Below are positions 1 to 64,000 of a DNA stretch of 64,000 bases, piece after piece. The notes under the pieces were generated by a model, which was not told the DNA's origin, did not search any database, and saw nothing but the letters and a program-made list of their open reading frames with translations. The stretch comes from Rhina ancylostomus (taxonomy: Eukaryota), in contig JARFYF010000046.1 of the NCBI GenBank assembly GCA_030265395.1, forward strand, positions 26,855,919 through 26,919,918, in the 5' to 3' direction. How positions within the stretch are numbered: position 1 is the stretch's first letter; the number at the start of each line of letters is the position of its first letter. Position numbers and translations under genes: made by a program.

Positions 1-584
1 CGTCACTCTCACCTCACCCCTGGCAAAGTCTTCAACTAACTGGCTGACTCAATCTTCTTTATATTTTTGTGCAGGATAAGGATGGCTAATTTGAAGCCAA
101 AGTCAAGAAATATTTTGGCAAATGAAGCAATAGAGGTACATTATTTAGCTCCATGTCTGTTCTGTCATTGACCATGATTGTTCATATTTGGTGCAAGGAT
201 GTTATGAAGTCCTGGTTGAGAAAACATTGCTTGTGGATGTGTCTGGAAAATTCACTGTCTGGGTACAACACAGACTCAAAATAATTTGTTCAAAATATAG
301 CTGGAAGCAAAAATTCTCAAGCTTTAGATGTTATCAGTGAGAATGTAACAATATAAAAATTAAGATATAATACTGAAATTGTCAGTAAAGTGATCTAAAG
401 AGCAGAATGAATGACTAAAGAAATGCAAATTTTTCATCTTTGTGGTAGATGATGTCCACTAAGTTATATATGTAAGGGAATAGTAGTGTCTCCTACAATA
501 TAATTATATTAATTAGAAAATAGAAGATTCTAAATTAATGAGATTGAGTCTATGCACTAAAATGTACACACATTTTATAAATAC

Positions 585-641
585 CTTGTTGATCACGATA
601 AGTAGGAACACCTGTTAAACATTCGCAAACATCTTCTGGAT
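585..641 (-). CDS. Internal coding exon (57 nt, phase 1-1) of unidentified gene; NPEDVCECLTGVPTYRDQQ
   Basis: Acceptor aaatgtacttttag|AT, donor CAAG|gtattt, stop-free, frame-compatible with the 2869-2940 exon. Confidence 0.65.
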
Positions 642-2149
642 CTAAAAGTACATTTAAGAAGTAATGTATTAGATAATGTGAAGAAAAGCTCATATTGATT
701 GCCCTAAATTTTGGTCAGTTTCCATTTTGTTTAAAGAACATTAACAATACATATTTGCATTAATAATCAATGCTTAAAATACTGGAGCAGAATTTCTAAA
801 CCTCTCTGTCAAAAATCTTCCAAGCAGATTAGATTAAAAAAATAAACCTATTATTAAAATTACCCTCTTTTTGTCTCCACTAAGTTGCAGAAAACACAAT
901 GTGCACTAAAGGTGTGTGCAAAATACGTTGAGCAGATGTTGCATGAATCCATTCATGTGTCTTGCAAAATTTGTTACATTATTGGTCCCCATTCCCAATT
1001 AAATAAATGTTGCTATGCTATCAGTGTCTGACCTTTCATCGGAATTGTACATCCATGATAACTTTTGAAGGCACCTGGCAATTTTTAAAAGAACTGGTCG
1101 TATCTTGGCTTGGTTGGTAAAATGCTGGACATCTCAGTTTAATTGAAAAAATGCACTTTTGAAAGCAAAAATTGCTTGGAAAAGGTGATGATTCTAAAGT
1201 TCCTACATGTTCCAGCACTTCACCAGTGGTATTCGAGGAGCTGTCAAGTGAAAGTAGGAGTCACTGACGCCAAAACAGGCAGCACTGTCATCAGGTTATT
1301 TCCTAGCTGCCAGTGACAAGAAGTGCCAAAACTTGTCAATAGCAAGAGAATTAAATCTAGGAATAGTTGCAGAGTAGAAGTGTTCATATACTTGAATGGG
1401 GATTGTTCATCTCTCTAATTGCTGCTCCAGATCCAGCTACAAATTCACAATCTTCCCCAATCCCGCCTCCTTTACATTAGTCAAATCACTGTACAATGCC
1501 TAAATTCTTCGCTGCTGTTGCCGTTACATTGTGCACTACTTACTGTCTTACCTAATGCTTATTCTCAACTTCCACCCTTTTGTCCCCTGTGGCAAAATAG
1601 CTTTCCCCTCTTCTCCATTTCACCAACTGGTTTATTCTAGAATCGAGCCTGCACATTAACCACACTGGGTAAGCTAGGGCTTATTGACTGCCATGTTCAC
1701 AATCTCTTGCAGTATATTTTTGCAGCTGTAAAATTATTTCCACCATCAAATCACATCCTTTTTAATTTTCTTGCTAGCTTGAACAGTACTAGTTATCACA
1801 GGGACTAGAAATTTGGTCACTGAATGCTTTTTGTTTTGCAGTACTATGCAATTGAAAACTGAAGTGAAACACGAAAGCAAACGTCCAGCTCAGTTTTCAG
1901 CACTCTCGTTATTCAACCAGGCACTTCCCACCATGAATCGCATGTGAACAAATGATGTGCTTTTACAACCAGACACATACCCAATGGCACCAACTATCAT
2001 AAAATACAATTTTTCAGCAATGCTAGGTGAAATTCACTCATGTTTTCCAGAAACCTGCCTTTTTTTGGTTACTCACAAAACAACCAGATTTTCATAATGC
2101 TGTTTGGTCTACCGCTACACAATTTGATGGGCCACTTACACTCTTACTT

Positions 2150-2560
2150 CCATCTTCTGTACTCTACTGCATTAAAAATCTGTCTATATCTGCCTTAAAA
2201 ATATACAGACTCTGCTTTTACCACCCTTTGATGAAGAGAGTTGCAAAGTCTCATGATCTACTGAAAGAAAATATTTAATTCTCCCAAAGTAGGAAACAAC
2301 CTATCCACATCCATCCTGTCAAAAACTCTCATGCTCATTTATGTTTCAATCATGTCATCTCTCACTCTTCTAAACTCTAATGGACAGAAGTCTAGCCTGT
2401 CCAACTTTTCCTCATTAGAGAACCTGTCCATTCCAGGTATCAGTCCAGTAAACCTTATCTGATTTGCTTACTATGCATTTATATCCTTCCTTAAATAAGG
2501 AGAGCAATTCCATACACACTACTCCAGATGTGGCCTCACCAATGCCCGATAAAGCACAAT
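2150..2560 (-). mobile_element. Degenerate CR1 LINE 3' fragment
   Basis: Reverse-strand similarity to the CR1 ORF2 C-terminus (tactccagatgtggcctcacc = RPHLEY motif) seen in better copies in this window. Confidence 0.65.
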
Positions 2561-2868
2561 TACCTTTCCATAGTGTTCAAAATCTGATGATAGCCCAACT
2601 ACTTTTATCCTCTTCCATTTTCTTCTTCTTTTCCTCCTGTGGTTCCTAATGCTGCTTCACTTGAGGGAATCCCGCAGGCAAGGATTTACTGACTTGCTCA
2701 GAAATGTGAATATATTAAGTTGTATCATACTATGGGTTAACAAAATAAATATAAATCCATGAAGACCATATCTTGTTCCAAACTCAATATTCAGGAAATT
2801 CTTGCATTCTTTTCTCCTCTTCCAAGCCCTGATGGATGACAACTCACATCTTTTCCTCAGTAACTTAC

Positions 2869-2940
2869 TCTGCTGGTCGGGTGATTTCTCTACATATTTA
2901 CTATTGAAGGGAGTGCTTTCGCTGCTCAAATTCAGACGGA
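2869..2940 (-). CDS. Internal coding exon (72 nt, phase 1-1); VRLNLSSESTPFNSKYVEKSPDQQ
   Basis: Acceptor gagtttag|TC, donor CAGA|gtaagt, lies within ORF 2657..2950 frame. Confidence 0.65.
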
Positions 2941-3159
2941 CTAAACTCATTTGAGTACATTAAAAAATAGTGTTTACACTTAATAGTTAGTTACTCAATT
3001 ATGTCTGAATTGTTCAAGATCTCCTCCACACAGACCTCTTTACTATTTTCAGCTGTTTCCCTTACAGCAAACTAAATTAACATAAAAATCTTAACAATTG
3101 AAATGAACTTTTGATTTAAACCCTTAAGTACAATTTTAGGCTAACTACACCTTAAGGTT

Positions 3160-3435
3160 GGGATCCTTCAAAAACTGAATTGAGAGGTGATCTCATTGAT
3201 ACACCCATAACTTTGAGAGAGAATTGCAAGGCAAATCCCAAGAAGTCTTCTTCTGTTGGAGAGTCCAAAATGAGATACAATACTCTCAGGATAAGGTGTC
3301 AGCATTTAGGACTGAGATAAAGAGAACTTGCTCCACGCAGCAGGCTGTAAATCTTTGGAGTTTACTGTGAGTACTCTGTTGAGTCAATTCAAGGCTGAGT
3401 TTGATACATTTTTGAACACTGAAGGAACAAGATCA
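3160..3435 (+). mobile_element. Degenerate CR1 LINE 3' fragment
   Basis: gagaggtgatctcattga ... tttaggactgagat ... aaggctgagtttgatacattttt matches the CR1 ORF2 end. Confidence 0.6.
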
Positions 3436-4017
3436 GACTTAGCTTATTTCCACATCTATTTCTTGTGTTATATATGCAGTCTCAATTTACCCAATAGGTC
3501 AAAAATATATCATTTGAAACAGCTAATTGCACAATTTTATGCTTAATGCCCAAATCAGCATAAAGAATCAATGGATTCCTGCATTTTTGTGAAGCTAAAA
3601 CAAAAAGTAAAAATGTACCAAGTCTCTCATGCTATTGTTCCTAGTTACTTTCAAGAATAATGAAAACATTAGTTTTCTTGAACTTCTCTGAAACTTGGGT
3701 GCAAAGCAAACAAACAAATATATAATTAAAGCTTGCAAAATAATCAGATGCATCTAAGTTGTTGGCTGGAGAGACATGCAAGGCTAGAGGTAGTGCTGTA
3801 AGATTTTTGAACATTCTGGAGATTTTCAGAGATAAAAGAGCCCTTCATACCTCTCTGTTCTTAAAGGGGTACCTAACTTACATAACATAAACCATACGCG
3901 TTACACAGCTGAACCTTCAGATACTATGCTATTGCTTATCAGTGATTCCTAGGATGTTGTGCCAGGGATAGCGACCTTTTTACTTTGTTATATTCCTTTC
4001 TGCCACTTTATTGTTTA

Positions 4018-4235
4018 CAGGTCTTCCCAGTTTATGGCAGGGCTTCATTTCTCTGAACGGTTCATAACCCAAACAGTTCACATGTCAGAAATGTGGCCAG
4101 GAACCGAGTCCCCTTGTGGCAGAAGATACCTGCAGCCCCACAGCAACTGGCAAATCCATACAGCCAGTTTCCTAAACACACATTTGTATGTATGGACTGT
4201 ACATAAGTTGGGCATTTGTAAATTGGTAGGACCTG
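4018..4235. mobile_element. Tigger/pogo-like (Tc1/mariner) MITE
   Basis: Imperfect TIRs caggtcttcccagtttatg / tgtaaattggtaggacctg flanked by TA on both sides. Confidence 0.7.
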
Positions 4236-4804
4236 TATAGCTTTTCTTACTTTAAGACCCCCTCAGCCAAATAAAGTGTAGAAGTAAATCCAATAATGAT
4301 GGTAGTAGTCTAATTTTATTTAAGCTTTAGTTTTGTTCAGCTGTTGATCATTTGTTATAATGAATTCAGGCAATTAAACTCCAGTTGTGGCAAAAAAAAC
4401 AAAAGAAGCCAAGGTCAGGAAGAAAATAAAAACTGAAAATACTTCACATGAAATTTATATATTAAGATCTTTCCTTTTGTGGACAAGTATTAATATTGGA
4501 GATATTACCCTGAAACTACTTTAATCTGGAATAGTTTATTAGCTACTTTTGATGTGTAGGGAGACCAAAGGGAAAGGAAAATTATATATTCTATTTACCA
4601 GTTACCGGACAAGAGAGACATTTTTAACTTCAGGAATGATTTTGAATATTTCTAAAAAATTTCTAGAAAACTAGTCGGTTTCATTTTTACCAACCAATTT
4701 CAACAATATTCATTTTCCAAACCCTTTTCATTTCTATTCGTTGATATGATATGCTAAATGCATATACTTTTCAGCTAAAACATTTCTGCACATGTCCTTT
4801 CTTC

Positions 4805-5845
4805 AGGTATTGTAAATATCCTGATTGGTTGCATCATGATTTGGTACAGAAATTTGAATGCACAGGAATGCAAGAAGCTGCAGAGAGTATTGGACTCTGT
4901 CCAATACATCACAGGCACATCCCTTCCCACCATTGGTTGTATCTACAGGAGGCACTGCCTCAAGGAGACAACATCTTTCATCAAAGATCCCTATCATATG
5001 GGCAATGCCATCTTTTAGCAGGTACCATCAGGCAAGAAGTACAGAAGCCTGAAGTCCCACACCATCAGGTTCAAGAACTCGGATCTTGGGGTCCGAGTCC
5101 ATAGGACTCTCAAAGTGGCTGCGCCGATTGACTCTTGGTTAGGAAGGCATATGGTGGATTGTCCTTCAATCGGGGAATTGAATTTAGGAGCCGAGAGGTA
5201 TTGTTGCAGCTATATAGGTCTCCGGTCAGACCCCACTTGGAGTATTGTGCTCAGTTCTGGTCACCTCACTACAGGAAAGATGTGGAAGCCATAGAGAGGG
5301 NNNNNNNNNNNNNNNNNNNNNNNNNNNNNNNNNNNNNNNNNNNNNNNNNNNNNNNNNNNNNNNNNNNNNNNNNNNNNNNNNNNNNNNNNNNNNNNNNNNN
5401 GGTGGATACGATAGGGTCTTTCAAGAGACTGTTAGATAGGTACATGGAGCTGAGTAAAATAGAGGGCTATGGGTTAGTCTGGTAACTTCTAGGTTAGGGA
5501 CATGTTCGGCACAGCTTTGTGGGCTGTAGGGCCTGAACTGTGCTGTAGTTTTTTCTATGTTCTAACAGCTACTTCCCTTCAACCATTTGAACCAACCGAC
5601 AAAACCCAAATCCTACAGTTAAGCAACACTATGAGCGCTTTGATCACTTTGTACTAAAATGGGCAGTTTTTTCTTCTAACTGTGTTCTTTCTTGTAAAAA
5701 TTGTGTATAACTTATGTTTATGTTTCACTTGTGAATGCTGCTTATATGATGCCATGTGCCTGTGATGTTGCTGTACATAAGTTTTACGTTGCACCTGCAC
5801 ATACATGTACTTGTGCTATGATAATAAACTTGACTATGACTTTGA
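4805..5845 (+). mobile_element. Rex1/Babar-type LINE 3' fragment interrupted by a CR1 insertion
   Basis: Peptide WYRNLNAQECKKLQRVLDSVQYITGTSLPTIGCIYRRHCLKETTSFIKDP; resumes after 5562 (aacagctacttccc); tail aataaacttgactatgactttgac. Confidence 0.7.
5081..5562 (+). mobile_element. CR1 LINE 3' fragment (spans an N gap), nested in the Rex/Babar copy
   Basis: ORF 5135..5485 LYRSPVRPHLEYCAQFWSPHYRKDVEAIER ... SFKRLLDRYM; tail ctatgttct. Confidence 0.85.
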
Positions 5846-6332
5846 CAGTTTAACTGATACTCTATTCTGTGGTATCGCTAAATAATGCTGCAAAAATAAA
5901 TTCGGATGCATGAAAAGAAGGCCAAGGATATTTGACAATGGGCTTTACATAGCCACCATTACCGAAATTACATTCCCAGCAAAGGGGCTTCCAACTGTGC
6001 AAAATTATGAAATTATTGATGGGTTCCCCATTTTACTAAAGTTATAAGAGTGCTACTATTAAGGTTCAACATGTTATTATGGTGACCCATCATACTGGTA
6101 ATATGTATTAGATGTCTTATCACTAAATTCAAATGCCAATAAATGGAAACTGCCTTATCATCTTACTGGCATGTCAACAAATTTGCTATTAACAAGATCC
6201 TTAAAATGTATTTAATGGATTATCAGCTTTCATTGATAAATTAAAATACTTAAAAAAGCCGAACCCTTAGTCTTTTAAAGTTTTGTCACTAGTATTACTT
6301 GAAGACAAACATTTAAAAAATTTAAATCATAC

Positions 6333-6422
6333 CTATAATGTAGTGACAAAGTGTTTCTACTGGTGTTTCAACTTTAGGTGGTGAGAGTATTATCGGATAT
6401 TTATCGTAATCCATGTCCACAG
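6333..6422 (-). CDS. Internal coding exon (90 nt, phase 1-1); AVDMDYDKYPIILSPPKVETPVETLCHYII
   Basis: Acceptor aaatttgtttcag|CT, donor ATAG|gtatga, within ORF 6322..6582 frame. Confidence 0.75.
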
Positions 6423-7199
6423 CTGAAACAAATTTAACAGTTACCATAGTCAACTTCAGATTGATAAGAACTTGTCTGAACTGTAATTTTTGTAAGTTTG
6501 CTACACATTTTGTTTTGCAAGAGCAACAAAAATGCAAGATAATTAAACAATCAAATATAATAAATTGTTTAACTCTGTCCATTTATAGAATGAACAATCT
6601 GATAAAATAACACACTTGTATTTTTGGTAAATTATAAAAAATACATTATTTTATGCATAATACATAATGTATACATAATACATGGCAATTACATTATTTA
6701 TTATTTATCATTCAGTTGCTAGAAATATACACTCTCCGTATGCAGATGAAATGAATGAAATGGAAATGGCAACTTGTGTAGGAGTGCATACAAGGCATGG
6801 ACAATAATCTAATATTTGCTTGAGTAGCTTAGTGACACATTAGCTTGCTTGACTTGAAACAATGAAGGAAATAGATGCCAGAAAAAATTATTACAATTTT
6901 CAGTATTCACAATATACTTAACAATTTCCATGCATTCTGTCAGCTACCTAACACAACATTTTAGATACTCAGGTGATCTAGATACAAGGCCATGAAACTA
7001 CACAGAACAAAGCTTATTAACTTTATTATTTGTCACATTATGAAAGGAGATTGCTTTCAACAGAAAATACTAAAATCAAACAGCCTGCAGATCCAGGACA
7101 TCAAATTTTTAGTAGCTCCAAGAAGATAATTGTAGAGGTCATAGGACAGAATGTTGTATGTCACTGCTGACAACAAATGACAGAATATCATATTTCTTT

Positions 7200-7535
7200 A
7201 CAACATAGAAAGAAGCCATTTGGTCCATCTAGTCTATGCTAGTCCTCAGAGCAATTCCAACAATCCCACTCCCCCAGTTATTTTCCCCATAACTTATTTT
7301 TTTCATGCAGAGCCATTAACACCTTGCTGATTCTCCCACCGGGCACCTATATCAGGAATAGTTTACAATTAATTAACCTAACAACCAGCATGTCTTTGAG
7401 ATATGAGAGGAAATCCACATGGCCACAGGAAGAACATGCAACCCCGCACAGACAGCTCTGGAGTTCAGAATCGAAACTGAGTCACTGCAGCTGTGAAGCA
7501 TCTGCAGGTCCTGCAGCACCACTGTGTTGCCCTGC
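7200..7535 (-). mobile_element. tRNA-derived V-domain SINE with CR1-type tail
   Basis: Reverse complement of the head/core of SINEs at 18575 and 31555; tail resembles the CR1 3' end. Confidence 0.75.
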
Positions 7536-9353
7536 GGCCATGATCTCTCTTTGTATTATTGTAACAATATATGTAAAATTATGTTTAAGTAAATTATGTG
7601 AGTTAAATATGGCTTTTCAAAACCAAACAGGCTGCAAATCCAAGTGCATCAATATTTTTAACATATTCAAGTCAATTACAGAAGTAATAGCACATAAACA
7701 GCTTTACCAGCTTGAAAAGAATAACTATGCAACTTATATAGTAGAATGCCACATATGATGACAACAACTGGAGTAAATATGCATTTGCTCCACATTATTG
7801 GAATTAAATAACATAACTCTCAAATTATATTTCAAAAAGTGCTGGGAATGAATATGCAATTTATTCTCTGTGACGAAATTACTAACTTTGCACATGTACT
7901 AATCACGTGCTATTTTCTTCATTTTATAGCTACATTTAAACTCCGGTTGAAGAAATTGAATCCCCTAGCCAACAATTTACATTCAATTAGTTGCACCGGT
8001 CTTAATGGAAGCAAATGAGAGTTCAGACCTAACCTGCTAAGGGACAATATTTCCTTTTGTCAAAGATGTGTTGCAACAATTAATCTAATTAAGTTTCCTG
8101 AAGGAGTCTTTGTTGGTAAAGAGATATGAATCAATGTATGCCATATATATGAACTGCCAGGAGGTATTTAGTTAATTACTGGACCAGAATTTACTAGACA
8201 AATTGAGAAGCATGGAATTGGAAGCCCCTTTCTGGCATGGATAAGGAACTAGTTGGATGTTAGGAATCAAAAAGTTAGATAAAATAGACTTTCTTCAATT
8301 GGTAGTCAGGGACGAGTCCTGACCCAGAGATTAATACTGTGTTCCAGTTTTCACTTTATAAGATACATTTTATTAATGTATAATGCCTATGTTTAGTATC
8401 ATCAACCAGAAGGCATCCTCTCATTTTTGTATCCTTTCATTTTAGTAACCAATAATTGTATGAGTACACATATATCCCCATTAGATAAGGCTTTGGGTCA
8501 GTGGTTCATATATGAATATATAGCCACATATAACTAAATGGATTTGAGGATCAAGAAGGCTATCACCCTATAATAATAAATAATACAAACTTACAAATAG
8601 TAAAGTGAGCAAAAACCCATAATGGTAAACAAATCAAGGGAATAGAAATTGAGGATTTCAGTATAAAATAACAAGATTCTTTGGCTTTGAAAATGGCAGA
8701 TTTCAAAGTAGTTGGAAGGTTTGATGGGGATAGTGAGGTAGGTAACCATTAGGAGATATTGAGCCCGGGTATGGATTAAAACTGTAATGAGGTTTGGTGC
8801 CGGGAGCTTGGCTAAAATACAACTGGTTGGTGACACTTAACAGCACAGTTGAAGACTTCTACCATCAATTAGCTGACAATTGGGTTAATTTGCCCAGTTC
8901 AACTTGTCCTGATTTTTGAGATAATATTTCCCATTATTTTCTAGATGCTTGTGTTTATTGCTGCACTGGTGCAGTGTGGGTGCAGGTACAGATGGTTCAG
9001 GAGTAAAAGTCTTTAACACTAACTAGGATGTCATTTGGACCTGTAGCCTTTCACGTATCTTGAGCACACAAGCCACTTCCTCATATAACACAAAATGACT
9101 CAAATTGGCTGAAAACTGATATCTGTGACTCAGGAAGAGCCAGAGGTGGTCATTCACTTAAGAATTCTGATTAGAGATAAGTTCAATGCAGTTAATGGTC
9201 AATAGGCCTGTGAGCAAGACTGAGTAGCAGTAAAAATGGAAAAGGATCCATTATTACTTTCTACAAGTCTCTACACTGTTCATACAGATAAAGGAAAATT
9301 AGTGTTTTTAATGCCAGTAAAAAAAAGGTATTTTAATGCATCCCAAACAATAC

Positions 9354-9404
9354 CTTGCATATGGTGACAAGATCCAATGAGATCAAACTTCGCGAAACTT
9401 AAGA
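9354..9404 (-). CDS. Internal coding exon (51 nt, phase 1-1); VLSFAKFDLIGSCHHMQ
   Basis: Acceptor atattttttttcag|TC, donor CAAG|gtattg; similar to exon 13932-13982. Confidence 0.75.
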
Positions 9405-10689
9405 CTGAAAAAAATATTGGAGAAAAATTGTGATCATCAGTTTATAAACCTTTACACTTAACCTTGTCTGTTAGGGTTAATCAGGAATTTTATTTGATGG
9501 TAAGTGTCCTCAAATAAAATCAAATTAAATAATACCTGATTAATTTTGGAAAGGTATGGGCAAATTCAACCCCTAGTATACCTGCAAGATATTCAGAAGT
9601 TCCATAGAAATCCAACCCTGCATCTGAAAGACATTTAAGGATCACTAAAATCAGCACAATTCTAAACATTTATACTTTGTAATGTTCAGATTTTGTCAAG
9701 ATATTAGGTTGAGTTTATGAAACCGGGCTTTGCACACCAAGGTGTGGTCCTATCCATATTGGCTTAGCCCAATTTTTTGAGGCAAACTCTTCTCTCTCAT
9801 CTGAATGAACCCCTAGCATATGGAACAAGGAAAAAAGCCAGTTTTGCAAGTTATTTGAATGCAAGTTCCAGAACTGAAAGCAATTCTTGCTGCCTGAGAA
9901 CACACAATGAAGGAAGATAACCTGGTTTAGTGCTAAGATGTCCACCTAGGAAATCATAAATGGAGGGGGCTATCAAGAAAATAAATGCAACTACCAGGTC
10001 TACCAGACTTGAAAGCAAAGGAGGAAAGACATCAACAAAGTGCTAAGGTAAATACAGATATATTTATGTACATTTATACTCTCCCTTCACACAAGCCACA
10101 GATTCAATATAAATTTTAATCTGAGGATACCTAGGGAGATGAATGTAAAAACGTGCATTGTACACTGAAACCGATTTATAACGGTGCTGGAATTAGAAGC
10201 TACATGAGATATTTGTAGCTAACAATAAAAATAGATAATCCTTCAAGAATATCAGTAAGAAACATTCAATGGAAGCTATTATGAAGATAACTGGCACAGA
10301 GAGGCTGGTTAACATGACACAAGCATGCTGCCTGTGATGGTTAGACAATTACTAACATCTCCAAAAATGTGGCATGCTTGTAAAGAGAAACAAGAGGATT
10401 GGTAAACCAGATTACAGTACCATTTTGACAAATAGGTAAAAGAGATAGTTTTTACTTTAGAGAAATGACTCTCACTCTTTATGGCAATGAATAGAAAGAC
10501 AATGGAATAACTGAGTTTAGATGAATGTTCATTTATGGTGTGATCTTATCCATGGGAGGCTGGCTTAGNNNNNNNNNNAGATCAACCAGGCAGAAGTATT
10601 CTTCATTTCTCATAAGAGCTGTTACAAATCCTATCAGGAGATACATTTTCAAAACAACAGCAGAATGGAATCATAGAAATTAAGATTAT

Positions 10690-12140
10690 AGTAATGCATA
10701 AGAACACAGAAAAATAGTAGCAGATGTCAGACAGCTGGCCCCTTAAGCCTGCCCTGCCCTTAATATGATCTGTGCAACTCTTCTGTCCCAGTTCCCCATT
10801 GATCCCCAAATCTTCCAAAAATTTATGTACTCCTTTTTAAATGCCCCCAATGATCTAGCATCTACAACCCCCCGGAGTAGGGAATTCCAGAGATTCACCA
10901 CCCTCTGCAAGAAGAAACTCCTTCACACCTGGGTTTCAAATAACTGCCCCCTTATTTCGAAACTATATTCCCTTGTTTGAGACTCTCCCACCAATGGAAA
11001 CACTTCAACAACTACCCTGTTATACTCCCATAGGATCTTATGTGTTTAAATAAAATCCTCATTCTTGTAAACTTGAAAGAACACAGACTCAACTTCTTTA
11101 GTCATTCATCCCAAGAATTACCTTAATGAATCTGTTTAGGACTGCCTCCAATGCTAGTATATCTTTTTTTAAATAAGGAGATCAAGAATATACACAGTAC
11201 ACTAGGTGAGACCTCACTAACATGCTGTTCAATTAAAATCCAACCCCCTTGCAATAAAGGACAATATGTCATTTGTTTTCCTAATTAACTGCTGCAGCTG
11301 TTTGGTAACATTCTGATTTATGCACAAGAACATCTAGATCCCTCTGTACTTCACTCGTTTGCAATCTCTCTTCATTTCTTTCCATAGGTTGCTTTTTGAT
11401 TCATTGTACTGAAGTGCATGACCTCACACTTACCAATATTAAACTCCATTTGCTAAATTTTCACCCATTTAATCTATCCCCATCCTGTTGCAGAGTCCAA
11501 ATATCCTCAACACAGCATGCCCTCCTATCCATGTTGGTATCAGTAGCAATCTCGGATACCTTAAACTCTGCCCTTTCCTCTAAGTAATGAATATAGATAG
11601 CAAAGAATTAAGGGACAAGAACTGATCCTTGAGGCACTCCACTTGTTACATCCTTCCTGCCTGAAAAACACCCACTTATTCTGATTCTATATTTTCTATG
11701 TGATAACCTGTCCCAGTTAAAACACTTCCCCTAGTACTGTGAGCTCTTGTCTTAAGCACCAGCGTTTCATGTGGCATCTTTTCATATGCCTTCTGGAAAT
11801 CCAAATACGCTATGTTTATAAGTTCCCCTCTATTCACTCTGCTTGTTACATCCTCAATGAACTCTAGCAAATTTGGTATACGTGAGCAACCTCCATAAAA
11901 CCATGTCGATTTGGTTTGATTACATTAAGCTTCTCTGAATGACTAGCTATTTCTTCCTTGATTGTAAACTCCAGCATTTTATGAACAACAGATGTTAAAC
12001 TAACTGGCCTATAGTTTCCACTTTTTGTTTCCTTCTTAAAGATCTGTGCAGATTTCCATATGCTGGTAACCTCCCATAAATCAGTGAATTTAGAAAAACT
12101 TCAACCAATAGCTTCACTAGCTTTAAAACCCTTAGCTGCA
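10690..12140 (-). mobile_element. CR1 LINE ORF2 (reverse transcriptase) relic
   Basis: ORF 11676..11870 EFIEDVTSRVNRGELINIAYLDFQKAYEKMPH (RT motif); CR1 tail near 10700. Confidence 0.85.
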
Positions 12141-12149
12141 GACTGTTGG

Positions 12150-12645
12150 ATATTGGAATTGGTTTATTATTGTCACAAGTATTAAGATACTGTGAAAATC
12201 TATTTGTTTGCATGCCATCCAGTCAGGTCATGCCATGCGCAAGTACATCAAGGTGGTAAAAAGGAAAAGTAGAATGCAGAATATGGTGTTGCAGTTACAG
12301 AGAAAGTGCAGTGCAGGTAGACAAATAAAGTGCAAGGGCCACAACAAGGTAGATTGGAAGATCAAGAGTTTATCCTTTAGTGTTTAAGAGGTCTGTTCAA
12401 GAGTCTGATAACAACAGGATAGAAGATATCCTTGAACCTAGTGGTGTGTGCTTTCAAGCTTTTGTATCTTCTGCCCGATGGGAGGGGTGAAAGAGAAAAT
12501 GACAGGGGTAGGAGGGGCCTTTGACTATGTTGGCTGCTTTTCCAAAGCAGGGGGAAGTATAGATGGAGTCAACAGAGGGGACACTGATTTGGGTGATGGA
12601 CTGGGCTGCATTCACAAATCTGCAATTTCTTGCGGTGCTAGCAGC
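12150..12645 (-). mobile_element. Rex1/Babar-type LINE 3' fragment
   Basis: Peptide FVNAAQSITQISVPSVDSIYTSPCFGKAANIVKGPSYPCHFLF; tail aataaaccaattccaat on the minus strand. Confidence 0.75.
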
Positions 12646-12679
12646 TTGTCCTCCTTTAGTACCAATAGTATTTCCAAAA

Positions 12680-13015
12680 GAAACACAAGAGAATGCAGAT
12701 GCTGGAACCTGGAGCAAAAAACATGCTGCTGGAGGAACTCAGCGGGTCAGGCAGCATCTATGGAGGGAAATGAACAGTTTACATTTTGGGCCAAGACCCT
12801 TCATCTAGACTGAAAGAACAGAGGGGAGATGGTCAATATAAAGAGGTGTGGGGGAGGTATGGAGCAAGAGCTGGCAAGCGACGTGGATCCAGGTGTGGAG
12901 GGGTTGGTTGGCAGATGGAGTCAGGATGGGGGAGGGAAGGATGGAGATAGCGACAAAGGCTGGAGGTGATGTGTAGACAACAAAGGGTTGCAGGTAATAG
13001 AATTTGATAAAGAGA
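12680..13015 (-). mobile_element. Penelope-like element terminal-repeat fragment with decayed hammerhead core
   Basis: tgctggaggaactcagcgggtcaggcagcatc motif; minus strand cagtc-TAGATGA-agggtcttggccc-AAAA-tgtaaactg. Confidence 0.6.
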
Positions 13016-13189
13016 TCTGCAGCCTAGGTGTCCGTTACATCCATTCAACAGGATATGAGGGCTCAATTTCACTTCCTATCCAAAGGATACCAACTCCAAT
13101 TTGAATCTACAGCTTTCTGATTTGGAGTAATGAGTGCCGCTAACTGAGTCGAAGATAGCATTCCAAGATGATAGATCACAAGCAGCACA

Positions 13190-13710
13190 TGACACTTAAG
13201 TAATGCATTTTGTTTAGAAGGATAAAGTGAGGCAATATAATTTTAGTGGATGCAAAAACAGAAAGACCAATGGGTGCATTTATGCATATATGGTTGCAGA
13301 ATAAGAAGATTAAGATTTTAAAAAAGACAGAATGTATAGAAGTTGGAAGACTTAAAAAGCCAGGATTATCCTCCTAAGATCAAGGAGATTTAATAGAAAC
13401 TTTTACTATTTCCAGGCGTAGTAGGGTCAATAGCCAGAGGACAGAGATATAAAGTAAATGCAAATTAACCTGAAATGAGAAGAGTTTTTCTTTTAATACA
13501 GCAAACATTTATGATCTTAAAGGTGCTGTCTGAAAAGATGTGGAAGCTGATTCAATAAAATCTTTTAAAAGAAGTATTGAGTTAAAATCTGAAGGTGAAA
13601 CAAACTGTTAAGCAATGGGGAAAAGTCAGCAGAGTGAGATCAAGTGGATAGCTTTCTCAAAGAACTAACATATCCATGATAGATCAAAAAGCCTCCTTCT
13701 GTGCTATGCC
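13190..13710 (+). mobile_element. Highly degenerate CR1 3' fragment
   Basis: ggagatttaatagaa ... tcttttaaaagaagtattga ... gcctccttctgtgctatg tail. Confidence 0.55.
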
Positions 13711-13931
13711 ATTTAATGAAGCAAGGTTCACATTTCCTTATTGCACATGCATATGGGGTTCCCCAAGATAGAAATCCAAAAAATAACGTGGTATAAACTG
13801 AGTACATGACCTTTGCCTACTGTAAGTGAGGCTACATGAGTTTCAGAAACTGGGATTATAAATTTCAAGACTAGTAGTCTGAAAGGAAGATAAATCAGAA
13901 ACAGCACTTACATATTTTATACAAAATATAC

Positions 13932-13982
13932 CTGCCACGATGTGAGAAGGTCCAAAGAGAGCCAATTCTGCTTTTTCTCCAT
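13932..13982 (-). CDS. Internal coding exon (51 nt, phase 1-1); DGEKAELALFGPSHIVA
   Basis: Acceptor aaatgactttcag|AT, donor GCAG|gtatat, stop-free. Confidence 0.75.
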
Positions 13983-16324
13983 CTGAAAGTCATTTAAGAG
14001 CCAACTGCAGTCAACAATTAAACTGATAACTTCTCTTGGCTCAATTCAAGTTCTACATTTACAAAAATCTACTGTGGCTAAACATATTTAATAGGTAACT
14101 ATGCACTAAGTAAGACTTAAATGAATGTGAAAGCAATAGGCAGTAATGTCACCAGCATTCAAGTAAAGAGACTTAGTGAATTTCATATATTCAGCTGATT
14201 CTAATCATTTCTACTCTACTTCATCTACTGATTGTCAAGGGGGAATTTATTACAATATTCAGTGAGCTAATTGATAGATTTTGAGTCTCAATACCAATGT
14301 ACAAGTGAAGAATAAGTATAATTCCCAATTTCAGGAACCTTTTAACTTCTGTTCCATGGATGCCTTAGAATGCTGCAGAATTTTTCAGGTGCCTTCAGCA
14401 GCAGCTGCCTTAGAAAGGCATTAGGTCCGATGTTTATACTGGGGGTCTAATGTTAACTTCAGGACCACCTAAGAAAGTGTGGCTCTCTGCTTAAATGTGG
14501 ATGAGGAACCATTCAAGGTTAAATCTATGAGTTTTAGTTAATTAATTTTATTTAAGATGGAGTTAAGAAAGACAGAAGTGAAGTTTCTAGTCCCACAGCT
14601 CTCCTGACAAAAAGTTACCCATCCAACCCCATGCCCAGCACCATGGTCCTTCCCTCCACTCCCTTGACATCCATGCAAGACTCAAAGAAACACTGCAGAA
14701 AAAGGGAGCATTAACATTCCTCTTTCATGAAAATAGTAAGACCATAATGGTAGTCTGAAATTAAATGAAGGAACTAAGGATATGTCACTGGGTGATTCAG
14801 GTTAAAGAAAACATATATTTTTGAGGATATGCCACCATCCCAGCAAAAGCAGAATAGAAAATTGACCACGGCTTCATTGTAAAGCAGGATATTTTAGAAT
14901 TATTAGGCCTACTTGTTGACCATATGGCCTATTTTTGAAGCAAATGGAAAAATAATAGCTATGACTGTTTTTGGAATATTTGGGAAGATTTTCAAGGAAG
15001 TTAAATTTAAATCAACAGCAAGTCTTCAACTTTGAAGTTTACCCCAGATGAAATTCACTCCTACTTTAACAATTGGTTATGCATTGGACGGTGCTGTATT
15101 TTGGCCCTGCATAACTTGAGAACATCAGAAATAGATTATAGAAAGATACATGTTGCAATTGTCATATCACATTCCAAGTGGATCAGAAAACTAGCATCTA
15201 CACTTTTCTGTACCATGCTGAGAGGGGCCAAGGGAGAAAAGTAGAAAGAGATACTTTCTTCAATGACAGTAAAGGCTGATGCATTTTAGAAACTGATGGA
15301 AATTTTAAAATTCCAACAGTTTCAATTTTGATTGCAGAATCAGTCGATTTGTAAACGGAGAGTAATATGGGTTGTGTAAGTTGAGCTTACAAAACCTCTG
15401 ATAAGCTGGTTGAAGGATACAAAATGCAAAAAATCGTATCCAAATGGCTCATGAGGGATTTGGGTAGGCAAAAGGTATATCAAAGAATTGGAATAAAAAC
15501 AAGAATTGCTGGAAATACAGAGCAGCTCAGGCAGCCACTGTAGAAACTGAAAACCAAGCTGCAGGCAGAAATGAAACCAGTTGCTACATAACAAGGAAAT
15601 GCTGTAGCTGCACTAAATAAGCAGGAAAGCAGCAAACAGGATAAGGAGGATGCCAGGAAGGACAAGGGGCACGCAGCTATCTACAGGGAATCTGACTTCA
15701 ATGTGATGTTTCATGTCTTCACTTTATAGAAAGAAATTGTACTGGGATTAACTGATACCTCCTTAATCCTAAAATTTTGCTGTGGCAGTGTTTCACCTGA
15801 GCAGTGAAGTTAACTTGCTTTCTAATCCTTCGGATTTCTTTGTTCAAATTTTACAATGTGCTTTCAGTTAGTGCTCTGAACTTTTGATCCATTTTCCCAT
15901 CCTGCATCATTTGCTACCCTGAAATATCTTTCCTCCATGTGTCTGAAAACCCCCTTCCCCTTCAAATTAATTGATATGTCAAACTATTATAAACAAAGAC
16001 CTTGCCCAGCCTTCACTGTGAAATCCATGTTTTTTTTCCTCTCAAAGAAGGAGATGAACCAGAATGGCCAGGTACCATAACTGCCATGGTGGGGATTGCT
16101 TAATAGCAGAATCAGAACATAGTTAATGTGATGAGATTCAAGTCCAGCTTACCAGCATTAAAGTGTAGTATTTATTTGACACTGTCAAGTTTTGAGCATT
16201 GGACTATTTTTCAAAATGAGCATGAACCAGTCAATATATAAATGTAGATCACAATAAGCAATTTCACTCTGTCCAGAACCAGAAGGCATGCCTGCTCTTG
16301 AAGTGGAAATTTCAAAATAAATAT

Positions 16325-16720
16325 TGTTACGGACTAGGACAATTATTGAGTGTCCCTTTTAGATAGTGTGTGTGTGGCGTGCTTACGTCAACAGAAGATA
16401 AAGAACGTCATGACGCTGTTGTTAAAACAACCAGTGGGAGTCAATCTGACAGAGAGAGAGACAGAAGAATGAGAGAGAGAGAGAGAGAGACACCAGCCTG
16501 CTTGTTTTCTCTGTCGATGGATGAGAAACAATAACTGTGACTGTCACNNNNNNNNNNNNNNNNNNNNNNNNNNNNNNNNNNNNNNNNNNNNNNNNNNNNN
16601 NNNNNNNNNNNNNNNNNNNNNNNNNNNNNNNNNNNNNNNNNNNNNNNCTTCTGTTGACGTAAGCACGCCACACACACACTATCTAAAAGGGACACTCAAT
16701 AATTGTCCTAGTCCGTAACA
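16325..16720. mobile_element. Young element with perfect long terminal inverted repeats (TGT...ACA) and 4-bp ATAT TSD; Ginger-like DNA transposon candidate, interior hidden by N gap
   Basis: 16325-16397 is the exact reverse complement of 16648-16720; atat at 16321-16324 and 16721-16724; outer flanks differ. Confidence 0.7.
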
Positions 16721-17029
16721 ATATGAAAAGATATTTATGATCAATTTATATCAAACCTCTCCAGAGAAATATTAAAGACACAGCAGATTCAAATGCAAAT
16801 AAAAGACTTCGTTCAACAAATAATGTTTTGGGACACAGCCTATGAGTAATTTGAGAGATTACATGCTTTGAAGGAAATGGCATCTTTGGACAATGACTTG
16901 GGTTTTCTTTACATCCATTGCCTGGCTTTGTTTCACAACAACTCTATTATAAGGCAAACTATTTGCATGTTCCTAGCCTCTTCCATTTAGTAGATTGGCT
17001 GCTGAAATATTGAGTGTTTTGACTGTTTT

Positions 17030-18000
17030 TACATAGAACTTAGAACAGTACAGCACAGAAACAGGCCCTTTAGCCCACGATGTCAATGTCGAACATAGTG
17101 CCAAATTAAACTAATCCCTTCTGCCTGCATGTCATCCTTTCCCTGCATATTCATGTGCCTATCAAAAAGCCTCTTAAATGTCACTATCAGATCTGCTTTC
17201 ACCACTACCACCAGTGGCAGCACAATGCAGGCACCTGCCACTCCCTATGTAAAAAAACTTACCCTGCACAGCTGCTTTAAACTTTCCCCATCACCTTAAA
17301 GCCATGCCCTCCAGTATTTGACATTTTCCCCTGGGAAAAAGATTCTGAATGTCTACTTGATCTATGCCTCTCATAATTTGATAAACTTCTATGGGGTCTC
17401 CAATCAGCCTCCACTGGTCCAGAGAAAACAATCCAAGTTCGTTCAACCTCTCCTTATACCTAATGCCCTCTAACCTAGGCAGTATCCCAGTATACCTCTT
17501 TTTCAATCTCTCTAAAACCTTCACATCCTTCGTGTAATAGGACAACCAGAACGGCATACAATACTCCAAGTATGGCCTAACCGAAGTTTTATACAGCTAC
17601 AACATGATTTCTTGACTCTTATACTCAATGCCCCGACCAATGAACTCAAGCATGCCATACGACTTCTTTAGTACTCTATCTACTTGTGTTGCCACTTACA
17701 GCGAGCTATGGACATGGACCCAAGATCCCTCTGTATATCAATGCTGTTAAGGATCCTGCCATTAAATGCCATTAACTTAAGGACCCCCTGACATTTGACC
17801 TTCCAGAATGTAACACCTCACACTTGCCTGGATTAAACTCCAATGCCATTTCTCCACCTATATCTGCAACTGATCTATATCCATTGACAACCTTCTTCAC
17901 TGTCAGCAATTCCACCAATTTTTGTGTCATCTTCAAAGTTAATAACCAACCCATCCACATTTTTGTCCAAGCCATTTACATACATCATAAACAACAGAGG
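17030..18000 (-). mobile_element. CR1 LINE 3' ~1 kb
   Basis: ORFs EYCMPFWLSYYTKDVKVLERLKKRYTGILPRLEG and MALEFNPGKCEVLH; acatagaac tail. Confidence 0.9.
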
Positions 18001-18574
18001 TCCCTTTTATAATACTGTGGTCCTCTGTGGGGAAACTGTTGACAAGTCACTTTTTTGCTTGTGCTTTCTTTTGTCATCTTCTTCTCATCCTGGATTAATC
18101 AACCTTGCATGTATATTATGCTTGTGATTGTTAATGTACTTTCCTTGGGTGCAAAGATTTGAATTATTGATTTGATATACTTTACAATTTTTAAAGTGTA
18201 AACACAACAATTTTTAATCTTAATTCCCTTTACATTTTGCAAATTTACTTCACCATTTTTTTCACAATATCTCTTTTATAAAAACGTCCCTACATTTCTT
18301 TGGGAGCTCTTGAACCTTCTGAGAAACCCTTAAGCCTAGAAATTTTTGCAGCGGTCGAATTTGGGCATGAACCCAGTTTCTAGATGCTCATCTCTTCAAT
18401 CTGTATGCACATCAGTTTATCCAGCTAAATTCCCTCAGTGGTGTTCCAGAAACTAGTCCTAACTTACAAAGATTAAGAATAGAGATGACATCCTCGAATG
18501 AAGCCTAAACTAACACTTGTCCCGGAAGGCTCTTTTTCAGAATGAAATAAACATTACAGACAGATTAGAGTGTC

Positions 18575-18905
18575 ACCATCACAGCTAGTAGAATTGCTGC
18601 CTCACAGTTCTGGCAATCCAAGTTCAATTGTGACTGCTGGTGCTGTCTGTCTAAAGTTTGCATGTCCTCCCTTAGCCATATGGGTTTCTATTGGTTGCTC
18701 TGGTTTTGCTCCACATTCCCAAAGATGTGCAAGTTGGTAGGTTAACTGGCTACTGCAAATTGCCCCTTGTGTTAGTAGGTAGTAGAATCTGGGGGTAGAT
18801 GACAGGAATAAGTACAGGGAAAATTAGTGGGGGAATGGGATTGTTCTGTGAGCCAGCACTGATTAGATGGGCCAAATGATCTTCTTCAATGTCATAAGAA
18901 AATAT
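18575..18905 (+). mobile_element. tRNA-derived V-domain SINE
   Basis: gctgcctcacag ... gttcaat ... gctgtctgtctaaagtttgcatgtcctccc ... ccacattcccaaagatgtgc core. Confidence 0.75.
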
Positions 18906-18960
18906 GAAATACATGGATTAAATAAGCAAATGATTTCTCAATGACAGTGAAAAATCTTAC

Positions 18961-18999
18961 TCCTCACAAATAGGTCAGTATCTAAATTTACTCTAGAGA
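18961..18999 (-). CDS. Possible internal exon (39 nt, phase 1-1); VSRVNLDTDLFVR
   Basis: Acceptor gcttgttgctctag|TC, donor GGA|gtaaga, stop-free; no paralogy support. Confidence 0.35.
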
Positions 19000-21900
19000 C
19001 TAGAGCAACAAGCAACTGACAGAAAAAGCCCTGGGGTAAATGAAACATGATACATTATGTTTATATTTAGCCATCTTTATACCAGAAGTGCCAATAGTGG
19101 GATCAGCTGCTAATTCACAAATGCACTAGTACATAATGCACCAGCACTATAATCAATAAATATTAAAACTTAACAAAAATATGAAGCAAAGTGGTTGAAG
19201 GTGATTGAGGTTCAAAAATATGGGGATGCAGATTTAAAACTTACCAGACATTAAGCATGGGGTTAATGTCTTGCAATTGAAATAGTGCATTTAAATTGTG
19301 TGCTGTGCAACTAAGTTAATGAATAACAGCTGTGTCAAAACTGGATGCGAATATCTTTTTTGAGGAGGATTGACACATTCTCTAATTAATATTTGCAAAG
19401 CCTGATGCTGTAATATTATTTCCAATATGGCACAGTCCACTTTTTCTCATTCTTCTTTTGACCCTTGTGAGCATCTGTTACCAGCAATTATCCTTTTTTT
19501 TAGGAGAATTGATGTATTTATTGACTTGCAAAGGCTAAGGCTACTACATTACTATTTCCTGCATGGCACAGAGTACTTTTTTCCTAATTCTTGTCTGGAT
19601 CTTTATTACTATTTATTGTTGACAATGATTCTTTTTTGGAGAGTGATACATTTATTGACTTACTTTTGAAAAGGCTGAGACTATTGCATCACTATTTTCA
19701 GTATGGTTCTAATTCTTCTTTAAACCTTTGTCACTATTTATCACTCTTTTATTATTGCTGAATGATGATCAGACTCGACCAATCCCAAATGGTACAAAGG
19801 TATTGAATAAAGTAAATTCCTCAGAGTAAACTGGAATTAAAATAGCTCTGCTATTTTAATTAATAACAAAGTATTTCCCGCTCTCTTTAGAACTAATGCT
19901 AATCTTAACCAGTTACTGTCTCAGGTGTCAGTAATCAGCAGAATTACATTCTCATGCCATGTGTTGTTGATGGTACACTTGGTAAGTTCATATAGTTAAT
20001 GGTACCAGTTGAAGAAGATCATTTGTAGTTAAAAAAAAGGTGCTTGCATATAGATAGGAAGTTTATTAAAAGGGGCAAATTAACTGAAGGCAGTATGCAA
20101 TAGTACAGAGTAGACATAATATTCCCAACACTACAATGCCCACCTGTGTTAAAGATATCCAGATTGAAATTTTCCCAGCAGTATGGCACATTTATGCCAA
20201 CCCTTATCTGTGATGTATGGAGCATAACAACAAGGGAAAAGATCTTATAACCAATTAATATCATTCATGCCATAAACTGTGCAGCTCTGACTCCAATTCA
20301 TTGTTAACCTCTTCGTAAAAATATTTTTCAGATCCTTACTCAATCCTATCAGTAAGCTGATCCTATTATGAACGTTTATCAAACCTTCATACATTTCTGA
20401 TCATAATATCCCTTTACTTGAGATATGACTGTCTTTCAAGGAGGAACATAAAAATAACAACTAAGAAAAGAGAACAGAACCCATTCCACTCTGTCTTCAC
20501 TTTCTCAGTTTCTTTGGGATTTCTGTCTTTTTTTGAAAGTGGACCAAGACTTCAGCTGCAATAGGCACTGGTCTAACGCTAGCAGAGTAGTGAGCTGGGA
20601 GAGTGCATCTCAATCTTCACTTTTTCAAGATATCCCTAATGCAGAAGTCGTAAGTTTATGCAGGATCTTAAGTAATGCAGGATACAAACTGCAGATAGAG
20701 CAACTTTTGTGCAGCTGCTTACAAGTCAATTTCCACCATAAGGTCCCACCAGGGATTGAGTGCATTCTTAAGGTTTGCTAATGGCCTGAGACATTAATCA
20801 GCAGTATGGAGAAAGCTTGATAGGAGCTGCATTTACTTGGTGGTTAGCTGTGACAATTCAGGAAATGAATTCCACCCCATTTCCTCCTTAATTAAGTACA
20901 TTTAAGACTTTTTTAAATGTTATTATGAGTTATTATCCATGCATCCAAATATAACATGACTAATTTTGCCATAACATAATTGTTTCATTTTGATACAACG
21001 CAGACTTGATATAAATGTAGAATTGTTTCTGAACCCCAAATAGTGAACGAAATCTCAACACATTGTGACAGGAATGAAATGTAGATTTGAGTCACTAGTT
21101 CTTGATGTGGTCAATGATTTTAATCATAGAAAATACACAAATACAAGCCCAGTAATTATGCTTGTTTTGGGACTCTACCATTAATTCTGTCAGAGTGCAG
21201 GGAATGGTGGGAAATGAGCCTCCTTGAGTGAGCCTTCAGCAGTTTGGGGTTGCATGGACATTGATTCTATATCAGGTTTTCCTGGAAGAGCAAACTTATT
21301 GCTTCTGCTTTTGGGGATAAACCCTTCAATTCATCAGATGGCAATTTCATTCTGGATCCTAAAAGGTCCTGTTGTTATTGGCCAGACATACTGGTGAGAT
21401 CAAATGTAATTGGCTTATGGTAAGCCATTTCTGATGGATGGCCTCTCTAGCAGGAACTGTAAATATGATGTTCCTGCTTCCAGCAAAATTTTCCTGCATT
21501 AATGTCAGGCAGAGCACCTGTACTCCTTAGGCCCAATAAGAAATACAACTTCAGGCCATATCCAGTATATCTGGATCTTGGCTGAGTTTGTGGACATTCT
21601 GGAAAACTCCTTTCAGACTTAAGGTTGGATACACTGATGGCCATATAATTTCAAAGTCAAAGGAAGTAAAATTGGACAAGAAAGACAAAGTAGGTGAATC
21701 ACAATAGTTTACCATTATTTATACATCACATTTTAGAGCTATATATCGAACTCGACTGGACTGAATATCAACTGGAGCTTAGAAGAGGTGATCTTTCCAA
21801 TGCTTTCAGTTCTGCATTGCTACCCATGTCTAACTTCACTTCTCTCCCACTTCCCCATCCCTGCAATTTCATTCAGAAGCCATAAGGAAACACTTTACAA

Positions 21901-24874
21901 GTGCAACTTGTTGGTTTGCATACATAATTAATCTCGCACAGGAGCATCATCCCACAAACATTCCTGTTCCATACACATCGATTAAATGGGGAAAAAAAAT
22001 TCAGAATGGAAAATATTCAACAGAGTGGAGAAGCAGTGGCCTGGAGATTCTGATGCACCCAAAAGAGTGCACAAGATGGGCAGTTCAGCAGGCACCAATG
22101 ACTCTTTCCATCATAGCCCCCTCCCACTGCAAACTTTCTAATTTTAGGGAATAAAAATGAGCCTCCTGGGAATTGGTTTCATGACTGAATTCAGGGAATT
22201 GAATGGCCAGTGTGCCCAATCAAGCCTGTGCTACATTGGGAATGAAGAAATCTGGGAAGAAGAATCAGGCCTGTGGCATAAGTTGGTGAATGAAAGGAGG
22301 GAGTGCAGGCAAAGAAGTCAGAAATCGTGTCTTGATTTTGGGATGGTAAAGAAGTGGGGTTGAAGAGCGGGATGAGAGCGTGTGCATTTGGTCAGTAGTG
22401 GAGTGGGGGTGGGGGGCGGTATGACAGCTAATAATCAGTGAGATGATCCAGCACTAGGCTGACGATTGGCCAAGGACTGGAGCAGTGATGTGGAGGGGGG
22501 AGTGGACGGGTATTTGGAGAGCAAAGGCTTCCATCTCAGACCTGGGAAAGTCAGGAGTTGGAGGATCAGAAGGATGGAGAGATTGGGAATGGGTAGAAAG
22601 GGGCCTTAAGGGTTACCAGTGACATAGTGTATTGTCAGTACATAGTAGGGAGGGTTCTACAGAATGAAAGGTAATTAGGGCAATTGAGGGATATAACTGG
22701 CAGGGGTCACAATCCTTTTGTTAGGCTGGAATGACCTATTTGTCCCTTGGAATGTACAATGATGGTTGCTCCCAAGGAACATGATTCCAAGATTCCCTAA
22801 GGAGCAATAAATATTATCCCATGTGTGGAATGAAAAAATCACACCAGAATGCAAGGGTGAAGCATACCTGAATTTGTCTTGCTGAAATTCTGCAGTGATG
22901 TGAAATGCCCTGGAAGTGGTTTTAAACTGGGCAACAGTGAAGAGAAGAATGTTCTTTCATAGGCAAGTATCATGGTCTTTCAAATTACTATTCAGAAACA
23001 TGTCAGATCTAATAATGATTGCAACTGAAGCCAAATGTTTAAACTTCACTGATGAAACTCAAGAAGTCTTAAAATAATATAGACTTTCCATATCATAGAA
23101 AGTTTGACGTGTGTCTTATTTATTTTGGAATGATCCTCCTTTGATCAAAATTAGTACAAACACACTGGCTAAAAATTCACTTGCATTGTGCATATTTTCA
23201 GGCATGAAAGGGATGCCAAGATTCTACTATGATAACTACTGTGTATATCTAAAGTATAACAGCTGAAATATTAGATCAGGATCTTCTTTAGTGCAAAAGC
23301 ATCATCTCTGGAATGTCCCTGACATATTTTGATAAAAGACAAAGCTAGGGCCAGAGCTTTGACTCCTGATATTCAGAGGCATTTAAAAACTAATAAAAAT
23401 AAAGTAAATAATAAAAATAAAAATAAGTTAATTAAAACATATAAGACACTCAGAAACAATAAAAAGTTACAGTAAGGTAGCTTTAATGAATAACTAAACT
23501 TCTGATGTTCTTCATAATATGCAGGCCTGGAATCCACCTTGACATTAATAAGGTCTCAGATCCTACAGTAGGCCTACAACATCCGAGAGTGAATTTCTCA
23601 GTATAATGCAAGTCTGAGAGTGTGGTGCCCAGCAACAGAGCACAGAGACAGCTGCACATCATCTGTCATTCAGTAAGTTTGGATTTACAGCACATAGATT
23701 AGTCTTAGACTTATTTACATTCAAATGATTTAATGCTGGTGATTGCCACTGGCAGGAATGTGCATCCTGCTAAGATAAAAATCCTACGTTTGTTCAAGGA
23801 TGCTTTTGTGAAATAAATCTGCTCCAGCATCTGATTCTACACTCAGCAAAATATGGGGCTAACAGACCCTCTGGAGGAGCAGCAATTAAAGGGATCTACT
23901 CCTCTCTTTGGTTTAGCTGCAGGTTTGACCCTTGTAGTTTGGTTTAGCTTCTGCATTCTACAGCTAAATTTAGCATTCTGCTGTCAAAAATTTTGCAGAT
24001 GTGGGAACAAGGCATGTCTTTTTCAATCTAATTTTATTGTACCTGGGTGATTAAGTAGGACCACTTTTAGGTCTAGATTTTGAGTCAAAGAATAGACGAG
24101 ATAGCACAGAACAGGAACAGCAGGGTGATTAGGAAAATGAAAGGCAATGTGCACAAGACAGGAGGCCACACATATATCTCATCTTGATGAAGGACTTCTC
24201 ATTTATAACTTCACTGAGAAGCATCTGTTTTCAAATAATACTCCAATCGAACACACTCCCAGTTTAAACAGAAGTTTTTAAAAATAGAAATTGAAGAAAT
24301 ACAAAAGGCAGGACAAGGCCAAGGACATGATTTAACCAATGCTTATGGGTCAGGGTGAGCACCAAGCAAACCTGTAAGTTCCATTTGAATTATTATGGGT
24401 GTTGTCAGATACCCTTGCTTCACCATGAGAGTTATCACTAAGCTATATCACCTGATACAGTTAGTTTGACTATTTCACGATAGTCTTCAGACATGTTGCA
24501 TTGGTTGCCTACAACAATATGGTAGTCAAATAAACTTTTGTGGTAGTAAAATGTATTGCATTGAAATTGTCAGTTAGATCTACGTTATAGTGGATACTCT
24601 TGTTTCATCCTTCACTCCTTAATCCATATTGAACAAAATAGTGTCCATACTCTGTATAAAACTTTTATACAAGCTGGAGTCAGAGTCCTCCATACGTTGC
24701 TTCATTTTNNNNNNNNNNNNNNTGAACTTGGTATTTTTTCAAGTTGGTCCATCAGACTCCTTCAGCCTCAAAGACAATACCTGAGTCTTCTGCAGCAGAA
24801 CTAATACATGATATTGTTTTCTAGTTACAGTGGAAATTGGCTGTAGTTTATCAACTGATTGTGTGATATACAGT

Positions 24875-25145
24875 CATAGAGTGATGGAGAGATAGAACAT
24901 GGAACACTACAGCACAGTACAGGCCCTTCGGTCCACAGAGTCCAGGCTGAGCATTAATCAACCATTTACACTAATCCAAAAAATTCCATTTTTTTATTCT
25001 CCAAATTTTCTCATTAACTCCCCTAGAGACTACCAAACACCAACACACTATTGGCAATTTACAGTGGCTATGTCATCTACCAAGCTGCATGTCTTTGGAA
25101 TATGGGAGAAAACTAGAGCACCTGGAGGAAACCCATGCAATCCTA
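24875..25145 (-). mobile_element. SINE fragment (V core plus CR1-type tail)
   Basis: acagcacagtacaggcccttcggtccac tail; gagcacctggaggaaacccatgc core on the reverse strand. Confidence 0.75.
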
Positions 25146-26103
25146 CTGTGTCATGGATATGGTGGAAGGAAGGCAGAGAGTGAGGATGAAGAAATGCTGA
25201 GAGGTATTTGCTCATAGCAATCGCTATTACTATGACTTTTTCATTTCCTGTGATGCCAAGCACAAATTATTCTACGAGATAAAGATATGCAGACATCGAA
25301 TACCTCTTACTACATATCGTGCAAGGTCTTTGTTTGCAAAAATGTTGGTGGCTGACTTGAAGTGATTGGAGAATATAGCTGTTATGTTCACCAAAAAGTT
25401 TGTATGTTGAGAGAAAGATGTAATGTGTGGGTACAGAGGTTGCAATGTTTGAGTGTATGAAGCAGTGTTTGATTATAGGAGAATAATACGGAAGAAAAAT
25501 AATGAAATGAAATGAGGAAGAGCAATATTGTGATGAATATGGTTGCAGGTGGTACATGTGTCAGGAGATTCAAAATAATTGATCTAACAGGTAAGGTCTT
25601 CTCTGATCAACCAAGTTAAGGATGCTGATTTTATTTCTGAATGCAGAACCCATATGAGGCTGAACTTCTGCCACTGCTCTCTTGCAATGCGTTTGGAAGT
25701 GTTTCTTACAAGCCCAGTCATCCTTAAGAAAATACTCATTCTTATTCAAAATCTGAAAATTTGGAACCCACCTGCCTCTCTCTTCTGTTATTTGACATCT
25801 TTGAGAACATATCTTTGCAGTCTCTGCAGCTAGAGCACATGTCCCTTTTCTCAAATCCTGGCATAAGAAAGCATGTTTTTCTACCACACAGCCAAACAGC
25901 CACTCAGCAAACAGTACTTCTGATTACATGCTTGAACCTTAACAGTGATCTTTCAACATCAATATCATGTGATGCATGGAACCCATTCTCAAGCATACCC
26001 AAATTTCTAGGCTACTGGGTTTGTTTAAAGAACGTTTAAGAAAATAATGCACAAAGCATTGTAAATATGATAGACAATAAGTTATCAAATATTGAAAACT
26101 TAC

Positions 26104-26163
26104 CTGAAGAGGAATCAGATGGTTTGGCTGCCAAATTTACATTTGTCTCAGTGGGTTCCATTT
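26104..26163 (-). CDS. Internal coding exon (60 nt, phase 1-1); EMEPTETNVNLAAKPSDSSS
   Basis: Acceptor tatatcttttag|AA, consensus donor CAG|gtaagt. Confidence 0.75.
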
Positions 26164-28184
26164 CTAAAAGATATATATACATATATTAATGTATCTAATT
26201 CCTGCAAACAGAAATGTTATTTCCTGCTAAAAATAATGTATATTGTTACTGAGCAAGGAACTGCAACACAATAAATAAATGTATGATTCAATAAATTAGA
26301 TTTTTTATCATCAAATCACATCAAGTAGATAATTTATTGAAGCTTCATTGAAACAGAGAACAAAAAAATTCGTACTTATTGTTGATTCAAGGAGCACTTA
26401 TGAAGAGATCGTAATGAAAATCCCAGTACTTTACAAAGAACAATTCTGAAGCTAAGATTGTGAGCCTGTGAAAATAGAAGCTTGATAAGCTAATAGGAAT
26501 CGCTAATAAGTAAACAACAAAAATAAAATGGATGGAGAGGTGTGATGCAAAAGACACGTATCTACAGGGAAGGCATAAGGAAATAACAAAACATATGGAA
26601 ATTAGATCATACCATTTGCTTTTGAAGCAATTCATGATCCAAGATTAATTTTTCCCAGAATACATCAACTTGGGTGAAATCATACCAGTCATAAAAGTCA
26701 TATAGAAAGGAAACAGGCCCGTTGGCTCACTGTGTCAGTGCAGGCCATCAAGTACCTAATTATACTAATCCCATTCTCCGGCACCAAGTCATAGCTTTCT
26801 ATACCAGGACACTTCAAGTGTTCATTGAAATATTTCTAAAATTTTGTCCAAGTACCTGCCTCCAGCATCACCAGGCACTTATGATCATGATCCTTGTTGG
26901 TGGTCCTGACTTCTTTCTGGCACAATGCCCATTCCCACTCATTGTGACATAAAATGGAGCTCAAACTTACGCTATAACAATTAGAAAGTCTCGTTCAAAC
27001 TAAGAGTATCACATTTGTTTGTTAATTTTCCTGTTATTTAAAGAGACATCCTGTTGATAACAGAAGGCTTAACTCGACAGTTTCAGAAATGACCAGGCTG
27101 TTCATACATCTTCCAGAGTCCACAGAGTACATTCAAATTAACATTGTTTTCTTAGCATTTAGCTGTTGAGAAACTCATTCAATGGCCGCCTCATCCGCCA
27201 TCACCACTGGCAGTTCTGGAGATGTCATTAGATATAATTAGACTAGAGGTGTCATTATGGGCACAGCTGGCCACTCAGGGTGCATCAGGACCCTGGGGCA
27301 GAAGTCATGGCTCAGAACAGCCTAGTCCCAGAGAGTCTTCAGAGAAACCAAACCTTAATTGGACCTCTCTGAACAATATATTCACAGGCTCAATGTATCC
27401 AAGTTTGTCATCCCTGAGAAAAGTGGAGGTAAGGACCTTCCACCATACTCTCACGAATGGACTGCTCTCCCCATGGAGAAGAAAACCACATTTACTCTCA
27501 GTTTTATCACCACAGGATTATTCCAAGTAGTAATGGCAAATCTCTATTACTGGCTGTCTTATGCACTTTAAAGAGGTCTGCCATGTACCATATTTCCAAA
27601 TAAATTATTTCATCTACTTTGATTTCAATAAAGACAAATTGATATGTCAGATACCAGGATTTTCCAACATTGTTGGCTTCCTACAACTGCTGGGAATCAT
27701 TGTCCCCTTTAGTCATGTGCTGCTATAGCCACCCAGAGCCTTTTTTTAAACAGGAAACTTCCCCACTCCCACAAGATGCATGCCACAGTGAATCACAAAA
27801 CAATTTCCTGTTGGTGAATGCCATATTTCTAAGAAGTGCATGTGATTCCTTCATCCTGTCATGAGTTCACATTGCTTGATATTTTCAGCGGCTAGCATTG
27901 CTTTGAGGGATGAATCCCATGAAATAAATGCTGCTCTCTACTTCCATGGCTCCTCATACCAGTGCATCCTCCAATTACAATGCCTGCATGCAGATACAAT
28001 CAAAATCACACACATGGCAGAATCATGGTGCAGCATAGCATAAGTTGCCTTAAAGTGAGGTCTTTTTGTTTGCATTAGTCTAGGGTTGTCTTTCTGTACA
28101 GGCCAAATAGCCATGGTGACTGTCATCTACTGCATGATGCACAACCTTGCCAATTGAAGGAAAAGAAACAAAGGAGAACAATTT

Positions 28185-28840
28185 ATATCACTTCCTGGTG
28201 AGAATGCATCTGGAATATTGTGGATAGGTCTGGTCTTCCTACCTAAGGAAGAATATACTTACAATGGAAGAAATTCAGTGAAAACACATCAGATTACTTG
28301 CTGAAATATTGGGCTTGTCCTGTGTAGAGAAGATTAAGAAGACTGGGGCTATATTCTCTTGAGTTTAGAAGAATAACAAGTGATCTCAGTGAAATATACA
28401 AACTTTTTAAGACGCTTGACAGGGTGGATGTAGAATTGTTGTTTTTGCTGGCTGGGTGTCAATTGCAAGAGAAGATATATAAGCTGGGACAAATGGCAGA
28501 AAACTATGAGAGAGCAAAGAAGTGTTAAGTGAGGCATTTGGTAGAAGCAATGGGAGTAGCAGTATAGATTTAATAACAAAATTCTTAAGAATGTAGAGTA
28601 TAGGAACTGAAAGAGTTCAGGTTTCATATGCAACGATCATTTAAGATCTTAGCGAACAAAGAAAATGGGATCTAGGGGTTCATAAACAGGAGGAGGGTGT
28701 ACCAAGGCAGCAAAGTTAGAGTGAACCATTATAAACTTTGAGGGTATTGCATCCGCTTTGTTCAACACACTTTGGGAAGGATGCAAGGGTCCTTGAGGGG
28801 ATGCTGGGATTTAGGAGAATGGTCTCAGGACCAAGGGATT
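28185..28840 (+). mobile_element. Degenerate CR1 fragments
   Basis: catctggaatattgtg ... ttcctacctaaggaagaatata ... tgatctcagtgaaatataca. Confidence 0.6.
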
Positions 28841-28849
28841 TTGTTTTTA

Positions 28850-29370
28850 TTTATTAATTTAACAGGGTCAGGACATCAGTGGAAAGACCAGCATTTATTG
28901 CTAATCCCTAACAGTCCCTGAAAAGACAATGATATCACAATGTTTCCACAATGCTGTTGAGGAGAGAGTTCCAGGATTTAGACCCAACAATGATGAAGGA
29001 ATAGCAATATATTTCCAAGTCAGGATGGCATGTTAGTTGGAAGGGGGTGTAGAGGTGGTGGTGTTCATATTGCCATTGAATCCCATGGCCTTCATGATGG
29101 TAGAAATAACAGGTTTGGGAGATGCTGTCAAAATAGCCAAAGCGAATAAATGTGGTGCATTTTTAGACAGTAAAAATTCCAGACACTTGAGTGTTGTTAG
29201 ACTTGTATTCATTCAGGCAATTGAAGAATATTCCATTACAGTCCTGGATTGTGTCTTGTAGATGGTGAAAAGGTTTTGGATTCTCAGGAGGCAAGTTATT
29301 TGCCTTGGAATACCCAGCTTCTCAAATAGTCCAGTAGACACAGTATTTATGTGGCTGATCCAGCTGAGAA
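28850..29370 (-). mobile_element. LINE 3' fragment (CR1/L2 superclade)
   Basis: ccagcatttattgctaatcccta is the reverse complement of the 3' tail seen at 51750-51775 and ~59590-59610. Confidence 0.55.
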
Positions 29371-29659
29371 CTATTATTACTGACACAATAACTGGCAGAT
29401 GGCATCATGGTAGGAAATTGTTGGTTTAAATTACCAAATAAATGAACTCAATTAAGGTATTAAATGTGCTCTCCACCCACATTAATCAGATACCTACCCA
29501 CTAAACCTGTTCTTACCTGGACTGGGTCCCTGACATGAACCTCTGGAAGGAAGCTGGCTCCAACCTCATCAGCAATCCCATAGAAATGCTTTGAGAATTG
29601 GTTAATTCAGCCCAAGGCTGAGCTGACTGTCAAAGCCATCAGATGGCTTCAAACACTAA

Positions 29660-29845
29660 ATATTGCAGATGCTGGAAATCTGAAATAAAAACAGAAAATT
29701 CTGGAAATAATCAGCAGGTCAGGCAGCATCTGTGGAAAGAAAGAGCATGGTTAACATTTCAGATTGATGACCATTCATCAGAATATCTCATCACAGATGA
29801 TCCCTGACCCGCTGTGTATGTCCAGCACTTTGTTTTTGTTTTGTC
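29660..29845 (-). mobile_element. Penelope-like terminal-repeat fragment with inverted arm and hammerhead-like core
   Basis: cagcaggtcaggcagcatctgtg versus cacagatgatccctgacccgctg inverted; minus strand CTGATGA-atggtcatcaatct-GAAA-tgtta at ~29751-29781. Confidence 0.6.
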
Positions 29846-31554
29846 AAATAGTTTGAACATTTGTGATAATCTGCCTTCAAACTATTTGACTAATATATTC
29901 CTGAACTATAAGAAAATAACTATACTGTTAAAATATTTTGAAATATTAATTCAAAAATACAAAATACAAGAAAACACTTAAAACAATTAAATGTATTTAA
30001 ATGAACTCAATTCAATAAAAGAAAACATAATTAATTAATTACCCTCACTGCCATTTCTCATTACCTAATTGAATGAAGTCACTGAATCTAACCCGACGGA
30101 GGTTCAGCAGGCAGATCTCCCAGCAAAGGTGCTGGAAAACTCCTAAGTTCACACAACTGCTGGACCACATGAGAAATCCAACATTGGATCACAGTGGATT
30201 TGAAGGCAGCAATTAGTTGTGTGGATGTTCAGGACCTCTGCAAGACATACACTTGCATTTCATTCAGAATTTGGATTGAAAAGTGCGACCAACCTAAAAA
30301 GTAGTTCAAAATCCAACATTTTATGAGTTCCCCCAACCAGCTTGCTCTACTGTAAAGTTAAGGGGTAGATTGTGTTTTGTTCTAAATGGCAAAGAATCAC
30401 CACCCATCTCTGCTGATAATACATTAAGTACAGAAAACACTGGAGGTTGGATGCAGCTTCAGAATGGATTCTGAGGGGCAAACTGCTTGTGAATCTGGGA
30501 TCTCATACAAGGTAAAGAATGCAAATTTTCTAGTCTAAAGGATGTTTGTGATCCAGTTAAGTTTTTACAACTAAACTAGTTTTGTGGCTTTTATTATTAA
30601 TGTCTAGTATTTGTTTCGTTTCAGATTATTAGCTGCCAGGATGGGATTTGAACTAGTATCGTTAGTCTGCAATCAATTAATCCAACCTTGGATTGAGACA
30701 TCATCAAGTAATTTCCTCAGCACATCACATTCACATCCTTATAATGACCAGTTGTATCATTGATACTGAGATCTACAGTGAAACTATCAAATATGTAAAC
30801 TTCCACTTCCACTGTAGTTTGCTCATTTGACAATGCTGCAATGCTCAATGTACACTAATGTCAGTATTAGTGGTGTGCTTAGTGAGCACTTCTTTTCCCA
30901 TGTTCTAGCATTGCCGGAATTCAAATGTTCTGAATGGTGCTCAGAAAAGCCAGAAATGAGAATAGCATTTACAAAGGGGATCTGTTGCCCAGAACTCCTT
31001 TCACAACTGAATGTTGCATTTGATTGATTTTGAAACTGTAATTAATGGAGAGATTGGACCATCAAGTGGAATAGCTGTTGGTCATTATGCACAGCTGGTA
31101 TTAACACAATCAATTACTTTAAAGGGAATTTTGTGACTATAATAACCTTATTAAAAACAAACTGTAACCATCCAGTGCTTAGTAACAAAACAGACATATA
31201 TACACGAGGTTGCCTCCAGGGCTGAATTAATTGAAATGGTAATGAATCCTTCATGGAAACAACTTATTTCTGTGAAGAAGTCCTTTTTTCCTGATGAATA
31301 GTGATAATAATCACAGCTGACTGAGGTAAAAGATGATGTAACTTTTGAAGATTCTTGTAAAGGAACCCTCTTGGCCTAGATGCCTACATCATGAAGCACT
31401 TCAAAAGATAAAACTTATCTGATTATTTCCATCTTCCAAGAATTTTGTTCTTCATCTTATTGCAAGCCAAATGGCAAGTCCATAATTAAAATGTCCCCAT
31501 CTGTTACATGTAGATTGTGTGGTGACCTGAACCATTTATCCTCAGCAATCCTCA

Positions 31555-31905
31555 AGGTGGAAGGTGGTGCAGCTTATTGAACCATTTGCCTCGCAGCTCC
31601 AGTGATCTGGGTTCAATGTTTAACTCAGACGGTGTCTGTGTGGAATCTGCACATTCTCCCTGGTTTCCTCAGGGTGCTCCAGTTTACTCCCTACATCCCA
31701 AAGATGTGCTGGTTAATTGGTTAAATGACCACAGTAAAATTGCCCCTAGGGTATTGGTGAGTGGTTGATTCTGGGGGAGTTGATGGGAACGTATGGAAAA
31801 TAAATGGGATTAATATAAGATCAGTGTAAAAATGGATGACTAATGGTCAGTAAAGACTCAATGGGCTGAAGGGTCAGTTTCTGTTCTGTGTCTCTCTATG
31901 ACTCT
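31555..31905 (+). mobile_element. tRNA-derived V-domain SINE with CR1-type tail
   Basis: gggttcaat B-box-like motif, tggtttcctcagggtgctccagtttactccc core, gggctgaaggg...ctatgactct tail. Confidence 0.8.
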
Positions 31906-31919
31906 TAATGCAGTATTTA

Positions 31920-34900
31920 ATAGAACAGGAGTAGGAGTGGTAAATTAAACTCTTTGAACCTTCTCCACTAGTTTTTCACACACTTTTTATTACTGATACT
32001 AATTTCCCTTAATTCTTCCTTTTCATAAGATTCTTGCTTTCTGGTAGGTTATTTATGTCCTCTGAAAACAGGACCAATATACTTATTAATTTTCTACCTA
32101 TTTGTTACCCATTATAGATTCTTCTGTTTGACTGTAAATGACCTATATTTATCAGTAGTATTTTTTTTACTTTTACATACTTGTGTACATTTTCTAAGAC
32201 CACTTGTATGTTCCTTGCAAGTTAACTTTCACACTCTTTTCTTCTATTAATCAAATTCTTAGTCCTCTTATTGCAGATTTCTAAACTGCTCCCAATCAGG
32301 CCTACTACTTTTTCTGGCCACTTTATGTACCTCTTCTTCTTATCCTTAACTTCTTTTGTAAACCAAGGTTGGACCTCTTTCCCTTCTGTGATTTTGCTCC
32401 AGAAAAGAATGTATAATGGTTGCAGTTCTAGCATTCATTCCCAATAGGATTTAGAGTAATAGAATCACACACCAAAAACAGGATCTTTGGCCCACCACGT
32501 CCATGCTGACCATCAAATAACTATCCATACAAATCCTATTTACTAGCACCTGGCCCATAGCCTTTTATACCTTGGTGATTTCAAGATTTCTTCAAGATAC
32601 TTCTTAAATGTTGTAAGAGCGTCCATCTCCACCAGTCCTATGGGCAGTGTCTTCCTGACTGCAATCACTGTCTGGGTGAAAATATTCTTCCTCAGATGCC
32701 CTCTAAATTTCCATTTCCTTTTATTAAACTTATGACCTCTGGTTTTAGACACATCAGCTACAGGAAAAATTTCTTACTATCTGTCCTATCTTTGCTCCTC
32801 ATAATTTTGTAAATACCTCAGTCAGGTGCCCCTCAGTCTTGACTGCTCCAAGGGAAAGAAACCAAGCTTAAGTGGTTTCTCTTCAAATCTAAAATGCTCT
32901 ATCCCAGGCAACATCCTGATGAATATCTTTTGCACCCTCTTCATTGTAATCATATCCTAATAGTATGGTGACCAGAACTGATTATAGAACTCCAGCTGCT
33001 GACTAACCAATGTTTTATAAAGTTGAACCATAACCACCCTGCACTTATGCTTCCTATTCCTTATCCATGCCTTGATATCCTTTGACATCCAGGGTTCCTT
33101 GGACCAGGTGTCCTTAGCTTTCAGCCTTTCAAGTTCATGTTGGCCCTGAACTCTCACTATTTCACTTTTGAATAACTCCCATTTGTCAGCTGTAGGCTTA
33201 CTTACAAGTAGTTGCCTCAGTCTACTTTTGCCAAGTCATATCTTAAGATATTGAAATCAGATTTCCCCCAAATCAGGACCTTAATTTCTCATCCATTCTT
33301 ATTGATCACTATCTTGAAACTTACGAAGTCATGGTTACTACATTCACAATGGTCTCCCAGTGGCACTTCAACCCATAATCATTTTCTCAGGTTAGATCCA
33401 GTATTGCCATTTCGGCAGTATTTCTACCTGCATACTAGCTCCAAAAGTTCTCTTGGACACACTTTAAAAATCGATCTCTTCCAAGCCTTTCACACCAAGG
33501 TGATCCCTGTTAATATTGGGAAAGTTGAAATCCCCTACCACTACAATCCTATTATTTTTACACTTCTCTGTGACTTGCAAGCTATCTGCTCCTTTATCTC
33601 CCTCTGACTGTTAGAAGGCCTGTCGTTCACCCCCACAAAAAATAATCACCCCCTTTTTATTTCTGAGCTCCAACTATATCTTCTCGTAAATGCTCCCACA
33701 TTGCTGCAGTAATAGACCCCTCAATCAATACTGCAAAAGCAACTGCAACTTTCATAGCCCATCCTCCTCCCTACATCACACCTGAAGATTCCATACTCTG
33801 GAATGTTCAGATGCCAGTCCTGCTCTTTGGCCATTGCCTATCCACTATCATACCTCTTAATAAAGCTGCCTTATCTATCACAATCAACTCTTTTTCTCAT
33901 ACCTACATAGTTTTCTTTGTTTCAGTTTAGGACCTTAGTTTTGGATTCAACTACTTCCCATCCTAATGAAGATACTATCATATTCTGGTCACTCTTCCCT
34001 AAAAGATCCCACACAAGATTATTAATTAATTCCTTCACACTGTTCGCCACTTGACTTGTCAACATACTGATTTGAAAATTATGTTCCATACATATTCTAG
34101 GAATTTGTCCTCCACATTATTATGTTTAGGCCTGTCTATTGGTTGATTACAGCCACATATTATTGCTATAGTACACTTTTCACATGCACCCTTAAGTCCC
34201 TGTTTCATCCCATCCTGTATTACCACTATTGCTTAAGAGGCCCACAGAGAAATCCCACAAATGTTTTCTGCCCCTTGATTCTTCTTAGTTCCACCCAGAC
34301 AAATTTTACATCTAGATTTTCTGCCGACATCCTTCCTCACTAATTTTGTTTGCATCTGTTACTAACAACATAACTCATCCTCCTTTTTCTTTTTACCTGT
34401 CTTTCTGAAATATCAAATATGCTCAACTTTTCAGCTCCCAGCCTTGGTAATGCTGCAGCTACATCTCCATAATGTTTATTATTATATAATTTTCCTTTAC
34501 ATCTATTTGCATTGTTAATTTATCTACCTTATTACAAATACTTTGCACATTCAAATTTAGCCTTCCAAAACACTATTTTAACATATTTAGCACAAAAATG
34601 TGATAAGGTATCTGTGGTCCTATTTGTCTTTTGACCACTTTTTTTTAAACCAGGTCTGATTGCTCAGTGCATTGTGTTGTTTGCATCTTCTATCCCTTCC
34701 TGACACCAATTGGTTATCCTTGACCTTCTCATTTTTTTGCAGTTTTCTTGTCTTTTGCTCTTTAGATTTCTCCCTGCTGCCCAACTCCCCAAGGCTAATC
34801 CAGCACCACTATTTAGCTTAAACATTCATTTGAACCCAGCATGGTTCAGACATGGTATGTTCCAACAGAACAGCTCTCTTCAGGTAGTGATGCCAGTGCC

Positions 34901-35630
34901 CCATTAAACAAACCCCATTTTCCACCCACCAATCTTTATACTTCTTATTCACCTCCTTGATCCTATTATCCCTGTGCTAATTTGCTTGTGGCTCAGGCAA
35001 TATTCCAGTTATTATTACCTTTGCCAATGTTTTTTCAAATTGGTCCCTAGTTGCTCAAACTCTCTCAGCAGAAACTATTTCTTAGTGCTATCTACATGGA
35101 CCACTGCAATTGGTTCCTCTCCCTTCTATGACATATTCCTTACCCTGACAATGGGTAGGCAACATAGCATTCAGGTCTCAGGCTCTTGGTTGGAGAGGAT
35201 AGTGCGCATCTCACGAACTATACTGTCCCCAAATACAACGACCTTCCTTTTCACGCCCGCAACTTGAATCCTTCCTGGACCACATTTCCATGATAGTTTT
35301 CAAATTCTCCCTATAATCCTAACATTGCCAGAAGGACTGCAAGAACCTTAACCTATTGGACAACTACAGGGGCTGAGNNNNNNNNNNNNNTATCTCCTGG
35401 ATCCCCATATTATCCTCACCCACAATCAGACTAACCTGGCCCTGACCACATGTCAATTCTAAAACATTTAATCTAAGGAGTGTGGCTCCCTCCCAGAGCA
35501 AACATTCCAAGTAACTTGCTCCTTCCCTGATCTCTCACAATGTCTGCAGCTCAGATTCCAGGTTCTGAAAAGGAAGCGTAAGTTCCTAGAGTCCTAGATA
35601 AGTGTCCACAAGCTTCTACATTTTGCAGGA
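31920..35630 (-). mobile_element. Cluster of nested, degenerate CR1 LINE segments (3' ends, ORF2 and upstream parts)
   Basis: ORFs PWFTKEVKDKKK, SKTRGHKFNKRKWKFRGHLRKNIFTQ, SKEPWMSKDIKAWIR...LYKTLVSQQLEFYNQFWSPYY. Confidence 0.75.
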
Positions 35631-35914
35631 GCCACGTATCTCCTATCCTTTCATGATTTTATTTATTTAATTTGGCTCTCTATGTGAAATCCACCACAGT
35701 TGAAACAAACAGTGGTCATGACATAGTATTATTCTGTCATGGTCTGTTGTCCATTGAGAGCAAATAGCTGCAGAATAGTTGGCCAATTAATTCCACACTG
35801 ATAAATGTGTGGTGAAAATGTAGTTTGGGGTGCTCGTGAGAATTTACAAGTAACTAAGTTGCCCCTGAGTACAGTTTCTGAGAGGACTTCCTTCCTATGG
35901 CACATAATATCAAC

Positions 35915-36025
35915 AGCAAAAAAAAACTGCTGGAGGAACTCTGAGTTGAGCAGGGAAAGAAATTATTCACCAGCAATTTGTTTTTTGCTCCAGAGTACAG
36001 CAACTGCAGTCTCTTGTGTCTCCAT
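35915..36025. mobile_element. Short Penelope-type inverted-repeat fragment
   Basis: gcaaaaaaaaactgctggaggaactc ... ccagcaatttgttttttgctccag ... ctgcagtctcttgtgtct. Confidence 0.5.
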
Positions 36026-37258
36026 AAGACAGTTGTGCCTAGTGCTAATCATCTTCCTTGAGTTCATCCTTTTNNNNNNNNNNTCCATAATCTCCTTTTC
36101 CTTCAGCAGTTCCTCCCCTTGTTTAATACCTCAGGAAAGAGTTGAGATATTCTGTTACATATGTTGTATAGCACATATCAGACAATGAATTATTTGGTAA
36201 GCTGTGGAACATCCCCAAACTGGTGCTGAGAACAGGATCTCTTTTTGAGTAAACTGATAGTACTACCTTTTAAGATCTTCTTGTTAATATGGCTTTCACT
36301 GTTGCAATGCTCAACTAGAATGCTGGAGCACATATTACCATCAGAAGTCAGCAAAAAGGGTGAAGACCCTCAGATCCAAGTTCCAGTCATTGGGGCAGTG
36401 GCAAACCTGAAGTATGTCTGGCAAAGCCAACCCTCTCAGAATAAGTAATTTGAGTTTCCTGTAAGCTTGCCACTNNNNNNNNNNNNNNNNNNNCCATCAT
36501 CATCCACAAATGGAGGGAGTAAAAGCACTTGCAATTCTTGAAAAACCAAGAATTCTGAAGGACAGCCTGCCAACTGAACTCTGGGGAAGACAGTGAGAAC
36601 CAGTTTGCAGAGACTCTTTTTGGAGAGGTTGAAATAGGAGCTTGTGTCCCTCTACACACTGTGAAATCAATCTTTCAAGCGTGATCAATTCTATTTCTGT
36701 TCCTTCAGCATCTCCTACCCTATCTATAGCACCTGATATGCCTGGCCTGAAGGTCCTAATTAAAAAGAGCATCCAGTGGGATGATCATGGAAGTTAATAG
36801 CTTGTAATTGCTGAAGTGGAAATAAGCTTGTAGAAAAGTTGTGGTCATTTGAAGCACCTTTCAAATTGAGCAGTTAGTCTTCAGAGAGCTCTACAGTGGA
36901 CTGCAAAGATTTAACTTTTAGTGCAAATTATTTTTTAAATGGCACTGCGAGTCTGGAAACCTGGTTGATCCATAATTGACCAACACTCACTGGTTGTGTT
37001 AGACCAATGTCACCTCACCAAGTTTCTACTCTTAAATGATGTTGCATAAATACTGACAATAACGGCATGTTGAATATGGTGCATGTATTGTTGGCGTGAA
37101 CATGTACCAAGACTGAAAATGTCCAGCTGTGTTCCTGAAGTGGCATGATGCAACTGAGAAATGGCCATAATCACCATCTCATCAAGGTAAAAACAATTTA
37201 TGCATGATCGCACTACAAAATCTAATATTAAAGTTAAAAACAGGGGACCAATCCATAC

Positions 37259-37309
37259 CAATATTTGGTTCCTCTACCTGAGCAGGAATCATTGGACAGT
37301 GAAGCATTG
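37259..37309 (-). CDS. Probable internal exon (51 nt, phase 1-1); AMLHCPMIPAQVEEPNI
   Basis: Acceptor tttatgtcttcag|CA, donor TTG|gtatgg; flanking intron weakly matches that of exon 52933-52992 (atccaaaggcaact vs atccagaggccatct). Confidence 0.5.
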
Positions 37310-39082
37310 CTGAAGACATAAATCTTCAAAAATGGGTATTAGCAGGAGAAGATACACTAAGCGCATTACAATGTTCATCCAAAGGCAACTACAGCCCATG
37401 TTTGAGTTTATACATGCTCAGATTGGGATGCCCTTTATTGCGATAAACTGGAGACTCAATATCATAGCTTTTCATAGCATGGCTACCTTCAACTTAATAT
37501 CCAAAAACCTCAGAACAGAAATGGAATGAGTAAAATTTTATGAAACACAGATGCTAATGGAATAACATTGCTATGAGTAGTAGAAAATAGCTAGGAGAAT
37601 AAGAAACACATAAGGGGGGTTAAGCTGCAAAGAGTATGATTGTGTGGCAAATATTCTTTGTGATCTAGAGTTAATCTCAAGTATAGGTAACATTTCAATA
37701 TTTATGAAGTGTTTGAAACTATACCCAGGAATTAATCTTTGCTTTATAGGCACAGGACAGTGACTTGTGTATGTTATTACAATTTTCGTTATAAGCCAAT
37801 TTAGGCTGTTGAGCAACGGTAATGCGTGAGAAGAATATGGTCTGGATAAGCATAGAGGCAACCACAGTTGGTAAGTTCACTTGTTATGATGGATGAAAAA
37901 ACAGGCTGGAAAAGACAGCTCCACATAGTTAAGTAGAATATGAAGATGACAAACTTTCAAAAGCTTATTTATTGAGGGAGAACAGAAGCTACAAGTAATC
38001 TCAGACCTCAAAAACTTTCCATATTCAGAGAAAGCAACTGTTAAGATTAGTAAACTATATGCTTGATTTCCCCCTTTTAGCTAAAGGCGAACTGATCAAG
38101 AAACCTTATGCTTCCTAGATCAATGATAAAACAGGAACACCATTTGACGAAAATTTGAGATGACTTTCCCATGGTTACTCATGTACTTCACCCTATTTAG
38201 ATTATATTCAGAAGTCTGTTTAGTTATAACATGTACATATCCGATTCCATGGATTTATTAATGCATACTGGAAATTCGGCTGAGTAATGATGAATTTCAT
38301 GATTATCCTGCCACCTGCACGCACCCTCTAGCATCCCTGCCTGCCCAACTGAATATTTCCTTATGGGGACAACAGAGTGAGCTGAATCTTCTGAACTTCA
38401 TGGATGTCCCAGTGAGATGATGCAGGCTCATACTGCGAGTAAGCGTCAGACAGTGTATATTATCCCTGGAACATTTCACCATATGTCAAAGTTGTTTCTG
38501 GCTCTAAAACCATTAAAATAGATTTAGATATTTTAAATAAAATAAATTTTATTAGAAATGCATTAAAAGCATTAAAATAGTGTCAGATCAGCAACCCTGG
38601 GGTAAAAGTGAAGGCCAAACACTAAAGTTCATCTCCAGGCCTCCCTTCAAGAAGTCACTGCTCTACCACTGGTGTCAGCAATAAGTGGACTGTCAGTTGC
38701 ACCAGCATCTGTCCTTCAAACTGCAGAAACTAAAGTCTAAGACTTCCAGGTGCGCCAACAGCTAATAGCTGGCAGTTCCCCTTCATGTAGCTCCATATAT
38801 TTCACCCTCATTAAATCATTCCTAAAGGTTTCATTTTGTAAAATGCTTTTGCAAACATAATTGATCCTACAAAATTTGCTACTCAACAATTTGATGCAGT
38901 ATCTATAAGCTATATAAGAGGTACACAGTTATTCTTATTCTTAACAAAGAATGTGGATAGAAATATTTACACAATTAATCAATTCTCAGTCAGTACTTCA
39001 AACTGACACCAATGAGAATATTATTCCATGGCCTTGAGAAGAAGATAAGCAATACTAATGACATCACAGTTCAGATTATTTT

Positions 39083-39680
39083 TTCTTCTTCAGTAGTCCA
39101 CTGGAGTTGAGGATGATTTGCTTTCAGTCCAGTTTGGTTGGTTCTGAGGTGGCTGATGAGGACATTGTGAATTCTACAAGCCCTGCCACAGGTGAGGCAG
39201 GAGATGCTGTAGGTGATGGATGGGAGATTATTATGAGAGAGAGTGTACTCCTTCCACTGTTTTCACTGAGTTTCTACAAACTCCCACTGAGACTCAAGAT
39301 TTGCCGTACCATTCCAAATGCTGCTTCTTCATTTTGATTGGTCCTGGGCCAGGGATCCCGAGAATCCAAAAGGATGTCACATTTTCTTCAAGGAGGCTTT
39401 AAGAACATCCTTGAGCATTTTCTCCATCCTCTTTGTACCACCTTCCATGTCTCAGCTGCCACCTCTCTGCAAAGGCAGATATCAGTGATAAAATTCACCA
39501 CTGCCTATAGTGAGCTGGCACAATTGAAAGAAAGAATGTTCAGAGATAAACACCTCAAACCCAGCTAAAAGCTCTTTGTCAACTGGCAGGAGTGATACTT
39601 GCCCTTCTATACACCTCAGAAACATAGACTGCTTACAACGGCACTTCAATGAACTGGGGCAATGTACAGCAACTCTTAAA
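39083..39680. mobile_element. RTE-clade LINE fragment with internal inversion
   Basis: 39083-39430 minus encodes KDVLKASLKK plus the 3' end; 39455-39675 plus encodes an upstream, frameshifted RTE segment (gcagatatcagtgataaaattcaccac ... gcccttctatacacctcagaaaca). Confidence 0.65.
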
Positions 39681-41247
39681 GAGAGATTCTAAGCTTGTCA
39701 ATTATGAAACTCAAAGTATACAAAAGAGTATCAAGTTTGTTTGTACAAGACACCCGGTTAGCTGTCATCATGCTTTTATACTGTAACAGTCAACCATCAC
39801 ACACTTTTTGGCATCTGCACCAAATAATGAAGCAGTAGAGTAGATAGTATCTCCAACACGTGGCTCATAACAACTCCACGAACCCAGCACATCTGCACTA
39901 CATCAAAGTAAAGGCCACCTCTGTAATTATTGAACACACCAACAGATTATTTAAACAAAGAATAAGGATTCTGAACTAGGTTGGGGTCTCCACAGAGTAT
40001 ACTTTATAAAGAATTTCTCACATGCTACAGAAGCACTGTTTTTATCCACGCAACCTTGCCAGATGCAAGACCAATATTGATTTGAGAACAAGGTCAATTT
40101 CAGCCTTCAGTACAGAATCCAAGGTTAGAATCTCCATACCTGACTGAGAGACTGCATGCAACATTAGATTGCTTTGGTATCTTGGCCAATACTTATTTTT
40201 TTATCAGCATGATTAAGACAAGTTTCAGTCTATGTAACTCACTGCTGTTTGAAGTAACTGCATTAGAACTTTGATTTTTGTACAGAAATTTCTGGTGTTT
40301 ACAATTAAGAGGGACTAAGCAAGGACTATGTAGGAGAAACTACCAAGACAACACGCAAGCAGAAAACACAAATTAGATAAAGGAATGCACTTGAAGCATT
40401 GTTATAGTATCATATTTTTTGTATGAATATAACTTCTTTCTAGTATGAAATACAAATGAATCCTAATATTCACAGAAAATGCAAATTACAAATGAAATAA
40501 AATTACCAATCAACTAAATTGAGATCAGTAGTCAATGGAAGAATGGACTATTGAACCAAAAAGTAATGAAGCAGAAGTATCCAGGTGGTATTGGAGGCAC
40601 AGAAAGAAAAAAAGTGGAGAATGGAGGTGACAAAGCCATTGATGAGGGCTTCAACAACAAATTAGCTGATAATTACATGCATCGAGGACTTTACACATTC
40701 AGAGGAAGTCAATACTTAACTTAATAAATTGAACTTTACATTCCCCAAATCAGCAAAAAGATGAACTGATGAAGTAACTCTGTGTCCTCCATTGATGATA
40801 AAACAGGATCATTCCTCAACTCAAACTTGAGATTGTTGTCCATGTTTTTTTTGCCCTGTTTAATTCCCAAATGTATGTTTTGATCTAATTCCTTTGCAGG
40901 CTTCATTGATTCCATGAGATTTGTTGCTCTGTACTGATGACGAGCTAGTACATATAAATTTCCACACAGGAGGACTGAGGTTAAACTTTTACCCAGGCAT
41001 AAAGTGGAAAGAAAGTTAATCATTTTTAGTTCAGTGTGTCAAGTTACAAAATAAGGTAATCACTGCTTGGGAAAGTATGTTAGGAGCTGACTAATGCCCA
41101 TTGCAGAAGGCACAAGACCCCTTAGAATACATTGACTACTGCATGTAGGGAAAATATGATAGATATAAATAAACTCTTGAAAAAATTATATATTACATAC
41201 TTAATAAAATATTGCAGGGTTTTCAGAGAACAATGAATGTCATTTTA

Positions 41248-41593
41248 GAGGAGCGGAGTTGACAACATAATAATGTTCCTTGTTCATGGAGAAATATCAG
41301 TCTATTTTTTTTCTTTTGAGATTTTCTTTTAATTTGTTTCATTTTATTACTTACAATTTTTTTTCAATTTGTTTTTTTATATATAATAAATCTTTTTCTT
41401 TCTCCTTTTGATCTTTTTTTTGTAATATATTCATTTACCAAGAAACCGTGGGGCCTAGAATATATCTTTTATTCTTTATGACTATATATGTCATGATTGT
41501 CCTCCCGATCTCTTTGTATTATATGTATAATTACCTATATTATATGTATTAATCTGTATTAATTTGAAAATTAATAATAAAAAGATTGAAAAA
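41248..41593 (+). mobile_element. T-rich L1/Tx1-like 3'-UTR fragment with 13-bp TSD
   Basis: TSD gaatgtcatttta at 41235-41247 and 41594-41606; ends aataataaaaagattgaaaaa. Confidence 0.7.
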
Positions 41594-41615
41594 GAATGTC
41601 ATTTTAAAATTATAC

Positions 41616-41684
41616 CTGAAGTTAATTGCATGGGAGAGTCAGAGCGCTGTTCACCTTCTATGATTTCCAAAGTATCCTCTGCAT
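41616..41684 (-). CDS. Internal coding exon (69 nt, phase 1-1); DAEDTLEIIEGEQRSDSPMQLTS
   Basis: Acceptor aaatatattttag|ATGCAG, donor CAG|gtataa; paralogous to 52933-52992. Confidence 0.75.
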
Positions 41685-42057
41685 CTAAAATATATTTAAA
41701 ACATTATGTAGCAGCACATGTAGAGGGATTGTAATCTTGCCAACATTTATGTCTATAAAATGATTCACCAGGAAAATAGATTCATGAAAATTTGTGCAAG
41801 CTATCCAGATGCCAAGATGCTTTTGTTCTGAACATGCAATCATCACCCCAAAATTTGACATCTGCACCAAATTATGATGCGAGAAGATAAATAGTATCTC
41901 CAACACATATGGCTGATCTCACAAATCCACAACCCCAGCATATCTATGCTACGTCAAAGCCGAAGGCAATCGGAAAAGTAATTGATCATTCAATAAAATT
42001 ATTCAAACAAAAATTCAGAAGTCTGAAAAGGTCTGGAGACATCCTGCAATATGACTT

Positions 42058-42865
42058 ATGGAGTTTAGTTTGGATAAGTGCAAGGTGTTACATTTTAGGA
42101 AAACAAATGAGGGCAGGACGTTCACAGTGAACGGTAGGGCCTTGGGGAGTGTTGTAGAACAGAGGAATTTAGGAGTACAAGTACATGGTTCCCTGAAAGT
42201 GGCATCACAGGTAGACAGGGTAGCAAAGAAGGCTTTGCATGTTGGCCTTCATCAGTCAGGGCACTGAGTATAGAAGTCGGGATGTTATATTGCCGTTGCA
42301 CAAGACATTAGTGAGGCCACATCTGGAATATTATATTCAATTTTGGTCAGCCTGCAATAAGAAAGATGCCATTAAGCTGGAGAGTGGGCAGGGGAGATTT
42401 ACAAGGATGTTGCCAGGACTTGAGGGATTGAATTATGGAGAGAGGTTGAGCAGACTGGGACTTTATTCATTGGAGCATAGGAGAACAAGTAGTAATCTTA
42501 TAGAGCTGTATGAAATCATGAGGAGCAGAGACAGGGTGAATGCACTCGGTCTTTTTCCCAGGGCTGGGGAATCAAGAACTAGAAGGCATAGGTTTAGGGT
42601 GAAAGAGGAGAGATTTATTAGGAACCTGAGGGGCAACATTTTCACCCAGAGGGTGATCTGTACATGGAACAAGCTACAAGAGGAAATGGTTGAGGCAGCT
42701 ACATTAACAACATTTAAAAGACTCAGGTCAGGTTCATAGATAGGAAAGGTTTAGAGATATATGGGCCAAACATGGGCAAATGGGACTAGCTTAGATGGGT
42801 GTCTTGGTCAGCATGGACCAGATGGGCTGAAGGGCCTGTTTCTGTGCTCTCTGACTCTATGACTC
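42058..42865 (+). mobile_element. CR1 LINE 3' ~800 bp
   Basis: ORFs MEFSLDKCKVLHF and KTLVRPHLEYYIQFWS...RNLRGNIFTQRV; tail ctgactctatgactc. Confidence 0.92.
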
Positions 42866-43324
42866 AAAAAGAATCTCCCATTTGCAACTATGCCCATCCA
42901 GTCAACCTTGCCATAAGAGAAGCCCAGCATTTGGAATGAAACAGAACAGTAGCAGGACTCACTAGTCAAGAAATGCTCATCTGATGTTAAACACAGAGAA
43001 ACAAAGAGACTACTTAAAAGTTTTGCATCGAGAGATGCAAGGGATAAGTTGCTTAGCAATGTGATGCTCATTTTTCTATCCTGAAAATCTACAGGATTCT
43101 CTTTATCAACAATTGTTGTCTGGTCTTCATTGTTCTCTTAATTGAAGCTATTCAAATTCTGCTGTCAATGAAATGTGAATTACTCAGATATAAAATCTGC
43201 TTAAAATGCTATGTTGATAACCCAATTGACAAATGTGATAAATGTGATTAACTCCAAAATTACCTTTTCACTCCATTGTCAATCAAATTACTTATTCTTT
43301 AAGAAATTTCTTAAATACAATTAC

Positions 43325-43351
43325 AGGAAGAAGCTTTTACTGTGCTTTCAC
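43325..43351 (-). pseudogene. Paralogous 27-nt micro-exon (GESTVKASS) with degraded acceptor; likely pseudo-exon or weak exon
   Basis: Flanks homologous to micro-exons 46673 and 54160; acceptor gaaaagacaaatatag lacks a pyrimidine tract; donor T|gtaatt. Confidence 0.45.
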
Positions 43352-43437
43352 CTATATTTGTCTTTTCAAATTTTGTTTTGTTTTTGCATGTTCCCCTATC
43401 CCAGACACTTCATGGTGAAGTTTAGCCTCATAACTGT

Positions 43438-43730
43438 GGCAGGCACGGTAGTGTAGTGGTTAACATAATGCCTTACAGCGCAGGCAATCCGGGTTCAAAT
43501 CCGGCCACTGTCTGTAAGGATTTTGTACGTTCTCCTCGTGTCTGCGTGGGTTTCCTCCAGGTGCTCCAGTTTCCTCCCACATTCCAAAGACGTACAGGTT
43601 TGGAAGTTGTGGGCATGCTAATGTTGGTGCCGGAAACGTAGCGACACTTGTGGGTTGCCCCCAGATCACTACGCAAAAAGATGTATTTCACTATGTTTCG
43701 ATGTGTATGTGACTAATAAAGATATCTTAT
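43438..43730 (+). mobile_element. Relatively young tRNA-derived V-domain SINE
   Basis: A-box tagtgtagtgg, B-box ggttcaaatcc, core gtgggtttcctccaggtgctccagtttcctcccacattccaaagac, CpGs retained, aataaa tail. Confidence 0.85.
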
Positions 43731-43903
43731 GTTACAAGCACCAGCAGCCCTCTTAGCTGACGGATTGCCCTTTTCTTTCCATGTCAGAAGGCCTTGAGGA
43801 CAAAGTCACTCCTCATAGACTTCAACAAAAAATCCCAGCTAGAGTCTCTCAATCTGGCTGAGAAATTGATCTCTGTTAGATTGTCCTGGAGTCTTGGCCA
43901 ATG

Positions 43904-44441
43904 CAGTAGAACTCTGTTAATTCTGCATGCCCAGTCTAGCAGATTTTTATTTCACTTTCAAATTTTAAATTCACTTTTTTCTTGATTTTACACATTAACA
44001 TAATAAATTTTCCAGTGAACCTGTTATATTTCAAGGGAGTATAGGGAACAGAACCAGGTGAGTTTCAAAGAAGTGAGGGAACCTGGGTCGCAATGAATGA
44101 AAGGGGATGCAGGAACGTGAGCCCCAGTTTGTGAATGGCAACCTGAGCCCCAGTGGGTGAAAAGGTGAGAGTTCAGGTCCGGTGCCAAAGTTCATTAGGG
44201 GCAACATGGGAACTAGGGCCCTGGTGTGTGAAAGGGAACATAGGGACCAGGGNNNNNNNNNNNNNNNNNNNNNNNNNNNNNNNAGCACTGGTGTGAGAAA
44301 GGGAGTATGGGAATCTGAGCCCTGGTGTGCTAGATGGAGTGTGGGAACTGAGACCCAGCTATATTGAAGGGAGGATGCGAATCAGCATCCACTGAGCCAG
44401 ATGCTAAACCATCAGGGTTTACAAATTTCAGAGCTTTGTTG
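43904..44441. mobile_element. Tigger/pogo-like MITE containing an internal ~30-bp minisatellite
   Basis: Ends cagtagaactctg / cagagctttgttg-ta; shares tgagccagatgctaaaccatcagg with the copy at 53777-54078. Confidence 0.6.
44030..44390 (+). repeat. Degenerate minisatellite, unit about gggaactgagccctggtgtgtgaaagggagtat
   Basis: About 10 diverged ~30-bp units, with an N gap inside. Confidence 0.7.
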
Positions 44442-45049
44442 TATTTATCTTTTAACCTGCAACATGAACACAAATTTCATGTTACTTAATTCACTATTGT
44501 AGAATAGCATTGGAACTTTAGATATTTGGATCAGCATTCTTATATATTTCACAGTTCATGAAGACTGAGTAATGCCTATGCCAAAGGAACCCTTGGGAAA
44601 AATACCCACCCAAGAAACAACAATTAGATAAAGGAATAGACCTGAAACTTTAAACTAGAATCATAATTTTTGAAATGAGCACAATGGTTGAAAGTATGAA
44701 CTGAAAATGGAGGATATGCTGAAACTACAGAGTATCATCCAAATAAATTTTGAGGTGGACAAAACTGAGATTGATAGTCAATGGAGAAACAGTTATTGCA
44801 TCAAAACAGCAATGAAGTAAAGGCTCCAGCTGGTAACAGAGCCAGGATAGGATTAGAATGGTCAAGTGCAGATGTGAAAACATCATGGATGAGGGCTTTA
44901 CCAGCAAAGTAGATGAGGAAACACAAGCAGTTCCAAACTCCATTTAGTGATAACTTCAGAAGACTCACATGAACCAATTGTTCTGATTAACAAATTGAAA
45001 TTTTGATTCCATATGTCAGTTAAAGGCTGAACTACAGTTACCTAGTTCA

Positions 45050-45260
45050 TAGAGTCCTAGAGAGACAGGCAGTCAGGCCACCCAGTGGGCACCAACCATC
45101 AAAATCCTATTTTTAATTCTAACCTAAACCATTTTATTCTACCCACATTCCATTCAACTATCCCTCCTGTCCAGATGCTACTGCTGACTCACACACAAGA
45201 GGCAATCTACAGTGTCCAATTTACTGACCAACCAGCACATTGTTGGGATGTGAGAGGAAA
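45050..45260 (-). mobile_element. SINE 3' fragment
   Basis: catagagtcctagagag tail; accaaccagcacattgttgggatgtgagaggaaa core on the reverse strand. Confidence 0.6.
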
Positions 45261-46129
45261 GCTGTTGAACAATGCCTATTACAGAATTCAGTTCATACAT
45301 CCTTAACAATGCAATTAACCTCCTCCATGTGAAAAAATACTTGAAAAAGATATAATTAAATTTCATTTGTCAAATCTATATTGTCTCCAATTGTCTTTAA
45401 TGTGACCAGAACCTTGATCTGTGGAGTACAGTATTTCGCTCCCATGCATGCTGTGTTTATGGAAGTGATAATAAAATTGATTCTGATTCTATAAAATAAA
45501 TGTACTCCTCAAAGCATTGTAACATCCACAGAGAATTTGAATATCATTTTGAAACTTTACCCGGAGATAACTGGGAGGCAGGTTCAGTGTTCAAGTCTGC
45601 ATCAGTACTTCCCAAGGTAACCCTTGTACTTAAAATACACATTAAACATCAGCAGTCAACACAATCCTCAGTGTGGTGATACAAAATCCCACAATATCAG
45701 TCTTGGATGACAATCCAAGATTTATTTGTAGAAAAGTTAGGACTGAGTAAATGCTGGCCAGGAATCACTTTGAACTAAGTTGATACTTTGCAGACAACTG
45801 CAAGACATTCTACAGTGCTGTAATGTGGGAAGCAAACTGATGTATGAATCCCTGCTGTTAATTTTACATCCTTTGTTATTTCAAGATCNNNNNNNNNNNN
45901 NNNNNNNNNNNNNNNNNNNNNNNNNNNNNNNNNNNNNNNNNNNNNNNNNNNNNNNNNNNNNNNNNNNNNNNNNNNNNNNNNNNNNNNNCTTATTCAGCAA
46001 TTCTGGCAGGTTGCTTTTTTCTCTATCTGGAAAAGTAATGCTAGCGTCTTTTTCATTATCAGTCCCTGCGATAGTCTTCATTGCTCCCTAATCCTGCATT
46101 GAACAATTCATCTAACTTACTTATTTTCT

Positions 46130-46480
46130 TATTATGGTGCAGGAGGCCACCATTCATCCCAATGGGTCCATGCCAGTTCCCAGCAGGGCAATTCCATCAG
46201 TCCCAGACCTCCAATTACTTCCTTGTATATCTGCAACTTATTCTCTCACATGCTCATCAACTCCCTCGGATTCTTTTGCCATTTACCTACACTAGGGAAA
46301 ATTTAGTGTAGCCAGTTAACTACCAGCACATTTTTGGGATGTGGAAGGAAACCAGAAAACCCAATGGTAACCCATGCAGTCACAGGGAGAATGTGCAAAC
46401 TCCACACAGACAGCACTCAAGGTCAGGATCAAACCTAAACTGCTGGATCAGTAAGGCAGCAACACCAACTGCTGTGTAGC
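46130..46480 (-). mobile_element. tRNA-derived V-domain SINE
   Basis: tttgggatgtggaaggaaaccag ... acccatgcagtcacagggagaatgtgcaaactccacacagacagcac. Confidence 0.8.
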
Positions 46481-46672
46481 TTTGCTGCTCTTAGCACCCA
46501 TAAATTCATTACAAATTTGGAATCTGATGAATACTGTAAAGCGTATTGCAGATCAAAATGACAACTGTGATAAAGCACAACATTTAAGTTCCAACATAAT
46601 CGTATCTTTTCTTTCAATCTTTACTGAATTATCAAACTACTTTTCCTACAAAGGTTTCTTAAATCTAATTAC

Positions 46673-46690
46673 CTTTAGCTGTGTTTTCAT
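46673..46690 (-). CDS. Micro-exon (18 nt, phase 1-1); DENTAK
   Basis: Acceptor tttgtcttttcaacag|AT, donor AAG|gtaatt; paralogous flanks with 54160-54186. Confidence 0.7.
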
Positions 46691-47924
46691 CTGTTGAAAA
46701 AGACAAATATTTAACTTTCCATGTTTTGCTTTCTTTTCTTATTTTCCCTCTCCCAGTATCCTTGAAGTGCCAGCTCACAGTGAAGCTTAGCTCATCAAGC
46801 ACCAGCAACAATCAACATTAAGTGACTGCCTATGTTAGAAGGACGAGGATGAGGTTAACTCCAGAAACTAATAATCTATATAAATAACACGTTATCCAGG
46901 CTGACTTTTTTAAAAACTTTATTTATACAGCACTGTAACAGGTCCTTCCAGTCAAAGAGCCCGCACCATCCAATTACACCCATTACAAGTGGATTAAATT
47001 GGGATTGGGAATTTAGTGAGATGCAGTTATTGCATTAAAAATGACTCAAAGCCCCTTGGATTTCTAATTGTAGCAAAAGCAGCATCAGAGAAGTCATGTA
47101 GAGAGGTGCAAAGTCAAGGGTGAAGACTTCAACAGCAAATTAGTTGAAGAGGAGAAAAGAGTTCTATAATCCATCTGCTGATAAACCTCTATTTAAAATA
47201 TTCTAAATCTAGACATATTGCTCAAGTTGACAAATTAAAGATTTAGTTCCTCATGTTAATTAAAAGCTTAACCTATTAAAAAAAAGTCATCAATAATGAA
47301 ACAGGACCACTTTTTAACTAAAGCTTTATAATGACTTTCCCACGTTTATTCATGCATTTTGGCTTGCTTACTTATCATTTCCAAAAATCTGTTTTATTAA
47401 TATATGTTCAGACATGAATGATTGTTTTCTGTGTTGGCAATTTGACCAAATACATAAATTTCTATGTTAGACAACTGCATTTAACCATGTTCCTGGAAAT
47501 AAATGAAAAAGTATTAACTGATTGTGCAATTATTCCATGCCTGTATTGAAGGTAATAACAAAAAAGACATTATTCATTATCCTCATGCATACTGAAGGTA
47601 TAGTTAAATTATCAAACTAATTAAGAGACCTGGGTTAACAATACAAATTCCTGAATTCAAATCCATCATAAGAGCTGTGGAATTTAATTCCAGATAATCT
47701 TGAGTTTGCAATCGAAACTAGTCTTGGTAATTATGACCACAGAAAACAGCAGATAGTTGTAAAGTCACTAATGCCATTCAAAGAGGAAATCTGCCATTCA
47801 TACCATATCTGATTTGTTTGTGATTCCTGACCCACTCCATGTCATTGGCTAAGTATCCTCTGAAGCCAGTTATACTATCACTAACTCATTAAAACAGAAA
47901 GAATAAAGCTGGACACAACCCACT

Positions 47925-50185
47925 TTGGATCTAGTGATCATAATTCCATTAGTTTTAACATTATTATGGAGAAGGATAGGACTGATCATAGGGTTAAGAT
48001 TCTAAACTGAAAGAAGGCCAGTTTTGAGAGCATCAGAAGGGAGCTGGCAGGGGTGCATTGGGATACATTGTTTTCCAGCAAAAGAGATGCTTGGTAAGTG
48101 GGAGGCCTTCAAAAGTGAAATATTGAGAGCATAGAATCTGTATATTCCTGTTAGAATAAAAGGCAAGGTTAACTGGTTTAGGGAATCTTGGTTATTGGGG
48201 GATATTGAGGACCAGGTAAAGAAAAAGGAGGTGCATTTCTGGTATTGGCAGTTAGGATCAAATGAAGTGCTTAAGGAGTATAAGAAATGCAAGAGAACAT
48301 TGAAGAGAGAAATCAGGAGGGCTAAAAGAGGACATGAGATTACTCTGGCAGACAAGGCAAAAGAGTTTTCTCTTTTAATAAGGGTTTCTGTAGCTAAATT
48401 AAGAACAAAAGGATAGTAAGAGATGAAATTGGTCCTTTTAAAGATTAGCATGGTCATCTATGCATGGATCTGAAAGAGATGGGGGAGATCTTAAATGAAT
48501 TTTTTGCATCTGTATTTACTCGAGAGACAGACACAGAGTCCACAGAACTGTGGAAAAATAGTGAGGCCATGGACTGTATCCGGATTACAGAAGAGGAAGT
48601 GCTTTCTTACCTGAGGTGAATTAGGGTGGATAAATGATGAGGTGTCCCCTTGGACTTCGTGGGAGGCCAGTGTAGAAATTGCAGGGGCCCTGGCAGAAAT
48701 ATTTAGCATGTCCTTAGCCACGGGTAAGGTGCCAGAGGACTGGAGGATATCTAATGTTATTCTGTTGTTTAAGAAAAGCTCTAAGAATAAGCCAGGGAAT
48801 TACTGGCCAGTGAGCCTGATGTCAGTCTTGGATAAATTATTGGAAGGCATTCTGAGGGACAGGATATATAAGTATTTGGATAGACATGGCCTCATTGGGG
48901 ATAGTCAACATGGCTTTGTGCGTGGCAGGTCATGTCTGACCAATCTAATAGCAATTTTCGAGGAGGTTACCAATAAGGTTGATAGGAGAAGGTGGTAGAC
49001 TTTGTCAACATGGATTTTAGCAAGGCCTTTGACAAGGTCCCGCATGGGAGACAGGTCCAGAAGGTTAAGTCGCTTAGCGTTCAGGATGAAGTAGTCAATT
49101 GGATTCAATGTTGGCTTAGCGAGAGAAGCCAGAGAGTGGTAGTAGATGGTTGTCTCTCTGATTGGAGACCTGTGACTTGCGGTGTGCCACAGGGATCAGT
49201 GCTGGGCCTGTTGTTGTTTATCATCCAAATTAATGATTTAGATGATAATGTAGTAAATTAGATCAACAAATTTGCAGATGACACCAAGATTTGGGGTGTA
49301 GTGGACAGCAAGGAAGGCTATCAAAGCTTGCAAAGTGATCTGGACCAGCTAGGAAAATGGGCTGAAAAATGGCAGATGGAATTTAATNNNNNNNNNNNNN
49401 NNNNNNNNNNNNNNNNNNNNNNNNNNNNNNNNNNNNNNNNNNNNNNNNNNNNNNNNNNNNNNNNNNNNNNNNNNNNNNNNNNNNNNNNNNNNNNNNNNNN
49501 NNNNNNNNNNNNNNNNNNNNNNNNNNNNNNNNNNNNNNNNNNNNNNNNNNNNNNNNNNNNNNNNNNNNNNNNNNNNNNNNNNNNNNNNNNNNNNNNNNNN
49601 NNNNNNNNNNNNNNNNNNNNNNNNNNNNNNNNNNNNNNNNNNNNNNNNNNNNNNNNNNNNNNNNNNNNNNNNNNNNNNNNNNNNNNNNNNNNNNNNNNNN
49701 NNNNNNNNNNNNNNNNNNNNNNNNNNNNNNNNNNNNNNNNNNNNNNNNNNNNNNNNNNNNNNNNNNNNNNNNNNNNNNNNNNNNNNNNNNNNNNNNNNNN
49801 NNNNNNNNNNNNNNNNNNNNNNNNNNNNNNNNNNNNNNNNNNNNNNNNNNNNNNNNNNNNNNNNNNNNNNNNNNNNNNNNNNNNNNNNNNNNNNNNNNNN
49901 NNNNNNNNNNNNNNNNNNNNNNNNNNNNNNNNNNNNNNNNNNNNNNNNNNNNNNNNNNNNNNNNNNNNNNNNNNNNNNNNNNNNNNNNNNNNNNNNNNNN
50001 NNNNNNNNNNNNNNNNNNNNNNNNNNNNNNNNNNNNNNNNNNNNNNNNNNNNNNNNNNNNNNNNNNNNNNNNNNNNNNNNNNNNNNNNNNNNNNNNNNNN
50101 NNNNNNNNNNNNNNNNNNNNNNNNNNNNNNNNNNNGGACTAGATGGGCTGAGGGCCTGTTTCTGTGATGTAGTGCTCTATGACTC
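47925..50185 (+). mobile_element. CR1 LINE ORF2 (RT domain) with stops/frameshifts, 3' part in N gap
   Basis: VPEDWRISNVILLFKK...[49 protein letters not shown] (tttgcagatgacaccaag ~49271). Confidence 0.95.
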
Positions 50186-50189
50186 TAAA

Positions 50190-51790
50190 CCTAAATGGAT
50201 CAGCTACATAAATACAATGGCTACAAGAGCAGGCTAACATGGTATGATTGACCTGCCTCATCCCAAATGCTTTCGACCAACTAGAAACATCATATTCTCC
50301 ACTTGCCTGATGGAGTCCAGGTCCAACATCTCTTCAGCTCAACATCATCAAGGTCAAAACAGCCCACATGATTGTCACCCTATAAACTATATATACAAGT
50401 CCTCCATAGTCTACAAATGCCCAATTTATGTACAGCATATACATACGAACGAGCGTTTGGGAGATGGGCAGGATGGATATTGCAAGCTGCTGCGGGACTG
50501 CAGGTGTCTTCTGCCATGTGGCAACTCAGCTTGAGCCATATTTCTGACTTGTGAATGATTCAGATTACAAACAGTTCTCAGGAATAGAATGCTGTTGTAA
50601 CCTGGGGAGGACCTATTAACTCCATCACCAGCACATAGAGTCTGCGGTGCATACCATCTGCAAAATACACTGCAGTTACTTGTCTTGGCTACTCTGACAG
50701 CATCTCCTAGACCAACAATCTTATTATCAAGAAGTACACAGTGAAGAAGGATATCTAAGATTATGACGGGATCAGTGGGCTGAGGAATGGCAGATGGAGT
50801 TTAATTTAGATAAATGCAAGGTGATGCATTTTGGTGAGACAAACCAGGACAGGACTTCCAAATGATAGGGCCCTGAGAGTGTTGAAAAACAGAGAGATCC
50901 AGGGATGCAGGTATATATTTCCTTGAAAATGACGACAGAGATGGACAGAAGGCATTTAGCATGTTTGCCTTCGTCAGTCAGGATACTGAGTACAGGAGTT
51001 GGGATGTCATGTTACAGTTGTATAAGACGTTGGTAATGCAATGTTTGGATTACTGGATACAGTTCTGGACATCCTACTATAGAAAAGATGTCATTAAACT
51101 GGAAAAAGTACAAAAACGTTTATGAGGATGTTACTGGGTATGGAGGGTTTTAGTTATAAGGAGAGGCTGAATAGGCTAGGAGTGTTTCAATGTAGCATAG
51201 AGGCTGAATGGTGACCCTATAAAGGTTTATAAAATCATGAGGGGCATAGAATAGCCACAGTAGGTCACTACTGTATGTATGACCCAGGTAGGGGAGTGCA
51301 AAATTAGAGGGCATAGGTTTAAAGTGGGAGGAGAAATATTTAGAAGTGACCTGAGGGGCAGCTTTTCACACAAAGAATGGTCCATATATGGAACAAGCTG
51401 CCAGAAAAAGTGGTAGAGGTGGGTACAATTATGACACTTAAAAGACATGAACAGGAAAGGTTTAGAGAGATATGGGCCAAACACAAGCAAATGGGACTAG
51501 CTCAGTAAGGCAACTTGGTCAGCATGGACAAGTTGGGCTGAAGGGCCTATTTTCCACACTATATATCTCCATGACTCTATGAATCTGTACATGTGCAGCA
51601 CGGAACTGGGAACACCATTACATTCACTGGTCTTTCGTCCTCGTTGGGTGTAAAGCATGGAATTCCCTGTCCAGCAGCACTTTTGGAGGACACCCACTAT
51701 AAAAGCTAACAGTGGTTTAAGAATTCTCATCACCACCTTTTCAAATGCAATTAGGGATAGCCAATAAATGCTGTCCTTGGAAGGACACCC
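50190..51790 (+). mobile_element. Old LINE 3' fragment interrupted by a CR1 3' segment (~50770-51580)
   Basis: CR1 tggcagatggagtttaatttagataaatgc ... atgactctatga; host tail aattagggatagccaataaatgctg. Confidence 0.75.
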
Positions 51791-51909
51791 AGNNNNNNNN
51801 NNNNNNNNNNNNNNNNNNNNNNNNNNNNNNNNNNNNNNNNNNNNNNNNNNNNNNNNNNNNNNNNNNNNNNNNNNNNNNNNNNNNNNNNNNNNAGGACACC
51901 CAGATTCCT

Positions 51910-52590
51910 AGTTACTCTTATTCTTTTGCCCTTAATATACTTGTAGGATCTCTTTGGACTCTCCCTTCTCAGCCAAAGTTATCTAATGTCCCCATTTTGC
52001 CCTCGTAATTTCCCTCTTGTGTACTCCTACATGCTCTATACTTTTCAAGGGATTCACTTGATCCCAGCTGCCTATATCTGACATATGTCTGCTTTTTTTT
52101 CACCAGAGCCTCAATATCTCTAATCATCCAGAATTCCATACTGATGCCAGATTTGCTCTTCACCCTAACAGGAACAAGCTGTCCTTGAACTCTTGCTATC
52201 TCATGTTTAAAAGCCTTCTACTTGTCAGATATCCCTTTACCTGCAAACAGCCTCCCCCAATCAACTTTTGAAAGTTCCTGTCTAATGGCAGCTAAATTGG
52301 CCTTGTCCCAGTTTTGGACTTTAATATGTGGACCAGTCTTATCCTTTTCCATAACTATTCTAAAACTAATAGAATTATGGTCACTGGTTCCAAAGTGCTC
52401 TCCCACTTACACTTCAGTCACTTGCCCTGCCTCATTTCCCAGGAGGAGGTCAAGTTTTGCCCCTTCTCTAATATGGCCATCTACACATTGATTGAGAATT
52501 TTTTCCTGAATACACTTAACAAATTCCTCACCATCCAAGCCCTTAATACTTCAGCATTCCCAGTTGATATTTGGAAAGTTGAAATCCCAT
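51910..52590 (-). mobile_element. CR1 ORF2 fragment (endonuclease end/linker)
   Basis: GEHFGTSDHNSISFRIVMEKDK...NWDKAN...IRQELSKVDW. Confidence 0.9.
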
Positions 52591-52932
52591 AAATTTATTA
52601 ACCAAAACATTAGTAGTTAAGAAAGCAACCCGGACTTCGCAATTAACAATTAGCAATGCAATTAACTCCTTTCTGTGGGAAAGGACCTGATCTCTCCTCA
52701 TGACACAGCTAAGATCAGGAATCTGGCACGCCAAGGATCATAATTGCAATTTTCTCCCTATTACTTTGTATTTCAAAACTTTTTCGCCCAACTTGCAGTT
52801 CTGCCCATGACAATAAATATAAAATACTTGATAAAGTTATAGTTAAGCTTGCATTATAAAACCTGCTGTATATTACTCAAGAAAGTATGCTAAAGTTTAC
52901 AAAGAATAATGAACATATATTTTCAAATGTAC

Positions 52933-52992
52933 CTGGAGATAAATGTGAAGCAGCTCCAGATTGCATCTCTGTACCTGTTGTAAGCCCTGCAT
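52933..52992 (-). CDS. Internal coding exon (60 nt, phase 1-1); DAGLTTGTEMQSGAASHLSP
   Basis: Acceptor aaatatgttttag|ATGCAG, donor CAG|gtacat. Confidence 0.75.
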
Positions 52993-53432
52993 CTAAAACA
53001 TATTTAACAAATCATAGAGGCACACATAAAAGGAGATTTTAACCTTGCCAGCATTAATATCCAGAGGCCATCTGATGAGTTTATGAAAAATATTCAGGCA
53101 GCTGTCACAATGCATTTATCCTGCAGTATTCAAACCAATATTTGATCTTTCCCCCTTATGATGGCACTGGGGTCCAATTAAGATCGATGTGACTCAAGAC
53201 ACTTCCAATGTTACCTCTCCAATTCCAAGTTACACGGGTATTATTAACAANNNNNNNNNNNNNNNNNNNNTTGAGGTTCAGTAAAAGGTTCAGTTGTATG
53301 TACAAGGTTGGGGGCTGCCCACAATATGCCTGACAAGGAATTTTCGACAGAGAACAGGATGCTGTGTCCATTCACACTTAAATGTCATGCAGAGATTAGC
53401 ATTTGGAAGAAAAAGAACCACAGCAGTGTGCA

Positions 53433-53592
53433 ACACACACAAATGCTGGAGGAACTCAGCAGGTCAGGCAGCTGAGACCCAAAACGTTGACTGTTTATTT
53501 CCCTCCGTCGATGTTGCCTGACCTGCTGAGTTCCTCCAGCATTTTGTGTTTGTTGCTCCAGATTCCAGCAACTGCAGAATCACTTGTGCCTT
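53433..53592. mobile_element. Penelope-type hairpin insertion with 14-bp TSD
   Basis: TSD cacagcagtgtgca at 53419-53432 and 53593-53606; inverted arms atgctggaggaactcagcaggtcaggca / tgcctgacctgctgagttcctccagcat. Confidence 0.75.
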
Positions 53593-53776
53593 CACAGCAG
53601 TGTGCACTGGTTAAGGTTCACCAGGCTGAACGCATGGACAAGACAATAGGAGGAGAACTACTCAACTTCAATGTTAATGACATGCTAACAAAGCAGATTC
53701 AGAATCTGGTTAAAAAAACACGCTGAAGAACAAAATGACAAATGTGATAAGGGAGTCACTTATTTAATTCCCAAGA

Positions 53777-54078
53777 CAATAAAACTCTGATAACCTACTA
53801 CCTTTGGGTCTTTGTGGTACCAGACTGGCAGATTTTCCGATTATTGGATATTATCCCATCAAACTTTGAAGATGTTATGCAGTGGAATAATAAATAAATA
53901 TTACACAATGAAATAACAGTTTCTAGTAAAATAAATAAACATTCTACAGTAGTAAAATGAAGATTCTGGTGATCCTGGTGAGTTGAAAGGGAGCATGGGA
54001 CATGGTGCCTCAGTGAGCTAGATGCCGAACCATCAGGATTTCCAAATAATTGCTGAGTGGACTATCAGAGTTTTACTG
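53777..54078. mobile_element. Tigger/pogo-like MITE (~300 bp)
   Basis: TIRs caataaaactctgataacc / ggactatcagagttttactg. Confidence 0.7.
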
Positions 54079-54159
54079 AAATAATTACCTTTTATTTATT
54101 TTTCATTCAATTTTCAGTCAAACTACTTTTCTTATGAGAACTTTCTTAAATATAATTAC

Positions 54160-54186
54160 CAGAATAAGATTTATTAACGACTTCAT
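54160..54186 (-). CDS. Micro-exon (27 nt, phase 1-1); DEVVNKSYS
   Basis: Acceptor tttgtctttcttttaacag|AT, donor CTG|gtaatt. Confidence 0.72.
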
Positions 54187-54234
54187 CTGTTAAAAGAAAG
54201 ACAAACATGTAAGTTTTCAACATTTAAAAGGCCC

Positions 54235-54470
54235 ACAATTGCAGATGCTAGAAATCAGAAATGAAAACAGAATTCCAGAAACATTAAGGAGCATCTATGG
54301 AGAGAGAAAGAGAGACAACATTTCCAGTTGATGACTCTTCACCAGAACTTAGAAAAACTAAAGGTCAAACATGTCCTAAGTTGCAGAGAGGGGTGGAATG
54401 AAGAAGAAAAAAACAAATATCTTTGGAAGAGTGAAGACCAGAAGAGACTGAATGGCATAAGGCTTGATAA
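54235..54470 (-). mobile_element. Degenerate Penelope-like terminal-repeat fragment
   Basis: tgcagatgctagaaatcagaaat...; minus strand CTGGTGA-agagtcatcaactg-GAAA-tgtt. Confidence 0.5.
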
Positions 54471-55585
54471 TTGCAGATGATGTCTGGAGGTAATGCAAAT
54501 TGGGTGAATGTTAACAGAGCAGAAAAGAAAAAAGAAAAAAAAGCCTAAACAGCGAGATACAAACTGAATATAAAAATAAATAATTAAAAGGATACTTGGT
54601 GCATAAATAATTCAAGGTAAAGAATTTGGATGCTTCTTAATATATTTCATGTATATTACCAGAAATGTGTATACTTGCGTTGCTATCTGAAACATAAAAT
54701 TAGAAATAACTGTACGTTACATATATTAACATTAAGACTTAAAATGTGTACAATGACAAATCAGGTATTATCTCACTTCATAACAAGAAAATAGAACATC
54801 TACACTGCTTAAAAAAATGTGATAATGATGAGGAAAAGTCAGTTAGGGAAGCCACATTTTATTCCTAAAATGTTTATCGAAAGAAAGTTCAAACTTCTAA
54901 AGCGCATTTCATTGGGTTGACATTCTTGTTGGGGACATGTACCGAGTTTTTGGCAGGTAGGCTTTGTCTACGAGCTGCCTCCCCCAACTTAAAAATAAAT
55001 AATTTGGTAAAAGACCTTCTTTTCTGCATATCTAAAAGTAAAAATTTCCAAAATCAGTTAGATTGGAGTCCACAAGATGAAGGAGCCACACCAGGTTCCT
55101 GAGTATCTTGCACACATCTAGAGAAACTTTTTTTTATTGTGAACCAGCTCCAAATTAAATTAATAGAATGGAATTATTATTCCAAGCTGGTCTGGAAGTT
55201 GGTTTGGTTGTCACACAAGTGTGGTCTATCACTTGCTGTATTAGTGGAAATCCTGCTAGGGCAGAAATAAAACACTCATTCTGGGTTACTTCATCCGAAG
55301 ATGGTGCATGTATTAGCACTCAGAAACAAGGCATGTGTCACCTATTTAAATCTGTGTTTGAGCCAACAATGAAATCCTATTAACTGGCCTAAGACCTTCT
55401 CTTCTGCATTTCCTCTTTTATGTTGGAACAACCAATGAAATGATTTCAAGAGTGTTGGATAATTTATCAGATAACACAGATTCTGGAAACAGGTAATTTA
55501 TTAAAATTCCTTACCTGCCACTGGGAAGATTCAATTATTCTTTAAACCCACCCAGCAACTGCCACTTGTAAAAGGCATTATTTAC

Positions 55586-55606
55586 CTGACACAGATAAGC
55601 GAACTC
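55586..55606 (-). CDS. Micro-exon (21 nt, phase 1-1); GVRLSVS
   Basis: Acceptor ttttatgtatttttcag|GA, donor CAG|gtaaat. Confidence 0.6.
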
Positions 55607-57799
55607 CTGAAAAATACATAAAACATGGACGGCTGCCTTTTGATATTGGTTTATTATCATTTGTACCGAGGTACAGTGCAATAATACTATCAATAATTTC
55701 CATTGTCTCTCACAATTACATGCTTAATACAGCTTATAATTACATACTTTGCACAAATATTTAGTTTGTAATCATTGGAGAAGATAAAATGTGAAGAACC
55801 AAGAATATTATGTCAATAAGAAACTTAAAGTAATTAATGCTACTAAAAAATCCAGAGAAAATAAAAGGACTACATTCAGACAAATTCTTTAGACTGATCA
55901 TCTATCCCCCAATGTTCTGAAAGTGGCACTGTAATGATAATGGTTGTGTAAGCAATAATTGTCCAAAAGTCTCTAGGTTTTGAAAATACATGAGCAAACT
56001 GCAAAGTAGCAAATGTAACATCATGACTTAAGAAAGCTGACAGAGAGAAAATAGGAAACTATAAATCAGTTAGCCTGAAAACAACAAATTTCACATCATA
56101 TGTCAGTGATAACAAATCTGATTCTGATGGCTGTAGTAAAAGTACTGGTGCAGTTATGAACATGATAGTCTTGCCAACTTGCCAATCAATAGCAAAAGGA
56201 AACATCAGCTATCATTAACTCGAGGAGTTCTATGCTCATGGCCAAATGCAGAATTCCAAGCCTCCTTAGTGGCAGATGCCAATGCAACAGGAGCCCAGCA
56301 GCGTAGCTGCATCTAGTTTGGATTTCCTAACATTATGCTGGGGAATCCATCTAGCCAATTTCTAAGACAGTCAGAGTTTGTAAAAAAAATCAGAGTCCCA
56401 AACATTTGAATGGGGATTTCTGACCTTCGGAGGAGAAAGGTAAGTTTTTGTTTACATATTTTAATTCTTTTTCATTATTTATTTGTGTTTTAATGTGCTA
56501 TTAACTTCATTTATTTGTTGATCATTTACATCTTCTGTAATTGTTTCTAATGTCTCCAAACATCAAAAACATTTTAAAATTGTTAAAAGATTCCCAATTT
56601 TGACAGAAGATGAAGCTTCTTCCTGAGTTTTTCACTATAGCCTCACCACACAAATCTTGGGTACTGAGGCTCAGAAAGAATGGCCCTCTACAATGGACTA
56701 GATGAGGACAGATAAGCAAAGAATATAAAGGGTGGCTTCAATTGACAGGCTGGGTCCAGTATGATCTGGCCCCATGTTACAGTTTGGCAGGGTCAACAAG
56801 TGGTATGAAGAGAAAAAGCTGTATTCTGAATCTAATTTGAATTGTTTGAGGACATATCAATTAGCAGTTAAGGGGAAGCTAGTGAATATAATGAGGGTTT
56901 GAATAGTTTGGTTTCACCACTAAAAATCAAAAAATATCCCCAAAGGCCCATTTTGAAAAGTTATTTGATATCTGTTTTCATTAATAATAACAATAATACC
57001 TTCCGGCATAAGTACCAATTGTGCAAAATTTATATTTTGCTAGAATGCTCCATTTGGCTTTCAAAAGTGGATTCAGACCACTGAAATTTCTATTTGATCA
57101 GGCGATGCATGACAGGAGTCAAAAAAGCCAGAGCAGTTAAAAGGCAGTCAAAACCAAGTGGAAAATACAAAGTACACGTAATTGCATGAAAGAAAATAAA
57201 GATTTTACCAATGAATGGAAATCATGAAATACTGTAAATACTGATGAGTCATTACTGATGTGGTTACCTCCAAAAGTGCCTGATAAGATTTCAGAACATC
57301 TATACAGTGCATCACATATAAATATGAAAATACAGTCGTGACTTCTGGAGCAGTACAGATTTTAATAATTGAAACTAGCTAATTTGAAAAGAAAACATGC
57401 AAAAGAGGAGGACACCATTCCAGAATTTATTCAGGCAATTTGGGATCATGTTCAATGGGACAGAAGAAGCCCTGTTGCAGGAACTCTTGTCATATGCACA
57501 TCAGCTTTTGGAGTAAGGATTTGCCACAGGTTCGGAAAAAACTATTAACAATACATGGCAAGCCTTGTCATAAAAAAATAGCCATTACTCTAATGAAAGC
57601 TCTGAAATAAATGGCAATCCAGTTCTTAGTATCCTGTTCACATTCTATGATCACAAGAACAAAAATGTGCAAATATGCAGCTTCCACTCTCTAGCAATTG
57701 ATGCCTTGATTCAATAACCAAACTTAACCAATTTTGCCAAACATTAAAAAAATTGTAAAACACCCCTGAACTGAACTGAAACTTAAAACAAAAACCAAG

Positions 57800-58900
57800 T
57801 TCAGATATCGTAAATGGGGATTTTCAAAAGGCACTTGATATAAAACAACACAAAAGGTTGTTATATAAAGTAATGGCTTAAATGGTTGAAGCTAACTTAC
57901 TTGCATTGAAAGAGAATAAGTTAAACAGCAAAAAACATAAAGGAACAAAGAATCATTTATAGACTAGCTGGCTGTTATTAAGTGGATTGACACATGGCAC
58001 AAAATTCAATACTAAGCACTCAGCTATCCACCATTAATATGAATAAATCAGATTAAAAGACAAGTATATAAATTTGCAGATGATGCAAAAATATGTAATG
58101 AAGTGAGCTGTGAGGTGGACATGAAGAATATGTGAAAAAGACAGATTAAGAGAACAGGCAATGTCAAAAAGATATGGCAATAATACACTATTATTAAGAT
58201 GTAATAATGATTATGTGGGAAATGTGAGATCATTCAGGAGACAGAGAAAAACAGAATACTTTAAGTACTGAAAAACCAGGATTTGTGGGTGCAGAGAGAT
58301 ACTGGTGTGCTTGTTTATGTGATGCAGAAAGTAAACATGCAAGTACAGCAAGCAATAAGTAAGACAAATTATACTTTAACCTTTATTGCAAGTTAGTTTT
58401 AGCACAAAAACAAGTCTTACTGATATTGTAGAGGGCGTTGTTGAAAATACATTTCAATACTGCACGGTGTATTTAATGCAGTACATATCTGTCTCATTTC
58501 TTCAAAAGGATTTATTTGCTTTGGAGAGGGTAGACCGTAGTTTCATTGAATTAGTTTCAGAGATGAGATGTTATCGAAGAGAGAATGAGTAGGACTGGCC
58601 TGCACTAATTTAGCTTTAAGAGATTAGAAATAATCTCAATGAAACATACTGAAATTCCATTCCTAAACTGTTCTTTCTCATCGATGCCAGGAGGCCACTT
58701 CCTTTAGAACTATGGGGTCACAATCTCAGGGTTAGGGGTTCACCATTTAAAACTGAGATGAGAAATTTCTTTTCACATAGAATTGCTTTATCATTCTTTT
58801 TATGACATGGACCTGGATCCTTGGTAGTTAAGTTTATTCAGGGCTGAGACTGATAGACTTTTGGGCATCTGAGGGAATCAGAGGAAATACTTTTCCCTAA
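57800..58900 (+). mobile_element. Highly degenerate CR1 RT/3' relic
   Basis: gattttcaaaaggcacttgata (DFQKA), aaatttgcagatgatgcaaaa (KFADD), ttggagagggtag. Confidence 0.7.
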
Positions 58901-59759
58901 AGGATGTATGTTTTTCCAAATTACGGGTCCTTTGACAACCTTCAGCACAATTTCCCCAACTCATCAAGATCTGCTCGAAGATCACGATTGTCATCTACAA
59001 TCCTAACACATGCAATTTTCAGGTCAAGCTCCATACTCCATGTAAATTATTGATAAAAATAGTAAACTACAGCAAACTGACAATCTGTCCCTGAGGGGCC
59101 AACTGCACCCATTCTCTAAATTCATCTATAACTGCTTTCTGCCTGTGGCCTTCCTGCCAATTCTTAATGAAGCTCAATCTATAACCATTAATACCAGATG
59201 ACTGAACCTTGCAAAGAAGCTTCTTTCAAAATAATGTCAAAATTTTCTTTTGCAAGCCTAAATAATAATGCATCTAGGGGTTCTCTCATCCATCACTTAA
59301 TGAGTTTTACAAAGTACGTCAACTACATAAGACACTGCAGTTCCAATGTGAATCCTCTAGGAAATACACTGTATCAATTCATCATTGCTTTTTCCTCCAC
59401 ATTTCAGAAACCCGTAACTCTATAATCCAGAAGAGTGTGAAGTGCATGGGACTTCGAAATAAAATTGTTGCTTCTTCATGACCACTGAGTCAAATTGCTG
59501 GATTTCCCTGCTAAATAGCCTCTGTGAGTATATTCCCTAGTCTGGCAACAGTGATACAATAAGGTGGTACATCACTATATCCTTAGAAGCTATTAGGAAG
59601 GGCAATAAATGCCACTATTGCCCAAATAACATGAATAAATTCTACTTTTTAGAAAATTTGATCAGTGTTCCAATTACATTTTCCACTGAACAAATAAACA
59701 TATTAAATATGCCTAATGGTTGTCCCAGCTTCTTTCTTACTACTTTTGTCAAACTAATT

Positions 59760-60020
59760 ATGACAACAGCATTTACATCATGATACAATGAAGCAAAACT
59801 CTCAAAGAATTGCTCAGAAGGATAATTAAACAAATGTAATGCTATGCCCATAAAATAGGCATTAGGACAATGACCAAAAGCTTGCTCAAAGAGGTAGGTT
59901 TTAAGGAGCACTTTACACATGAAAGAGCGTTTCAGGAAGGGAATTTCAGTGTTTAGAGTCTCAAAGGCTGAAGGTATGACTGCAAATGGTGGAACTATTA
60001 AAAGTAAGGTATGTGAAAAG
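59760..60020 (-). mobile_element. L2-like LINE 3' fragment
   Basis: aatgaccaaaagcttgctcaaagaggtaggttttaaggagc; related sequence at 63820-64000. Confidence 0.45.
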
Positions 60021-60024
60021 GGCC

Positions 60025-60816
60025 AGGTTACAAGTTTGACTGAGTTTATTGAGGAGGTGACAAAGGTGATTAATGAAAGTAGGGCAATGGATGTTGTCTA
60101 TGTGGATTTTAGTAAGGCATTTGACAAGGTCTGTCATGGTAGGCTGATCCAGAAGGGATCCATGGTGGCTTGGTAATTTGGATTCAGAATTGGTTTGCCC
60201 ATTGAAGACAGAGGATAGTGGTGGAAGGCTGTTATTCCAACTGGAGGTCCATGACCCATGGTGTTCCACAGGGATCAGTGCTGGGGCCTCTGTTGTTTGT
60301 GAGAAATATAAATGACTTAGATGAAAAATGTAGATGGGTGGACTAGTAAGTTAGCAGACTACGCAAAGATTGATGGAATTGTGGACAGTGTAGAGGGCTG
60401 TCAAAGGATACAGGAGAATATCGATCAGTTACAGATATGAGAAGAGAAATGGCAGATGGAGTTCAATCCAAGCAATGTGAGGTGCTACACTTTGGAAGGT
60501 CTAATGTAAGGAGAGAGTATACAGTTAATGACAGGACCCTTAACAGCACTGATGTACAGAGGAATCTTGGGGCCCAAGTCCATAGCTTACTAAACGTGGC
60601 CACACAAGTTGATAGGGTGGTAAAGAAGGCATATGGCATCTTGCCTTCATTGGTCAGGGCATTAAGCATAAGAGTCAGGAAGTCATGTTGCAGCTAATTA
60701 AAACTTTGGTTAGGCTGCACTTGGAGTACTATGTGCAATTCTGGCTGACCTATTACAGGAAGGATGTAGAGACTTTGGAAAGGGTACAGACGAAGTTTAC
60801 CAGGATGCTGCCTCGA
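60025..60816 (+). mobile_element. CR1 RT fragment running into an N gap
   Basis: [55 protein letters not shown]. Confidence 0.92.
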
Positions 60817-61731
60817 NNNNNNNNNNNNNNNNNNNNNNNNNNNNNNNNNNNNNNNNNNNNNNNNNNNNNNNNNNNNNNNNNNNNNNNNNNNNNNNNNNNN
60901 NNNNNNNNNNNNNNNNNNNNNNNNNNNNNNNNNNNNNNNNNNNNNNNNNNNNNNNNNNNNNNNNNNNNNNNNNNNNNNNNNNNNNNNNNNNNNNNNNNNN
61001 NNNNNNNNNNNNNNNNNNNNNNNNNNNNNNNNNNNNNNNNNNNNNNNNNNNNNNNNNNNNNNNNNNNNNNNNNNNNNNNNNNNNNNNNNNNNNNNNNNNN
61101 NNNNNNNNNNNNNNNNNNNNNNNNNNNNNNNNNNNNNNNNNNNNNNNNNNNNNNNNNNNNNNNNNNNNNNNNNNNNNNNNNNNNNNNNNNNNNNNNNNNN
61201 NNNNNNNNNNNNNNNNNNNNNNNNNNNNNNNNNNNNNNNNNNNNNNNNNNNNNNNNNNNNNNNNNNNNNNNNNNNNNNNNNNNNNNNNNNNNNNNNNNNN
61301 NNNNNNNNNNNNNNNNNNNNNNNNNNNNNNNNNNNNNNNNNNNNNNNNNNNNNNNNNNNNNNNNNNNNNNNNNNNNNNNNNNNNNNNNNNNNNNNNNNNN
61401 NNNNNNNNNNNNNNNNNNNNNNNNNNNNNNNNNNNNNNNNNNNNNNNNNNNNNNNNNNNNNNNNNNNNNNNNNNNNNNNNNNNNNNNNNNNNNNNNNNNN
61501 NNNNNNNNNNNNNNNNNNNNNNNNNACACAAAATTTGCTGACCAACAGATTCAATTATGCAGCAGCATAAAGAATCGCAGATTGTTGCAAAATTCTTCAC
61601 TGTCAATGAATTAATTTTATGTTCTATAACTACTTTGTAATATGGCAGCCAAACTGGGCAGAAACAAAATCAAACATATGATCAGATAATAACATTTTAA
61701 TGAAATAAAATTACCAATATGGACAATATAC

Positions 61732-61797
61732 CTGATGTCGAAGGCAAAGATTGTTCTTTCAAAACCAGTGACCCTTTTCTCTGACTAACATCCTCAT
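61732..61797 (-). CDS. Internal coding exon (66 nt, phase 1-1); DEDVSQRKGSLVLKEQSLPSTS
   Basis: Acceptor tatctcatatttcag|AT, donor CAG|gtatat, stop-free. Confidence 0.72.
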
Positions 61798-61950
61798 CTG
61801 AAATATGAGATATAACAAATACATTGAAATTGTGATCTAATTAAGTTATAGCTGGTTACCTTCCTTATTTTTGAAAATTAATCTAATTGTTCTTAGTTTG
61901 GATTTTCAGCAATGTGTAAACATTGGAACCATAAATTGAAAGGTAATGAC

Positions 61951-62026
61951 TCATCAGAAATCAACAAAAAATAAAAAATATCATCAGTGAGATCAACAAG
62001 AATAAAAAATATCATCAGTGAGATCA
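61951..62026 (+). repeat. Short tandem duplication, ~31-bp period, ~2.5 copies
   Basis: tcatcagtgagatcaacaagaataaaaaata repeated. Confidence 0.8.
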
Positions 62027-62659
62027 TTTTCTTTTCCACCTTCTTTCCAGTACTCTGCATTTAATATGATTGACTAAGCTTCAAAATCAGAAAGAACTGA
62101 AAGTTAATTATCTCCCTGAAAGACACCACTCCCTCTATCCTCCAATAATTTCCTCAGCCTATCATTCTCCTCGATCTTCTCTCCTACATCCTTTTGATCT
62201 CCCTTCATGTCTTCATCACCATTCATCTCTACTCTTATTCTACGAGAGTACTCCCTGACACATTTCCTCTGCAATCTCTATCTATTACAAAGGTAGGCAA
62301 ACATGAATGAAAGTCTTTAGTATAGCTGCATCTGGATTACATATTCTAGTGACAAAATTATCATAAATTTATGGGTCCTACTGAAACTACTGCAAGTCTC
62401 CCAAATAGTGCTGCTTTAACATGAATTTTTACATGAATTAGAATTTCTAGTTTTAAACACACAAAATTTACTGCACCCTAACTTGATCAAAATTTTCAGC
62501 ATCCTCATCAAATATCCAGCACCTTAGTGTCTGGTGCTTCTTTATGTTCCGCAGCTCAAGACAAATAGATCAATTTCCAAAACCACAAGCAAAATCCCAC
62601 ATATGCTAGGACCAGAAATAAACATAAAAGATGACAGTCAGTATGGAGAACAGCAGCTT

Positions 62660-63230
62660 ACTGCAATTAGGGCACTTGGAATATTGTATACATTTCTGGT
62701 CTGCTGAGCTACAAAAGGATACACTTGGTATCGAAGTGCAACAAAGTTCACTGTACTGATTCCTGGGATGATGGGTTTGTCCTATGAGGAGAGCAGACTC
62801 CTACAAGCAGATTGTGCCTGTTCCTTCCGGAGTTTAGAAGAATGAGAGATCAGCTCATTGAAGCATACAAATTTCTCATGGGGCATGACTTGTTAGATAC
62901 AATGATAATTTTTCCCTTGGCTTGGCTGCATAGAACCAGGGATCAGCTTCAAAGTAAGGGGTTCTGCCATTCAGGACAGAAATTAAAACGAATTTCTTCA
63001 ACCAGAGGGCAATGAATCTTGGGAGTTCTCCCATCAAAGCGGACTTCTAAGCTCAAGCAATTAGGTCATTCAAGACAGAGATTGACAGGTTTTCAGATAT
63101 TAAAGGAATCAGAGGAACATGGGATTAGTGCAGAAAAGAAAGGCTGAGGTAAAGTATTAGCCATGATCTTACCAAATGTTGAAGGAGACATAAGAGGCTG
63201 AATGGTCTATTTGTATATCTTCTTATACTC
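62660..63230 (+). mobile_element. Degenerate CR1 3' fragment
   Basis: EFRRMRDQLIEAYKFL; cacttggaatattgt; tail gaggctgaatggtcta. Confidence 0.75.
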
Positions 63231-63374
63231 TTACATTGATAGGATGAAAGTACTCCATACTAGAAGCACAAAATTACTAGGAAAATGGCAAATTGCCAGT
63301 TTTTATACTGGCAGAGATCATTTTTGCTTTCTGTAAGTTAGTAAAATGCATTCCCCAAACAGGGAGTCTTGAAG

Positions 63375-63455
63375 CTACACGCACAAAATGCTGGAGGAAT
63401 TCAGCAGGTCAGGCAGCATCTATGGAGGTAAATAAACAGTCGATGTTTCAGGTCC
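63375..63455. mobile_element. Penelope-type terminal-repeat fragment
   Basis: cacaaaatgctggaggaattcagcaggtcaggcagcatctatggagg. Confidence 0.6.
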
Positions 63456-64000
63456 ATGCCAGTGCCCATGGCTACATCTTTAGTTTGGAGAAAGTGGGAG
63501 GAGCTGAAAGAGAAGTTGTTGAGGGTGAGTACCCGTTGTCAGAAGGAGGAGGGTGGCAGTGGTTGGGCCTGTTGAGAAAGACTTGAAGCTTTTATTAGTC
63601 TTGAAGCTATTATTTGAAGCCATATATTGCGAACAGAATTGCAGTCATGATCATCTAACTGCACCTTATTATCTACAGCAATGCAGATTATAAAAGCATT
63701 TGTCTTTTATAGCCGAGCTTCAGACAATAAAGTTGAATCTCCAGGATGTAGCAGTATGGCACTGCATTGAGGAGAACTGGATTTGGGAGCAGGAAGCAAC
63801 AAAGGGATGTAAACAGATCAACAACACCATTGACTTTAATGTAATATGTAGTCCACAGTCCTTCACAAGAGCATTTCAAATAAAATTTGATACCAATCCA
63901 GATAAAGAAATATCAGGGCAAAGAATCAAAAATGCAATCAAAAATATAAGTTTTATGGAGCATCTTGAAGGAGAAAAGGAAATTAGGTGAGCAGGGAGGT

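Follow-up and report, generated by a model that had tools for sequence, protein, structure and literature searches.

Symmetric phase-1 micro-exons in a ray genome likely encode the first half of an acidic linker between two FIIND domains of a CARD8-family protein

The accepted picture of CARD8 and NLRP1 is that of soluble sensors carrying a single self-cleaving FIIND. PIDD1 has two self-cleavage sites, and MAVS and CARD19 are tail-anchored CARD proteins. Titin PEVK, CD44 and triadin exemplify disordered arrays encoded by symmetric exons. Self-cleavage of CARD8 and NLRP1 requires the FIIND serine and a histidine (PMC3210808, PMC8081665), the latter being H1186 in human NLRP1 and H270 in CARD8; PIDD carries two self-cleavage serines (PMC3210808); and a CARD8 FIIND that cannot be cleaved both associates with DPP9 and keeps the freed fragment repressed (bioRxiv 10.1101/2021.01.13.426575). 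Exon duplication in the linker preceding the FIIND is described for NLRP1B allele 1 (PMC11408587, PMC11760013), formation of disordered regions from symmetric exons by internal tandem duplication is presented as a general rule (PMC3632108), and a 600-residue linker of KANK1 is stiffened by LC8 (PMC12803091).

Here we analysed a window of 64,000 nucleotides from Rhina ancylostomus, in which a preliminary description had proposed an unidentified gene built entirely from tiny symmetric exons. Neither attribute held: our gene model (46 exons, ~175 kb, 1440 aa in one open frame, 45/45 introns GT-AG) is of the CARD8/NLRP1 family, with a ubiquitin-like domain, FIIND1, a linker, FIIND2, a CARD8-like CARD and a hydrophobic tail in that order, and its ubiquitin-like domain, FIINDs and CARD occupy ordinary exons outside the window. 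The linker comprises 30 exons, every one of phase 1-1 (29 consecutive and one more), and the 13 exons of the window form its first half. The two ends of the gene, which the description had suggested seeking in neighbouring DNA, were both located on the same contig:

Positions 1..64000 (whole window), minus strand: inside the gene model, FIIND1 on one side and FIIND2 on the other.
Contig C46 26945887-26946157, minus strand: ubiquitin-like first exon, outside the window.
Contig C46 26927357-26936645, minus strand: FIIND1 exons, outside the window.
Contig C46 26788046-26854440, minus strand: remaining linker, outside the window.
Contig C46 26773061-26781940, minus strand: FIIND2 exons, outside the window.
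Contig C46 26770969-26771426, minus strand: CARD-plus-tail exon, outside the window.

On the same strand, FIIND exons lie to either side of the window, and both copies were recognised by the Pfam FIIND model (E 2.4e-24 and 7.6e-23). The Narcine model likewise carries two FIIND and two UPA stretches, the FIIND of a skate orthologue matches the folds 7crw and 7jn7, and the best PDB matches were CARD8 for the CARD and NLRP1/CARD8 for the FIIND. The CARD directly follows the UPA of FIIND2 only, FIIND1 being followed by the linker. NACHT and LRR domains were found neither in the 46-exon model and the Narcine protein nor in a scan of 145 ORFs, made up of 143 from the 272 listed on the minus strand and two added. 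The pair of FIINDs occurs across cartilaginous fishes from chimaera to rays, and the literature searched yielded no description of this two-FIIND gene. We are nearly certain that the window exons belong to the FIIND locus, and it is highly probable that everything from the ubiquitin-like domain to the CARD and tail is one gene. The micro-exons are likely to encode the initial half of an acidic linker of ~600 residues in what is probably one CARD8-family protein, with exon junctions resting on database gene models of orthologues.

The window set consists of 13 symmetric phase-1 exons on the minus strand (639 nt, 213 codons), each bounded by AG/GT, divisible by 3 in length and open in phase 1-1. 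Conservation was assessed against 11 orthologue models, with 60 shuffles per exon and a bar of z>=3.5. These exons and two degenerate copies are:

61732..61797, minus strand: E12, 66 nt, phase 1-1; matches 17/21 in Hemitrygon and 15/21 in Narcine, also three skates.
55586..55606, minus strand: E13, 21 nt, phase 1-1; 6/6 identical in Narcine and Hemitrygon.
54660..54686, minus strand: E14, 27 nt, phase 1-1; below the z bar, a 9-residue segment at the same place in the Narcine and Hemitrygon models.
54160..54186, minus strand: E15, 27 nt, phase 1-1, opening cassette copy 1; 5/8 in Hemitrygon (z 4.8), with paralogues.
52933..52992, minus strand: E16, phase 1-1, the second exon in cassette copy 1, 60 nt long or 42 nt when an inner acceptor is used; paralogue of E18, below the z bar, a 14-residue segment at its place in the Narcine model (by eye).
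46673..46690, minus strand: candidate E17, 18 nt, phase 1-1, cassette copy 2; good splice scores, no orthologue match, its sole further support being that with its flanks it is a 70% DNA paralogue of E15.
45561..45628, minus strand: degenerate E16/E18 copy whose assembled length of 68 nt is not divisible by 3; likely a pseudo-exon, or else an exon of 36 nt using a weak inner acceptor.
43325..43351, minus strand: degenerate copy of the E15/E17 micro-exon, 27 nt, cassette copy 3; pyrimidine tract lost.
41616..41684, minus strand: E18, 69 nt, phase 1-1; 10/22 in Leucoraja (z 5.0), 9/22 in Rhinoraja (z 3.9), the unit being present 2-4 times in skate models.
26104..26163, minus strand: E19, 60 nt, phase 1-1; 11-12/19 in four orthologues.
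13932..13982, minus strand: E20, 51 nt, phase 1-1; 13/16 in Narcine, DNA paralogue of E21.
9582..9623, minus strand: E21, 42 nt, phase 1-1; 10/13 in Narcine, a length missing from the preliminary list.
9354..9404, minus strand: E22, 51 nt, phase 1-1; 14/16 in Narcine, Amblyraja and Leucoraja.
6333..6422, minus strand: E23, 90 nt, phase 1-1; 20-21/29 in three orthologues.
585..641, minus strand: E24, 57 nt, phase 1-1; 12-13/18 in three orthologues, paralogue of the next two exons past the window.

Splice signals alone do not raise this pattern above background: by crude position-weight scores, symmetric phase-1 stop-free candidates numbered 47 on the minus versus 34 on the plus strand under loose settings, 13 versus 10 at the next level and 6 versus 6 under strict settings. 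The earlier warning that a preferential search for phase-1 exons might have admitted false weaker members was therefore fair. Conservation, unlike splice signals, does lift the exons above background. Ten of the 13 find counterparts, in the same order, in annotated proteins of rays or skates, compared with 0/9 decoy candidates at the same bar. Across the whole linker, 26/30 exons match at least one of the 11 models at this bar, which is loose, as two out-of-order matches reach z 3.6. Three window exons fall below it (54660-54686, 52933-52992 and 46673-46690), the first two standing, by eye, at the expected place in the Narcine model. The preliminary list gave no coordinates per exon and was matched by length and order, whereby 11 of its 13 lengths were recovered, including the end exons of 57 nt (585-641) and 66 nt (61732-61797), both AG/GT-bounded, open and of phase 1-1. 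Its 72-nt exon and one of 51 nt were not: among the best-scoring possibilities with these lengths in the corresponding intervals, the candidate at 2869-2940 has an acceptor score of -10.4 and no orthologue match, and that at 37259-37309 has no orthologue match. Conversely, the list lacked the 42-nt exon (9582-9623) and a second 27-nt exon, and its ~230 codons compare with 213 found.

The architecture of the array points to how it arose. FIIND1 ends in phase 1 and the exon preceding FIIND2 starts in phase 1, and between two phase-1 boundaries only 1-1 exons can be inserted without a frameshift; therefore only such exons could be added here. DNA paralogy of units consisting of an exon and its flanking intron shows, for several pairs, that the array grew by duplication of such units, some copies of which are now decaying, and exon gain, loss and decay are visible both between species and inside the window. 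The region had been called modular, probably disordered and lineage-specific or fast-evolving. It is modular, predicted to be disordered and part of a cartilaginous-fish protein, but it is not uniformly fast: the last five window exons (E20-E24) are 80% identical to Narcine (70/87) and 72% to a skate (70/97), similar to FIIND1 (76% and 73%, respectively).

The linker has a net charge of -57 over 578 aa, and in a skate orthologue pLDDT is <50 across nearly its whole length, which may in part come from a shallow alignment. Motifs of the form [TVIL]QT, whose definition as TQT-type LC8 anchors follows PMC12057147, occur seven times versus 0.82 in shuffles (0/5000 shuffles reach this number), for a pattern picked after the sequences were viewed and with three of the seven being strict TQT. 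They fall one each in seven exons beyond the window and none within it. Matches to the LC8 family itself come exon by exon in this genome. Counts were 7 in Narcine, 8 in Rhinoraja, 6 in Hemitrygon, 3 in catshark and 1 in chimaera (not significant), enrichment being seen also in four other batoids and weakly in catshark. After the CARD comes a tail of ~55 residues, hydrophobic in 6/6 sequences (19-residue hydropathy 1.54-1.85); its value of 1.84 is lower than that of the best segment elsewhere (2.23, in FIIND2), and a shark model places a helix at 402-425 with low pLDDT (near 50).

The self-cleavage residues have decayed in a complementary manner in the two FIINDs. FIIND1 keeps F|S in 9/9 rows, and the position of the catalytic histidine, 27 residues before the serine, is Tyr in FIIND1 and Cys in FIIND2 of this genome. 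In FIIND1 this Tyr is shared by all five batoid and both catshark rows, chimaera and bamboo shark having His. The FIIND2 site reads L|A here and in Narcine, L|G in Rhinoraja, L|S in catsharks and L|T in chimaera, leaving 3/3 batoid rows without a nucleophile and a Ser or Thr in shark and chimaera. As each FIIND of this genome lacks a residue that CARD8 and NLRP1 need for self-cleavage, a brake or scaffold tethered to a membrane is favoured over a canonical sensor. We lean modestly towards the overall reading of a linker, predicted to be disordered, between two FIINDs in a protein that would restrain or scaffold inflammasome signalling from a membrane instead of acting as a self-cleaving sensor.

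How such a brake might operate can be outlined only tentatively. The tail helix would keep the CARD on a membrane, and the TQT-type motifs of the far linker half would bind the dimeric hub LC8, zipping two chains beside FIIND2. Both FIINDs would act like the engineered uncleavable FIIND, binding DPP9 and retaining the UPA-CARD fragments that other FIIND proteins release. The ubiquitin-like domain might be a turnover handle, so that removal of the protein would lift the brake. Window exons would determine spacer length, with the conserved E20-E24 probably carrying a binding motif.

A rather doubtful alternative is that this one protein is a sensor in which FIIND1 still cleaves at F|S, and ubiquitin-like/ZU5 degradation or a protease cut in the linker exposes UPA1 or a new N-terminus; LC8-zipped chains would then cluster membrane-bound CARDs and recruit a caspase or adaptor, the micro-exon linker serving as an internal tripwire with content that varies from one exon to the next. 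The invariant F|S of FIIND1, its His in chimaera and bamboo shark and the Ser or Thr of FIIND2 in shark and chimaera do argue that cleavage existed and may persist, and the CARD is closest to that of CARD8, which has disordered tripwires (PMC10249858). The mouse NLRP1B exon duplication just upstream of the FIIND adds a caspase-8 site (PMC11408587), and some linker parts are just 44-62% identical to Narcine. However, the Tyr of batoid and catshark FIIND1 argues against cleavage, and as FIIND2 lacks a nucleophile in the batoid rows, degradation after a linker cut would be expected to continue into the CARD. Moreover, caspase sites are not enriched (1 vs 1.47 expected), and E20-E24 and E28-E31 are 80-83% conserved, unlike a tripwire.

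Compatible with any of these readings, albeit unlikely, is the possibility that the array serves combinatorial skipping in the style of titin PEVK or CD44, yielding many tissue isoforms that differ in linker length. The large splicing potential claimed earlier stands insofar as phase permits any skip: all 30 linker exons can be omitted in frame, several acceptors score weakly, and the Hemitrygon model is without E8-E10 and E16-E27 with the frame kept. Yet internal skipping was seen in 0/6 isoform models from the two species with several isoforms (three Rhinoraja, three Leucoraja), which differ only in first or last exons, the Hemitrygon gaps may reflect genomic loss or annotation error, and duplication between two phase-1 boundaries already accounts for the phase symmetry. 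A broader proposal, which we consider distinctly unlikely as a whole, is that of an ancient inflammasome-family protein of cartilaginous fishes, with both FIINDs in a single membrane-anchored chain and with exons as plug-in units, each an LC8 site or a spacer; exon number, differing among species through duplication and inside one animal through splicing, would set the tightness of CARD clustering and thereby the inflammatory threshold; if true, this would be a natural, tunable version of the uncleavable-FIIND checkpoint.

Least probable is that two adjacent genes are present, an upstream ubiquitin-like-FIIND gene without a CARD, its tail made from window exons, and a downstream TQT-linker-FIIND-CARD gene. 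The locus is indeed split in the models of most species, namely Amblyraja, Rhinoraja, both catsharks, chimaera and Hemitrygon (CARD part); isoforms from Leucoraja and Rhinoraja, like the catshark and chimaera models, stop inside the linker, and 9,812 N in 48 gaps might conceal a first or last exon; but this reading makes mis-joins of both Narcine XP_069792258, which joins both FIINDs, CARD and tail via these exons, and Hemitrygon XP_072923050, which joins the two ZU5s, thereby bridging the FIINDs in two genera. No stop, frame change or CpG island separates the FIINDs (264 kb contain three islands, of which one marks the first exon and none lies within the gene), downstream models begin at internal methionines of differing position, and the upstream model Amblyraja XP_032898919 (E1 to about E35) passes E28 and overlaps the downstream Rhinoraja XP_078278003 (E29-E44), while short CARD-less isoforms from intronic 3' ends fit one gene too. 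Recognition of a single gene would put right those annotations in which the locus appears as two or three genes named 'NLRP1-like' or 'uncharacterized'.

Compared with human CARD8, the locus shares a ZU5-UPA FIIND followed by a CARD8-like CARD, a long disordered segment upstream of the CARD-bearing FIIND and the lack of NACHT and LRR. Unlike CARD8, it has a second, upstream FIIND and an N-terminal ubiquitin-like domain; its disordered part is internal, ~600 aa long and encoded by 30 symmetric exons, as opposed to an N-terminal tripwire; its CARD-bearing FIIND lacks F|S; and a hydrophobic tail follows the CARD, where the CARD8 chain ends. NLRP1 and mouse NLRP1B share the FIIND-CARD end and lend their name to pieces of the locus, but here NACHT, LRR and PYD are absent, there are two FIINDs, and 30 linker exons replace a single repeat. 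Multivalent clients of LC8 (DYNLL), ASCIZ and KANK1 among them, also carry several TQT-type anchors, putative ones here, in a long disordered linker, although the present case has one motif per symmetric exon and belongs to an inflammasome-family protein. With titin PEVK, CD44 and triadin the likeness lies in a disordered region derived from symmetric same-phase exons by internal tandem duplication, in exon structure without expected sequence relation, and cassette skipping is absent from the six skate isoform models. PIDD1 resembles it in having two ZU5-type cleavage modules per chain, which here are two complete ZU5-UPA units far apart, and MAVS and CARD19 in a C-terminal helix, predicted here, that holds a CARD on a membrane, the CARD here adjoining the anchor. 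The locus offers a clean case of a disordered region assembled exon by exon between two phase-1 boundaries, with birth and decay of copies visible, and a natural test of FIIND role without cleavage and of any LC8 control over CARD clustering. Each component is already known; as far as the predicted protein goes, cartilaginous fishes from chimaera to rays have kept two FIINDs together with the ubiquitin-like head, the array of LC8-type motifs and the predicted membrane anchor.

The gene crossing the window, left unidentified in the preliminary description, could be named from its surroundings: FIIND exons flank the window on the same strand, at distances of 17 kb (upstream) and 74 kb (downstream), and orthologues were found. 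Pfam matches in the flanks (145 ORFs scanned) comprised ubiquitin, FIIND twice, UPA and CARD. A homologue search with the upstream ZU5 exon returned 9 proteins, every one from a cartilaginous fish; the nearest, from the stingray Hemitrygon akajei, matched at 93% over this exon, and a further homologue search gave no long models beyond the 3 known. By mapping homologous proteins back onto the genome (2.2 Gb, of which the window and 100 kb on each side were analysed), we built a CARD8-like minus-strand gene model of 46 exons (E1-E46; +90239 to -84949, window-relative), in which every intron is GT-AG and a single open frame encodes 1440 aa. Two FIIND copies (ZU5 + UPA), FIIND1 and FIIND2, stand on either side of a micro-exon linker, and E12-E24 are the window exons:

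89969-90239, minus strand: E1, ubiquitin-like domain
Between E1 and FIIND1, minus strand: three 1-1 micro-exons
71439-80727, minus strand: E7-E10, FIIND1
67544 down to -67872, minus strand: linker, a run of 30 phase 1-1 exons
-38532..-38452, minus strand: additional 81-nt exon
-73978 to -82857, minus strand: E42-E45, FIIND2
-84492 to -84949, minus strand: E46, CARD followed by a tail of some 55 residues

The best match of the CARD, computed on an orthologue, was that of CARD8. The neighbours include an upstream Mpv17/PMP22 match (E 0.0011, below the Pfam cut-off) and a DNA polymerase epsilon match on the plus strand, which together fit the PXMP2-POLE pair. Just downstream of the gene, a CpG island holds an ORF (L011:2970-3240 in a piece of flanking DNA, minus strand) spotted by eye and presumably acylphosphatase-like, and beyond it lies a Transmemb_17 match below cut-off (L012:4581-4898 in another piece, minus strand).

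Compared with human NLRP1, FIIND1 keeps the F|S cleavage site but has Tyr at the position of His1186 and His at that of Glu1195; FIIND2 has L|A at the cleavage site and Cys at the His position. Across species, F|S of FIIND1 is present in 9/9 rows, and only chimaera and bamboo shark retain its His; the FIIND2 nucleophile position is A, A and G in batoids, S in catsharks and T in chimaera. According to two sources, self-cleavage requires both the Ser and the His equivalent to NLRP1 His1186 (PMC3210808, PMC8081665), so that both copies would have lost it. We tentatively prefer a mechanism in which the protein acts as a brake or scaffold, because each FIIND is missing a residue needed for self-cleavage and because the CARD would remain at a membrane. 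The putative anchor is a hydrophobic stretch in the tail, found in 6/6 sequences with a modest signal. A possible target of such a brake would be the second FIIND gene of this genome (G000:C94:73665877-73667200, minus strand, on another contig), whose F|S is intact. Two further sources report that an uncleavable FIIND retains DPP9 binding and keeps CARD8 fragments repressed once they are freed (bioRxiv 10.1101/2021.01.13.426575; PMC11760013). The main result opposing the brake is the invariance of F|S in FIIND1 across rows, which would suit a sensor that still self-cleaves there, and tripwires have precedents in PMC10249858 and PMC11408587; given that both FIINDs are without a residue required for self-cleavage, we consider such a sensor less likely than the brake.

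The FIIND1 and FIIND2 halves probably form one gene encoding a single protein; the protein models compared here are all database predictions. Two neighbouring genes would account for the database models that split the locus in most species and for isoform models that stop inside the linker, and 9,812 N still lie in the gene span. Against this, there are no stops or frame changes between the halves; of the three CpG islands in 264 kb, one marks the first exon, whereas the gene interior has none; the Narcine model spans all parts and the Hemitrygon model links both ZU5s; the Amblyraja model, running from E1 to about E35, overlaps that of Rhinoraja (E29-E44); and the downstream models start at internal methionines. 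Titin, triadin, CD44 and similar identities were dropped on discovery of the FIIND exons and orthologues.

Within the window, a minus-strand scan gave 13 exons totalling 639 nt. Both end exons and 11/13 of the lengths first proposed were recovered on that strand; the 72-nt and one 51-nt exon were not recovered, and exons of 42 nt and 27 nt (a second of that length) were added. Splice-site scoring, suggested as a check, did not separate the exons from background by scores alone: with crude matrices, candidates on the minus versus plus strand numbered 47 vs 34, 13 vs 10 and 6 vs 6 at three thresholds. It is orthologue conservation that lifts the exons above background, since 10/13 window exons and 26/30 linker exons (all except E14, E16, E17 and E33), versus 0/9 decoys, matched one or more of the 11 orthologue models (z>=3.5, 60 shuffles). 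The best candidates for the 72-nt and extra 51-nt exons lacked any orthologue match, as did seven more candidate exons, and the 51-nt candidate at 37259-37309 aligned poorly to the cassette described below. A 1,294-N gap adjoins the window start (L003:8707-10000 of the flanking DNA, just before position 1), and could house an extra exon-sized segment seen between E24 and E25 in skates. A 31-nt tandem duplication at 61960-62026 and very high-copy interspersed repeats in introns (blocks such as 4670-6003, 12007-13340 and 16009-18009) are ordinary.

Because the FIIND1 end and the E40 start are both phase 1, only 1-1 exons fit the linker. Paralogous exon-plus-intron units share 61-81% DNA identity (E15/E17, E16/E18, E20/E21, E22/E24/E25/E26, E35/E36, and E32 with the extra exon), and a two-exon cassette (an E15/E17-type plus an E16/E18-type exon) occurs in three copies at 41.6-54.2 kb of the window. 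Decay is visible in cassette copies, one exon being 68 nt in the assembly (possibly an assembly error) and another lacking a pyrimidine tract. The E18 unit is repeated 2-4 times in skates and E39 three times in Hemitrygon. These duplications fit PMC3632108, where disordered regions are linked in general to symmetric exons and tandem duplication. Phase permits the combinatorial skipping first envisaged, but internal skips appear in 0/6 isoform models from two skates; 2 of those 6 have alternative first exons that join E2 and omit the ubiquitin-like domain. E8-E10 (window-relative 71439-74442, 516 nt), a phase 1-1 block holding the FIIND1 cleavage site and UPA, is missing in frame from the Hemitrygon model, possibly as an isoform or an annotation error.

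The linker comprises 578 aa with a net charge of -57 and is probably disordered: order-promoting residues make up 25% vs 41% in FIIND1, and in the AlphaFold model of the Amblyraja orthologue the ubiquitin and FIIND folds are confident, with linker pLDDT <50 and one helix at E28-E29. Identity to Narcine is 80% in E20-E24, 83% in E28-E31, 62% in E11-E19, 50% in E25-E27 and 44% in E32-E34, beside 76% for FIIND1, 86% for FIIND2 and 80% for the CARD. E20-E24 (window 585-13982) is under constraint, conserved like FIIND1, and has several Cys, His and Tyr; neither fold nor family was recognised there, and a folded module in E20-E31 was set aside (no usable ESM Atlas match, low AlphaFold confidence).

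Seven exons, all outside the window, carry one [TVIL]QT motif apiece (7 vs 0.82 expected; reached in 0/5000 shuffles), a pattern picked after seeing the sequences, with strict TQT in 3/7 only. Narcine has 7, Rhinoraja 8, Hemitrygon 6, Amblyraja 4+4, catshark 3 (7/5000 shuffles) and chimaera 1 (not significant). According to two sources, LC8 is usually anchored by TQT (PMC12057147) and makes a 600-residue linker of KANK1 stiffer (PMC12803091); the linker may likewise bind LC8. Asp fills 16/30 junction codons because of the G|AT junctions, and caspase sites were rejected (caspase-type motifs 1 vs 1.47 expected).

In a quick tree of 72/187 FIIND stretches (named orthologues, near-duplicates removed, plus the first 45 others in id order), the 9 rows of FIIND1 and the 7 rows of FIIND2 formed separate clades, each containing chimaera, sharks and batoids (SH-aLRT 99); their mutual relation, a test of one internal duplication, was not recovered among these 72. 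Searches of the open-access literature, a coverage that leaves subscription journals mostly outside, found no description of a two-FIIND linker gene, and nothing on FIIND with a ubiquitin-like domain and CARD8 or on elasmobranch inflammasomes and CARD8. A vertebrate inflammasome survey lists two white-shark FIIND accessions, XP_041065155.1 and XP_041069175.1 (PMC11258412); one, marked 'another guard like', may be an orthologue of the linker gene, and section 5 and the supplement rows do not describe the two-FIIND architecture. Among 1.84 billion representatives searched with a profile, 1047 matched at E<=0.001, and domain architectures were scanned in 24 of the 150 matches listed, plus the Narcine protein. 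Among these, the full ubiquitin-like-FIIND1-linker-FIIND2-CARD order occurred in Narcine only. Those scanned included ubiquitin-like-FIIND fusions outside cartilaginous fishes, with or without CARD, in lungfish, pheasant and two other proteins, as well as tandem FIINDs in a grouper, a tetra, a worm lizard and several other proteins. Unlike the linker gene, these tandems are whole-unit repeats or have no long linker.

Follow-up and report, generated by a model that had tools for sequence, protein, structure and literature searches.

Tandem copying and probable loss of short exons within a candidate minus-strand gene of Rhina ancylostomus

The exon 7 arrays of DAZ have a unit of about 2.4 kb and contain many pseudo-exons. 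According to a preprint, exon and intron were amplified in tandem within one gene, a LINE lies inside the array, and the arrays are young, with copy number varying among people (bioRxiv 10.64898/2026.06.03.729890). Our locus, in a window of 64 kb (the whole stretch of DNA analysed), likewise shows tandem amplification of exon plus intron in one putative gene, with LINE sequence inside, but its units are few, about 34% diverged, and carry two exons each. Duplicated exons that decay within their gene, as at our locus, were surveyed by Morais and Harrison (2009), who defined pseudogenic duplicated exons of mammalian genes by stops and frameshifts (PMC2718932); in contrast, both probable pseudo-exons at our locus keep an open frame and appear to be disabled at the 3' splice site. 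Local exon duplication has also given rise to an acidic, fast-diverging protein of sharks and rays, scpp/sparc-L (PMC9122587), and the locus resembles it in all three respects. However, the first three coding introns of scpp are in phase 0, and its protein has SxE sites and a PDYXXPXX repeat (PMC9122587), whereas all candidate introns at our locus are in phase 1, and its 196 predicted amino acids (aa) contain one SxE and no PDYxxP.

Schad et al. (2013) reported disordered proteins built from symmetric exons through internal tandem duplication, calpastatin and MAP2 being class 1,1 examples (PMC3632108). The locus shares with such proteins a run of class 1-1 exons, exon homology, and a low-complexity acidic product (PMC3632108), but differs from them in that intron homology can still be read in its youngest units and its probably dead copies can be located. 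Unlike calpastatin, it carries no calpastatin motif: two patterns for calpain-inhibitor subdomains had no match, nor was there a corresponding Pfam hit in 10 exon frames. We consider the locus a probable new instance of the known symmetric-exon duplication in disordered regions, with no new mechanism shown.

Recurring intron blocks

Non-transposon intron blocks recur two to five times each within the window, on the same strand and in collinear order, and are confined to 37.9-54.2 kb (Table 1). Homology amounts to 5264 non-transposon bases across a span of 16289 bases (37931-54219); a sequence-only reading of this DNA had let the span begin at 37250, from where we found no homology. Nine pairs of blocks were 66% identical (1454/2193), compared with 53 ± 4% for 137 random pairs aligned by the same aligner. 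The collinear off-diagonals proposed as a check on that reading are present, with 200-nt windows reaching scores of 146 where 19 shuffled windows gave 48 at most, and the short motifs on which it relied are embedded in longer off-diagonals of this kind; seven of the eight occur at all places named, and caaactacttt is exact at two of three. Its count of three to five copies per block fits most blocks (three to four), but one block occurs only twice, and five is reached only by the overlapping F/G segment, with one weak hit among the five.

Table 1. Positions of candidate exons, intron blocks, motifs, and transposon remains in the window
Feature	Position	Strand	Remarks
Candidate exon E61.8	61732..61797	-	66 nt, phase 1-1, upstream of cluster
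Candidate micro-exon E55.6	55586..55606	-	21 nt, phase 1-1; best combined splice score on minus strand
Candidate micro-exon E54.7	54660..54686	-	27 nt, phase 1-1; length and 3' end as D54.2, flank homology not significant
Micro-exon D, unit 1 (D54.2)	54160..54186	-	27 nt, DEVVNKSYS, splice sites intact
Exon A, unit 1 (A52.9)	52933..52992	-	60 nt, splice sites intact; 9 nt shorter than other A copies
Micro-exon D, unit 2	46673..46690	-	18 nt, DENTAK, splice sites intact; 9 nt shorter than other D copies
Exon A, unit 2 (A45.6)	45561..45629	-	69 nt, frame open, donor kept, acceptor AA not AG; probable pseudo-exon
Micro-exon D, unit 3 (D43.3)	43325..43351	-	27 nt, pyrimidine tract deleted, donor -1 T; probable pseudo-exon
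Exon A, unit 3 (A41.7)	41616..41684	-	69 nt, splice sites intact
Candidate exon E26.1	26104..26163	-	60 nt, phase 1-1, consensus donor
Candidate exon E13.9	13932..13982	-	51 nt, older A-type paralogue
Candidate exon E9.6	9582..9623	-	42 nt, older A-type paralogue
Candidate exon E6.4	6333..6422	-	90 nt, phase 1-1; acceptor resembles A (17/27)
Candidate exon	585..641	-	57 nt, older A-type paralogue
Intron block C, unit 1	53658..53780		copies 46508-46600, 43148-43253
Intron block B, unit 1	53015..53170		copies 41706-42027, 39662-39975
Intron blocks F and G, unit 2	46967..47493
Intron blocks E and F, unit 3	44367..45033		copy 40190-40767
Unit 4	39662..41035		blocks G, F, E, B; no C or D; no recognisable A exon below B
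Two partial F/G copies	37931..38994		37931-38298 clear, 38792-38994 weak
LINE fragments and assembly gaps between units 1 and 2	47900..52600 (ends approximate)		RVT_1, E 3e-13
LINE 3' fragment	42050..42870	+	unit 3 only
gcatctaaaa(t/c)atattta	41681, 52989		motif search
cttgcca(a/g)catt	41736, 53044		motif search
tttcttaaat	43307, 46655, 54142		motif search
catctgcaccaaat	39812, 41859		motif search
atagtatctccaacac	39844, 41891		motif search
aattagataaaggaat	40371, 44622		motif search
atgactttccc	38160, 47331		motif search
caaactacttt	46633, 54119 (exact)		motif search; varied form at third place

Copy-to-copy offsets were 2.05, 2.23, 2.68, 3.34, 3.95, and 4.25 kb, with a further one of 7.5 kb across LINE debris and gaps. 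A profile built from its two other copies recovered block B of unit 1 (39.4 bits, E 1e-11), and 44367-44454 in unit 3 additionally matches 53987-54094. Profile searches with blocks B, C, E, F, and G gave nothing elsewhere in the window above the null. Taken at the level of genomic sequence, these patterns support the conclusion that tandem copying of 2-4 kb cassettes within a gene is real. Exon identities and flank identities disagree on the order of duplication. The pedigree mutation rate of the epaulette shark, 7e-10 per generation (PMC10587355), would put the units at about 3e8 generations, which is not credible, and no absolute age is claimed. The duplicated span also holds 999 N of assembly gaps, which could hide exons.

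Exon copies and their 3' splice sites

The blocks flank candidate exons of phase 1-1 on the minus strand, namely, micro-exons of type D (18-27 nt) and exons of type A (60-69 nt). Three copies of each type are recognisable and two of each look intact, whereas neither type can be recognised in the downstream units; below the two partial F/G copies, profile and local-score searches found no exon homology. The DE-x-x-x-K pattern attributed to the micro-exon is present in two of the three copies (54186 and 46690), the copy at 43325 reading G-E and having a broken acceptor. In D43.3, a deletion of ~14-16 nt has left the tract 27% pyrimidine (vs 73-80%); a micro-inversion was rejected because the alignment shows a shorter region, i.e., a deletion. 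Pyrimidines make up only 60% of A-type acceptors. Near 39.6 kb, a possible fourth A exon was discarded as a forced alignment, with CT at the position of the donor GT in a region that the A profile missed, and of the matches that suggested hidden D copies near 44.5 kb and 40.3 kb, one block alone was significant.

Both suspect copies are open, without stop or frameshift, and their lesions sit in the 3' splice site. It is conceivable, though in our judgment unlikely, that the A and D variants, weak-site copies included, form an array used in a regulated or mutually exclusive way, thereby varying the spacer. Such an array would be in keeping with (i) the open frame and GT donor of A45.6, and a weak AG further in that would give an in-frame exon of 36 nt (45596-45561); (ii) the codon pattern of A45.6, in which only 2 of the 19 second codon positions differ from A52.9, versus 8 and 8 at the other positions, suggesting that its coding role ended late or continues; (iii) the AG, GT, and open 27-nt frame retained by D43.3; and (iv) the frame-neutrality of every exon. 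However, the lesions fall precisely on 3' splice signals, the nearest AG in A45.6 would yield an out-of-frame exon of 68 nt, exons are missing altogether from the downstream units, and open frames are expected in exons this short, which are stop-free by chance in 55-89% of cases.

Since the 3' splice site is broken in two of the six recognisable exon copies and no exon can be recognised in the downstream units, the net coding gain would be only about one D+A exon pair (87 nt). Thus, of the earlier proposal that the gene grew through repeated in-frame duplication of 2-5 kb, tandem copying of 2-4 kb stands but the implied growth holds only in part, and the picture of amplification, right as to duplication, had missed exon A45.6 and the probable loss of roughly half of the copied exons.

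Divergence and older paralogues

Intact exons and their position-matched flanks were equally diverged (45/78 vs 103/173 identical, i.e., 58% vs 60%; p=0.78), and the exons did not differ significantly from deep intron blocks (66%; p=0.12), which had been picked for being alignable; the assertion that exons are at least as diverged as introns therefore holds as equality. Between A52.9 and A41.7, changes numbered 8, 9, and 9 by codon position, with dN/dS at a point estimate of 0.73/0.62. Both exon length differences are 9 nt, compared with 6 of 58 intron indels in frame; the chance of zero frameshifting exon indels is 0.04-0.16, depending on counting. Of the two forms of selection suggested earlier, relaxed amino-acid constraint would fit these data, and positive selection is not supported, with low power (pN 0.47, pS 0.41, p=0.78, 24 codons). 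That the exons diversify under positive selection, like those of an immune or gamete-recognition protein, strikes us as rather improbable: intact exon pairs are slightly less alike than deep intron blocks, the dN/dS estimate exceeds one, and large protein sets gave no homologue, but neither difference is significant, the intron blocks had been chosen because they could be aligned, the exons evolve no faster than their flanks, and query length explains the lack of hits.

Older A-type paralogues were detected at 13982, 9623, and 641, with local scores of 62, 69, and 43 against shuffle maxima of 37, 46, and 34. Acceptor identity reached 19/27 for both A52.9-E9.6 and E13.9-E9.6, a level attained by 0.01% of 20000 decoy pairs. 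Local scores against shuffles revealed no significant paralogy for E61.8, E55.6, E54.7, E26.1, or E6.4, and a candidate at 37309-37259, with an acceptor unlike all others (3-10 of 27), was kept out of the chain. Each of the 12 chain candidates is a multiple of 3 in length and has an open frame in phase 1, versus 8 and 19 stops in the other frames; the candidates were chosen for open phase 1 and AG/GT ends, so the open chain is partly circular. By composition, the 196-aa chain (S+T 20%, D+E 19%, K+R 6%) has no hydrophobic segment, with a highest 19-residue hydropathy of 0.84, and probably represents an acidic, Ser/Thr-rich, disordered spacer.

Similar dN and dS, the even spread of changes over codon positions, and the lack of database support would also be expected if the gene, or this part of it, were non-functional and its exon-like pieces neutrally decaying relics. 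After ~0.2 substitutions per site per lineage, however, four copies still have their AG, GT, and reading frame, with indels that are in frame, and the older paralogues retain splice junctions though intron homology is gone, leaving little room for this explanation. Least probable is that the shared blocks are not gene cassettes but stem from an old interspersed repeat, a tandem non-coding RNA, or a coding element now decayed. The E/F segment is indeed purine-rich on the plus strand with short protein-like stretches, and further copies were sought within the 64-kb window only; there, however, the blocks keep one strand and one order at 37.9-54.2 kb whereas LINE and SINE pieces lie on both strands throughout, and we found no coding or RNA content in the blocks (no Pfam family at cut-off in eight read-through frames, no Rfam family at gathering score in 36-57 kb).

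Proposed history and identity of the gene

We consider it probable that the locus is the spacer of one gene, grown by cassette duplication and then subject to exon loss. The window would represent the middle of a minus-strand gene whose short phase 1-1 exons encode the spacer. A cassette of 2-4 kb with micro-exon D and exon A was copied head to tail several times, presumably by unequal crossing-over. Because D and A are frame-neutral, copies could be spliced in or lost with the frame unharmed. Most extra copies would then have died, one A through loss of its acceptor AG, the neighbouring D through deletion of its pyrimidine tract, and the remainder by deletion or decay; given the lesions seen in A45.6 and D43.3, both are probably skipped. 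Retroposons inserted later, in single units. Surviving exons would have retained their frame and splice sites as their amino acids changed at close to the neutral rate, which suggests that selection preserves length, charge, and frame, and not the sequence itself. The A-type exons at 13982, 9623, and 641, in which only junction-near homology survives, would go back to an earlier round of such copying and loss.

If this history holds, the locus offers within one gene a compact series of exon birth and death, comprising intact copies, copies freshly disabled at the 3' splice site, erased copies, and older copies marked by junction homology only. It would also be a handy test case for length change in disordered spacers, as slow sequence change keeps the record readable. 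A bolder version, which we regard as a long shot, is that this is a new cartilaginous-fish gene whose entire spacer arose in two or more waves from a single phase-1 exon module. Exon birth and death would be continuing, and related species would differ in their live A and D copies and hence in the length and surface of the protein, perhaps through selection for host-pathogen interaction or gamete recognition. As to the product, our guess from exon class and composition leans slightly towards a secreted or membrane protein in which this region forms a glycosylated stalk or linker, with an intracellular disordered region almost as likely.

Protein database searches returned no named protein supporting any candidate exon. 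Among proteins of 75-2000 aa, none shared three words with the 6422 exon frame, a stacked alignment of eight exon frames gave none of 870 candidates at E<=10, and 10 exon frames had nothing in Pfam at cut-off. Against 1.84 billion representatives, phmmer with exon 6422 gave a single hit, P0001 (E 1.6e-5), an unnamed singleton repeat protein that matches this exon only (11/20) and has one unnamed relative among 792 candidates; we treated it as a chance match inflated by repeats. A metagenome scan with the acceptor pattern yielded 116 loci, with a longest window match of 51 nt, as expected by chance. Shark complement factor I may be a candidate for the gene, and our literature search found no paper on it; nor did that search, limited by the want of a gene name, find one on the locus. 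The candidate exons are known here from genomic sequence, and the locus says little about function. Sequencing runs matching 52400-56000 numbered 13, none of them listed as RNA, from five organisms and six studies, with shares of 0.88, 0.47, and 0.21 down to 0.08.

Tandem duplication of an exon cassette

Self-comparison of the window revealed that the recurrent intron motifs quoted in the sequence-only reading are parts of longer, collinear same-strand off-diagonals; by motif search, seven of the eight motifs were present at all claimed places, and one was confirmed at two of its three. After transposon masking, 200-nt windows scored up to 146, as compared with ≤48 in 19 shuffled windows, and profiles of the blocks retrieved additional copies solely within the cluster (null ≤11 bits). 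Intron blocks were 66% identical (1454/2193, 9 pairs), whereas random pairs aligned in the same way gave 53 ± 4%. Paralogous sequence amounts to about 5.3 kb within a 16.3-kb span, with offsets of 2.0-4.3 kb between unit copies. At the sequence level, these data indicate that the tandem duplication is real and well documented. Each transposon piece is confined to one unit, suggesting insertion after the duplications.

Candidate exons, duplicated units (content in gene direction) and intron-block copies recovered by profile. D, micro-exon; A, short exon; B, C, E, F and G, recurring non-transposon intron blocks.
Feature	Position or content	Length	Strand	Source
Candidate exon	61797	66 nt	minus	splice-site scan
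Candidate exon	55606	21 nt	minus	splice-site scan
Candidate exon	54686	27 nt	minus	splice-site scan
Candidate exon D, unit 1	54186	27 nt	minus	splice-site scan
Candidate exon A, unit 1	52992	60 nt	minus	splice-site scan
Candidate exon D, unit 2	46690	18 nt	minus	splice-site scan
Candidate exon A, unit 3	41684	69 nt	minus	splice-site scan
Candidate exon	26163	60 nt	minus	splice-site scan
Candidate exon	13982	51 nt	minus	splice-site scan
Candidate exon	9623	42 nt	minus	splice-site scan
Candidate exon	6422	90 nt	minus	splice-site scan
Candidate exon	641	57 nt	minus	splice-site scan
Unit 1	D 54186-54160, C, B, A 52992-52933		minus	self-comparison, profiles
Between units 1 and 2	LINE fragments, gaps	about 4.7 kb
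Unit 2	G, F, D 46690-46673, C, A 45629-45561		minus	self-comparison, profiles
Unit 3	F, E, D 43351-43325, C, LINE, B, A 41684-41616		minus	self-comparison, profiles
Unit 4	G, F, E, B; C and D deleted; A not recognisable			self-comparison, profiles
Beyond unit 4	two partial F/G copies, reaching 37931			self-comparison, profiles
Block B of unit 1	53170-53018			profile, 39 bits
Block F/G within unit 3	45033-44871			profile, 29 bits
Block F/G, partial copy beyond unit 4	38090-37957			profile, 17 bits

Blocks G and B (38792-39975 versus 40839-42027) keep a constant offset (2044-2051) despite 670 nt without homology in between, possibly a coincidence. Unit 3 contains a 34-nt minisatellite (44030-44385); a single similar stretch lies in unit 1 (about 53975-54010), adjoining a block common to 44367-44454 and 53987-54094.

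Candidate exon chain and gene identity

Splice-site scans gave a chain of short minus-strand candidate exons. Each has a length that is a multiple of three and reads open in phase 1, an openness that is partly circular because candidates were selected for it. Single candidates are uncertain, since the scans also return decoys (one scan gave 25 minus-strand and 18 plus-strand candidates). The shared junctions support the candidates independently of scan selection: acceptor identity between exon pairs was 17-22 of 27, equalled by ≤0.035% of decoy pairs. An exon-start pattern, composed after the candidate starts were seen, matched six times, all on the minus strand and at candidate starts, versus 0.73 expected. 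Once spliced, the chain would encode 196 aa, acidic, Ser/Thr-rich and without a hydrophobic segment. An AT-rich 20-nt stretch occurs identically at 40491-40510 and 61699-61718, the second copy lying immediately downstream of exon 61797-61732; at E 0.02-0.04 the match may be due to chance.

Word-index protein searches, a full phmmer scan and Pfam returned no gene name, a weak null because each query was one exon contributing 14-30 real residues. Two unnamed proteins, P0001 (matched by candidate exon 6422) and its relative P0002, have a short acidic aromatic repeat motif in common; P0001 has no Pfam family at cut-off, and both are probably unrelated to this gene. An elasmobranch scpp identity was rejected, as the first three coding introns of scpp are phase 0 (PMC9122587), versus phase 1 for the candidates here.

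The locus matches the pattern of disordered proteins assembled from symmetric exons through internal tandem duplication (PMC3632108), resembles surveyed mammalian cases in which duplicated exons decay (PMC2718932), and recalls the amplified arrays of DAZ exon 7 (bioRxiv 10.64898/2026.06.03.729890). Judged from sequence, it appears to be a fresh instance of an already known process, in an unnamed gene.

Probable pruning, neutral-looking drift and earlier copying of exons

The unit 2 A copy aligns without gaps to that of unit 3 and retains an open frame and its donor. Its acceptor position reads AA, versus AG in other A copies; the next AG would leave 68 nt, and the sole in-frame AG, preceded by a purine-rich tract, 36 nt. 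The unit 3 D copy lacks about 14-16 nt making up the pyrimidine tract in the other two D copies (upstream pyrimidine share 27% versus 73% and 80%), and its donor -1 is T. We infer that both copies are skipped in splicing; as they are neighbours, skipping both would join unit 2 D to unit 3 A. On balance, the amplification that can be seen would then have added one D+A pair (87 nt) of coding sequence. Only 2 of 19 second codon positions differ between the unit 2 and unit 1 A copies, which argues for late loss of the former or for its continued occasional use. The proposal that the gene grew by repeated duplication holds for the duplication itself and needed correction in that most copies were later lost.

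The D acceptor regions (46690-46725, 54186-54225 and 43351-43375) are quasi-palindromic, with a purine-rich arm directly upstream of the pyrimidine tract; this arm is retained in the copy without the tract (43351-43375). A hairpin may have promoted that deletion.

Exon copies show two length differences, each of 9 nt, while among 58 intron indels 6 have a length divisible by three, modest evidence that the reading frame was kept. Intact exon pairs were as similar as position-matched flanks (45/78 versus 103/173 identical, p=0.78); against deep intron blocks at 66% identity, a set with ascertainment bias, p was 0.12. Exons had been described as at least as diverged as introns, which agrees with their similarity to flanks; they are not significantly more diverged. 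With pN 0.47 and pS 0.41 (24 codons, p=0.78), and 8, 9 and 9 substitutions by codon position in the A pair, residues drift in a neutral-looking fashion within a kept frame. Of the relaxed or positive selection suggested earlier, such drift fits the former; positive selection may have acted but was not demonstrated.

Exon 13982 aligns with exon 9623 at a score of 62 (maximum of the shuffles, 37), exon 641 with the unit 3 A copy at 69 (46) and exon 9623 with the unit 1 A copy at 43 (34), indicating that the same module was copied earlier as well; the remaining exon-region comparisons, five plus one tie, lacked significance in this shuffle test. These older exons lie far outside the interval 37250-54250 covered by the sequence-only reading.

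Sequence setting

At about 37% GC, the window is AT-rich; it contains assembly gaps and, by self-comparison, abundant LINE and SINE remnants in either orientation, within which reverse transcriptase sequence was confirmed. The character of these repeats may point to a shark or ray; no long non-transposon ORF is prominent among the 66 listed. A 77-nt perfect inverted duplicate (16321-16397 and 16648-16724) on either side of a 100-N gap is probably a scaffolding artefact. Copies of a short repeat that contains inverted arms lie at 53430-53594, 63370-63454, 12680-12790 and 29650-29840, the 53.4-kb copy giving sub-threshold hairpin matches in Rfam. A local tandem duplicate at 19356-19706 (period about 139 nt, 65-67% identity) is not transposon-like.
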